64,000 nucleotides of DNA, taken from contig JBHGNT010000021.1 of NCBI GenBank assembly GCA_043228905.1, forward strand, positions 9,610,001 to 9,674,000, read 5' to 3'. Below, one piece after another: positions 1 through 64,000 of the stretch. The notes beneath the pieces are model-generated. The model ran no database searches and had not been told where the DNA came from. It was given only the letters and a program-made list of their open reading frames with translations. This DNA is from Azolla caroliniana (Eukaryota; Plantae; Polypodiophyta). Made by a program: the position numbers and the translations under genes. Every line of letters begins with the position of its first letter. Within the stretch, counting starts at the first letter, position 1.

Positions 1-2497
1 CTCCGGATATGACCAATTCCAATTGGCGATTGATAGTCGTGACATTACAACCATGAGGACTCTGATCAGGCTTGTCCGGATGTGTACCTTACCTCAAGGT
101 GCAATGAACTCGGTGCCTCATATGGTGAATGCCATGAACAAGGTCTTGAAGGATTGCATCCCGGACATCACGATGCCATTTTTGGATGATATTCCAATAA
201 AAGGATGTTCGGATGAAGAGAAGAATGAATCAAAAGATAAGGAAGGGTGTAGAAAGTTCGTCGCGGATCATATGAAAGATTGTGAGAAGGTGCTCCAAAG
301 GCTCAAAGATGCGAATTTGACATTTTCGGGAGAGAAATCCACATTCGGGTAACCAGAGATCTTGGTGGTAGGTCACTTATGTGGAGCATACAGCCGGAAG
401 CCTTCACCATCAAAGGTGAACACGATCCAGGACATGATAGAAGAATGCGTAAACCAAATGGAGGTTCGAAGGTTCCTTGGAGCATGTGCATTTTACCATA
501 TATGGATTCTGCACTACGCTCATGTCACCGAGCTATTATATGGATTGTTAAAGAAAAGAGTGAAGTTCGAATGGCGTGACGAGCACACGAACGCGATGCG
601 GAGATTGAAGAAACAACTTCTTGAAGCTCCAACACTAAGAAAGGCCGACTATACCGAAGGAAAGCTGATTTATGTGACTGTAGATACGAGCCCAACCGGA
701 ATTGGGTGGGTCATCAACCAAGAAGGAGAAGATAATGCGTTGTATGCCATCCGGTTCGGAGCAAAAGTTCTCAGGGAACGACAACAAAGATACACCCAAG
801 TCAAGTGGGAACTTTGGGGTATTGTGTCGGTAGTGAAGACGAACAAAGATTACCTGATCGGGTCGGAAGTGATAATAGAGATAGATTGTCTCCCAATCCT
901 CGGAATGATATCAGGATGTGCGACCCCAGATTTAGCTATGCTAAGGTGGATCGCCTATATCAAGTCTTTAAGCCCAGAGATTCGCCACATTGCAAGCAAG
1001 AAGAACGCCATGGCTGAAATGCTGTCAAGGGCAAGATTTGAAAGTGAAAATGACATGGTTTTGGAAGATGAAGATGTCACCCTTGACTTCTTCAAGATGG
1101 CTCGATTATCGGCGGAAGACAAGGACACGCTAACCCTCCACGCCTTCAACGAGGACGAGTATGAAGGAGAGTGGTTACTAATCGGTAGATTCTTAAGAAC
1201 AATGACAACGAATGCTTCGTTGACAAAGGAGGAGGCTCTACGAATCCGGAAGAAAGCTTATCGATACTTCCTGAAGGGAGGATTCCTTTGGCGACACCCA
1301 AAAAGAAGGATGGGAATACCACGCCGAGTGGTGGTGAAGAAAGAAGTGCAAGTGACGCTGATGACCAAATTCCACGAGAGTGCTTGGGCAGGTCATAGAG
1401 GAACATGGGCGACGTTCAAAAAGTTGAAGGAAAAGTACTGGTGGCCAAGCATGTACAAAGATGTACTCCATTTCGTGTCCACATGCGAAACTTGCCAAGT
1501 ACATTCCAACATACGTCATCGTGATGAGCTACGACCGACATACCCGCTCACCATACACTTCAAATGGATGGTGGATCCGGTCTCAATGCCAATGGGAGTG
1601 GGACAAATAAAGTACTTAGCTCTGGCAAGAGAAGACTTGACAAATCAAGTGGAAGGACGGGCTTTGACAAATAAGACGACGTTGGCTGTTTACAAATTTC
1701 TACTCGAAGAGGTTGTCTGCCGATACGGATGTGTGGGAAAGATAGTCGCCGACCGAGGGGAGTTGGATGCACACGAAGCAATAGAGCTTTTCGAATGACT
1801 AGACGTGAAGCTCTCCCTCACGACTGCCTACAATCCAAAAGCGAATGGGAAGATCGAGCGAGGGCATGGACCTATCGTTAAAGCCATCATACGAGCATGC
1901 AACGGTCGAGTAGGGAATTGGCCACAACTATTGCCCTATGCCTTGTGGGCCGAGAGAACGACACACAGCTCGGTGACGGGGTATATGCCAACGGAGCTTA
2001 TGTATGGACAAAAGCCGGTAATGCCCATCGAAAGGACGATTGCCTCATGGGTAGCGATACCATCGGAGAACGAGATGAGCCGAGAAGAGTTATTAGTGGC
2101 ACGGATAAGGCAACTTCAAGATCTAGAAAAAGCGCGAAAGATGTTGGAGGCAGCCCGAGTGAAGAACAAAATTCGGTTCGACAAGACGCATTGACTACAT
2201 CCCAAGAAGATTGAAGAAGGAGATTGGGTATTGGTCTACGACAACAACCTTGACAATCAACACAATACAACAAGAAAGTTTGCAATAAGATGGTTCGGGC
2301 CATATGTGGTGTTAAGTGCCAATGACAATGCCACATACCACCTTGCGGAGCTAGATGGATCAAGGATGGCCATACCCATTGCGGGAAAAAGAGTAAAGGT
2401 TTTCAAGAAAAGACAAGACGAGGATCCTGACCTCGATCACCTCGACGATGAAGATAATACGACAGATGTGAATGAGGACATGGAGGAATCTAATTGA
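1..2497 (+). pseudogene. pol: Gypsy pol of A (RT C-terminal part, RNase H, integrase) broken by in-frame stops
   Basis: ORFs 23-352, 362-1798, 1805-2194 and 2231-2497 lie in one frame separated by stops; TLPQGAMNSVPHM, MPFLDDIPIKG, GHRG...CETCQ, WFGPY. Confidence 0.92.
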
Positions 2498-2569
2498 TCA
2501 CCATAGCCAAAATCTCAAACTCTCTCTTCTTGGCACGTACTAGAGGACGTGCAGTTTGGTGGGGGTGGA

Positions 2570-3678
2570 TGTCGTGGAGATTTTCGGCAATGGTGTGAAA
2601 ATCACATAAAACTACAAAAAGATGGAGGTCTTGAAGAGCTTTTAGATGCACTTTACTACATAAGAAATATACATCTAAGTGTCAACTTATGTGGGTAGGA
2701 AATTTGCAAAGACAAAGAGAAAATAAAAATGTGAGATATCCCACATAGACATGATAAATAAGGATCTCACCACATATAAGGTAGAGCAAAAGCTATTATC
2801 TTTGTGTCTATGTGTGGAGCATAGTGAGTTCAAAGTGACTTGAACTAAGCTATTGGATGAATGGGTGTGGCTTGGCTACTTGCAAAGCTTTTGGCCAACC
2901 AAAACCGGACCGGTGACAGAGCTGGTGAGCCGGCAACGTAACCGAGATCCGACGATTGGATGGTAACCGACATTCGACGACGGAACCAGGATCTCACGTC
3001 CGGCGACAGAATCGGACGGTAACCAGCATTTGGCGATGCAACCGTCATCTGGCAACCGAACGGTTACCGAGATCTAGATGGATAAATAAATAAATAAATA
3101 AATATACGTATACACAAGGAGGGAAAGTAAGATTTGAACCTTACACCTCCAAGTTAAGAGTCAATAGGCTTACCACTAAGCCAACACATTTTCTTGGAAT
3201 TATATTTTTATCATTGTATCTTTACATGTAATTTCTCATACATTAGAGCTAAAATGAGTGACATGGTTATCATGCACCACATGTAATACATGAGCGCCAA
3301 ATGGCAAACATGCATTTTATGCATGTCTTGTACCCTCACATGCAGGAAGGCATGTATAAAAGAGGGGAGGAAAAAGATGAAAGGGCTAATGATTTTTTTT
3401 TGGATGATCAAATAAGAGACTTGTAACCCTATTGTTGATGCATCTTCTCTCTCAAATCTAAAATCAAGAGTTAAATCTTAATTTCAGTATCTCTCTCTCG
3501 CCATATCAATCTCTCTCAACCTTAAGTAAAGTGTTTAAATCTCATATTAATCTCAATATCTCTCAATCTATCTTAAAAACCTTTCTCGTTAAAGCTAGTG
3601 CAAACTTCGAATCCTTCCGGTTCAGGACCCCGGTGGTTTCGCCTCGCGATCCGCACATAGTGACGAAACTTCACGACA
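2570..3678 (+). repeat. 3' LTR of A
   Basis: Follows the PPT; inverted termini; TATAAAA near 3355; right flank CCGG. Confidence 0.9.
3125..3185 (-). promoter_or_regulatory. tRNA(Lys)-like Pol III A/B-box cassette inside LTR A, antisense to the LTR
   Basis: Minus strand TGGCTTAGTGG-N32-GGTTCAAATCT; D-like stem GGCTT/AAGCC; CTCTTAA anticodon-like loop; stem GTAAG/CTTAC. Confidence 0.7.
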
Positions 3679-5825
3679 CCGGGAGCCTGCTAGTGATCGC
3701 TCTAGCATGGGCCCACATATATCTGTGTGGACGAGCTCTAGGGGTTGTTGTACTGTCTCATAGTGGAGAGAGTGCGGACTTCGGGTCTGTTTCCCATATC
3801 GACAATGCTCGTAGAAGTGTGTCTTTGCCTGGAGTTTCGGGAGGTAGCTAATCGACATCAGCCGATCAAGTCCGACTTGAGACATATGGCTGAGTCGGCC
3901 ATGCCATAAGTTTGGGTCGGTCTTTTCGGCTACGTTCACGACCCCTTTAGGGTTGATCACCATCAATGGGTACAAACTGTTTCCCATATTGACAATGCTC
4001 GTAGAAGTCCGTCTTTGCCTGGAGTTTCGGGAGGTAGCTAATCGACATCACTCGATCAAGTCCGGCTTGAGACATATGGCCGAGTCGGCCATGCCATAAG
4101 TTTGGGTCGGTCTTTTCGGCTACGTTCACGGCCTCTTGAAGGTTGATCGCCATCAATGGGTACAGATTGTTGTACTTGTACCCACTCCCGATTTTTAGGT
4201 TTCCCCGACTGATCACCCATGTCGACTCGTGTAGAGTCATTCTGTGCTTGTCTTCGGCTAACATGCCGATGGAGACCAGATTCCTCTTTAGATCGGGTAT
4301 GTGCCGAACTCGGTGTAGGGTTATTGTGTTGCCATTTGGCAATCTGATGGGAACTTCTCCAGTTCCTGCAATCTTGCACTCCTACCCATTGCCTAGTCGG
4401 ACTGTGGCGCTAGCTTTGGCTGAATAGTTCGAAAACCATTTGATGTTGGGGGTCACGTGAAATGTGGCACTAGAGTCCAGTAACCACATATGTGCCACTT
4501 GTGCACTGTAGAGGACTTCTCCAATCACCGAGTCCTCTAGAGAGAGGATCTCTCCGGATCGGGTGTCGGCAACATTGATCTGGTTGCCCACTGGGGAGTG
4601 GTCCGAGTCGAAATGTCCCCGATTCCACTCGGATCACTGACCACTCTCTTTTCTTTTTATTGACCAACAGTCAAATACGTTGTGGCTAGCTTTCCTGCAG
4701 TGTGTGCAGTACTCACTTGTTCGGCCTGTTCTCGACTTTGATCGTTGTTGGTCACCCCTTGTTTTCGATCGGCTGTAGTGTCAACCAATTCTGTGGTTCG
4801 AACGACTCGGTCGAGTGATGGGCTTCTGCCAACTCATCGATGGTTAGGCCCATCGATTTTTGCCTGATGTCCTCTGTGAGGACTTGGCCGGTTGTTTTGT
4901 CCAGATTTAGGATCGGTCGGCTATTGGTGTAAGTCGTACAGAATACCTCCCAAATTGCCGACAAGCTTGATAGGAGGGCAAGGGATTTCACTTCTTCTTC
5001 GAAGTTGATCCCTTGTGACGAGAGCTCTGACAACACCTTGCTGAAGGTGTTGATGTGGGAGGTTGCCAGATCGGTCTCTTTCATCTTCATGTTCAACAAT
5101 TGTTTGATCAAGATAAGTTTTGAAGATAGGACTTCTTCTCATATATGACATGTAATTTCTCCCACAATGAGAACGTTGTTGTCTCTTTTGCCATGCTGAA
5201 ATAGATGTTTTCAGCCAGATGCATTCGGACGGTGGAGCGTGCTATTTCGTCCATTGATCTCCACTCTTTTGCTGTCATCGAAGCACGCTTTTCGTTATGC
5301 TGAATGGCTTCGACCTGTCTTTGGATAATCAACACATCCTGCATCATCTCTTTCCACAGGGCAAAGTTTTTGCCGTCGAGCTTTCTGATTTCAACTCCTG
5401 TTCCGGATGTTGAAGCCATATTCTTTCTGTGAATTTGGTGTTTCTGACCTGGTCTTTTCTTTCAGCTTCTTCTTTTGTTATCTATTGCCGCCGCACAATA
5501 GAACACAACTCTGATACCAATTGTTGGTGAATGTGTCGACAATTATGCGGAAGTGTGTGTTCGGATCGTTTGGCTATGAACAACAAACAACGTAAACAGA
5601 AAGTAGAAAGAGAAAATTGAGACTTACATAGTTATGAGCTTTAATAGAAAGCTTCTTATTTCTGCACAACGCGTTTTTCTCTCTCTCTCTCTCAGAGATT
5701 ATGATCGTCTTTCTTCGTCATCCATTACAATGTTAGGTATTCGCTTATATACTAAACCCTAACCTATTGTCGAGTTCACACTCGGATGGATACAAGGTGG
5801 AAGGATTCGACCTTTTATGCCAACA
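3679..5825 (-). mobile_element. Ty1/Copia element B, 5' half (LTR, PBS, gag, protease, pre-integrase), degenerate; inserted in Copia C
   Basis: LTR 5522-5825 TGTTGG...CCAACA; tRNA-iMet PBS TGGTATCAGAG 5509-5519 (minus); gag KLDGKNFALWK; WLLDSSATFHVT; LWHGRLGHMS; LELVHTDICGP. Confidence 0.9.
3788..4165 (-). repeat. 190-bp tandem duplication of the GAG-pre-integrase segment in B
   Basis: TGTTTCCCATAT recurs at 3788 and 3978 with near-identical following sequence; LWHGRL.HMSQ is translated twice. Confidence 0.9.
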
Positions 5826-6499
5826 CTATCTCTATTTCGGCGGATTTCGGGTCGAGCGGAGTCGGAGTCGAAGTTGTCTCTGGTGTGTACTAGGATGCAG
5901 ACTCATCGAAAACGACATCTCGAGTTACTCGAGCTTTTCGAGTCGTGGGGTTATAGCACTTGTACCCCTTTTGCTCTAGTGAGTATCCTACGAGGATACA
6001 TTTCTCCAACTTTGGGTCAAGCTTTTGTCACTTCTCGTTGGGGATGTGCACGTATGCAATGGAGCCGAATATCCGAACACGTCATATATCCGGCTTCTTC
6101 CCGAAAAACTTCTCGTGCGGAGTAAGTTCGTGCACACAATGATTCATGAGATAGACGGTTGTGTTGGCGGCTTCTACCTAGTACGAATTCGGCATGTGCT
6201 TCTCGTTAAGCATAGCCCATGCTACTTTGAGGATATGCCGATTCTTTCGTTTGGCTACTCCGTTTTGTTCGGTGTGTGTCGACATGAAAACTCCTGCTTG
6301 ATTCCTTCTTTCTGAAGAAAAGCCGAAAATTCATCAGAGAAGTACTCTTTTCCTCCATCTGACCGAAGACATCGTAAATGTCAGCCTGTGGCTTTCTTGA
6401 CTTCATTCTTAAATTTTTGGAAGTGTTCGAACACTTCGCTCTTTTTCCGCATGGGGTAGATCTAGGTATGCCTGGAGAAATCGTCGATGAATGTTACAT

Positions 6500-7115
6500 T
6501 GTCGTGAAGAAAACCGGCCAGAAGCGGAATCGGTTTCCCACACCAATTATTACCTTGTACATAACCAGGAGTAGGAGGATGGGTGTAGATAGACTAGATG
6601 TGACGTATTGAATGTCTTGGAAATCAAAGAGTATCTCTGTCCGAAAGGACAGAGAATAAATTGATGAAAACGAGGGTGCAACGGCCTGCCTCGACGGCCT
6701 ATAAAAGGGAAGGAAGAAGGCGGATGAAGAAATGGCGTTTAGGAGCGAGGACGAAGTGTTGTCGGACTGGGACCGAGCTCTTTCCTCCATTGTTCGTCAT
6801 TCTCTGCAGGATTTCGGACTAAGTTGCCTCTGCTTTGTGGACAGCCTGTGTGCTTCTGGCAGAGGCTCCACAGTGCAGTCGGGGCTATGTGCGTGCGTGA
6901 GCATTGTGCGTGTGGGTGTTCGCCCGAGTTGGGTCCGTTGCCGGCTTGCCAGTTGTAATCGTTATTGATTTTGTAATTAAGACTTTGCTCTCTTTCTCTT
7001 CCTCCCTCTGTGTTTCTGCAAGCTGCTCTCTCTCTCCCTTCTTTCTCACGCTCCTTGGTCCAAGGCCCCCGTGGTCCTGCCTCTTTCCACACGCGAAGAG
7101 CGTAACAATTCGACA
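6500..7115 (+). repeat. Solo LTR D (TGTCG...CGACA lineage)
   Basis: Inverted termini; 4-bp TSD ACAT (6496-6499 and 7116-7119); CTATAAAA near 6699; 3' end similar to F LTR. Confidence 0.9.
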
Positions 7116-8419
7116 ACATAGTATCGGCATCCGCCGACTATGAATTACGTCGAGTACGCCTTTACTCAGGTTCCTCTCCTTCGGAACTGGGTGCCGATGT
7201 TGTTCGCCGAATTGGAAAGCGGCACACACTCCTTCAATCTCTCTCTCCTTGAATGTCGGGAGCCCAATGATGACTCCTTTCGATTCCATTACTTCGAGCT
7301 TTTGGAGGTTGATGTGGCCAATTCGCTTGTGCCACAACTCTATGTCGGTGTCGACTTTGGTGCCTTTTGCAAACATGGCCGATTTTATCCCGTGCGAGTC
7401 GAGAATGAACATTCGGTCCTCTCTTCGTCCGCAAGCAATGAGGCGACCCTCTTGCTCAATGAAGCAACCACCTTGCATCCATTGCTCAACAATTTGGTCG
7501 GCGGAGACCAAATTCTTCATAATGGTGGTACATGCAATACATTCTTAATATAAGTTTGCTTACCTTCTTTTCCGAATGGAACATTGTCAATGTGCCGAAT
7601 CGGATGAGTAGTGTCGTCTCCCGTTTTGACATAGTCGGGTCGTTCCGGCTCTCGAAGTTCTCGGAACCATTCTTGATGAGACGTCATATGGTTCGAGGCA
7701 CTGGAGTCGATGAACCATACGTCTTTCGGATCGGAGGCACTAGTGTTAAGTGCCAGGATAACAACACAACCAGCCACGAATAAGAGTGCATCAACAAGGA
7801 TGTAGAGGAAACAACAAGAGGGAAAGAAGCAAAGAGACGTCCAAGTGTGAAAGGCCCATACCCTAAATGTGAAAGCTATATAAACCACATAGTAGTGGAT
7901 TTGTGGGGGTTCTCCCATTTGTAAAGATCTCCTAAGTGATTAAGAGCTAGAAGCTTCCTCTCCTCTTTCTTGTAACCTTTAAGCTTAAGAGAGATTAGTG
8001 AAGTGTTTAGTTAGAGAACACTAATCTCTCTTCCTTGTTGGTTCTAGACCTCTTAGCAAAGAGGGTTAATAAATATATTCATTAATCTTGTTGACTACAT
8101 TCATTACCCCATTGTTTATGAGAGCGAGGTAGAGAGAGTGAGAGAGATATTGTGCCTAATCATCTATAAGTTGTTAAGTGAGTGTGAGGCTTGGAGGTGC
8201 CCTACAACCATCTCCGCCCGATTCGCCATCAAGAGGGTATATGCCGGTCCGAATCCTGCCACGACATCGAGGAGCTTATTCCATCGATACATAGATCCTT
8301 CACATCTATTTGGCGCCGCTGCCGGGGATACGATCGACGCTTGAAGCCTATTTTCGAGTAGTCAAAAACTCGGAGGGAAACCACTTAACGAAGGAAGAAA
8401 TCGCAAGAGAACCACTATT

Positions 8420-8900
8420 TTCTGTTTTTGTCATTATTTCAGAGTTCAATTAAGTTGATTTTTTGTTTTTCTCATTATTTCATAGTTCAATTAAGTTGAT
8501 TTTCTGTTTTTCCTCACTATTTCATAGTTTAATTAAGTTGATTTTTTGTTTTTTCTCACTATTTCATAGTGTAATTAAGTTGATTTTTTGTTTATTCGTT
8601 CGGTTAACACTAAACATTGTGGAGATTGAGCCGTTACAGGGCAAGCGTAACCACCGCGAATCTCGTGGCTTACGATCATCCCACGGGACACGAAACGATA
8701 GTTGGCGCCAAAAAGTTTGAATTTCCCACGCAAAGTTCATTGAAAGAACAGAGTTCACCGAACCTTCATCCTTCGATGAAGATTCATCCTCCTACGAGGA
8801 TTCATCCTCCTACGAGGATTCATCCTTCGACACGATTCATCCTTCGACGACGATTCATCCTTCGACAAACCCTCATAATTCGATGAAAGATTCATTCTTC
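8420..8900 (+). repeat. Short tandem repeats in the E leader (~43-bp unit x4; ~17-18-bp GATTCATCCTYC unit)
   Basis: TTTCATAGTTYAATTAAGTTGATTTT repeated 8420-8590; GATTCATCCT repeated 8760-8900. Confidence 0.85.
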
Positions 8901-9065
8901 GACAAACGTACAAAAGCTTGACCAGAAAACATGGTCGGATCCTCATGGACAGAGATGTTCAAAACCTGACCTGCACGATAGGAGGAGTCCACCCAAACCA
9001 ACCAAACCCACGATGTCGTCCCACCTAACCCGATTCGGTACCACGGAGGGTGGCTAACTCCAGGG

Positions 9066-11500
9066 ATGCTACCAAACATGAACCTCCCATCGAGCCCAGG
9101 AACTAAAGCACCTCTCAACACACCCCCACTACAAGAGAGCCCAATGGTAGACCCACTTAGTGTAGAGCGACACATACGAGATGCAACGCAAGAGTTATGG
9201 GTGATAGAACACGAAATCAATCTATGGACGGTACAACTTGCGAAAGGAGGACAACCGGAAAGCACCACTCGAGATATCGAAGCCGTGTTGGCGGAAAGGA
9301 AGGATAGATTCGCACGAGTGCAACAAAAACTTCACCTCCTAGAAACATCGTTGCACATGCACCACCGAGGTCAGGAGCACAACCCTGTACCACATTCGAG
9401 CACAACGGGTGACAACCCGAACGAAGCCCACACACAACGACACCCGACATCACCACGCATGGGCACAACCCCTACACCCGACCAAGCTACCCCTACACCC
9501 CCAAACGCCGAACTCGCACTAGCGCTACAATCCATCCAAAATCTTGTAGCATTGAGGAAAAAGAGCGAGCACCCACAGAGCATCCGAGAAACCTCACAAA
9601 TGACAACGGGAAGAGTGCTTCCATTTCTAAACTAGTACCCTGTTTCCTCGGTTTCGGCGATGCCTATGATCATGTCGAGAGGTTCAAACATATTTGTCGC
9701 ACTTATGAACCCATCACAGAGATCACCAAGGTAGCCGCATTTGGACTTACACTTGATGACCAAGCCAGAATTTGGTTTCGAACCTTGAATGAAGACATCG
9801 CCGCCGATTTCGAGTATGTCATCGAAGATTTCTTGATAAACTTCGCTCGCCGAGGGAATAAATGGAACCTGATTGACCAACTTTTCGCCCTCAAGCAAGA
9901 AGCGAACAAAACGGTCAGGGACTACATACATCGCACGAAAAGCTTGCACCATCGTTGTATCCCGAGTGACAAGATGTCGTGATGACAAGTTGATGAGCCA
10001 TTTCATTAATGGGTTGTTGATCTGACACTCCAAAATTTCCTGATTGCCAGGATGTGTCGATCATTCGCTGAAGCCTGCACAATAGTGATGACCTTTGAAG
10101 ATTCAATGAGCGGGTTATAGATACCCACTCAAGCACCTACGAACAACCGCGAGAAATCCTCAGAACAACCGCTGTAAGTGGTGCAAAGCTTTCGTGATGC
10201 ATACACAAGAGAACTGTTGGAAAGCCCCCACCGGAAGGTACGACCAAACGCCAATGGTGGAACACCCATGCTCACCTCCACCACTTAGCTGACCACCACT
10301 ACCAGCGATACTCCCTCAACAACCCCCACTACCACGCATCGGCACCCGCCTCGCCAAATTGGAATATACCACAGATAACCAAACCCAGGTCAGGGCGAGC
10401 ACCCCCAAATATGAAGACTCGTACCGGGAGTATGGCATTGAAGAAGAGGTGTTGTCCCACTTCGTGGACTTCGAAGGTGACCAAATACCAGTGTATGTCC
10501 TGAGAGGGGAACAACGTGGGCCCTCAATGGGATACCACAACAACAATGGTCTAAGGAATTCAGAATTGAAATGTTTCAACTGCCAAGGCCCACATATGGT
10601 TAGCGAGTGCCCAACCAAACATGAATACTACAATCGGATGGCCCAACGACCACGACACCTCCCACTCGACACGCCAATCCACAGTCCTCAAACAACCTGA
10701 AGGACCGCCAGTCGATGTCCACGAAGCTCACTTCGAGAGCGACGATACTAGTTTCACTCTACCAGTCTGCGTCAATGGTAAGACGTGTGACACAATCATT
10801 GACACCGGAGGAGGGGTGAGTACCGCCAGTTACGAATGTTGGTGTAAGTGGGGAGCCCAAAAATGCTTCCTTCAGATGTCAAACTACAAATGGCAGATGG
10901 GTCCATCCAAAGGCCAGAAGGCATGATACTTACGCATCACTTCACTATCCATGGCGTGGAGTTCAATCTCACCTTCGTCATCACAAGATCATCCAACCAT
11001 GTGGCCTACAAGTGCTTACTAGGAAGACCATTCCTACGTATAATCCGCCTGGCAATGGATTTCGGGAACGATATAATCTATATGCGTAAAGACAACAAAA
11101 CCTTCCGCATTAAAGCATACATACAAATAGTGCATGAACAAGAAAGCAACCCTCTCGTAGACGATTGGTCAGAAACCACCGAGTTCGCCGAGTTCGAGAC
11201 CAACCTCCTAGCATGCAACCCCACAAAGACGGTTCAACTCTTGACCAGAGGCCAACCGTTCCCCCAAAAACTCGCTACTTCCAAAGAGGGGAACGTACGT
11301 GAGAGAGACCAATTCGTCGCTTCCGAGATGTCAGAGATGAATTGGGTACACGCTCTCGCCACAACCGACGCAATGTACCCTATAGGTACAAAGTGTTGTG
11401 ATGAGGATGGAGACACAATCTCTTGCTTCAACATCACCACCCTTGGACCTCGGTGAAAAGAAGTAGACGTAAAGGATGAACACCTGGTACAACAAGTCAC
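9066..11500 (+). pseudogene. gag: gag and first aspartic protease of E (frameshifted)
   Basis: Zinc knuckle CFNCQGPHMVSEC; IIDTGGG with DTG at 10801-10809; CLLGRPFL. Confidence 0.85.
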
Positions 11501-12104
11501 ACGTTGTCGTGAAGAATTTCGGCCAGCAGCGGAAACCGGGAAACATTGGCTACTTCGGCGGGGCGCAACGTGTGTACGCACCCATGTACATTTAGTGTGA
11601 ATAACGAGGGCACCTTTATGGCGCCGAAGAGTAGTCAAGTCGGGACAGACGGTCCCATGTAAGTCGGGGTTTATCCCACATTGTAACGCATCCCTGTCCT
11701 TGTTCTATAAAAGGAAGGGAACACCCTTTGTGAAAGGGTTGCCCATTTTACATTAGAGGGTATACCGTTAGGTTTAGAGTTAGTTTCTTCTTCTTCTCCC
11801 CCTTCGTGTTCGCTTAGGGTTTGCTGCAGCTCATCTCCTGCGCAAGACCCCGCTCGGCGCGACGAGCCCGTGAGCTCCCCGACCGGCGGCTTGGCAGCTG
11901 ACGACTGTTGTAAGCTATCTTGGTCCGGCTCGACGCCGGGAATGTATTCTTCTTTTATATATATATATATACGTTTGCGTCTGTCTGTGTAAATTCACGT
12001 CTTCGTTGGTGTCGGGTGTTTCCCCCTTTCCTGCGTTTCTTGTACATAAGGGCGTGAGGCGGGTCAGTGTGTGTGTGTGTGAGTGTGTGTGCGTGAGTCG
12101 GTGT

Positions 12105-12135
<31 letters not shown>

Positions 12136-12272
12136 CCTTCAGTTGCTTCCGGTGTGCTTCTAGGATGCCCCGAAAACGGTGAAGCACGACTTCCTACTCT
12201 CCGTCACTCCCTAGTCCAAGACCCCCGTGGTCCCGCCTTTCTCCATGCACGCGCGTAACAACGTGACATATT

Positions 12273-12290
12273 TGGTGAACCCGACGTGAA
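12273..12290 (+). promoter_or_regulatory. PBS complementary to the 3' end of plant tRNA-Trp
   Basis: Reverse complement TTCACGTCGGGTTCACCA matches the plant tRNA-Trp 3' end as recalled; 4 nt after the LTR. Confidence 0.8.
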
Positions 12291-12305
12291 AGGCGGCAAG
12301 GGAGG

Positions 12306-13745
12306 ATGGAGTCGGAAGACGACGACCTCGCGGAGATGGTGGCCGAAGTGGTGTTGGAGTCGGCACGAGTGATGATGAGGCGAGAAGCAGCGCAACAAGC
12401 GGTTGAGCGAGTGGTCAAAAGAGTCGGCCGTTTTAGCGGGGACAGAGTCCCATCTTACTTGGAAGCCTACAACTCGGAAATGGAGGAGTGCGGCATAGAC
12501 GAGATGTTGAGGCTGGAGTTCTTCTGTCGGGTTGTAGCTGTCCGGATGCATGCGGAAATAAAGGAGCTCCGTGAGGCTCATAGTTCGTGGGAGGCCTTTG
12601 AAGAGGCGTTCTTGAAGGCATATGGAGGACGGCGGAAGAGCCGGGGACGGCACGACTTCGACCAGTGGGTAGCATCGGCAAAGACCCACCGGGGCGTTGC
12701 CAAGGCGTTTCGAGAGTTGGAGCGGCGGCTTGCTCGGCTCCTGGAGCGGGAACAAGGTTTGGTGGGGGCGGACAAGGTCCTATTGTTCGTCAGGTCGATC
12801 GACCGAGCAGAACGGGAGGCCATCGGGATTGAGCTCGAAGACGATGATGGAGCGAATGGGCTTACGGAGGACTGGTCGAAGGTCGGAAGGGTGTGCCAAC
12901 GGCTAGACAATGAGCGAGCCGAGAAGGCTAAGAGGAAGGTACGCGACGGCGTGCCATCACAGCGGGAAGAGGCCGAACGGCAAAGAGAGTTGGCAAGGGT
13001 CGGCATTGGGGCCAGGATTGCGGAGGCGTACGCAGCTCTCGAGGCGATGCTCGAGGAAGAGGAAAGACGGAGGCCGCAAGCCGAGACTGAGAAGACGGAC
13101 TTGCCCCACGCGACGACGGAAGATCGGTACCACGGTACCACGGGAGAGGGTGTGGAACGAAACGCCCTCTCAACTTGCAGAGATAGAACGGCCAAGGACG
13201 AGGCCGAGATACAGATCGCGGAACCGGAACGTTGGGACCAGCGGTTTCGGGCGTGTCAGCCCGAGATCCCGGTCATTGGAGAAGCAAGCCCAGACGGGGC
13301 TTGCGCGATCGGTAAGAAGACGACCGCTGACCACGAAGAGTCGGTGGCTACGGACAAGGGCATAAAACGGACGGGAGATTCTTTGTGTCTTCCCACACTT
13401 GCTCCTGGGACGATGGCAGTCGGGCCCGAGTGCCCACGTGAGTCTCAAGCGGAGGAAGGCGGTGGCGAAAGGCCAAGAATCACCGGCGAGACGATACGGG
13501 GAAGGAACGGACGAAAGCCCACGGACCCGATTCCAGAGAACTCGGAATTCGGGCCCGTATGCCTATGTAAGACCGAGGAGATGGATGGCGGTACCGAGGA
13601 GTCCTGGCATGATGCCAACGAAGATGGATGGGAAACGGCTTGTGAGGAGGCCGAGGAAGGACGCGGCACGAGGACATCAGCATTCCGATATGGGTGGAGC
13701 ATGATCCGGTCGTGGATTGTTCGATCGGGGCTGGATTCGGCATGA
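12306..13745 (+). CDS. gag: Gag-like protein of F (479 aa, open)
   Basis: ATG just after the PBS; capsid-like RFSGDRVPSYLEAY...SWEAFEEAFLKAY; charged C-terminus. Confidence 0.75.
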   Translation: MESEDDDLAEMVAEVVLESARVMMRREAAQQAVERVVKRVGRFSGDRVPSYLEAYNSEMEECGIDEMLRLEFFCRVVAVRMHAEIKELREAHSSWEAFEEAFLKAYGGRRKSRGRHDFDQWVASAKTHRGVAKAFRELERRLARLLEREQGLVGADKVLLFVRSIDRAEREAIGIELEDDDGANGLTEDWSKVGRVCQRLDNERAEKAKRKVRDGVPSQREEAERQRELARVGIGARIAEAYAALEAMLEEEERRRPQAETEKTDLPHATTEDRYHGTTGEGVERNALSTCRDRTAKDEAEIQIAEPERWDQRFRACQPEIPVIGEASPDGACAIGKKTTADHEESVATDKGIKRTGDSLCLPTLAPGTMAVGPECPRESQAEEGGGERPRITGETIRGRNGRKPTDPIPENSEFGPVCLCKTEEMDGGTEESWHDANEDGWETACEEAEEGRGTRTSAFRYGWSMIRSWIVRSGLDSA

Positions 13746-13849
13746 AAGTGCTGATACGGAAGGGGGTGCGGGACGAGCCACCCTCTTTTACATGGGGAGA
13801 AAGACCGACCGGGCGAAGGTCGAGAGTTGGAAGGAGAATGAAAGCCGGT

Positions 13850-15420
13850 CCTATGGAGTTCCTTACACCGATCCGGCTGCAAGCCCGAGTGCCGGCGTGA
13901 GTCCGACAAGAGAGATCGGTGGCGACAGGAGAACGGGACTCGACAATCCGGAGAAAGACGAATGAACCCGAGCGAGAACCGGGCGGAGCGGACTCCCGGA
14001 TGACCATTCCGGGAGAGAGGAAGAGAGCAGGCCTACGAAGAGGCCGAGGACAAGGTTTGTCGGTACCACAGGAGAGGGTGCGGAGTAAACCGCCCTCTCG
14101 GCATGCGGAAAGGGACGACCCGGGACAGGGTCGGGAAGACAAATCGGAGGCCTACGGAGGATCCTTCACACCGGTTCTAGAGACTTCAGCAGTCGGCAAC
14201 GCGGTCGACGTAAGACCAAGATACTGACGGTGGCGGCGAGGTGACGAAGGCAAGGGCTACGGATGGGCGGTCTACGGAGGATCCTTCACACCGGTTCTAG
14301 AGACTTCGGCAGTCGGCAACGCGGTCGACGTAAGACCAAGATACTGACGGTGGCGGCGAGGTGACGAAGGCCAAAGGGATCCCCACACTTAACCAGAGAC
14401 TCCGGCAGTTCGGCCAATGTGGCAACATGAGACTGAGAGAGAAGGTTGGTGGCGGCGGGAAACGGGACCCGGCTACGCGGAAGACACGAGGAGAGTCCGA
14501 GAGGGACTCAAACAAAAGACACCCGAATTTCGGCCAGCATAGAAATGGAGTCCGGTCCTATGGGACCCTCACACTGATCCGGAGACCCCGACAGTTCGGC
14601 CAACGTGGCAACGTGAGACCTAGGGAGAAGGACGGTGGCGGCAGGGAATGGGACCCGACAACACGAGGTAGCGAATAGGGAGCCGGTAAGACAGGCGGAC
14701 GAAGTGTGAAACCCTCACCGGCCGGTCACGGTTTCGGAAAGAGCCTGTAGGGGCGAAAACGGGGAGGTGTGTCAGGCCGGAAAGGCACACCTTGGACAGA
14801 ACAAGAGTCTCGCAAGTGGCCATCGCGGGCCGGATCGAAGCGTGACTACGGGACGGTGTTCGGCGCGGGCAAGGCCGATCAAAGGAAGCAGAAGACGGCA
14901 CAAGAAAGGTGCCGGGGACGAGGAGACAAGTGCCTAGTGGACTGCACAGGGTTAGAGTCAGGGGATGGCAAGAGAGGCCGGAGGAGGATCCTCCACACTT
15001 GCTTCGTAGATCTCGGTAGCTCCGTCGAAGTAGCGAAGACTGTCACGGCAAGCCCGGGGTGACAGCTGGTGGGGGCGAGGGGACGACGGCAAGCTGAAGA
15101 CTCAGGACCTATCGCGGCAGCACGAAGACGGGAAGGGCCAAGCGGGCTACTACGGGGTGTTCCCCGGATGCAAAGGACGCCGGTATGCGGGTGAGCGGCG
15201 ATGCACGATCTGGCCGAAAAGGGGGCCGACAAGGAGTGCAACACAGGCGATGCCAAACAACGGATGAGGGTATGTGGCACACGGAGGTGCCGGAGCGGGA
15301 AGGCAAGCGCGGAGAAGACCGAAAAGGGATCCTCCACACCGTTCCGGGGACCATGGCGGTTCGAGCCGACGCGGCGATGTAAGACCATGGAGAAGGAAGG
15401 TGGCGGCGAGAGGACAAGGG
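13850..15420 (+). repeat. Degenerate ~100-120-bp repeats filling the F interior
   Basis: Near-exact 120-bp pair at 14151/14271; diverged GGATCCYYCACAC...GGTGGCGGC copies near 13850, 14378, 14560, 14985 and 15325. Confidence 0.75.
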
Positions 15421-16478
15421 CATACGACGGGAGCGGGACGTTCATACGGCCGAACAAGGGCCAACGGAAGTACGCGTAATACGGAGATCGTGGTAGAGGA
15501 CCCATCGACGGGTCAAACGAGCCTACGGGGAGGTAAGCGCAAAGGAAGAATCGAAGGCGACGGATCAAACCGGCAGCGAGCCGGGATGCGGATCACGGAA
15601 GACCGGTTTCTACCTGGCCGAAATCTCTCACCCTTCAACCGGACTTGGCACATACCGGTGGATGTGCGGTTAGGTGGGGGCGGATGTCGTGAAGAATTTC
15701 GGCCAGAGGCGGAAATCGGGAAACATTGGCTACTTCGGCGGGGCGCAGCGTGTGTACGCACCCATGAACATTTAGTGTGAATAACGAGGGCGCCTTTATG
15801 GCGCCGAAGAGTAGTCAAGTCGGGACAGATGGTCCCATGTAAGTCGGGGTTTATCCCATATTGTAACGCATCCCTGTCCTTGTTCTATAAAAGGAAGGGA
15901 ACACCCTTTGTGAAAGGGTTGCCCATTTTGCATTAGAGGGTACACCGTTAGGTTTAGAGTTAGTTTCTTCTTCTTCTCCCCCTTCATTGTTCACTTAGGG
16001 TTTGCTGCAGCTCATCTCCTGCGCAAGACCCCGCTCGGCGCGACGAGCCCGTGAGCTCCCCGACCGGCGGCTTGGCAGCTGACGACTGTTGTAAGCTATC
16101 TTGGTCCGGCTCGATGCCGGGAATGTATTCTTCTTTTATATATATATATATATATACGTTTGCGTCTGTCTGTGTATATTCGCGTCTTCGTTGGTGTCGG
16201 GTGTTTCCCCCTTTCCTGCGTTTCTTGTACATAAGGGCGTGAGGCGGGTGTGTGTGTGTGTGTGAGTGTGTGCGTGCGTGAGTCGGTGTTAAGCGCTCTC
16301 TCTCTCTCTCTGTCTGTCTGTCTCTCTCTCCCTTCTGTTGCTTCCGGTGTGCTTCTAGGATGCCCCGGAAACGGTGAAGCACGACTTCCTACGCTCCGTC
16401 ACTCCCTAGTCCAAGACCCCCGTGGTCCCGCCTTTCTCCATGCACGCGCGTAACAACACGACAACGTCTAGGTGACGT

Positions 16479-17173
16479 TGTCGCGTGGTGCGTGACACAC
16501 GTGCCAAACATCAAAATGTGCACGTCACAAGGGCAGACAAGCACCGAGCCTCTATCCACTAGTGGTTATGGATGATGGGCGGCCGAAGTGACGCACTAAT
16601 GTGGTTAGAGTGAGTGAGAGAGAGAGAAACAAAATTTGAGGAAGTTTTTAAGATAGATAAGTAGATAGATACACATCATCAATAAGATAACTAAGTATTC
16701 TTATTATTAATTTTCGATTTGATACATAGATTGATTCATAGATTGTTTGATTCATCCATTGATTGATTCCCCCCCATTACACAAGCCTTACGAGGGTTTT
16801 TATAGGTTTATCTATCCTTCTAACATGCACAAAACCATGGGCTTGAACCCATGGTTTTCGGGCACACGGTTTTCCTTGTGGCATGCACAAAACCATAGGC
16901 TAAAACCATGGTTTTGTGTACACGGTTTTGTATGTTTGTTTCCTATGGAATACTAAATATGAGAAGGAAATATATAAAATCTAAAGCACTTAGTAGTAGC
17001 TTTAGTGGTAAGATAATTGCTTCCTATCTTAGAAGTGCAAGGTTCAAATCTTGCTTGCACCCTTCTATATGCACTTGAATGTCATCAGACCCTAGGCTAA
17101 TTTTCATATTTATAATGTGTGTGGAGCCACACTATTTCACAATTTCTCCCATTGGACACAGAACATCACGACA
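16479..17173 (-). repeat. Solo LTR G (TGTCG...CGACA lineage)
   Basis: TGTCGCG...CACGACA; TSD ACGT/ACGC (16475-16478 and 17174-17177); CCTATAAAA on the minus strand near 16800. Confidence 0.82.
16995..17056 (+). promoter_or_regulatory. tRNA-like A/B-box cassette in LTR G, antisense to the LTR
   Basis: TAGCTTTAGTGG-N32-GGTTCAAATCT; stem GCAAG/CTTGC; TATATAAA about 20-25 nt upstream. Confidence 0.68.
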
Positions 17174-17177
17174 ACGC

Positions 17178-20095
17178 CATGACCACTTAGAAGACTTCGA
17201 CGGAAGTGGACTTCCCAGAGCATTTCAAACTCTATGAACAAGAGAATAGGGCAGTGACTTGTAAGAGACCACAACGCACCCCCCAAGGCCTAGGACAAGT
17301 CTACGATGGACCGGCAAGGGTGAAAGAAATCAACCTCGGGAAAGGGACATACTCCAAACCAGTATTCATAGCCACAGATCTCTAACCCAACGAGGAGACA
17401 TCCATGATCACCCTCCTCACGGAATTTAGGGACGTGTTCGCATGGTCGTATGTCGATATGAAGGGAGTCCCAGCGGAGGTTGTCACACATAGTATCCCCA
17501 TGCGAGCCGACGCCCGTCCAATCCGGCAAAGGCCACGCCCAATGAACCCCAACTACGTCCAACAAGTAAAAGCCAAAATCAACAAAATGTTGGCTGTAGG
17601 CATTATCTACCCGATCAAACGAACTACTTGGGTCTCCCTGATTGTAGTCGTCCCGAAGAAAAACAACCAAATCCGCATATGTGTCGACTACCATCAAGTT
17701 AACGAAGCCACTATCAAGGACAACTACCCGGTACCCTACATCGAGCATCTACTCGAAAGAATCGTGGGAGCAGAAGCTTATGGCTTCATTGACGGGTTCT
17801 CTAGGTACAACCAAATCTCGGTGGTCCTTGAGGATCAACAGAAGACAACCTTCGCGACCGAATTTGGTATGTTCGCATATAAACAGATGCCTTTCAGACT
17901 CACGAGTGCCTTGAGCACCCACCAAAGAGCGGCATACCATATCTACGCAGCAAGGTTACGACAAGGGGTGGAGTCTTATGTTGACGACTTATGTTGCCAT
18001 TCGAAATGGCATGACCACCTAGCGCTACTCCGCTTGATGTTCGAAAAATGCAGGACCTATCAACTCTCTCTCTACCCACTCAAGTGTCAGTTCTAGGTCA
18101 AGCACGGATTAATATTAGGGCACGTCGTGTCCCGCCACGGGATCTCGACCGATGAGGCAAAGGTAAAACTCGACCGACGAGAAACAACTACAAGGGTTCA
18201 TGAGATATGCAAGTTACTATAGACTCTTCACTAAGATGTTCGTAGACAAGGCTAGACTGCTCTACACCCTACTAAAGCAGTTCGTGTGGACAGAAGAATG
18301 CACACACTCCTTCAAGCTCTTGAAAGAGTGCCTAACTAAGGCCCCCATCCTTTGGCCCCCAGATTGGACCAAAGAATTCCACGTTCACACCGATGCTTCC
18401 GCCTTCGCGATTAGTGTAGTGCTAGCTCAACCCGGTGAAGGGGCACTCGACCTACCAATCACCTTCGCTAGTCGCCAACTGAACGCCGCGGAACGAAATT
18501 ACTCCACGACGGAATGGGAGGCTTTGGCCATGGTTTATAGCATAAAGAAATTCTGCCACTACCGTTTGGCGTCCCAATTCTCGTTTTTTGTAGATCATCA
18601 AGCCCTACTCTACTTAGTAAACAAAAATCACGCCACCGGACGCATCTCACGATGGATCGTAACGTTACTCGAGTTTGACTTCAAGGTAGTGGTGAGAAAA
18701 GGAAAAGACCATGTACTCGCCGCCGATCATTTCTCCCGGATACCCAACGGAGAAGAAGCCACTGGGGTTGATGATGAAACACCAGATGCAACATTATTCA
18801 TGATCGACACCGTACCAACATGGGCATCAGACATCGTTCGCATCCTTACTAAAGGAGCATCCTTCCTAAAACAACTACCCTAGGCACACACATGTGTCTT
18901 GTTAAAGAAATGTGGCTCCTTCACGATGCTCCGTGGCAACTTGTACCATCGGGGTAACGACGATCTACTTCAGAGGTGTGTAACAGACCACGACGCTGTT
19001 GCCACCCTTGAACAAGCTCATTGCGGGGGTGGAAGCGGTCATTTCAATCACGAGACCACTGCTCGCAAGATCCTCTAGTCCGGCCTATGGTGGACAACAC
19101 TCTTGAAAGACACATATGAGTACGTATGCCGTTGTGGCGAGTGCCAATGTTTCAAACACCCACTAAAAGCGGATTTCAATATGTTAAACTCGGTGGTGGC
19201 ATGGCAACCATTCGAGAAATGGGGTATCGACTTTATTGGCCCAATCAGCCCAGCTTCCAACCTCAACCGATACATAATAACCGCCACCGACTACGCTACC
19301 AAGTGGGTCGAAGCTAAATCTTGCGTTAACGCCGATGCACGTAGTACTGCCAAATTCCTATATGAAAATGTCATAGTACAGTTTGGATGTCCGCTTGAAA
19401 TCATTAGTGACTAAGGCTCGCATTTCCTCAACGAAGTGATAGCACATTTACTAGGCGAATTTATGGTGACATACCGCAAGAGTTCTCCTTATTACCCTTG
19501 AGGCAATGGACAAACGGAAAGCACGAATAAGGTGTTATGTGCAGTGCTCACAAAGATAATCGCCGCCTCACGATCTGATTGGAGCACCAAACTCCAAGTA
19601 GCATTATGGGCTTTCCGTACTTCCTACAAAGTCGCAACTCGCCACACACCATTCAAACTAGTGTACAGGCAAGAAGCAATATTACCCATCGAGTTCCTGG
19701 TCCCCAACCTCAAGATAGCCGTACAAGAACGATGGGACGAGGACCCCCTTCCGTCACGTCTAGAGAACCTAGAACGGCTGACAGAAACTCACCTTCTCGC
19801 ATTCCAAGCACTCTTGGCAGAGAAAGCCAATAGAAAGGTGTGGCACGACAATAAAGTCAAGAACAAAGACCTCGTTGAAGGTGACATGGCCCTCAAATTC
19901 TCCTCTCAACGACATAAGAAGAAGCTTAAGTTACGGGGTGAAGGCCCGTATGTGGTTTCAGAGATCACCAAGATAGGAGCATGTCGCCTACGCACGCTCA
20001 AACGTTTTGACATCCCCGGATTCATCAATGGGAGCAAGCTCAAATGTTACTATGGGCCCCTCACCCTTGAGGCTCTACTCACGGCTCGGCAATGA
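17178..20095 (+). pseudogene. pol: pol of E (RT, RNase H, integrase)
   Basis: IRICVDY, FIDGFSRYNQI, YVDD, FHVHTDAS, WGIDFIGPI, GPYVV; several stops and frameshifts. Confidence 0.93.
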
Positions 20096-20959
20096 GAGGT
20101 AGAAGCCAAACTTAAGGCCTCAGAAGGTCAAATGGCCCGGCTCGAAACCGACCTAAGCAATACGCAAGCGAAATTGAAGCGACAAGGACACACCCATCCG
20201 GCAGCCATGGGTAAGGCTGTCAACTCTAATGAAGGAACAATACAACTATGATGATGCGTCGAGGACATGCCTTTGATGGTGGTAATCGACACAGGAGCAT
20301 CACTAACCCTTTTCTCCTTTGAAACATGGGGACGTCTAGGTTGCCCAGACCTCGAAGTGTGCAACAACAACTTCCGTGGCTTCGATGGTTCCACATCATG
20401 CTGCTTGGGAACTTTCGTGTGTAACATCAAGACAAAATACAATGCGCACTCAATCCAAGTTCGGGTACTCCTGCCCGAAGTGATGTATGCACAATGCCTC
20501 CTCGGTTTAGATTGGTGTCGCATAAGCGAATGTCTCCGATCACCCAGCAAATACATCGTCTCCTTCCAAACAGGAGATGGACTGAAGTCCGAGGACCTCG
20601 TCGCAACAACACTCGAATCACACCTTGTTGACCTCGATGACCCCCAAAGTGTGGAGTTGCCCAAACAAACAACACGCCAACACCCACCGGCCATCCATGA
20701 CCAACGCGACACTAACATTAGAACACGGACACCCAAACCACAGGAATGGGTGAACGTCCGCATAGTTTCGCTAACGGACCACGCTGCAGAGAACGTGCCG
20801 TGTGGCGAGTTAGAAAAATACTCACAACTGCACAAGGTTGGCACAATGGCGCGACTAGCTTCTGGGTCCCGAAACGAAACCGACTCCCCGCTCGCGATCG
20901 GACCACCCCTGCATGGGACTTCGATGAACCCCGAGGCGCGGAGTCGCTCAACCAAATAG
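20096..20959 (+). pseudogene. Coiled coil plus second retropepsin-like protease downstream of integrase
   Basis: Same frame as the integrase ORF; VVIDTGASLTL (DTG 20288-20296), FRGFDGS flap, CLLGLDW. Confidence 0.75.
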
Positions 20960-21210
20960 AATGCCAACACCCATCGGCCATCCAGGACCAACGCGACGCT
21001 AACATCAGAATGCAGACACCCAAACCACGGGAATGGGTGAACGTCCATGCGGTTTTTGCTAACGGACGACGCTGTGGAGAACCTGCCATTTAGCGAATAA
21101 GAAAGACACTCACAATTGCACAAGGTTGGCACAAAGGCGCCACTAGCTTTTGGGTTCCGAAACGAAGCTGGCTCCCAGTCATGATCATACCACACCCGCA
21201 TGGGACACCC
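20675..21210 (+). repeat. 288-bp diverged tandem duplication
   Basis: GCCAACACCCAYCGGCCATCCA at ~20675 and ~20963. Confidence 0.8.
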
Positions 21211-22097
21211 GAAAATCACACACATCAGTTCGATATCCCGCCCAGGTTAAAGCCACAGGAATCAACAAGCCTAAACAACTAAGAGGCCGAATACCCCATA
21301 GAAAGGCTTCACAAATCCTCCCTATCCCCTTAACAAACATGTCGCAGGTGTAGGTCCTTAAACGTCACGGGCTTGGAACCTCACACGATACCCGAGTGAC
21401 ACTCCCCCCACATTCGCCCCCTCAAGGTTTCCCAAAAGCCCTTAATTTCCCCAATCCCTCACCACACCCCCCGTGGACCCCCATTCAACCCCATCGCTCG
21501 CATGCCAACCTTAGCCACCTCACACTTTCTTAATTATTGTCGGCATTCAAATCTTTTTCTTCGATTGCTCCTTGCCCTCACGACCTCACATTCCCTTTGG
21601 TTGTCCTCTCGTTACCTTGGTTTATTTATTATTATTATTATTTTAATAGTATTTTTTTTTTCTTATTTTTAATTATTATTATTATTTTTTAAATTTTTTA
21701 TTTATTTTCTATTTTTATTTTTATTTTCTATTTTCTATTTATTATTTATTTATTATTATTATTTTCTTCTTTCTTCTTCTTTTCTCTACCCCCCCCCTCT
21801 CTCTCTTTTTTTAGCAATCCTTATTCTTCTTTTCCCCTTCCCTCTCGTAATCCCGTTCTCTGCAACACTCTTCTCCCTCCCCCCTCACAACCTTTCTCCC
21901 CTCCACCCCCTCACCCCTCTCTCTGTTCGGCGCCCTTGCACCCCCACCCTCGGCGTTCCTTCTCCTACCCCGTCAGTCGTCTACCCCAGTCGTCACCTCC
22001 TCTCTTGTACACCCTGCTTACCCACACCTCGGGTAGGCCTTCCCTCTTCCCTCTCGTTTCGCCACATGTCTTCCTCACCTACACTTCGCTCCTCTAT

Positions 22098-22480
22098 GGC
22101 GGCCATGGCCACTGCCATGACGCTGCCTCCACTCCTCCTGTCGCGGGCCCATAACAGGCCACACAGCCCCATCATTTTTCGTTCCCCCCCCCCCCTCGTG
22201 GCGGCCATAACCGCTACCACGTCGCTGTCTCCCTTCCTCCTGTCGCCGACCCATAACGGGCCACACAACCCCGTCGTTTTTCGTCCCCCCCCCGTGGCGG
22301 CCATAGTCGCCGCCATGTCGCTAGCTCCCCTCCTCATGTTGTTGGCCGTTAATGGGCCACACGGCCTCGTCGTTTTTCGTTCCCTCCGAGGTGGCCATGA
22401 TGGCAACCCCATCGTTTCCACCCCCCCCCCCCGTTCATGTCACTAGCCATTAACAGACCACTTCGCCTCATCGTTTTGCG
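22098..22480 (+). repeat. ~100-bp degenerate tandem repeats (3-4 units)
   Basis: GGCGGCCAT...GGCCACAC...TTTTCGT(C)n recurring at ~22098, 22200, 22296 and 22390. Confidence 0.75.
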
Positions 22481-22488
22481 TTCCCGCG

Positions 22489-23366
22489 TGTTCGAGAAGC
22501 CTAACCCCTCGAACCACACAATGTTCGAGGAGCCTAACTCCTCGAACCACAGATTGTGGGAGGAGCCTAACTCCTCGAACCACACATTGTTCGAGGAGCC
22601 TAACTCATCAAACCACACATTGTTCGAGGGGCCTAACTTATCGAACCACACATTGTTCGAGGAGCCTAACTCCTCGAACCACACACGTTCCAGGGGCCTA
22701 ACTACTCGAACCACACATTGTTCGAGGGGCCTCACTTCTTGAACCACACACATTCGAGGAGCCTAACTCCTCAAACCACACACATTCGAGGAGCCTAAGC
22801 CCTCGAACCGCACATTGTTCGAGGAGCCTACCTCCTCAAACCTCCTCAAACCACACATGTCCGAGGAGCCCAACTCCTCGACCGCACATTGTTCGAGGGG
22901 CCTCACTCCTCAAACCACACACGTTCAAGGCTCCTAACTCCTCGAACCACACACGTTCGAGGAGCCTAACTCCTCGAACCACACACGTTCGAGGAGCCTA
23001 ACCCCTCGAACCGCACATTGTTCGAGGAGCCTACCTCCTCGAATCACATATGTCCGAGGAGCCCAACTCCTCGATCGTACATTGTTCGAGGAGCCTACCT
23101 CCTCGAACCACACATGCCCGAGGAGCCCAACTCCTCGAACCGCACATTGTCTGAGGAGCCCAACTCCTCGAACCACACATGTTCGAGGGGCCTAACTTCT
23201 CGAACCACACATATTTGAGGAGCCTAACTCCCCGACCCGCACATGTTCGAGGAGCCTAACCCCTCGAACCACACATGTTCAAAGGGCCTAACTCCTCGAA
23301 CCACACATATTTGAGGAGCCTAACTCCCTGACCCGCACATGTTCGAGGAGCCTAACACCTCGAACA
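22489..23366. repeat. Tandem array of 31-33-bp hairpin units (roughly 27)
   Basis: Unit GTTCGAGGAG-CCTAA-CTCCTCGAAC-CACACAT(T); 10-bp inverted stem in each unit. Confidence 0.95.
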
Positions 23367-23470
23367 ATATCCTTCCTGCTACCCTTCTGAACCCAAATTC
23401 CCCCACCCTGCTAATCGGGATTCATCACTGAATTTAACTATACTAATCTTTTCCCCGCAGGTTGCAAACG

Positions 23471-26400
23471 ATGACATCATCTCGATTCAGCAAACTCCTC
23501 CACGCATACTACCCCGATGCGGTTCCTTAGTCATTCCACCGGTGTTCAACAACACCCGATGTACTTAGCCACTCCCCACGGCTGCAACGCAACTCAAGTA
23601 CCTCGAACCCGACGTGTTCGCCACCCTCTCACGACTTTGCATCAAGTTCTTCCTCGGGATCGGGCCGTGGGGCGTCCTACCCGAGCTGGTCAACCGCTTA
23701 CTCACCGGGTACAACCCTGATACGGGCCACATCGATATGCAGGCTTTCACGGATCCCCCCGCCTTCGCATTCCAGTTCACCGTGGCCGACTTTTGCGCTA
23801 CGCTACAGTCACCACTCGATGGCACCCCCTTCCGCACCACGAGGACCCTTGGGGTTGTCCCCGCCATCATTCCTGCCGCCTACGCCGAATATTCTGGACG
23901 CGAAGGTTGGCGTTACATCTAAATCCCTCTCCATCTCCACGACCGTTGTAGTGCAATTGCCCAAATCGGCGACACCACATCTACCGATGCCACCGCCCGT
24001 CTCACCGGCGAGTACCTCAAGTGGGCACATGATTCGCAACCGGTCAAGTGGGCTCATGAGCTTGTCCGCTGGGTCCGAGAATGGCACACACGGCCCAAAT
24101 CGACAGTCAATTTCGTGTGGTTCCTCACCCGCTACTTGTGCGCAAAGTTCAGCATCGGACCCCCCCTGCCCCTCCCTTCATACGCTGCCAGGAACGCTTC
24201 CGCAAGATAACTGTACCAGGCCAACCCAAGCACCTTCGCCTCTCCGAACGCGACTTCTTATGATAGGTACACCAAGGCGAACAGGAACGGCCACCGGCAC
24301 ACAAACAACCCCCGATCACCCACGTGTCAACCGAAGCTAATCTCGACACCCGTGAGGATATCACAAATCGTGTCAAGGAATTCTAGACACACGTGTTCAC
24401 CCTCACCGAAATCCAGGCCTTGTCCACTACCTTCCACTATGTGTCACATCAGAACACAACCACGACCCCGCGTACCTGCAACTGCACAACCGACTCAATC
24501 TTGCGTGACCAACGGAACCCACCAGCCCTGCCTCCCCCCACCTTGCCAACGTCTCTACCTTGAGAACCCTCACCCCCCACCCTGGACGCAACTACCCAGC
24601 CCTTCCTACCCATCACAACCGACGACACCCCGCAACCTCGACCCCATAAACTCACCCGCCACAATGCTCCCAACATCGAAACCCCCGACTAACCATCGCC
24701 CGCACCGAACGTGACGCCATGGTCCACCAAGTCGAAGTCGCCAATGAACGGAACCGATGTATCCTCATCAAACACCGCCACCAGTGCGCCGACCTCGAAA
24801 AGGAAATCCTCCAACTCCGCACGTCCAAAGCCACCCTTGAACACACCCTCAGGCTCGGCATGACGGACCCCTCCACTGTTCAGACATCTCTCCTTACCCC
24901 AACTGGCTCTCCGAATATGATTCAGGCACTCTCGGTATACATGACCTCGACATCCCTGCTCTCCGAACTTTTCACTACACCACGTACACCACGTACCCTC
25001 CTCATCCAAGCCACGTGCGTCCTTTGGTCGTTGGCCGCCACACGTCGCGTATTCTTTGACGACGCCACACCCCTAGACCAACAGACCCTCATCCGAGTAC
25101 TCCCTGAAGACAACCACACCCTTGCCCTCTTCATGTTGTACCAGGAAGCCACCAAAGAACCTTCTCCCCCTGCCGGCGAGCTCTTCCCCCAATATCTCCC
25201 TATTTTGTTCCTTGAAGGTATGGCCTACCTTCACACCGCCCTCACCCCCGACTTAGACATCTTTGACCTGATCTATTTCACCAACCCTTCTGATGTCACG
25301 ATGCAAGTCCCCGAAGACCAGCTAGCCCACCTCTTCACAACACTGGTGCGCTTACACCACATTGCCAACACCCTCACCTGCACCCTGTTGGAGAACACTA
25401 TGACCTCCGTACCCCCTTTCGGTTTCCTTTGGCTAATACGTGCTTGGCAAACCGCCTGGGATGTCGGGCTTCGTACTCACATATTCAGCATCGAATACAC
25501 CGCATTCAACTGGCCCACCAACCTCGAGGCTGATGACATACCAGAATTAGCCCTATACCTGGACGTCTCTCGCGAGTATGAACTCATGAAGTTCGATGAG
25601 GCTCGTGCTCGGGCCCTCCTACCCCCGCACCCCCGCACCACCCTCCACCATCCCTAAACCCTCAGCCTCGGGCCTCGGCAGGACGGACCCCTCCACTGTT
25701 TAGACATCTCTCCTTACCCCAATGGGCCCTCTGAATATGATTCAGGCACTCTCAATGTACGTGACCTCGACATCCCTGCTCTCCGAACTTTTCACTGCAC
25801 CATGTACATCGTGTACCCTCCTCATCCAAGACACGTGCGTCCTTTCGTCCTTGGCCGCCATGCGTCGCGTATTCTTTGACGACGCCACACCCCCAGATCG
25901 ACAGACCTTCATCCGAGTACTCCCTGAAGACAACCACGCCCTTGCCCTCTTCATGTTGTACCAGGAAGCCACCAAAGAACCTTCTCCCCCTGCCAGCGAG
26001 CTCTTCCCCCAGTATCTCCCTATTTTGTTCCTTGAAGGTATGACCTACCTTCACACCGCCCTCACCCCCGACTTAGACATCTTTGACCTGATCTATTTCA
26101 CCAACCCTTCTGATGTCACGATGCAAGTCCCCGAAGACCAGCTAGCCCACCTCTTCACAACACTGGTGCGCTTACACCACATTGCCAACACCCTCACCTG
26201 CACCCTGTTGGAGAACACTATGACCTCCGTAGCCCCTTTCGGTTTCCTTTGGCTAATACGTGCTTGGCAAACCGCCTGGGATGTCGGGCTTCGTACTCAC
26301 ATATTCAGCATCGAATACACCGCATTCAACTGGCCCACCAACCTCGAGGCTGATGACATACCAGAATTAGCCCTATACCTGGACGTCTCTCGCGAGTATC

Positions 26401-27621
26401 AACTCATGAAGTTCGATGAGGCTCGTGCTCGGGCCCTCCTACCCCCGCACCCCCGCACCACCCTCCACCATCCCTAAACCCTCAGCCTCGGGCCTCGGCA
26501 GGACGGACCCCTCCACTGTTTAGACATCTCTCCTTACCCCAATGGGCCCTCTGAATATGATTCAGGCACTCTCAATGTACGTGACCTCGACATCCCTGCT
26601 CTCCGAACTTTTCACTGCACCATGTACATCGTGTACCCTCCTCATCCAAGACACGTGCGTCCTTTCGTCCTTGGCCGCCATGCGTCGCGTATTCTTTGAC
26701 GACGCCACACCCCCAGATCGACAGACCTTCATCCGAGTACTCCCTGAAGACAACCACGCCCTTGCCCTCTTCATGTTGTACCAGGAAGCCACCAAAGAAC
26801 CTTCTCCCCCTGCCAGCGAGCTCTTCCCCCAGTATCTCCCTATTTTGTTCCTTGAAGGTATGACCTACCTTCACACCGCCCTCACCCCCGACTTAGACAT
26901 CTTTGACCTGATCTATTTCACCAACCCTTCTGATGTCACGATGCAAGTCCCCGAAGACCAGCTAGCCCACCTCTTCACAACACTGGTGCGCTTACACCAC
27001 ATCACCAACACCCTCACCTGCACCCTGTTGGAGAACACTATGACCTCCGTACCCCCTTTCAGTTTCCTTTGGCTAATACGTGCTTGGCAAACCGCCTGGG
27101 ATGTTGGGCTTCGTACTCACATATTCAGCATCGAATACGCCGCATTCAACTGGCCCACCAACCTCGAGGCTGACGACATACCAGAATTAGCCCTATACCT
27201 GGATGTCTCTCGCGAGTATCAACTCATGAAGTTCGATGAGGCTCGTGCTCGGGCCCTCCTACCCCCACACCCCCCTCCCACGGAGATCAACCTGGAGTGG
27301 GACCACGACTCACCTGATGAACCTGACACCCAACCGCCTCCTCGCCCTCACCCTCCCTCCCCCTCCCACCTACAAGCCCACCTCCTCCCTCCCCCCTCCC
27401 CCCCTTGCCACTCGACTCCACACCCTCACCTCAGCGAACACCACGTCCCCGACCACACACACCCCATGTTCGGTGACAACCCCTTTCGTACACCCCCCTC
27501 GGCCCACCCCCTTCCCCCCCACCACCCGACCCTTTCCCCCTCCACACGCGGGTCGTCACCCACCCCAATCGGACATTCACGGAGGTCAACCACCCAGCGT
27601 GGGGCCTCGCCTTTGATTTGA
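23471..27621 (+). pseudogene. 3' extra ORF of E (env-like position), disrupted, with its C-terminal part triplicated
   Basis: ATG 10 nt after acceptor TACTAAT...TTTTCCCCGCAG (23441-23460); LPELVNRLLTGYNPDTGHI...VKWAHEL resembles Athila-type extra ORFs; coiled coil at 24719 onward. Confidence 0.6.
24855..27275 (+). repeat. 820-bp tandem triplication
   Basis: ORFs at 25722 and 26542 are offset by exactly 820; three copies of LFMLYQEATKEPSPP...LMKFDEARARALLPPHP. Confidence 0.95.
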
Positions 27622-27720
27622 ATAAAGGTCCAACTCGCCGCCAACTGGTCGGGCTTTGGACCCGCGTCAACGTACTCCCCGCCACCTACAAACGGGATTT
27701 TGAAACCATGATTGACACGC

Positions 27721-28741
27721 CGTCGTGTGGTTTTTCACACACGATATGAAAACTAGTAATACAATTATTTAAGATTAGCTTAATGTATTCATATGGAAAG
27801 ATAGATGTCTTCAAGAGCTTCATAGCGTATTTTACTACGCATGAAACGAATAAACAAGTATCAAGTTATGTGAGTGAAGTTTGAAGAAAAAAAAAGAAAA
27901 GACAAAACTGTGAGATATCCCAGATAGATAAGACAACATTGGAACCCAGGATATATAAGGGAAACCAAAACATATTCATTCTATCAATGTGTGGAGCACA
28001 AAATGTTCAAGTTGACTTGGGCTACATTCTGTGGTATCGACGCTTCGGGCGTACGCGCGTGTGCATGGCCGCGTGGACATTTTCGGACATATGCGCGTGT
28101 GCAAGTTTCGGGCGTACGCGTGCACGGCCGCGTGGACGTTTCAGACGGACGCGTGTATGCAGACGAGCGCACGGATGCGTACACGGCGCGGTCGGGACGC
28201 GTGTGTGCGTGGATGCGTACACTGCGCGGTCGAGAGTTTTGCGCGCGGACGCGTCTACGGTATGGTTGTGACGCACGTACAGATTGCGCACGGGCTAAAC
28301 TTTATGGATGATTGGGTCATTTGGCCGAATTATACGGACGGTTCAACAAAGAGCTGGATATATATTTTTTCCCCTTCTTCTTCTCTCTCCCATTCCTTGG
28401 GGAACAGATTATCTCTCATATTGGTATCAAACTCTAGGCTTGGCTTGCTCAATCTTTCTTGTCAAAAATTGTCTCTCATATTCATATTGGACCACTCCTT
28501 ATATGGTTGTTGGCTCCTTTCTTTAAAAAATTTATCTGTCATTTTTATCTCCAACCTATTGTAACAAGATTCTTGAATTATAAAATAATCTATTTTCTTA
28601 TGCAATAAACTAACGTTTTTTCTCATCTACTTGTCTTATATGTGAATTGCTTGTGTTGTACGTGTTGCACTAAATCCTTCCAGTCCAGAACCCCGACGGT
28701 TCCGCCTCACGATTTGCACATAGTGACGGATTTTCACGACA
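27721..28741 (+). repeat. Solo LTR I (related to LTR A)
   Basis: (C)GTCGTG...CACGACA; TSD ACGC on both sides; shares GAGATATCCCA block and U5 CACATAGTGACG with A. Confidence 0.88.
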
Positions 28742-30649
28742 ACGCGTTTTTTCCCTGCTTACATAAGCTTTAGTCAAAACCTCCCTTCTCCCTTCGCTTG
28801 CCACAACACCTGCACCTGGCTCACTAGCCCCAAGAAATATTTCTTCACGACAATCAACCAACTGCAGGAAATCCGGCTACCACCATTGAACATCCGCCGT
28901 CTTCGCCATCATCTCCGATGCCACCCCCCCCCCCCCCCCCCCCAAGGAACCCCCCTACTCAATCCTACTCGCCCCCGACGCCCGAAGCTCCCCTCCCACA
29001 GTGCACCCGGGAGTGTGCACTCATTAGGTTGGGGAAGATGTTAAGCGCTAGGATAACAACATAACCATCCACGAATAAGAGCGCGTCAACAAGGACGTAG
29101 AGGAAACAACAAGAGGAAAAGAAGCAAAGAGACGTCCAAGTCTGAAAGGCCCATACCCTAAACATGAAAGCTATATAAACCACATAGTAGTGGATTTGTG
29201 GGGGTTCTCCCATTTGTAAAGATCTCCTAAGTGATTAAGAGTTAGAAGCTTCCTCTCCTCTTTCTTGTAACCTTTAAGCTTAAGAGAGATTAGTGAAGTG
29301 TTTAGTTAGAGAACACTAATATCTCTTCCTTCTTGGTGCTAGAACTCTAAACAAAGAGGGTTAATAAATATATTCATTAATCCTGTTGTCTATATTCATT
29401 ACCCCATTGTTTATGAGAGCGAGCTTGAGAGAGTGAGAGAGATATTGTGCCTAATCATCTATTAGTTGTTAAGTGAGTGTGAGGCTTTGAGGTGCCCGAC
29501 AACCATCTCCACCCGATTCACCATCAAGAGGGTATACACTAGTCTAAATCCCGCCACGACATCGAGGAGCTTACTCCATTGATACATAGATCCTTCACAA
29601 CTAGTTGAAGTAGAAGTCGACATAGAATTTGCTCAATGTCTCATCACGAACATTCCGCGATGGTCTTCATAATCAAAGTTGATGGCGTAATTTGTGAGTT
29701 ATTGGCTTGTGGAAGCCGACTCCCGCTTCTTCTTTCGGCACTTTTCTTCATGGTGGCTGATTTTTCCGCAATATCCACATTCGATTGAGGTTTGTCGGCT
29801 CAAACCGGAATGGAAGCTCCCCCTTCTTCCGACGGTTCGAATGTGTGTAGAGCATGTCTTGTTGCTAAAATTGGGAGTTGTTTTCGTAAGTTGGACCTTG
29901 TCCGCCTCTTCCTTGGCCAAATCAGCCTCTTGCTTGTTCACGTCCTCTTCCTCCGTTTGAATGTGTAGAGCATGTGGCCTTGTGAGGCGTTGCTCCTCGT
30001 TCGAACATGGTTTTCTTCAACCAACAACATGAATTGAAGATCGAAGAAAGAGAGAGGATTCTCCCTTGCTAGTACAACGGTCTTCATCGTGCCAAACCAT
30101 GGTGCAAGGCCGCTGTCGTGCCCTTCGGCTCCGGATCGTTGCGTGAGTCGGGTGGGAACCGCCGAGGTTTTTGACTAGGAGGAAGAGGAATACAACTTAA
30201 GGCTAGATATGAATAGTGGAAAGAGAAGTAAGATAGCAATCTCGTGAATCCCACGAGTTTAGTGTAATTAAAACAATATTTAGATTATAAGAGCAATTAG
30301 ATGGCAAAATTCGTGAATCCCACGAATATATTAGATTGATCCAACCTTGTATATTAATCAACAACCATATACATATTTCTCTCCTCCTTATATAAAGATG
30401 GAAGAGGCTAAGCATGGCTTCATGCTTTTTCACCTAAAGTGTCCATGCACACTAAATGTGCATGTGATGCTTTGTCATTTCCTAAATATAGGGCCCATGC
30501 ACGCTAGATGTGCATGAGTCACTTTTAATGTCACGTGTAAATAAAATATTCATACTCTAAAGAATACATGATTTTTACCTTTTAATAAAGGTATGTGTAA
30601 ATAAAGGTCTTATACGTATTAAATCTATATTTATAACACTAAAGATAAG

Positions 30650-30710
30650 TTATTACAATGGTAAAGTTAGGGTTTATCTACGTGGAGGTGCATGGTTTGA
30701 ATCTTGCCCT
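30650..30710 (+). promoter_or_regulatory. Degenerate tRNA-like A/B-box cassette in LTR H, antisense to the LTR
   Basis: TATTACAATGG-N32-GGTTTGAATCT; shares GGAGGTGYAWGGTTYRAATCTTRC with A; TTTT downstream. Confidence 0.5.
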
Positions 30711-30774
30711 ATGCACGTGATAAATTCTTTTGATATATTATTTATTTATTTATATGTATCTAAAATCGGATATA

Positions 30775-33700
30775 TTATTTTATGGTTTTCACGTAGTGTG
30801 TGGAATACACTACAACATTCGCCCCCTCCGAACCTGCACATCCTCCGGTATGTGCCGAAGTTCTCGATCCCCCATATCCGTCTTCACCCAAAGCTTCCTC
30901 CGATTCTCCCCTTATGTCGACTATGAGTTGTAATTCCCTTTCTTCGCTTCCCGCATCACCGTGGTCTTCGTCCGATTGCTCCTCGTTGTCGGCCTTGGCT
31001 TGGATCATATAGGGTTTGTCGTCGGTCCGCTTCTTGAAAATCTTCACCCGCTTCCCGGCTATAGGCACTCGTAGTATTGTTCCATCCAACTCGGACAGTC
31101 GGTACGTTCCGTTGTCGAAGACTTTCCGAACCTCGTATGGCCCGAACCACCTTTTCGCGAATTTCCGCATCGTTGTATGTTGATGGTCCAAACTACTGTC
31201 ATAGACGATCACCCAATCTCCTTCTTCAATCCTCCTCGGTCGTAGTCGGTGCTTTGTGTCGAACCGGCTTTTGTTCCTTAATCGTGCTTCTTGTTGTCGG
31301 CGTATTGCTTCCGCTATGTCTGCCGGTCTTCCCTCTAGTTGTCGTATCCGGACCGCTAGTAGTTCTTCCCGGCTCATCTCTTCCTTCCACGGTAGCACTG
31401 TCCATGTTGCGATCGCGGTTTCCGTCGGCATTACCGGTGCTTGTCCGGTCATGAGTTCTGCCGGCATGTAACCGGTTATGGAACTATGCGTCGTCCGATC
31501 CGCCCATAGTGCATACGGAAGCATCTGCGGCCAATCCTTCACCTTTCCATCGCATGCCTTCACAAGTGCTTTCACGATCGGACTATGTCCTCGTTCGATT
31601 TTCCCGTTGGCCTCCGGATTGTATGCCGTTGTTAGCGATAACCGAACTCCGTGTTTGGCGAAGAATCCCCTAGCTTTGTCCGAGTCGAGTTCTCCCCGGT
31701 CTGCAATCACTTGGCCTACGCACCCGTACCTGCAAAATACTTCCTCCAAAAGAAATTGGCATACCGCGGAACACGTTTTCCTCTGAAGCGCTCGACCTTC
31801 TACTTGATTCGTGAGATCTTCCCGAGCTAATACCAAGTATTTCTTTTGTCCGATCCCGGTCGGCATGGCCACTATGTCGACCATCCACTTGAAGTTGATT
31901 GTCGGTGAGAATGTCGGATGTAACTCATCTCGATGTCGAACCCCGGAGTAGACTTGACATTTCTCGCAGCTTTCCGTAAACTCCGCGATATCTTTGTACA
32001 TTTTCTTCCACCAATATTTTTGCTTGATCTTCACAAATGTTGCCCATGTTCCTCGGTGTCCAGCCCAATCGGATTCGTGAAACTCGGACATTATCCGGTT
32101 TCGTTGCTCTTTTGTCCCGACTACTCGAAGTGGTATACCATCCGGTCTTTTCGGCGCCCTCCATATTAATCCGTTTTCCAAGAAGAACTTTTGGACTTGC
32201 CTCTTCTTCCTTCGGATCTCGGCTCTTCTTCCTTTATCGTTTGTCGAGTCCTCGGCCTCTTGTAACATCTTTCCGATCATCAAACTTTCTCCCTCATATT
32301 CTTCTTCCCGAAATTCTCGGATTACGTTCACTCAGCATATGTGCTCTGACGCGAAGTAGTCTTCGGAAACTTCTTCATTATCCGATTCGGTTATGTCGTC
32401 TCCGAACCGAGCCCTTGATAACATATCCGCTACCGCGTTTTCCTTCCCCGAGATGTGTCGAACCTCCGGATGAAGCGACTTGACATATGCAACCCACCTT
32501 AGCATAGCTACATCTGGTATCGTACAACACCGCATCATCCCGAGTATCGGAAGACAATCCGTCTCGATCACCACTTCGGCTCCGATCAAATAATCCCGAT
32601 CCGATTTTATCGCCGACACGACTCCCCACAGTTCTCTTTTGACTTGTGCATATCCACGTTGCCTTTTGTTGAGAACCTTTGCTTCGAATCGGATCGGATA
32701 CCGCGAACCATCCGAGTCGGCTTGATTGATGACCCACCCGATACCGGTTGGACTTGTATCAACCGTTACTATGATCGGTCGGTCATAGCTCGGCTTCTTA
32801 AGTGCTTCCGCCCTCCGAAGCGTCTTCTTCAATTTCTTCATGGCTTTGGTGTGTTCCGGTTTCCATTCGAATTTCTTACCTTTCCGCAACAAGTGGTAGA
32901 GCGGGTCCGCTATATGTGCATAGTGCGGAATCCATATGTGATAGAATGCACATGCACCGAGAAACCTTCGGACTTCGGATGTTGACTCGCATACTTCCTC
33001 CATAGCTTGAATCGCATCGATCTTTGTTGGTGACGGTCTTCGGCCGTAGGGCCCACATAGATGTCCGACCACCAATATTTCTTCTTGCCCGAATGCCGAT
33101 TTCTCCCCGGAAAGTGTTAGGTGCACATCTTCTAGCTTTCGCAACACTTTCTCGCAAGCATGAATATGGTCGACCACGAACTTTCGGCATCCCCGATCAT
33201 CCATAGTCTCATCTTTTTCTTCGACCGCGCATCCTTTCATCGGAATGTCATCGAGGAACGGCATCGTTATCTCCGGAATGCAGTCTCGAAGCACCTTGTT
33301 CATCGCGTTCATCATATGAGCAACCGAGTTTGTCGCTCCTTGTGGTAGTGTGCACATTCGGACTAATCCTATCGGTGTTCGCATGGTTGTGATGTCTCGG
33401 CTCTCCACGGCTAGTTGGAATTGGTCATACCCCGAGTATAGGTCTCCGATGGAGTATATCGCACGACCGGCAAAAGCTTCCGCAAATTCGTCCACTATCG
33501 GACCGACTCCCGAGTTCCGGATCGTGACTTTATTCACCGGTTGCAAGTCTTGGATAAATCGGAGTGACCCATTCTTCTTCGGAACCGTAAACCATCGATT
33601 TGAGTACGGAGCAGTTGATGGCTCTAGAATCCCCATCGCCACCTTCTCCTTGAGCAAGTCAATGACTTTCGGAATATGCGCTCGTGGCACTGGAATCGGC

Positions 33701-34387
33701 TTCAGGTTCCACGGTACATGGTCAATCGTGAAGATCACCATTGGCTCTACTATTCTCGGATCGACGCACCCTGCCGTATTGCTCCAACATCTCGCGAAAC
33801 CATTCTTCTTCTTTTTGTAAGAGGAACCCACCTCCACCGATCCGAAGTTTCTTCCGGGTCTCATCCGTGAAGGCATGTCCGATATCCACGGACTTCCGAA
33901 GTGTCGGATCTCCTGAGACTTCTTTCCTCTTTTGTTCGCTATCGGCGGGTAGTGGTCCCGCGGCCGGTTTCACCTTCTTCTCCACGGTCTTGTATTTCGT
34001 ACTTACCATTGCTTCTTCTTTACGGAGCGTATCCGGCTCCATTTTCGCAATGATCTCGTACATCTCGACCGATTCCACCGGGACTACCCGGTTCCCTTGG
34101 CTTTTATCTTCCGCAAGCTCTTCAAGTCGTTGTAGCGTGCTCCCATAGAACACTTCCTCGACTATCCCCACGATTTCTTCATTTTCTTTTATTATTGATG
34201 CCGACCGCAACTTATCCTCCACTTGTCGGTATCCTTTCTTCAATCCTCCGGTTACGGTCGTGTACGTAGATGCCCCATCCGGACTGATTCGTACATGTTT
34301 TGCTCCGAGAGTTTTCTTCCTGTGTGGGGTATCAGGGCTTCTCGGACTATCACTTCCCCACTCCGCAACAGTCCGCTTTAAAAATCC
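30775..34387 (-). pseudogene. pol: ORF2 of H (linker, RT, RNase H, integrase)
   Basis: LRFIQDLQPVN, LPQGATNSVAHM, FLDD, DTS, HHCC, WFGPY; one TGA at 32332 and a frameshift near 33770. Confidence 0.92.
34324..34387 (-). promoter_or_regulatory. Candidate -1 ribosomal frameshift signal (GGATTTT plus H-type pseudoknot)
   Basis: Heptamer in the ORF1 frame; ORF2 in the -1 frame; S1 CGGACTGTTGC/GTGATAGTCCG and S2 GTGGGG/CCCCAC start 5 nt downstream. Confidence 0.75.
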
Positions 34388-35728
34388 ATTCTCACTTGGG
34401 ACAAGAGTTCCCTCTTGTTCCTTTCGTGATTTGCCGGCACCGTTAGGAATTGGACGGATTTCCCACCGTTTTGGCTCCAAATTCGCGCAAAAGCCGCACC
34501 GCTATCGAGCACCTTCGTCTCCATCCGTGATGCCGTGATAAAGGGTTGGCTGAGGATGACGGAATGTGAAACCTCATCTTGCACGAAGAAATTTTGGTCA
34601 ATCTCGACATCCCCGATCTTCACCATCACATCCGGACAAGCCGCAAATAGATCTTCCGTTGCTTTGGTGGCCGCCCGAATCTTCCATCCATGGTTGGTGT
34701 TAATAGGCCACTTCCCCTTCCGGTAGAACTCCTTGGACATCAAGTTAATCTCCGATCCGTGATCAATCAATGCTAGCACGGTTTCTTTGATGTTGCCGAT
34801 TCGGACCGGAGTTTCCGTAGTCGCGCGTGCCCAATGTGGCCTTGTATAGTGGGAGTTCGGAATTTCGTCCTCCACTTCGGTGTCGTTCATTAAAACGGTG
34901 TTTGCATTCACCCTTGGAGCATTTTCCTCCGTACTTTGTCTTTTTCGCTTCACGAGATCTACGAGAAGATCGTGGAACTCCTTCTTTGCTATTCCGAGTA
35001 GCTCCCGAAGCGAGAAATCTACCCGGCTATCCAAGATTCTTTCCTCGAACACTCTTTTCAAGTCGGTTTGTTGTTCTATGTCCGAGGCGAGCTTGAATGC
35101 CGGAGTCGCCTTTTCTTTTCCCTTACCTCCAGAGTTCCAACTTTCCGGTATCTTCGATGGACCAGCCGCATCCTCCGTTCGTCGTCGTTTCTCGTCCACA
35201 TACACCTTATGCAATTGACACAGGGCGTATACGCTATTCTTGTCGACAGGGCACTCCCATCCCGTAGCTTCCCGGACACCTTCCGCAGTGCTTCGGATCT
35301 CGTTGGAATCGGTTTTCTCGGTGTTTTCTAGAACTTCCGGCCAAAAAGACGTCTTTGCTCTCGATGACTCCCCGACACATATTCCCACGGTTGTCGCATA
35401 GTTGCTTCTCGCCGCCAATTCCTTCTCGAGCACCTTCTTCATGCCGCCTTTTCGGAAGTTCGGTCGGAGTGGCTTTCGAGAGTCCATCGAATGAATCCGG
35501 TTTCCCTCGTAGTAGATGAGATCCCGCCGTAGCGCCTCCTTATGCTCGTCGCAATCCCTCCGATCGTGTTCGGCGCTATCGCACCATATGCACCGTCGGT
35601 CCGTATACTTGGAGCTTGTGGGGCGGTCATCCGACTTCTTCACCATCGCGATCTTCAGATTCTCCATCTCCTTCAATAGTTGCTCCACCGTAGATGCATC
35701 AATCCCCTTCTCGGTTGTAGTCTCTCGA
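34378..35728 (-). CDS. gag: ORF1 of H: gag C-terminus with zinc knuckle and protease (5' truncated)
   Basis: CIWCDSAEHDRRDC; ALIDHGSEINLM; VILSQPF; ends at G GAT TTT TAA. Confidence 0.85.
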
Positions 35729-36418
35729 GGAATACACTACGACACCGCTGAGGCACATTTGCACCATCTCATTATCCTCGACATTGACTCTTATTGAGTT
35801 GAGTGAATCACAAAGCTCCTTGATCTTCAAGGTATAACTTGTGATGGACATGTCCCGTTGTTGGATGTTGTTCAACTCTTGGCGGAGTTGAAGCTTTCGT
35901 GTTGTCGTATTGCCAGTGAATATCTTCCTTAGATTCTCCCATGCTTCCTTTGGCGTCGTTGCTTCTCGAATGTAGTCGAGCATGTGGTCGTGAACACATG
36001 TCGCCAAACAATACATTACTCGACTCCCGGCTTGCTCCCATGTTGAGTATTCGGCGTCTTTCGGAGCGGGTCGATTTTCTTGTGCTCCTTTGATGTAGCT
36101 CTAATAGCCTTGGCCAACAAGGTATTGGTGCATCTTGTACTCCTAAGATGAGAAGTTGTTTCGGTCCAACTTCTCGCTAGGGAGAGCGCTCCCCATTTGA
36201 TTATTCGTGGTGTTCGATGTAGATGTCTTCTTTCTTCTTCTCTCTTGAATACAAGCTATGTAGCGGCACTACAATAGCGATGAGCCGGCTCTTCTTGAAC
36301 GTCCACATAGAGCACAACACACGTGGATGGGCTAGATCGAGCCACCAAACCGCTCTAATACCATGTAAAGAATCGATGGTGATTCTTGTATAGCGTAATA
36401 GGTTAGAGATGTGTGTTA

Positions 36419-36456
<38 letters not shown>

Positions 36457-37299
36457 GAGAGAAAACACAAGATAGATAGAATGGACAATAGAAAATACTC
36501 AAGAAGATGTATATTACAAAGGACATTAACCGACCTATTACAAAGTAGGAGAAGAGTGCTTTATATAGTCACTCTCTCTCTTCATTAACTACCAAAGCTC
36601 ATGAGTCATGGGGAATGTAGAAACTCATTAGTTATGTGTCATAAAATATGATTTTATGACACATAGTTAATGTGTAAAGAGTAGTGGTGTGACTTTTGAC
36701 CTTTGAGTGTTCATACACTCTCAAGGGTGTATTCACACACTAGGCTAGGTTGAGCTTGATTTTTTATTTTTTTTCAAAAGAAAGTATACTTCCATTAGTA
36801 TTTAGAAAAGTCATAACAACATACAAAAATTTCCCCAAAACATCTTTATAAGATGCTGGTTGAAAAAACAAAAGTTTTGATGAAAAGTTTTGATTCCAGC
36901 ATAGAGTAAAGTAAACAATCAATCTGAAAATTGTTCTATAAAAAGCTTCCACAAAGGTCTACCAAACGAGGTAAAATGCAATCTACACCCTTTTGTTATT
37001 CAATTAAGAACCTTCAATCTCCATAACATGTTGCAGGCTGTAAATAGCCATCTTCTTTCACCCGTTCTGGGTGATCAAGAGTCCTGAAGGGATGTTCCAT
37101 TCAAGATCCCAATACCCTCTGTTTTTCTCTTTGTTTGATGCCTCGAGAAGATTGTCAAGGCCTCCATACTGAATGCAAACTATATGTCCCCCTGGTTTAA
37201 AGATTGTGGCTTGCATACTTCCATTGTCCAGTGTTATAAGCGTGTGAAGCCTTTGTCTTTTCTTAACCCACATAATTGTTTGATAAGTTGGCATTGTCC

Positions 37300-38700
37300 A
37301 TAAACATTCTGTATTAACACAAGCAGTTAATCTAAAGTTTTCCTCACCCACTCTCTATAGTATGCGTCGACGGCACCACCGTCTTCACTCATCCTCATAA
37401 CAAGAAAAATGCTTCATATAGTCCACTTCAGCCATCTCGGCGATTAGCATGTTGCAGCATCTTGCCAAAGTCCACTAAAATCCTGCATAATCAACAGAAC
37501 TCAGTATAAAAATTTCCTCACCCACTCATGCTATTCAACTTCGACCCCACCACCATCTTCACTCATCCTTATCTCATAAAAATTCTTCCTTCAGTCCACA
37601 TCAGCCAACTCGTCGACTAGGATCTTGCCAATGTCCACACAAAACCTGTATTAACAACACAAAAACAGTTTACAAGTTTCCTCACCCACTCATCATAATC
37701 GGCTTCGACCCCCCCACCGTCTTCACTCATCCTTATCACAAAAAAAACTGCTTCATTCAGTCCCATCCAACATCTCACCTTTTAACCGATTACCATCAAG
37801 GTCCTGTCAAACAAGCAACAACAAAACGGGACACATGCTTCAATTCTTACCGCCATCATCAATCATCACCATGAAATTAAAACATGCCCCCACATCAAAC
37901 CTTGCTTCAACCCATACCACCACCATTCTCACTGACAAATTGCTTCAATACCACATCACCTATCTGAATTTATACCATTTTTAACCTGTCGTGATACTCC
38001 TCTTAATCGCTTCATTTTGCACATCAACAATGTGCTTCATTTCTACGTCACCCATCTATTTGTGCAGCTCCTAAAACCTGTATAAACAACAATAGCATAA
38101 ATGTATTGTGTGTATCCCCTCCTAAACATGCGCTTCAATCCCCCGTCAACACCATCATTCATCCTTTCCAACTATAAAAACTTCCATGACTACACATAAA
38201 ATATAAAGTTTCCTCATCCCCTCATATATTTGCTTCAACCCCCACACCCTCGCCACTCATCCTCTCGTCATTAAAAGTTGTATAAAACAATAACTACATG
38301 ACAACAACTAGAAGATTATCCTGTTTGTTGCACTCCCTAATATGAAACCTAAACTCTTCTTCACTCCATCCCATGACACCAAATTCCATCAAGCATCATC
38401 CACGACAACCATCTCGCCTTCTTGCTAATTGGCAGCAAATTTTGTCTTGACATGTCCTTGATTTCCTTCCATCAAGCATCCTGCTATATAGACCACAAAC
38501 AAATTAATGTAAAAAAATCCCTCACCAACTCATAATAACATGCTTCATTAACCCCCACACCATCTACACTCTTCCTTATCACTCAGAAGAAAATTGCTTC
38601 TTACATCCACAACAACCATCTTGCCTTATCGCTAACCGGCACCAAATTTTGGCTTGCCATGTCCTTGATTTTCATCAACATCAATTATCCTGACAAAAAG
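37300..38700 (-). repeat. Degenerate ~165-175-bp repeat array of unknown origin
   Basis: TTTCCTCACCCACTC...CACCRTCTTCACTCATCCT at ~37340, 37513 and 37677, with weaker copies to ~38600. Confidence 0.75.
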
Positions 38701-38719
38701 ATAAACGGTCATCTATATT

Positions 38720-40245
38720 ATATCATGGTATTTGTACTAAAGATGGTGCCGGTGGCGGGAATAACCACCGAGGCGGTACATAGTTCCACTTGACATCTGC
38801 GGCTTCATTCAACATAATAGGTATAGATGACCAAACTTTACGAATTCTCATTCTTTTCTTATTAGTTGCATGTCCAGAACCCTTATAACTATCATATTCA
38901 CCTTTAACTGTATGTACCAACAAGTTCCAAAAGGACTTAACTTGATCCACGATGTGAGTGTTTTCATCATTGTATAGCTTAGAGCACCTAGCTTTCCAAA
39001 GAATCCATAAAGCCAAAGAGGAGACAATTTGCCAGACATAACTTCCGGAGAAAAACTTGATTCCCTGCAAGGAGGTTGAAGCATAGTCTACCTACAAACT
39101 TGTGACACGTAATGACAAAGAAGAATAATGTTGATGATAGAAAGTCATTTGTTGATCTAACCTTCCCCATAAAACTGCACCCCACGTAAAAATCCCTGAC
39201 CTATACTTACGACCTAATAGCCTAAGAATACTAAACCAAAACTTTTTTGCAACAACACATTCCCAAAATACATGATGCAATGACTCACTTGCATAACCAC
39301 ACATAACGCAAGACCGATCAGTTACAGATCCCCTCATCAAATCACCTACTGGCAACGCATAATGAATCATCAACCAACGAAAGTGTAATATCTTGTTCAT
39401 ACATTTAATTGACCAAAAGTGTTTCCAAAACATCGTCATCTGAGAAGATGATACATTACCTTCGTCCCAATACTTTTTTCCCGCAGGTATTGACTCAGTC
39501 TGACTCAACATAAAGTTTCTCCCGAACGCCACCGAATATGTGAAGAAAGGTAGGACCTTAGTGGAACTATTAGGCATGGACAATTTCCAACCATAATCCG
39601 TAGGATCCCACTACAGATCCACAAGTGGTCTAGCGTGTACAACCCAAATATGAGATGCATAGTTAGCAATTAAGGGACTAGGGTCAATAACTAATTTTTT
39701 ATCCAATCTAGCAATTACTCGCACTGGTAATTGCTTTGCAACAAACATGATTGGAGACTCGACGTCTACTAATATCAACGTACCATTATCCAACACTTCA
39801 TAGAAGTGCATACTGCCATTTTGATTGTATAATGAGCACCTATAAGTATATTAAGTGTCGAAAACATACCGTACCACCTTTGAAACTGATCAAGTTGCAA
39901 AGTTGGTATTGTGACCTCATACACCATGGACAATTGATCTACCATTATATTTTCCCCTCTTAACCTATACAACCTATTCTTTCGTTCCTGAGCCGATGTC
40001 TGCAAGAAGTTTATCCAATCCGCAATTGTACGGGCTGGACCATTATCCATTGCAGCCCAAGATAACCTAGGCCTTGAACCCAACACACATGCGGCTTCAT
40101 CCGTAAATAAAGGGTTCCATATCAAAGGTTGACGCATGAATTGAGCATAAGTTTTTGGAGGCAAGAAAACGAGTGCTTGGCGAACACTTTCCCATGCTCG
40201 AAATATTCCATTAAAAAAACGTAAGGATCCAACATTAGACTTTGG
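38720..40245 (-). mobile_element. 5'-truncated LINE (L1/Tx1-like) 3' fragment with zf-RVT
   Basis: KILHFRWLMIHYALPVGD...CVMCG...ESLHHVFWEC; ALWILWKARC; homologous to the LINE at 59662-61620. Confidence 0.85.
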
Positions 40246-42239
40246 CAATATCATCATGATTTTCAACAATGTCATCATGATCACAAGATATTCTTGTCAA
40301 AATATGACGATGTGCATTGCTTTCTCGCCACAACAATATATTGGCACAAAAGTCATGTTCTTTTAGTTCAGGACCTTTAATAGATATTCGTATCAGTGCA
40401 TATACACATTGCCCTTCAGTTTATTTTTTAACTTATTGTTTACTAGATTTAAGCAACTAATTCCTCTCACATGTTGTCGTAGAAGAACATTGAATTAACC
40501 CTATCGATGAAAGCTTTAAAAGCTCATGTATCATTTCTTTCCAAACATCAATTTATGATTCCCCAAACATCTAAAATATATTTTCCAATCCATTCGATGG
40601 TAGCGTGCCTTTTGAAAAATGCATATTCATCATAAAATATATCATTATCAACTATGTATCGGAGAAAATACTTTCCCGTCTATCAATTTTTTGAGCACCA
40701 TAAAAATTTCGAAGTGTTTTGAGGTCATTAAGTCCCATAGTCTTTCGTGTTATAATGCTTGTAGATCCACTAAAGATATTCATTGGTGATAACATTTTCA
40801 ATGCAGAAAGAGTCACTAGATCTTGATGCCTCTTCTTTACCGTCTTTATTAATGCCTATAAAATAAAGTTTGGAATCAAATTGCTTCAATTAAGTCATAA
40901 CCATCAATCTTCTATCCAGATGATGTTTTTATAAATATTAATGAATGGATATATATCATGTTTGGTAATATTGAGTGCAAAGTGTATTTGGTAATATTGT
41001 CCTCTCAAAGTGTATTAGTAGGCAACATGCTCAGGTTTGAGCAGCAGATTTGGTGGCAGAGGCTATCAATCCCATAGAAAGAGCCTTAAAAAGAGAAAAT
41101 GCAAAATGAGAGAGAAACGGAAGAACGAGTTGCACGCCTCTTTGAAGATGGAGTTATTAGAAACCATACAAAAAGACATCAAAATTCTTGTAAGTAAATT
41201 GAACTTAGAGCTTAAGGATAACATGTCATTGTACCTAAGGGGTGACATATCCTCAAATAAAGTAGAACTAGTAGATATTAAAGTCAATTTACAAAAATCA
41301 CAAGAAATAGTGAAGAAATACATCTCCATACTTAAAGCCAATGTGAATAAGGAAACTCATATGGTGTGGTTAAAATCTGAGATTGAGGTAATTGATTATG
41401 TCTATTACCTTTGTTTTTCGTTTCACTAGTTGTTGGCGCACCGTGATTGTTGTGTAAATTAGTGATTTTCTACTTGTATCAATGCTCGTCCTATAGGTTT
41501 GTTGTTGCATGTTATACAGAATAGTCTCGGGTCTATCGATGCTCCGATGTTGTACAATTAATGTTGGTTCTAGTATCGATGATGTAGTTGTGTAGAATTT
41601 GACCCTTCGTGTGTATTTCCATTATGTTATGATATAGTCTTCGAATTTGTGTATGTTAGATCCATTAGATTGGGTTGATGGTAGTGAGTTCATAGATGAG
41701 GATGTTGTATTTTGATTGTCACCAATCATGTGTTCATTTTGTGACTTCTCTAATGTTGCTCTGTCTTTTGAGGATTCTGTTGTTAATGCTCGAGGGAGTC
41801 TTATATTTGTGATTCCATTTGTACAATGCCTATTCCCGGTTGCTTTCATTACATATGATGACCTAGAAAATAAATATTTCTCCTCAAACTCCATAGGACG
41901 GATCAAAGTTATTTTACTTGAATTCGAAAGGTAAATTTTATATGCTTTTACTTCATATGGCTCTCCATATCGAACAATTTTATCTTTGATTCACAGATCC
42001 TCAAGTTTTGTTCTATTGACAGGTTGTACCATGTTCCTCACGGTTTCTAAATGTTTCACATGAACCTTGTAAAACACCATGCTACTAGATTGATACGTAA
42101 TTGAAGAGGCCTTCCTCATCTAGACCTAACTATTTCAGGGCCAATTTGCGTATTTGTTTCCATTTTCTCTCTATGCCAAAATTGTTTAGCTTTGTGAACC
42201 ATTACTACAAATGTAACAAATCATGCGATTAGGTATCAG

Positions 42240-43010
42240 GGGTCAATCCATATGAGGATTTGTCATCTAATTCCTTTGTTTTGGGGATTCTTGTTCTCAA
42301 GCCATGAGTCAAAGAATCTTTTCCTTGAGATACTCCCTTAATGTCTCGCATCATGTTGCGATATCAATCTTTTGAAGAGCCTCAATCAAACATTCTACCA
42401 GCTATGAGAGTAATGACTCCCCTAAACCCTAAAAGAATTGGTTTATTATGACTTGTCAAAGAAGTTTAGTGAACTCCTTCCTATGTCATAGCTGTCCATT
42501 ACCTTCTTCCCATTCCTTTGACAAATTGTAAATATGCATTATATTTGGCTATCTCCCAAAGAAATCTGGGGCATGACTTCTCTCCCAATGATGATGGAGT
42601 AACTCCTCCATTTCTTCCCAAAGAATAGCATCCTTTTACATGACCCTAATCCACTAAACTATGGATTTGGCCACATCTTTTACCCTTCACCTTTGAGAAA
42701 GGGAGGTTGTGTATTCCTCAACATTTCAAGAATTTAGGGTTAAGGATTCTCTGCCTGTTAAAAAGCAATTTGTGTTGTGTAACAAACAACAATGTTTTGA
42801 AGCCCTCTAAATAGCTTATAACGGAAATCAAACCACCTCATTGGTTTACCGTCTTGAAAAATCACTTATCCCTCTTTAAGTCTTATTTCCTTACATCTAT
42901 GTCACTCTTAGATCCTTGCAGCAAATTGCTGTTTGGAATCAAATTCTGCTATTCCTTTCTCAATCCATAGTATTTGGTGAGAGATACCAAAACAAACTGT
43001 TGCCAAGCCA
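42240..43010 (-). pseudogene. Possible heavily decayed retrotransposon gag relic
   Basis: Patchy translation (PPFLKGEG...WIRVM) and a TTGGTATC motif; many stops. Confidence 0.25.
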
Positions 43011-43979
43011 TGGATATGAGAGTGATTACAACTCTCTTTGACTCTCTCTTTTTTTCTTTAGCTTGATTTATTAAACTTTATATGGTTGATTTAGTATTCA
43101 GCCATTTCACTGCTTAGCAAGAGATGATATAAACTAACCTGCATCAGACAATTTCATTCCCTACATCCTCAAGTCAAAGTTGGTACTAATGACTTCATAC
43201 AATGTCTTACATAGATCTATGAAACATGAAGGTGAATCATCAACAATGTAGACAGTTGATCTTGATGATCATACTAGTTTCCACTATATATGAATCAATT
43301 CGTACAATACCTGAGTCTTTTCAAAGAAAACAGAAATAGAGAAGTATATTGCGTTCCAATGATGAATATGAAAGAGAATATTGATGTATACATTACAAAA
43401 GGATCTTGCTAGATGCACTAAAAACATCCAACTAAAACGAACCATAAAACTTGAAATAAATTCAGCAGACATCGGGTAGAGAGCAGATTCGGCGAATTCA
43501 CACAGCCAAAATAGGGATATCGAGGACCTCCTATGGCGATATCTCATGAAATGGCCAGGTGGGGGATTAGATGTCATGAATTGTGTTTGTGTGCGAGCGG
43601 GGATGGATTAATTTAGGGCATAACAAATCAATAGATTGTGTTGAAGAGTCATCTAATATAGACTAGGGCCACAATTTTACTGCAAGACCTAGCTATCTAT
43701 AGAAGAAGACATGGAGATTTGTTACTGTAATCTAGGATAACAAAAAGGATCAATTAAAGTGTGTGTGTGTGTATGATGGTGTGAATAAGGCTAGATTAAT
43801 TGAGTAGTAAATGATGCTCAAATGTGTGTGCATGATGAGATTAACTGGATTTGATTGAACCACTTATGGTAAGGTAAAATGCCTTTGCAATAATTCCTAA
43901 ATCAAGTTGAAGAAGCAAGCCACATGCATGTTTAGGGAGAATCCTTGTTTCGAGTAACTGGCATGTTAACTTAGGGATT

Positions 43980-44243
43980 TTATTCGGTGATCCTTGCGCA
44001 CGCAGTGATGAAGGTGCAGGAGCGGGTATAAGGGTTGGCCGCACCCGATGCCGCACACCCGTAGTAGGACGCGCCCGCATTGGAGCAAGGCACCGAGTTC
44101 GCGATGAGTGCCCCATAGCTAATGTACGTGGTCACGTTGGTGTCGGACACGAATTGTGCGCGCACATTGGCCACCATGCCTACTAAGCCCACAATCACCA
44201 ACACCATCAAAATCCTAATTGTGACATTCCTACTGCTCCCCAT
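43980..44243 (-). CDS. RALF: RALF-like secreted cysteine-rich peptide (87 aa, intronless)
   Basis: First ATG at 44243; hydrophobic signal peptide; YISYGAL, PCS..GASYY.C, ANPYTRSC..IT.CAR with four Cys. Confidence 0.95.
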   Translation of the reverse strand: MGSSRNVTIRILMVLVIVGLVGMVANVRAQFVSDTNVTTYISYGALIANSVPCSNAGASYYGCAASGAANPYTRSCTFITACARITE

Positions 44244-47200
44244 CCTACCCAAACCTCCTCCTCCTTCCTCCTCCTCCTTCTAAAATCTCTTCAAAGTTTG
44301 GTGGTATTCTTCCTCTCCTACTTCTCTTCCGTCTACTTCTTCTCTTTTCTTTTCTTTTTCTCTACATGTTGTGGCTTGTTTACTCTAAAATAGACATTTC
44401 CTCCCTTGTGGTCATGTTTTTCTACAAAAGCCAGTTCATCAAAAGCTCATCACCCCCCCACACGTCTTCTCCATATGTTCAAGTTAGTGCCCTAGAAATA
44501 TGGCTCACCACAAAAAGTAAAGAGAAAACATCCCCCCCCCCCCCCCCCCCACCCACACACACACACACACACACGTACACATAAAGACTTTTTTATGATC
44601 TCTATATGTATAATGACCCCACTCACTCATCTCAACATCCACACTTTCTACTACGCTTCCTCATGACGCAATTTGATGCACCATAAGCCGATACTGATAT
44701 TACGTGCAACGCACATTCTCTTGTGCAAAATATCTATCTATGCATGCTAACCAATCCACCTTTTTTCGCAAATCTCAAAGAGACATTTAACATTCCATCC
44801 TCTACATATCTGACTTTCGTATTTTAATGGATATATCTTGAACACACACCTTCTCGTTTCTTTATTACGGAAAAAAAGGATTGTCCTCCATGTGATTCTT
44901 CCTCGCTATGGCCACCATCTTTTTCATACTTAACTCGTACGTAGACTACCGATTTCTTGAAACTAGTAAAATTGTCTTACTCTACTAGTCTCTATGTCCC
45001 CACGATTTCCTACATTTGTTGTTTCCCAACTATGCAATGATGTGAAATTCCATGATTCAAAACTATTCTGAAATGATATGATTTGAGCAAAGTGGTTTCA
45101 ATGGGCATCATATATTTGACATTTATAAGCACAGATGCTAACAACATATCTTCACATGCAATCTAATCTAAACTTTATTAGCTTCATCACACACAAAACA
45201 CACTCTTGCTTTCTCTTTTCTCATTCCATATGTCATGTTTGACCTCTAAAGGGGTGAGGATGATAAAATAAATCTATCTAGATCTGAAAACCCATTTAAC
45301 TCCTTTCTCATTCATTGAATTATTTTCCCTATTTCTCTTTTTGAAGAGATTCATAGTTTGGATCAACCTATGTGTGCAAATAATAAGTAGTTTCGAAACC
45401 TTAAGGAAATCGTATCCTTTATGTACATTACGACGCATTAGTTCGATGCAATTCCATTATTTGTCCTCTATCTCAACAACATTTATGGTAGGAGGAGATT
45501 AATGTAAGTGATTCCTTTGATCTAACAATGGTGTCAATCAATAGCCTATTCACGTGATAAACCAAAAATAGTGGTATTTGCGAGAATGTAAATGAACACA
45601 TTGTTTGAGATGTGATAGAAAATGAGAGACACAACTTCTATTTGCAATGCCATGGATGTACTTTAATGTGAGGGGAATTTGACAACCACCTTTGCAAGAA
45701 TACATGTTATATTTTGTTTGCTAGTGAGCTTCTTGAAATCTTTGCTCCCTCTTTTTTCCAATGTTGTCATTTATAATGTAGTAAACATTACTTTCATGTA
45801 TCTACCAATACATTGTGAATTTTACATAGCCAACCTACAATAATCTCGATTCTAACTTCAAGAATGTAAGGGGGGGGGGGGCACAATATGTAAGCCCTCC
45901 AAATGATGTGCATTCAAGGTATAATAAATTGTTGAATTATTTGTAAATTTTCAATGAACTGAACATTAAATTCTCTATACACTGAGGAAAAACCTCTTTT
46001 ATGTGCTACATGGATGTAGCCAAAAAATGTATAGCTTGAACACCCTTTTTAGATTGTACATTCTCTTATGTACATAAGAAAATGTATAGCATTGAAGTCA
46101 CATTGTATAACTATGCATGCCATTATGATCCCCTTTCTGCATAAAATCACAATAGAAATGTGACTACATATTGATGCTATATTTCTTTAATATTTTCATA
46201 TCAATATCATGCCTTACAAGAAAATGCTAGTATGCAACAACACAATAACATTAAGTTAAACACATGATAGGCATGTGTAATGTTAAGTTGTACATGGTAG
46301 GTATGTGAAGTACATACATTAGCCTAATAGTGAAACCAACAACAATTCTGTGAAGAGGTATAAATTTTATGCTTTCTCATACTTAAGGTGAAGCATTCTA
46401 AATGGCTACTATGTGGACAACCTATAGGAATTGAGTTATTTCTTGGAGTAATGTAAAGATTAAACATCATGACTATGTTTTGTAGGATGTCAATTTAAGT
46501 GCCTAAACTATGCTTTAACTACTCCATTGAAATCCCTATAAAAATATGAGAAGAGAAGCTTTGAGACACATTTAAAAATGTCCTACGTTTACAACGTACA
46601 TGGCATGAGTAAAATTTTGGAGTAACGTTCAAATTAGATGACATGAAGCAAATGTTTTGTATAATGCCAAGTTAAGAGACTCAACTATACACAATTCCCT
46701 ATTACTAATTTCTATAGAATAAAAGGAAAGGCATTGAGTAGAGGATTTTAAAAATACTTAGCAATTTTTGGTCAGTTAATCCCATTAAGATGAAGGTCCA
46801 TGATCTTTCCATGCCACTGTCACTTACCCACGATGTAACTCTTTTTAAAACACTACACAACTCTTCTTTAAAAGTCTATATCTCATGCGAATAATTTTAT
46901 AAAACAATTCGGACATAGTTCTCTTTTTTGTTGTTGATCATTATGAAAGAGAAAGAAAATGAGATATTACATTGACATCTTCAAAATACAAATTGACCTG
47001 TAGGACCAAATAAAATACTTTCAAAGGGACATGATGTAAATCTATTGTGAAATGCACATAAAGAGAATCCAAACTAGCTTGCCTTGCTTCTTCTTGCTCA
47101 ATTTATAGTTGATACATAGGTACCCATTTGGGTTTGCTTGGCACAAAGGAACAAATGTACACCACAACATGAAGGCATGAGCTTGCACCAAAGTGACAGC

Positions 47201-47279
47201 GCATTATGGTCAAAGTGGTGCACACAAGTGTTTACATCCTCAATTGGAACTAAATGAAGGCACTAATAGAAGTGTTTCG

Positions 47280-47420
47280 GGCCAAGAAAGCATTAGTGCT
47301 ACACATTAGGACCTATGGGTGTATGTGGTGCACATGTTCTAAACATCAATAAGGGGAAGTTGGAAGCCAAAATAAAGCAATGTATCTTTCTCAAATAACA
47401 CTAAAGAGTCGATGCACCTC
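47280..47420 (+). pseudogene. Decayed Copia integrase C-terminal relic
   Basis: HIRTYGC...AHVLNINKGKLEAKIKQCIFL-like translation. Confidence 0.4.
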
Positions 47421-47631
47421 ACTGAGAATAATGGATTCTCAAATGACCTTATCAACAAAAAGAGGTACTCCACCCAATGTGGACATATTGTCTACAAAAG
47501 GAAGCTACACCATTCGAAGGTAATGACTCATTGGTTTGGCTTGTTGTAGAGTCACCAGAAAAGAAAATACATAATTATACTCAATAGCTCCTTGATAAGG
47601 TCATGGGTTCGAGTCTTGCCATATCATGACA

Positions 47632-48395
47632 CCCGACCTGCAAGGGATAACTGTTGCGAGTCCCAATATACCAACTTACGCTTCATTGATAATAGCAATG
47701 GTGATAGCATCACTCCAGATGGTAAATCTATACCAACAAGACAACGTAAGTAACGAATCGGCTCCCCATGATTTAGCCAATGGAATGCAGGTCCTGGATA
47801 CCATTGTGGATGCGGTTCATCACTAGTCCAAAGGCCTACAGATTTATTCCAATTGAGAGAGGCTCCAGTAGCATCTAAAAATATCTGTAAAGCATTATGT
47901 ACCCGATCAAGATTAACAAAATCTCCACGAATATTAAGAGCAGTGTCATCCGCAAACTCTACATCAAGAACTGTCAAGTTTGCAATAGGTAAGGCTATTC
48001 CTTGGATGGCCACCATCGAGGATCTAAGAAAAGCTAATAAAGCTTCCCCAAATAAAATAAAAAGAAATGGTGCTAACGGACAACCTTGTCGAATAGATCT
48101 AGAAATTGGAAATAATGTACCATTGCCTCCAGAAAATAAAACTGAGCTAGACGTGTGTCTATATAATGCAGACACCCTTTTTATCCATCCACTTGGAAAC
48201 CCTAATCTTGATAGAACTGCCTCCAGAAAGTCCCAATCTACTTTATCATAAGATTTCTCAAAATCTAATAATAGTATAGCAAGGGATTGTTTGTGATGTT
48301 GAGCCAATGCAATCATCTCCCAAAAAAGGAAGATATTGTCAAAGATGCTTCTATCTTGAAGGAATCGTGATTGTGTATCATGTATAATACTTACT
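47632..48395 (-). pseudogene. LINE RT fragment, inverted relative to the rest of the same LINE
   Basis: LLLDFEKSYDKVDW, RQGCPLAP, FADD; its end duplicates 48941-49077. Confidence 0.92.
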
Positions 48396-49087
48396 TTGTA
48401 TGCCGAGTACAATAGTCTATGGAGCTAAACAAATGCCAATTGAGAAGAAAGGACAATTGCATTAGTGACTTGGTAGAAGAACAAAAACCCTTATGGCTCC
48501 AAGCCTTAACAGAAAAAAGGAAGCATATTGAGGTCGCAAAGAAATATGTCGCACAACAAGACATGTCATGGTGGGATGTATTTTTTAGTGATCAGAAAGG
48601 AATTATTGACAATTGTGTATCTGGTCATAACTGAACTTTGGAAATACCATTCACATGGTTGCTACAACATGATCATATAAATAAAACTCCAGAGCAACCA
48701 ACTAATGCGATTAATGACAGTTTGGTCCATCCACAACAAAGAGACCAAGGATGACCAAAGCAGTTGAAGCTAGATGGAAATATGATGTCGACCATCAGAG
48801 CCATGTTGACAATGTGGACATAGGTCCTCCCTTGCTCCTCTATTCTTCTTGATCTTTGTATAAATTGATTGGAGTTTCAGGAAACTCAATGTGAGATTTA
48901 CTATTATCAAGGAGCTATTGAGTATAATTATGTATTTTCTTTGGCTAAATCATGGGGAGCCGATTTGTTACTTAGGTTGTCTTGTTGGTATAGATTTACC
49001 ATCTGGAGTGATGCTATCACCAATGAAGCGTAAGTTGGTATATTGGGACTCGCAACAGTTATCCCTTGCAGGTCGGGTGTCATGATA

Positions 49088-49150
49088 TGGCAAGACTCGA
49101 ACCCATGACCTTATGTTATATGGGTCAAGCTCTTGACCATTAGATCATCT
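49088..49150 (-). promoter_or_regulatory. tRNA-like A/B-box cassette at the start of the J LTR (second copy ~59236-59298), antisense to the LTR
   Basis: TGATCTAATGG-N33-GGTTCGAGTCT on the minus strand. Confidence 0.62.
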
Positions 49151-49513
49151 ATTGTAATACGTAAGATATTATTTTCATTTACATTTTATAATAGGAAATT
49201 AGTGTATATTCCAGATTTCTCTGGAACATTCTAGAAGCTTCAGGATTACTCCTGAAAACACTATAAAAGAGGGCACTAGGCATTATGTTGAACCAAATTG
49301 GTTCAATGCCAGTCTTAAGCCTTTTAGCCACCATTGTATATTCTCTTCACATAATACATATCTTTCTTATCATCACTCTCTCCCTCTCTCGATCTCTCTC
49401 TTTCTCTTCGTCTCGCTCACTTCTTCCTTCTATCGAAGAAGTTCTACACCTCTCATAGTACTAATCCTTCGTTTAGTACTAAATCCTTCTCTGTCTTAGT
49501 ACTGTTCCTGACA

Positions 49514-49528
49514 GTTTGAACCAATTTT
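49514..49528 (+). promoter_or_regulatory. Self-priming PBS of J
   Basis: TTGAACCAATTT is complementary to AAATTGGTTCAA (49295-49306), about 30 nt downstream of TATAAAA; no TGG tRNA-type PBS. Confidence 0.8.
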
Positions 49529-50354
49529 CTACCTTCTGTCTCTCTCATTTCCTACTAATCTCTTATTCCTCTTTTCTTTCATCCCATGGCCACTGTTAGT
49601 GCTGAAGAATATCAATCTGTTTTCTCGGAATTTCAATGCTTGAAAGAGAAGTTCCATGCTTTGGAACAAGAAAACCAACAGTTGCTGGGGGGGATCTTTA
49701 GCAAATCTCCTTAGAAAAGCAGCAAACGCAACAATAGCATGGGGAACTTGCGTTACGCGTGCAACAACTCGAAGCAACCATCGTAGCGATGCAACAACAA
49801 TGGCCCGGAACACAAGGGATTCATAAAGAACCCAAGATTGGCCTTCCCACGAAGTTCGATGGAACGCGATCGCAGTTGAGAGGGTTCCTTAACCAGGTAC
49901 GATTAGTTATTCAAATGCATCCTTCCTGATATCCCACCGATGCATCACGAGTGGGTTTAGTAGGCACTTTCTTAAGTGGCTCGGCGTTGTCATCGTTCGC
50001 TCCACTATTAGAAAAGGAATCTCCGTTACTCAACAATTTTGAAGAGTTTCTAGGTGAGTTTAAAGCATGTTTCGGAGATATTGACAGCATCAGGACCTTA
50101 ATCAACAAAATTCGGCGATTACGCCAAGGTGACCGTCCAGCCTCCGCATACGCTGTAGATTTTCGCCTACTCGCCACCGATATCCCTTGGGATGATCAAG
50201 CGTTGATGGAGCAATTCTGTTATGGTTTATGCAATGACGTCAAGGATTTACTCTTGACCTTCCCCGAAGAGCCAAAGTCCTTAACAGAAGCAATCAGTCG
50301 CGTGGTGAGATGTGACAACCGCCTCTTTGAGCGACGTTCGGAAAGACAACTACA

Positions 50355-53300
50355 TGTTGGGATTACGGTCCCTCCGGATGGGATGGTCGGATGTCCGGGA
50401 ATCGGGAATGAAGACCCGAATGAAGAGTACCCGGTATCGGGAGCCGGATGATGAAGACCCCGGCTACGGAGCCGGATGACGAAGACCCCGGCTACGGAGC
50501 CGGATGATGAAGACCCCGGCTACGGAGCTGGATGACGAATGTACCCGGAGAGAGAGATCCGGATGCGGGGACATATCTGTGAATGTGTTTGCCAAGGGCC
50601 CTTGAGGCTATATTTGTAAATAGCCCGAAAGTCATATGTGTATAAATATGACTTAGGGCAAACAGTTTGTTGTTGTTGCTGTATGTTGTTGCCTAGCGAG
50701 TATTGCCACTCTTATGCGTGTGCAAGAGTGAAGAGAGCAGCCGAGAGAGAGAAAGAGAGAGAGAGAGACGAAGAGGTCGTTGCCTCTGTGTATTACCGCC
50801 GCCTATGGCGAAGACAGTGAGCTCAAGGTTGTTGCCTTGTAGCTTCACCATTGTACATCTCTGTTTATAGTGATAGTTGGAGTCTGAGGACTCCCGTGGT
50901 TTTTCCCACTTAGGGTTTTCCACGTAAAACATCCTGTGTACTCTTCTCTCTATTGTCTTCGTGCATTTTTTTTGGTATTTCCCGTTTTCTGTGAGTTAAT
51001 CCTATTCCTCGGTTGTGGCCGAGCACTGTGTTCAACAAATTGGTATCAGAGCGACGGTAACACAGAAAATGGAAGGCGGCAGCAGCGGGCAGCCGGGGAT
51101 GATGGTGTTGAATGCGCAGAACTACGCCGACTGGAAGATAAAGATGGAGGATCTGCTCATTGTTCGGGACCTGTATGAACCGATCGACAGGTCGGAAATA
51201 CCCAAGGGGGTACTTGAGACGGAATGGAGGCTTCTGAACCGGAAAGCCATTGCAAACATTCGGCAATACGTCGACGTGAGCGTTCTACAACACGTGGCGA
51301 ACGACACCAACGCATATGAGATGTGGCGGAAGCTGTCGGGCCTCTACGAGAGGAAGAATGCGTTGAACCGGACCTCCCTGATGAGGAAGATAGTGAACCT
51401 CAAGTACCGGGACGGCGAGAGCATGGTGGAACACGTAAGCACGTTCATGGGATTCGTGAACCAGCTTGCGGCGATCAAGTTCCCGTTGGAGGATGCAATG
51501 CAAGCCATCATCCTGATGTGTACATTGCCGGAAAGCTGGGAGAACTTGGTGGTGACTCTCAGCACCTCCTGCACCGAAGATAACTTGTCCCTACAAACGG
51601 TAAAGACAAGTATTTTGAACGAAGAAGCGCGTTGGAGAGATAAAGAACCGGCCTCCGACTCGAAGGCGCCGCTTACCGAATCGGAACGGGGAAGACAACG
51701 GAACCGGAGTCCGCAAAGACGGGAGAAGTCGGGGACCCGGTCGCAGTCAAGAGGAAGGCCCACATGCTTCCACTGTGGGAAGCCGGCGCACTTCCGGAAG
51801 AATTGTCGGCATTACCGAAAAGACAACGGAGCCGACGACACCGATTCGAAGAAGTCACCGGAGCGAAATGGTGCATACCGGGGAGCCACGGACCGGAGAG
51901 GTCCGGATCGGCGAGGGCAGGACCGGAAAGGAACGAAGACACTCGCGGCAAGTGAAGAAGAGATAATGCTCATTACCGAAGAGAGGGAGCTGAACCTTGC
52001 CGGTGAAGAGATGACCTGGGTGGTCGATTCCGGAGCGTCGTTCCACCTGACCCCGGAGAAGAAATACTTCTCATCCTACACAGCCGGTGAGCACGGCTGT
52101 GTCCGGATGGGAAATGAAGGTACATGCCGGATTGCCGGCATAGGAGACGTGTGGTTGATGACATCAACCGGATGCAAGATGCTGCTGAAGGATGTTCGAC
52201 ACGTTCCGGAGGTTCGATTGAACCTGATTTCGGCCGGGAGGCTAGACGATGAAGGCTACACGGGTAGCATCCGGAACGGTGTCATGAAGTTCAGCAAAGG
52301 GAGCCTGATAGTGGCTCGGGCCCGGAAGATCAACACAATGTACCTGATGAATTCCCGGCTATGTCCGGAGGAGCCGAACGTGGCAGCTAACACTGCCGGT
52401 GAGCTGTGGCACAAGAGACTGTGCCACATGAGCGAGAAGGGGATGAAGAGGCTTGCAGAAGACAACCTTATTCCGGTGAAGCATGTGCATCTGGAGAAGT
52501 GCACCGATTGCCTGGCCGGTAAGCAGAACCGAGCCTCCTTCCACTCAAGGCCACCGACGAGACGTAGCGCACCATTGGAGTTGGTGCACACTGACGTGTG
52601 TCAAGTAGAAACGAAGTCACATGGCGGAGCCCAGTACTTCGTGACATTCATTGATGACCACAGCCGGAAGCTCTGGACGGCACCGTTGAAGACAAAGGAC
52701 CAAGTGTTGTGCGTCTTCAAAGAACTCCACGTGAGAGTGGAAAGGGAATCCGGCAAGAAGCTGAAAGCGATACGAGCGGATAACGGAGGGGAATACCGGG
52801 GGCAGTTCACGGAGTACTGTCGCTCAAAGGGAATCCGGCTCGAGTTTACTGTGCCGAAGACGCCGGAACTGAACGGGCTGGCCGAGAGGATGAACCGGAC
52901 CATAATGGAGAGGGTCCGGAGTATGCTGGCGCATGCGAAATTACCCAAGGGGTTTTGGGCTGAGGCAATGTCGACGGCGACATACGTGATAAACAGATCA
53001 CCCTCAGTACCTTTGGACGGAGACACGCCGCAGAGAGTGTGGACCGGTAGGGAAGTATCCTACCGGCATCTGAAGGTGTTCGGGTGTCTCGTATATGTGC
53101 ATGTGGCAAAGGACCGGAGAGGAAAGCTAGATCCAAAGACCCGGCCATGCATATTCCTCGGTTACGGCGACGACGAGTTTGGCTACCGAGTATGGGACCC
53201 GGTCGACAAGAAGATATTCAGGAGTCGTGATATCATCTTCATGGAGGACAAGACACTCGCCGACTGGGAGTCGGAGAAGAAGATGAAGAGCTCCAAGTCG

Positions 53301-55779
53301 ACCGGTGAGGATCAACTCTATGAGGAGTAGTCCCGACCGGCAAGGGACCGGTTAGCACTCGAGGATCCGGCCGAAGACGGTGAAGAAACAGAACCGGCCG
53401 AGGAAGATGAAACTGATACCGGAACCGGCCCCGATCCCGAAATGGTTTCGGATGAAGAGGAAACGGAAGAGCCGGTTACCGAAGCTCCGGAACGGAGATA
53501 TCCTCTAAGAGAGAGAAGGGCCCCCCGGTGATTTCCGGAACCAGAGCATGTGCTGCTAACCGACGAGGGGGAGCCGGAGAGCTTTGAAGAAGCAAAGCAT
53601 GACACCCAGAGCCGAAAGTGGTTGAGTGCCATGCAGGACGAGATGGATTCCCTGCATGAGAACCACACATATGAACTTGTGGAGTTGCCGAAAGGAAAAC
53701 GGGCACTTCGAAACAAGTGGGTGTTCAAGCTGAAACCGGGAGATGCCGGCAACCCCCCGAGATACAAAGCCAGGATCGTGGTGAAGGGGTTCCAGCAGAA
53801 GAAGGGCGTCGACTTCGACGAGATATTTGCCCCGGTAGTGAAGATGACCTCCATCCGGACGGTGCTGAGCATAGCGGCAAGCATGGACCTCGAGGTAGAA
53901 CAGATGGACGTGAAGACGGCATTCCTTCACGGTGACCTCGAAGAAGAGATCTACATGCAGCAACCGGAAGGATTCGAGAAGAAAGGGAAGGAGCACCTGG
54001 TATGCCGGTTGAAGAAGAGCCTTTACGGACTGAAGCAGGCTCCCCGGCAATGGTACCGGAAGTTCGACTCTTTCATGACCGACGAAGGGTACCACAAAAC
54101 GCAGTCCGATCACTGCGTGTTTGTGAAGAAATTCGAAGGAGGAGACTTTCTAATACTCCTCCTGTACGTGGACGACATGTTGATCGTCGGACGGGACCAG
54201 GTCAAGATACGGATGCTGAAGAAGGCTCTTCACCAAACCTTCTCAATGAAGGACTTGGGTCCGGCGAGGCAAATATTAGGGATGCACATCATCCGGGACC
54301 GGAGGAAGAAGCAGTTGCGGCTGTCACAGGAGAAGTACGTGACAAAGGTACTTCACCGGTTCAACATGTCGGAAGCAAGACCGGTCGGGTCAACCCTCCC
54401 AACAAACTGCAAGTTGTCCAGCAAGCAAAGCCCCAAGACAAAGGCTGAGAAGGAGGACATGATGAAAGTACCATATGCCTCTGCCGTCGGAAGCTTGATG
54501 TACGCAATGGTGTGTACAAGACCGGACATAGGATATGCAGTCGGAGTGGTGAGCCGGTACATGAGCAATCCCGGCAAAGAGCACTGGAACACGGTCAAGT
54601 GGATACTCCGATACCTGAAGGGCACGGCAAACGTGTGCCTCCGATTCGGCTTCGGTAAGTCCGAACTCGACGGCTTTACCGATTCGGATATGTCGGCTGA
54701 TGCAGATACCAGCCGGTCCACATTAGGGTATGTGATGACGTATGCAGGGGGAGCTGTTTCGTGGCAGTCGAGGTTGCAGAAGACGGTTGTGTTGTCAACC
54801 ACGGAGGCGGAGTACATGGCGGCTGTCGAAGCCGGCAAGGAAATAATATGGATGAAGGACTTCATTAGAGAGCTCGGTATCTGGCAGGAGGAGTACCGAC
54901 TCTACTGCGACAGTCAGAGTGCCATCCACCTTGCGAAGAACGCGGCCTATCACTCCCGGACGAAGCACATCCAGCGAAGATATCACTGGATCCGGGAAAG
55001 GATAGAAGACCAGGAGTTCGTGCTGACGAAGATCCACACGGACGAGAACGGGTCAGATATGCTGACCAAAGTGCTCACACCCGACAAGCTGGAAGCGTGC
55101 CGGAAGAGGGTCGGACTGGAAAGACATCCCATGCCGAAGTGAAGGGGGAGTTTGTTGGGATTACGGTCCCTCCGGATGGGATGGTCGGATGTCCGGGAAT
55201 CGGGAATGAGGACCCGAATGAAGAGTACCCGGTATCGGGAGCCGGATGATGAAGACCCCGGCTACGGAGCTGGATGACGAATGTACCCGGAGAGAGAGAT
55301 CCGGATGCGGGGACATATCTGTGAATGTGTTTGCCAAGGGCCCTTGAGGCTATATTTGTAAATAGCCCGAAAGTCATATGTGTATAAATATGACTTAGGG
55401 CAAACAGTTTGTTGTTGTTGCTGTATGTTGTTGCCTAGCGAGTATTGCCACTCTTATGCGTGTGCAAGAGTGAAGAGAGCAGCCGAGAGAGAGAAAGAGA
55501 GAGAGAGAGACGAAGAGGTCGTTGCCTCTGTGTATTACCGCCGCCTGTGGCGAAGACAGTGAGCTCAAGGTTGTTGCCTTGTAGCTTCACCATTGTACAT
55601 CTCTGTTTATAGTGATAGTTGGAGTCTGAGGACTCCCGTGGTTTTTCCCACTTAGGGTTTTCCACGTAAAACATCCTGTGTACTCTTCTCTCTATTGTCT
55701 TCGTGCATTTTTTTTGGTATTTCCCGTTTTCTGTGAGTTAATCCTATTCCTCGTTTGTGGCCGAGCACTGTGTTCAACA
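50355..55779 (+). mobile_element. Young full-length Ty1/Copia K
   Basis: LTRs 50355-51037 and 55153-55779; TSD CTACA; PBS TGGTATCAGAGC 51041-51052; PPT GAAGGGGGAG; only about 3 substitutions plus a repeat indel between the LTRs. Confidence 0.97.
51069..55142 (+). pseudogene. pol: gag-pol of K, single frame with two nonsense codons in the INT-RT linker
   Basis: CFHCGKPAHFRKNC, VVDSGAS, VHTD...DNGGE, YVDD, DSD; TAG at 53328 and TGA at 53529. Confidence 0.93.
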
Positions 55780-58700
55780 CTACAGATGCCGAGGGCAAGA
55801 TTAGAGCCCACCTACGCCTTAGTGGTAGCAAGACCTTTTCTGAGGGAGTCATATAATGCGCCTCCAACGAATACTCCGACTCCGATGGAGATTGACACTA
55901 CACGTCATCGAGGGCCATTATCCGAAGAAGAAAAGCAGCGAACCCGTACAAATCGACTATGTCTTTACTGCGGTGGACCAGGACATATTGCAATAAATTG
56001 CCCCCATAGGCCAAGAAGACAGGTAAACCAAATAGTCGCTAGTTCTAATTGTACTAAACCTGAGCCTATTTCAGTAGGGATATCTGATAGTCCTAATAGT
56101 ACTAATAGCCTAGATCTAGCGAACAAATTTGATGTCCTTAGTCAGTTAGAAGAAGAGTTAAACGACTAAGTCCAGCCAAAATAGGAGCCGTTTGGTTGGA
56201 CAACCCTAGATCTGTGCAACCCATTAGTGGTTCCATTCCCTCTAAGGAAGTTAGTGATGTGTTCGTAGTCCAAGTAATAGTTAGTACTAAAAGTACCCCT
56301 CCAGTACATGTCCTAGCACTCCTAGATTCCGGAGCTAACTCTTGCTTTATGGATAAGAAATTTGCTCAAGCTCATAAGATATCCCTAAGAAAACTCCAAT
56401 GTCCAGCCTCTGTAGTAGTCATTGATGGACGCCCCATTGCTTCCGGAAATATCATAGAAGAGTCAGAGCCCATTAATATTGTCCTAGATAACTTAGCATG
56501 TGTAGTATCATTTAATATTATTAGTATCCCAGAACATCCTATAGTTTTTGGATTACCGTGGTTCAAGTTACATAACCCAGACATAGATTGGAGAACAAGA
56601 GAAATCCGGTGTCGACAAACCCAAGGGTCAACTCAGAAGGTGGCAACCATTTCGCTACATCAGTTGCGTAAAGAAGGGCGCGAGGAGGAAATGTTCCTCT
56701 TTGCAATATCAGTAAACCCCTCCAGCACCACTAAAGAAGAATCCACCGTTCAACTTCCCGAGAAGTATCGTCATTACGCCGATGTGTTCGATAAAGTACA
56801 AGCCAACACACTTCCTCATCGTCGACCGTACGATTGCCCCATCGATTTACAACCGGGAAAAGAGCCGCTATGGGGACCGATCTACAATTTGTCACCAACC
56901 GAGCAGGAAGTCCTTCAGGCCTATATCGAGGAGAATTTGGAAAATGGTTTCATTCGGCATTCGAAATCTCCAGCCGGCGCGCCCATTTTCTTCGTCAAGA
57001 AAAAAGATGGATCGCTTCGTCTCGTTGTAGATTACCATGGCTTGAATAAGGTTACAATCAGGAATAGGTATGCTCTTCCCCTTATCTCAAGTCTTTTAGA
57101 ACGGATCAATGGTGCTAGGTTCTTCATGAAGATCAACTTACGGGGAGCATATAACCTCGTACGGATCTGACCAGGAGACGAATGGAAGACCGCATTTCAC
57201 ACCAGATATGGGCACTTCGAGTATATGGTCATGCCGTTCGGCCTCACTAATGCACCGACGGTCTTCCAGCACATGGCTAATGATATATTCCGAGATCTAT
57301 TGGATGATTGTTTGATCATCTATTTGGATGATCTACTGGTTTATTCAAAGACCCAAGAAGAACATGATTCTCATGTACTATTAGTACTAAAACGACTTCG
57401 AGAACATGGTCTGTATGCAAAGCTGGAAAAATGTAGTTTCGGGTGCAACCAAGTGGAATTTCTCGGCTACATCATTTCGTCAGAAGGCATCTCCATGGAC
57501 CCAGCTAAGGTCAAAACGGTGGTAGGATGGCAGACTCTGCGTTCGGTGCGGGATGTGCAATGCCTCCTAGGCTTTGCCAATTTTTACCGGAAGTTCATAT
57601 AAGATTACTCAAAGATCGTTCTACCTCTCACACAACTTACCAGGAAGGGACAACCGTTCATTTGGTCTAAAGAAACGGACATGGCTTTGGAGAGCCTTAA
57701 AAAGGCATTTACATCGGCTCCAATTCTAGCTCATGTCGATCCGCAAAAACCATTCATTATCGAAGCTGACGCATCGGATTTTGCATTGGGGAGCATTCTG
57801 TCACAACAGGGGAATGATGAGAAGCTACATCCTATGGCTTTTCACTCACGCAAGTTTGACGCCGCCGAAATCAACTACGAAATTCATGATAAGGAGCTAT
57901 TGGCAATAGTGGATCCTTTTATGCAATGGAGGCCTTTTCTGGAGGGATCCTCTCATCCAGTCACCGTATTTAATGACCACAAGAATCTTGCCTACTTTCA
58001 GGATGCTCGTGTGTTGAATCGATGTCAAGCTTGGTGGGCCCACTTCCTCACGCGTTTCGACTTCAAAATTACATATCGTCCGGGGAAGCACCAAGGGAAG
58101 GCAGATGCATTATCACGACGTTCATATCTAGCACCCCGTCCCGGCGAGCCAACTTTCGATAACCAAAAACAAGTCATCTTGGGACCGGCACGACTACAAG
58201 CAACACAGATCTTTGACATGCCCATGGATTCCCGCGTTATCGATACCATACGTGAAGACTTGAAGACAGATGCGTTCGCCCAAGCTATACTAGCACAAAT
58301 TGATCCCTCTCGAGCGTCGTGTTCACAGTCGCAACCACTAGGTACAGACTATCGGAAATTCAAATACCATGATGGATTACTCTTCTTTAAAGAACTTTTG
58401 TATGTTCCTAATGGTTCTTACCGCCTTCGAGTAGTACAAAATTGTCATGACACATATACAGTTGGGCATTTTGGTAGTACTAAAACATTACATTTAGTAC
58501 AACGATCATTCTGGTGGCCCTGTATGCGACAATTTGTCGAGGATTTTGTTCGGACTTGTGATACATGTTGCAGAGCGAAAATGCCAAGGCATCATCCATA
58601 TGGTTTATTAGAACCATTACCAATTCCAAGCAAGCCGTGGCAATCCATTGCTCTAGACTTCATCACATATTTTCCAGTCTCTAAGGGGTTCAATGCGATT

Positions 58701-61700
58701 CTAATGGTGGTCGATCGATATACGAAGATGGCTCATTTCTTGCCATGTAATAAGGAGATCTCCAGTGAAGACACTGCCGAAATTGTCATGGGTGAAGTAT
58801 GTCGGCATCATGGACTTCCCGATAGTATCATCAGTGACCGTGGACCCCAGTTCGTGTCAAAATTCTGGAAACACCTTTTTAACATGCTCAAGGTCACTTG
58901 TAACCTCTCCTCCGGCTACCACCCCCAAACCGACGGCCAAGCTGAACGAACAAATCAAACGCTGGAGCAGTATCTGCAGTGCTTTCTCAACTATCATTAG
59001 GACGACTGGGCAGATATTCTCCACTTCGCCGAATTTGCCTATAACAACTCTATCCACACATCCACTAAAGTTACGCCATTTTATGCTTATACAGGATGTC
59101 ACCCCCAGTCGAGAAGGTGACCAATGCTCGTGCTCTTCTTGAAGACTTCCATCGTCAATATCCACACAAACCGGGTCCTCAATCCAAGACGACTCATGAC
59201 ACTCGTCGTTTTAAAGGGGAGATAGTGTCATGATATGGCAAGACTCGAACCCATGACCTTAGGTTATATGGGTCGAGCTATTGACCATTAGATCATCCAT
59301 TGTAATACGTAGGACATCATTTTCATTTACATTTTATTATAGGAAATTAGTGTATATTCCAGATTTCTCCAGAACATTCTAGAAGCTTCAAGATTACTCC
59401 TGAAAACACTATAAAAGAGGGCACTAGGCATTATGTTGAACCAAATTGGTTCAACGCCAGTCTTAAGCCTTTTAGCCACCATTGTATATTCTCTTCACAT
59501 AATACATATCTTTCTTATCATCACTCTCTCCCTCTCTCGATCTCTCTCTTTCTCTCCGTCTCGCTCACTTCTTCCTTCTCTCGAAGAAGTTCTACACCTC
59601 TCATAGTACTAATCCTTCGTTTAGTACTAATTCCTTCTCTGTCTGAGTACTGTTCCTGACATCGGGTTGTCATTGCAAATTCGGTGTTGTTGGCTTCAAT
59701 GTGGTTTATCACATCAGCTTGGTTGTTCTCTCGGTCGGCAATCATGAAAGTTCAAAGCCTCATACGTAACTTCCTTTGGGGTAGAAAAAATGGATCTCGT
59801 GCAATGGCCAAGGTGGCATGGGATGTTTTGATTAGGCCAAAAAGTTAGGTAGGGTTGGCTCTAATAGATCCCTTGATACAATCTTGAGCTCTCTTGATAA
59901 AGTTTGTAGTCAGAGGACTGTTGCCAGGGACAGAGGCATGGAAGGGTATGTTGCTTAATCAGCTGATGCAATTATATCCCAAGACGGGAGGAAACTCATT
60001 GCCATCTTTGAAATGGATGTTCTTGACAGATATTCAAACACTAAGATGGAATCTAACATCCAATAGATTTCTACTAGGGATCGTCAGAGCATGGGATGCA
60101 ATCAAGATTTTTTTACGCAAGGAGATGCCTAACACATGGGATGGTTGGATGAATCAACCGCTTTTGGCTAATTCTCTCGTTTGGGATTCTATTGGAAATG
60201 TATTGGGCCTTAGACCTCGTCTTGCATGGGGAAAACTTGATAATGGGCCAACAACATCAGTAGGATCCTGGATTCATTTTCAGTGGATCACCTTAAGCAG
60301 CTACATTCGATATATGGGGCAAAGACAATGACAATAGATATTTCAGCAGCCTTCTCTTAGCCCTCATCGCGACTTCAGCCAATGCAGGAGCATATGTGGT
60401 TTGGTTGCCTAACGAATGGCATAATGTTCTTCGTTAAGGGAATTTCTATAGACAGGTGTATTTTTTATTTCCATATTCAATAGGATAATAATTTGCAGCC
60501 TTATACACCCTCTGATAATTTGCCACAAAACCTACTTGTTGTTCCAATTAGGGTGATTGCCAAAATTGGTAAGAAATGGCTCCTGGATCCACAACTGTCA
60601 ATAGCCCATTTGTTGGATATGCTTTGGTTATATGCACACCAACCAATTAATAGGCTAATTTGGGACCCACGGGGATGGTCTTGGACTAGTCCCATGATGG
60701 ATCCAATGCAAAAAGTTCCGTTTTTTCAGTATACTATGAAATTTGGTAGAACCTTACTCATGTCTAAGAATATTCCAACTCATGCGGCTCAAAAGCACTG
60801 GAATAAGTGGGTGTATCAAGCAGTCATTTGAAGGCTTATTGGAAATGGATTTGGTCTTTTAGGGGACCAACAAAATACACTCTCTTCAGATGGCTTTTGC
60901 TACATGCAGCACTACCGGTAGGTCAATCTTTGAAAGGAAACATGGCACCCGTTCTTAGACAATGTAGTTATTGTGGTGACTTGTAGGAAACTACCAAGCA
61001 TACTCTCTAGTCCTATTCACTAGCTCAACAGGTATGGAATAAAGTTCTTTCTTTATTCCTGACAATTAATGTAGGTTGCCTATTCTCTTGGGGGTCAGCG
61101 GTGTGGGGGGTTCTTCATTCCAGTCTCTTATTGTATGAGGCAGATGATGCTCTAGAGGCTAAGATTGTTATCAAAGGCATCTAATATCTGTCTCGCCTTT
61201 TTAGCAGCCTCGAAAGCAAATGCGTGCAACCCAAGTATAGAAAACAGTATCCACGGTTACATTATGGACCTTATGGAAATATCGATGTAAAAGACGATAT
61301 GATTCCATAGTTCCCCTTCTCTCAGATATATTGCTAGAATTACTGGTGGTAGTGTGTGGGCAGTATGACAATATGTTGGGCCCTTCAGAGGTTGTTCTTA
61401 AGAAAATGAATAAATTACTGTAGTTATGGCGGAAGTTGCCTCTATTCACGATCTCCTCTCAAGGACCAATCTGGAAATATCATCATCCCTGGTCCTTCCC
61501 CTGATTATCCTTTTTGTATATAATACTCTCTAAATTGTACAGTTTGTAGCCTTATGGCGTTTTTTCTCAATACTAATGAAGGAAATCTTTTTCGAAACAA
61601 AAAAAGAAAAAGGAAAAAAAAGAACTGGCAACCGCCTTCAAGTTCCCATTTTGTAGAAGATGAATATTTCCTGGCATACAAAAGCGTAGAACCACTTATT

Positions 61701-61747
61701 TTATTTTTCTTTATCATAAAAATGTGATTGAAGCTTATATTGTTTAA

Positions 61748-62016
61748 CTAGGCGAGCACTTTAACATTCCCAACACCCCCATCTGATATATATCTCTTAA
61801 AGTCACATACCTCCTTCAAGTGTAACACTTTTAGGCGTGGTGTGTATGCATCACAAATGACATCAAATAGTTTAGGTAATGTGAAAGCATCGTGCCGAGA
61901 CAACTGTCTAGAGAATGCGCGAAACATCTGATCTATATGATCATGTGTGTGGCCAACCAAAAGAAAATTTACTTTCACTTTTCTAAACAATCCTTTGTTG
62001 ACCAACATACGTAGAT
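61748..62016 (-). pseudogene. DNA transposase fragment, probably Sola-like, interrupted by element L
   Basis: GLFRKVKVNFLLVGHTHDHIDQMF motif. Confidence 0.55.
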
Positions 62017-64000
62017 TGTTATTCCTTAGGGCCGGATAATGGCCTAACACAGGGTGTCTACGGAAGACACTTCACCAAAGGGGTGTTATGACGAGATAAC
62101 TTAAGACTCAACGATTAATCCGACTTTAATTGGTTACTTAGCAATATGGCATTAACTTGATACACGCGTATGATAGAACAATTAGCACAGAACGACAATC
62201 AACATTTAAAGATAAACAAGAAGCTCTATTAATTATCCGTCAAAGTTTTACATTGTAACCGGGCCTTTATATAGGTCACCGGTGCTGAGTACAAAACGGT
62301 GCCAACCGGCACCTGTTCGGAACCGGTCCAGATCCGGATCGGCATACCGATTCCGGTTCGTCTGTTCACGTCTCATAAACTACTTAATTATAATCTACTT
62401 CGAATAAACAATCCCTTTCACATTCTGGTCTTTAACTCCTTTGTCGGCCGGGTAACACATGGCACGCCCGTGGGACAGTACCTTGTACGTCGAAACCCAC
62501 TATCCGGCCCTTAGACTTCGTCCAAGATATCCAGAATACTCTACTCTAGGGTTTCCAATGGTTCTTCGGAAATCTGTCGTTGCTGCTGTTGTGGCTGTTG
62601 TTGCTGTTGTGGCTGCTGCTGTTGTGACTCCGGCTCCTCCGACTGTTGCTCCTTAGATGGCGTCTGTTCGGCTCCCGGTACTGGCGGTTGTGGTGGTGAT
62701 TCCTCCATTAGCTGCTCAGCTAGATTTGACTCTGGTTGACTCGCCCCAGCCTTGTCTCCGTCCGGTCCTTGCCCCGGTGATGGCTCCTCATCGCTCAGGT
62801 TAACGGTCGCCGCCTGCTTTGCGTCTTCTTTCCGTAACCTGGTCCGCTCATAGCTTTCAAACTGGATTTGAGCATCCTGTTGATCATCGTCCAGCTATGC
62901 TAGTAGTTGCCGGACCACTACTGATTGTTCCTCCGCCAAAGTCTTTTGCTAACTCATCTCTTATGGTGGTGAAGTCCTCATTTGTTAGCATGTAGCAGTC
63001 GTCGCCATCCTTCTGCCAGTTTTCCGCGTCCGCCCTTAGCAATTGGAGCTCGGCTGTGCACTTTGCCCATTTGTCCCACCATTGCGAGGAGGTTTCATCA
63101 ATCAAGCATTTTGTCTTGTTCCTCCATACCTGGACAATGAACTGGATCCGCTCAAGCCCCATCTTCGATTTGTCCTCCGCGGCTTGCCGTTCTTCCTTCA
63201 ATTGCTTGATCAGCGTCACCCTGTCTGCCTCCTGCTCCCAGTAATGTGACAATTGGTTTTGGTATGTGGTCTGCAACCTCTGCAATACCATTGTCGCTCT
63301 TTCCTTTTCTTCATAATGTTGCTTATGGAGCTCCATAAGTTACCGCGCGGATTCCTCTAGTAGCGTTGTTCTTTCAGCCCGTCCTTCCGCTAGCGCTGTC
63401 TCGGCTCGATGAACTTCCTGCCGGAGCTCGGCCATCTTCTCCTGCTGCTTCTTATGCTCCGTATCCAGGTGCTTATAGTCCCGGTGTAGGTGCTCAAAAT
63501 CATCGGTCTTCAGCTTCAGCTTCTGGTTGAGTTGCCGGCGAGCGCGGTCTTCCCGATCTTTCTGTTGACGGAGTTCTTCCTTAAGTCTTTCAATCTCCGT
63601 TTCCGCCATCCGTCACAGCTTATCCTTTTCTTGCAACACTTTCTCTTTCTCCTCCTGAAGCCAGTCATATGCCTGATGTCCGTTCCGTAGATTCTCTTCT
63701 GCCCGGCAGAGGTTCTTCTTCTGCCGCTTTCTTCAAGTCCCTTTCTCGGGTGCGTAATGCTTCTTGTGCGGCCAATTCTTATTTCAAATCGGCAAGCTCT
63801 TTTGCTTGCGCCGCCACTGTCTCCGGGACTGGTTCCTTCTTCGGGGTCTTATTACTATGTATAGGTGTTGGTGTGTCTTTATTCTGTACATCTACTGGAG
63901 TCATCGATGCTTGGATCTGTGGTTTAGTTAAGGCCATTTTGGCCAATTCTTCTGTGGCCAGGTCCAAGTGTTGTTCTAGACTCCGGATCCTCGACCGGGC
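62017..64000 (-). mobile_element. LTR element L (runs off the window): LTR 62017-62457 plus a disrupted coiled-coil/Q-rich ORF ending at 62541
   Basis: TGTTA...TAACA termini; CTATATAAA on the minus strand near 62270; ORF pieces 62541-63967; tRNA-Arg-type motif 62460-62476. Confidence 0.7.

What the first reader, a model, noticed from the sequence alone, without database searches (positions are those of the whole stretch)
3125..59298. Antisense tRNA-like Pol III cassettes in the U3 of four different Gypsy LTR families
Seen: LTRs A (3125-3185), G (16995-17056), H (30650-30710) and J (49088-49150, 59236-59298) each carry an A-box-like and a B-box-like motif 32-33 nt apart, which is tRNA spacing. 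The cassette is always on the strand opposite the LTR's direction, in U3 (upstream of the LTR TATA where one is visible), with an AT/TATA-rich stretch on its own 5' side. The stem around the B box covaries (GTAAG/CTTAC in A, GCAAG/CTTGC in G), and A keeps a D-stem and a Lys-like CTCTTAA loop. The LTRs are otherwise dissimilar, and J belongs to a different clade (chromovirus). Established: A/B boxes recruit TFIIIC and can act as chromatin barriers; Cassandra TRIMs carry 5S Pol III units in their LTRs. Inference: a shared or convergent LTR module that insulates the promoter inside heterochromatic nests or makes an antisense Pol III RNA.
Basis: partly seen in the sequence, partly recalled or inferred. 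Interest (0 to 1): 0.85.

Follow-up and report, generated by a model that had tools for sequence, protein, structure and literature searches.

The report
Backward tRNA-gene skeletons in retrotransposon LTRs
Many jumping genes of a likely moss carry, about 200 bases upstream of their own promoter and mostly facing backwards, a stripped-down tRNA gene that has lost its RNA fold but keeps its RNA polymerase III signals, which likely recruit that polymerase's factors and likely shield the promoter from silencing.

Summary
A generic A/B-box scan finds exactly the five listed sites (shuffles: mean 0.09-0.49), all antisense, in U3. A, G and H are Phygy-type LTRs; J is a self-priming Tcn1-type chromovirus. 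The same cassette occurs in 12 of 24 LTR families among related elements from other samples, and is a family trait of H and J in three organisms. Between related LTRs the A-box core (92%), an unsearched AGGT (97%) and the B box (87%) are kept, while spacer and flanks fall to 38-64%. Spacing stays 32-33. No cloverleaf survives; a B-box hairpin persists in a subset. Corrections: it is not always antisense (about 13 lineages to 2), half the families lack it, and A and G share more than the boxes. Best reading: a tRNA-derived TFIIIC/TFIIIB landing unit under selection, likely keeping the nearby Pol II promoter open; binding and barrier activity are untested. Closest known are the non-autonomous Helenus TRIMs, whose unit is sense in the three sequences seen. 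This scan earlier found a backward tRNA relic in a probably fungal LTR and judged it a passenger; here selection is visible.

The parts
2570..3678 (+). 3' LTR of Phygy-type element A; TATA at about 3355
   Evidence: PPT before it, TGTCGTG...CACGACA ends, right flank CCGG; RNase H and integrase zinc-finger ORF upstream
3130..3183 (-). Cassette A: A box, AGGT, B box, spacing 32; Lys(CTT)-like loop; B box 215 nt upstream of the TATA
16479..17173 (-). Solo LTR G (Phygy-type), TSD ACGT/ACGC, TATA at about 16804
   Evidence: U5 77% alike to L021
16997..17051 (+). Cassette G, antisense to its LTR; B box 237 nt upstream of the TATA
30114..30817 (-). 3' LTR of Phygy-type element H (element 30114-35744, TSD CCGC/CCGC), TATA at about 30394
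   Evidence: pol domains
30651..30704 (+). Cassette H, antisense to its LTR; this copy has T at B-box position 56; B box 300 nt upstream of the TATA
   Evidence: family trait in three organisms and in L002, L003, L074
49078..49513 (+). 5' LTR of Tcn1-type chromovirus J (element 49078-59661, TSD TCGGG); TATA 49262; self-priming site after the LTR complementary to R
   Evidence: close relatives carry PF00385
49093..49147 (-). Cassette J (5' LTR), spacing 33; B box 159 nt upstream of the TATA, at the LTR's 5' tip
59226..59661 (+). 3' LTR of J, 16 differences from the 5' LTR in 437 positions
59241..59295 (-). Cassette J (3' LTR)
47560..47780 (.). Inverted, permuted copy of 48904-49114, carrying J's B box but not its A box; a later rearrangement, not a further cassette

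Best explanation
The cassette is a tRNA-gene skeleton kept in U3 of many Phygy-type LTRs and of one Tcn1-type family; it likely binds TFIIIC and loads TFIIIB, and so likely holds chromatin open and would block silencing just upstream of the element's own Pol II promoter. Shown: A-box core, positions 44-47 (AGGT), B box and 32-33 nt spacing are conserved while spacer, flanks and cloverleaf decay; the 5' side is AT-rich; the B box lies 159-300 nt upstream of the TATA; most copies face away from it. Inferred: tauB binds AGGT plus B box; the A box positions TFIIIB on the AT-rich stretch, which in the antisense layout lies between cassette and TATA; any 90-100 nt Pol III RNA is a by-product. Inferred origin: capture of a tRNA-Lys(CTT)-like gene or SINE head early in the Phygy clade, then loss, duplication and U3 exchange; J's copy is probably a separate capture.
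For: Conservation in 15 related-LTR pairs: A-box core 0.92, AGGT 0.97, B box 0.87, against spacer 0.57 (0.64 gapped), upstream 0.48 (0.63), downstream 0.38 (0.53). AGGT was not in the search pattern yet is exact in 17 of 22 automatic strict hits, and 21 of 27 strict hits have spacing 32-33. Yeast tauB makes a base contact upstream of the B box and position 45 affects binding; the A box positions tauA and TFIIIB rather than giving affinity (10.1101/2024.08.28.610035 and PMC12409998, passages). No stem of the cloverleaf exceeds its null in 31 cassettes. B box 192-241 nt from the TATA in 12 of 15 cases, while its distance from the LTR start runs from 27 to 571. First T4 lies 20-32 nt after C61 in 12 of 31, null 4.2. 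Some LTRs have a second, outward-facing B box downstream of the TATA (L005/L007, L006, L036/L038, L040). TFIIIC sites act as insulators in yeast and animals (PMC11811891, PMC9540200, passages).
Against: No binding, chromatin or reporter data. 12 of 24 LTR families lack a cassette in the part seen, including L016, sister to A in the pol tree, so it is dispensable. Box identity is partly circular because cassettes were found by their boxes; only AGGT, spacing and position are independent. The T4 window was chosen after seeing the data, and plain T4 counts equal the composition null (19 versus 19.2). TATA boxes were picked by a heuristic that failed in L002, L011, L037 and L046, which I left out of the distance count. 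Flanks of the B box fold better natively than swapped, which a pure DNA-binding role does not need. The cited position-45 change raised the binding constant, so it does not explain why G45 is kept. A barrier need not be oriented, yet orientation is biased. All cassette-positive loci come from one series of ENA assemblies.
Confidence: 0.5

Rival explanations
1. The product matters: Pol III makes a short antisense RNA with a hairpin around the B box and a U-tail, which would regulate the element (pairing with the 3' U3 of the genomic RNA, steering small-RNA silencing, or damping read-through).
For: Complete unit with AT-rich 5' side, both boxes and a T-run at tRNA-gene distance. Native B-box flanks fold better than swapped ones: mean -8.5 versus -7.0 kcal/mol, 0 of 5000 permutations; 21 thinned sequences p=0.003. 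T-A, C-G and G-C occur at one stem position in A, G and L027. A and J fold with z below -3. Explains the antisense bias.
Against: The hairpin is absent in about a third (10 of 31 no better than the swap mean), its register varies, and one of four control windows also scored p=0.015. G and H fold unremarkably. J has no T4 before the LTR ends. Sense copies exist.
Confidence: 0.25
2. Neutral relic: a tRNA-derived SINE head once inserted into ancestral LTRs and is simply copied with them.
Against: Boxes, AGGT and spacing outlast spacer and flanks; position tied to the TATA; no TSD at the four window cassettes (longest match 5-8 nt); depth over the cassette equals the rest of U3, so no large free-standing family at 82% likeness.
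Confidence: 0.12
3. Second primer-binding site: in the genomic RNA the antisense cassette is complementary to a tRNA and would anneal the primer's D and T arms, as in the bipartite PBS of yeast Ty3.
For: Ty3 has PBS segments in U3 that pair with the T and D arms of its primer (PMC5371799, passages). It would explain antisense bias, fixed spacing and AGGT.
Against: The 18-nt PBS (38 of 42 identical) implies a primer T stem with C50 and T52; cassettes have C50 in 2 of 31, T52 in 1 of 31 and A62 in 0 of 31. G19, G46 and G53 never show the A that wobble pairing would allow. J is predicted to self-prime yet keeps the cassette. The PBS is already full length. Sense copies exist.
Confidence: 0.07
4. 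Landing pad or decoy for integration: bound TFIIIB/TFIIIC would attract or divert other elements, as tRNA genes do for Ty3 and TRE5.
For: TRE5-A targets TFIIIC/IIIB sites (PMC3159450, abstract start in listing); the window is a nest.
Against: None of the insertions mapped in the window (F, G, K, H, I, J) lies next to a cassette; Phygy TSDs follow an NCGN preference.
Confidence: 0.06

Closest known systems
Helenus (TRIMp3; Kojima 2024, PMC10886601; parts 1-5 of 6 read, supplement searched for two terms)
   Same: [quoted passage not shown]
   Different: Helenus are non-autonomous, 311-1263 bp, and the unit is thought to transcribe the element; the three LTR sequences seen in the supplement carry it in sense. 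Here the carriers are protein-coding Gypsy elements with their own TATA, and the unit is mostly antisense in U3. The paper argues that autonomous elements must use Pol II, and says only in passing that 'not a few LTRs' in Repbase resemble part of a tRNA.
Cassandra and Ajax (5S-derived TRIMp3; as described in PMC10886601)
   Same: Pol III internal promoter carried in LTRs and kept by selection.
   Different: 5S (type 1) promoter, non-autonomous, drives the element's own RNA.
tDNA and ETC insulators of yeast and animals (PMC11811891, PMC12409998, PMC9540200; passages)
   Same: B-box-centred TFIIIC site proposed to act on chromatin rather than through an RNA.
   Different: Those are host loci or SINEs; here the site travels inside an autonomous retrotransposon at a set distance from its promoter, keeps an A box, and is in a plant, where the review passages seen cite no tDNA barrier.
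Ty3 bipartite primer-binding site (PMC5371799, passages)
   Same: Sequence complementary to tRNA arms in U3.
   Different: Ty3's segments match its own primer; these cassettes do not match the PBS-defined primer, and J needs no tRNA primer.
Phygy and Tcn1 clades (Neumann 2019, PMC6317226, passages)
   Same: NCGN 4-bp TSDs and short non-chromovirus layout (A, G, H, F, K); self-priming chromovirus (J).
   Different: The passages seen describe no Pol III unit in their LTRs; I did not search that paper for one.

Membership tests
Helenus / TRIMp3 | tRNA-derived sequence with conserved A and B boxes in the LTR | tested here: met
Helenus / TRIMp3 | Non-autonomous TRIM of about 1 kb or less, no coding capacity | tested here: not met
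   A, H and J encode pol domains; related loci were found by pol
Helenus / TRIMp3 | Pol III unit oriented to transcribe the element | tested here: not met
   antisense in all five window sites and 17 of 22 strict hits in loci; LTRs have their own TATA
Functional tRNA gene | Cloverleaf with acceptor, D, anticodon and T stems | tested here: not met
   ARAGORN 0; no Rfam tRNA match at E<=10; stems at null in 31 cassettes
tRNA-derived SINE insertion | TSD flanking head and tail | tested here: not met
   longest flanking match 5-8 nt for the window cassettes; three 12-nt matches in loci lie in low-complexity sequence
tRNA-derived SINE insertion | Free-standing dispersed copies outside LTRs | tested here: inconclusive
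   none in 64 kb; contig depth over the cassette like the rest of U3; no whole genome held
tDNA / ETC insulator | Conserved B box (TFIIIC site) | tested here: met
   G53, T55, A58, C61 in 31 of 31; C56 in 28 of 31; set chosen by its boxes
tDNA / ETC insulator | TFIIIC occupancy and barrier or enhancer-blocking activity | not testable with these tools
   needs ChIP and reporter assays
Ty3-type bipartite PBS | U3 segment complementary to the element's own primer tRNA | tested here: not met
Phygy (carriers A, G, H) | 4-bp NCGN target-site duplication | tested here: met
   CCGC (H), ACGT/ACGC (G), right flank CCGG (A), also F and K (feature); C has ACAT
Phygy (carriers A, G, H) | Placement with reference Phygy polyproteins | not tested
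   no reference set fetched; tree holds only window and locus sequences
Tcn1 (carrier J) | Self-priming site instead of a tRNA PBS; chromodomain integrase | tested here: met
   11-nt site after the LTR is complementary to R; closest homologues carry PF00385; J's own integrase end is deleted; placement with references not tested

The most novel reading that the evidence does not exclude
Autonomous retrotransposons of seed-free plants carry their own tDNA-type chromatin barrier: at least two unrelated Gypsy clades captured a Pol III promoter, pared it to the TFIIIC/TFIIIB footprint and fixed it about one nucleosome upstream of their Pol II promoter, some bracketing the promoter on both sides, to stay active inside heterochromatic nests. 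This would be a cis-acting anti-silencing device built from host Pol III machinery, and thousands of copies would act as dispersed TFIIIC boundary sites in the host genome.
Probability: 0.35. Interest if true: 0.88.

Novelty: new variant of a known kind. Interest (0 to 1): 0.72.

Why it matters
How Gypsy elements stay transcribable inside plant heterochromatin is an open question, and tDNA-type barriers are established in yeast and animals but were not cited for plants in the review passages seen. A conserved Pol III promoter in autonomous LTRs, with natural plus and minus sister families, makes both questions testable by a single B-box mutation in a transformable moss. The conservation profile is also a natural mutagenesis of a plant type-2 promoter freed from tRNA structure: it singles out positions 44-47 beside the two boxes.

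Tried and rejected
No whole genome was held, so no genome-wide family test. ARAGORN and Rfam found no tRNA. Viral collection: no Phygy relative, no cassette pattern, no J relative; prokaryote genomes: no J relative. The one metagenome scan went to the Phygy clade, so Tcn1 breadth rests on family J alone. No RNA holder was listed. Poly(A) reads of a related organism gave 62 reads on H, all under 95% alike, and 2-4 reads over J's cassette, all on the side that a usual stranded library gives for element-sense RNA; such libraries would miss a short Pol III RNA, so this is no evidence either way. Cloverleaf conservation, primer-tRNA complementarity and SINE TSDs were tested and rejected. Plain terminator counts did not exceed composition. 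J's two LTRs differ at no box position, but about one difference was expected, so this is uninformative. Rows dropped: for the hand-picked sets (27, 31) I left out near-duplicates L005, L008, L047, the coding-region hit in L065, L058 (spacing 31) and all hits with other spacing; one search repeats the count without hand choice. Only 58 of 80 loci entered the LTR census, 35 had a recognisable 3' LTR start and 28 had 350 nt or more. Literature: ten searches; none listed a report of Pol III boxes in autonomous bryophyte LTRs, but subscription journals and Repbase entries are not covered. A recalled paper on a tRNA-like sequence in HIV-1 U3/R and the original Ty3 PBS paper were not held.

Full report
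Observation. Local dinucleotide shuffles give 0.49 hits on average for spacing 25-49 and 0.09 for 31-34, never four or more in 150 trials. A matrix trained on 23 cassettes from other samples recovers the same five at 28.7-41.4 bits and nothing else above 12. ARAGORN and Rfam see no tRNA.

Carriers. The window is a retrotransposon nest. The closest named homologues of H pol are from Riccia and Adiantum, so the host is a seed-free plant, likely a moss (inference). A (3' LTR 2570-3678), G (solo LTR 16479-17173) and H (LTR 30817-30114) have TGTCG ends and 4-bp NCGN flanks, the stated mark of the Phygy clade (PMC6317226, passages). J (49078-59661, TSD TCGGG) has a self-priming site complementary to R and relatives with a chromodomain, as in Tcn1. 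In all four the cassette is antisense and upstream of the TATA. Seven other LTR families in the window, including K, a relative of A's LTR, have none.

Family trait. Contigs of three organisms laid on H and J cover the cassette at the depth of the rest of U3, and pieces bridge cassette and neighbouring U3 (only the best-supported rows are shown). For J, loose ends left of the LTR start show the PPT, most depth reads the canonical G at A-box position 10 where both window copies have A, and some joints suggest tandem cassettes. H relatives L002, L003, L074 and A relative L021 carry it at the matching place.

Breadth. Eighty of 163 related loci were kept. Of 58 entered, 28 gave 350 nt or more of 3' LTR, forming 24 families; 12 have a cassette, 11 of them antisense. 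Without hand choice, 21 of 27 strict hits have spacing 32-33, and of 22 hits at 31-34, 17 are antisense and 5 sense (near-duplicates included). By lineage I count about 13 antisense against 2 sense in U3. L037, L040 and L075 have two tandem antisense copies; L027 has a convergent pair; L006, L040 and L075 have a sense copy downstream of the TATA, and L005/L007 and L036/L038 a B box alone. Presence is patchy on the pol tree, with L016 (none seen in 717 nt) sister to A. All positive loci come from one series of ENA assemblies; the four JGI loci in the census lack it.

What is conserved. In 15 pairs of related LTRs, identity is 0.92 at A-box core positions, 0.97 at AGGT and 0.87 at the B box, against 0.57 in the spacer, 0.48 upstream and 0.38 downstream (0.64, 0.63, 0.53 with gaps). 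The box values are partly circular. AGGT is not: it was absent from the pattern, sits at tRNA positions 44-47, and is exact in 17 of 22 automatic hits. The extra base of the 33-nt form falls at the D-loop 20a position. Acceptor, D, anticodon and T stems are at permutation level in 31 cassettes (p 0.37-0.89); a T stem shifted by one base scores p 0.02-0.03, uncorrected. Native B-box flanks fold better than swapped flanks (0 of 5000; thinned set p 0.003), driven by A, G, L011, L021, L027, L037 and L064; one of four control windows also scored 0.015. Majority letters at 33-38 spell a Lys(CTT) loop, which suggests a shared tRNA-Lys-like ancestor in Phygy. J's spacer matches A, G and H at only 0.14-0.27, so J is probably a separate capture.

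Context. The 5' side is 77% AT. The first T4 lies 20-32 nt after C61 in 12 of 31 cassettes against 4.2 expected, a window chosen after inspection; plain T4 counts match composition. The promoter-proximal antisense B box is 159-300 nt upstream of the TATA in 15 cases, 192-241 in 12, whereas its distance from the LTR start runs from 27 to 571 (TATA by heuristic, four loci left out).

Mechanism. The kept letters are those of a type-2 promoter. In yeast, tauB contacts the B box and a base upstream of it, and the A box positions tauA and TFIIIB (10.1101/2024.08.28.610035, PMC11811891, PMC12409998; passages). I infer a TFIIIC/TFIIIB landing unit (about 0.8) and, less surely, that its benefit is open chromatin or a barrier at the Pol II promoter (0.5 overall). 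In the antisense layout TFIIIB would load between cassette and TATA. Rivals: a functional short antisense RNA (0.25), a neutral relic (0.12), a Ty3-like second primer site (0.07; the cassettes do not match the primer implied by the PBS, and J self-primes), an integration landing pad (0.06).

Comparison. Helenus TRIMs carry tRNA-derived LTR promoters but are non-autonomous, and the three sequences seen are sense (PMC10886601; parts 1-5 of 6 and two supplement terms). That paper notes in passing that other Repbase LTRs resemble parts of tRNAs, so the bare resemblance may be on record. My ten searches listed no report of this unit in autonomous bryophyte LTRs. The elements fail the Helenus, tRNA-gene and bipartite-PBS tests; they meet the sequence test for a TFIIIC site, and occupancy is untestable here.

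Verdict. Real, clade-wide, under selection at the promoter letters, function inferred. New variant of a known kind; interest 0.72.

Noticed in passing
window 47560-47780 versus 48904-49114: Inverted, circularly permuted copy of the LINE/J junction, with one breakpoint near the apex of J's fold-back cassette (about 49114, short ATAA microhomology); the LINE RT frame 47624-48424 reads through it, suggesting an inversion after J inserted.
   Followed up: partly
window 3184-3355; L021 1000-1130; L037 580-710: Between cassette and TATA, A-group LTRs carry several CATGCA (RY-like) repeats and a GCGCCAAA (E2F-like) site; motif names recalled.
   Followed up: no
window 2570-3678 versus 27721-28741, L016, L021: A's LTR looks modular: its 5' part matches cassette-less K, L012, L016 and L017, its cassette-to-TATA part matches L021, L037 and L047, suggesting U3 exchange between families.
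   Followed up: partly
L079 1375-1428; L026 12016-12069: Cassette-like hits in what look like Copia LTRs (sense and downstream of the TATA in L079; antisense near a putative LTR start in L026), so the unit may not be limited to Gypsy.
   Followed up: partly
window 35729-35744: Element H's 5' end keeps only 16 bp of LTR fused directly to gag, with an intact CCGC TSD.
   Followed up: no
window 22456-23404 and 24650-27621: Element D carries a 32-33 nt tandem array and three 820-nt repeats encoding an ORF with no Pfam match.
   Followed up: no
window 11505-16463: Element F has Phygy-type LTRs, TSD and the same PBS but no recognisable pol; likely a non-autonomous derivative.
   Followed up: no
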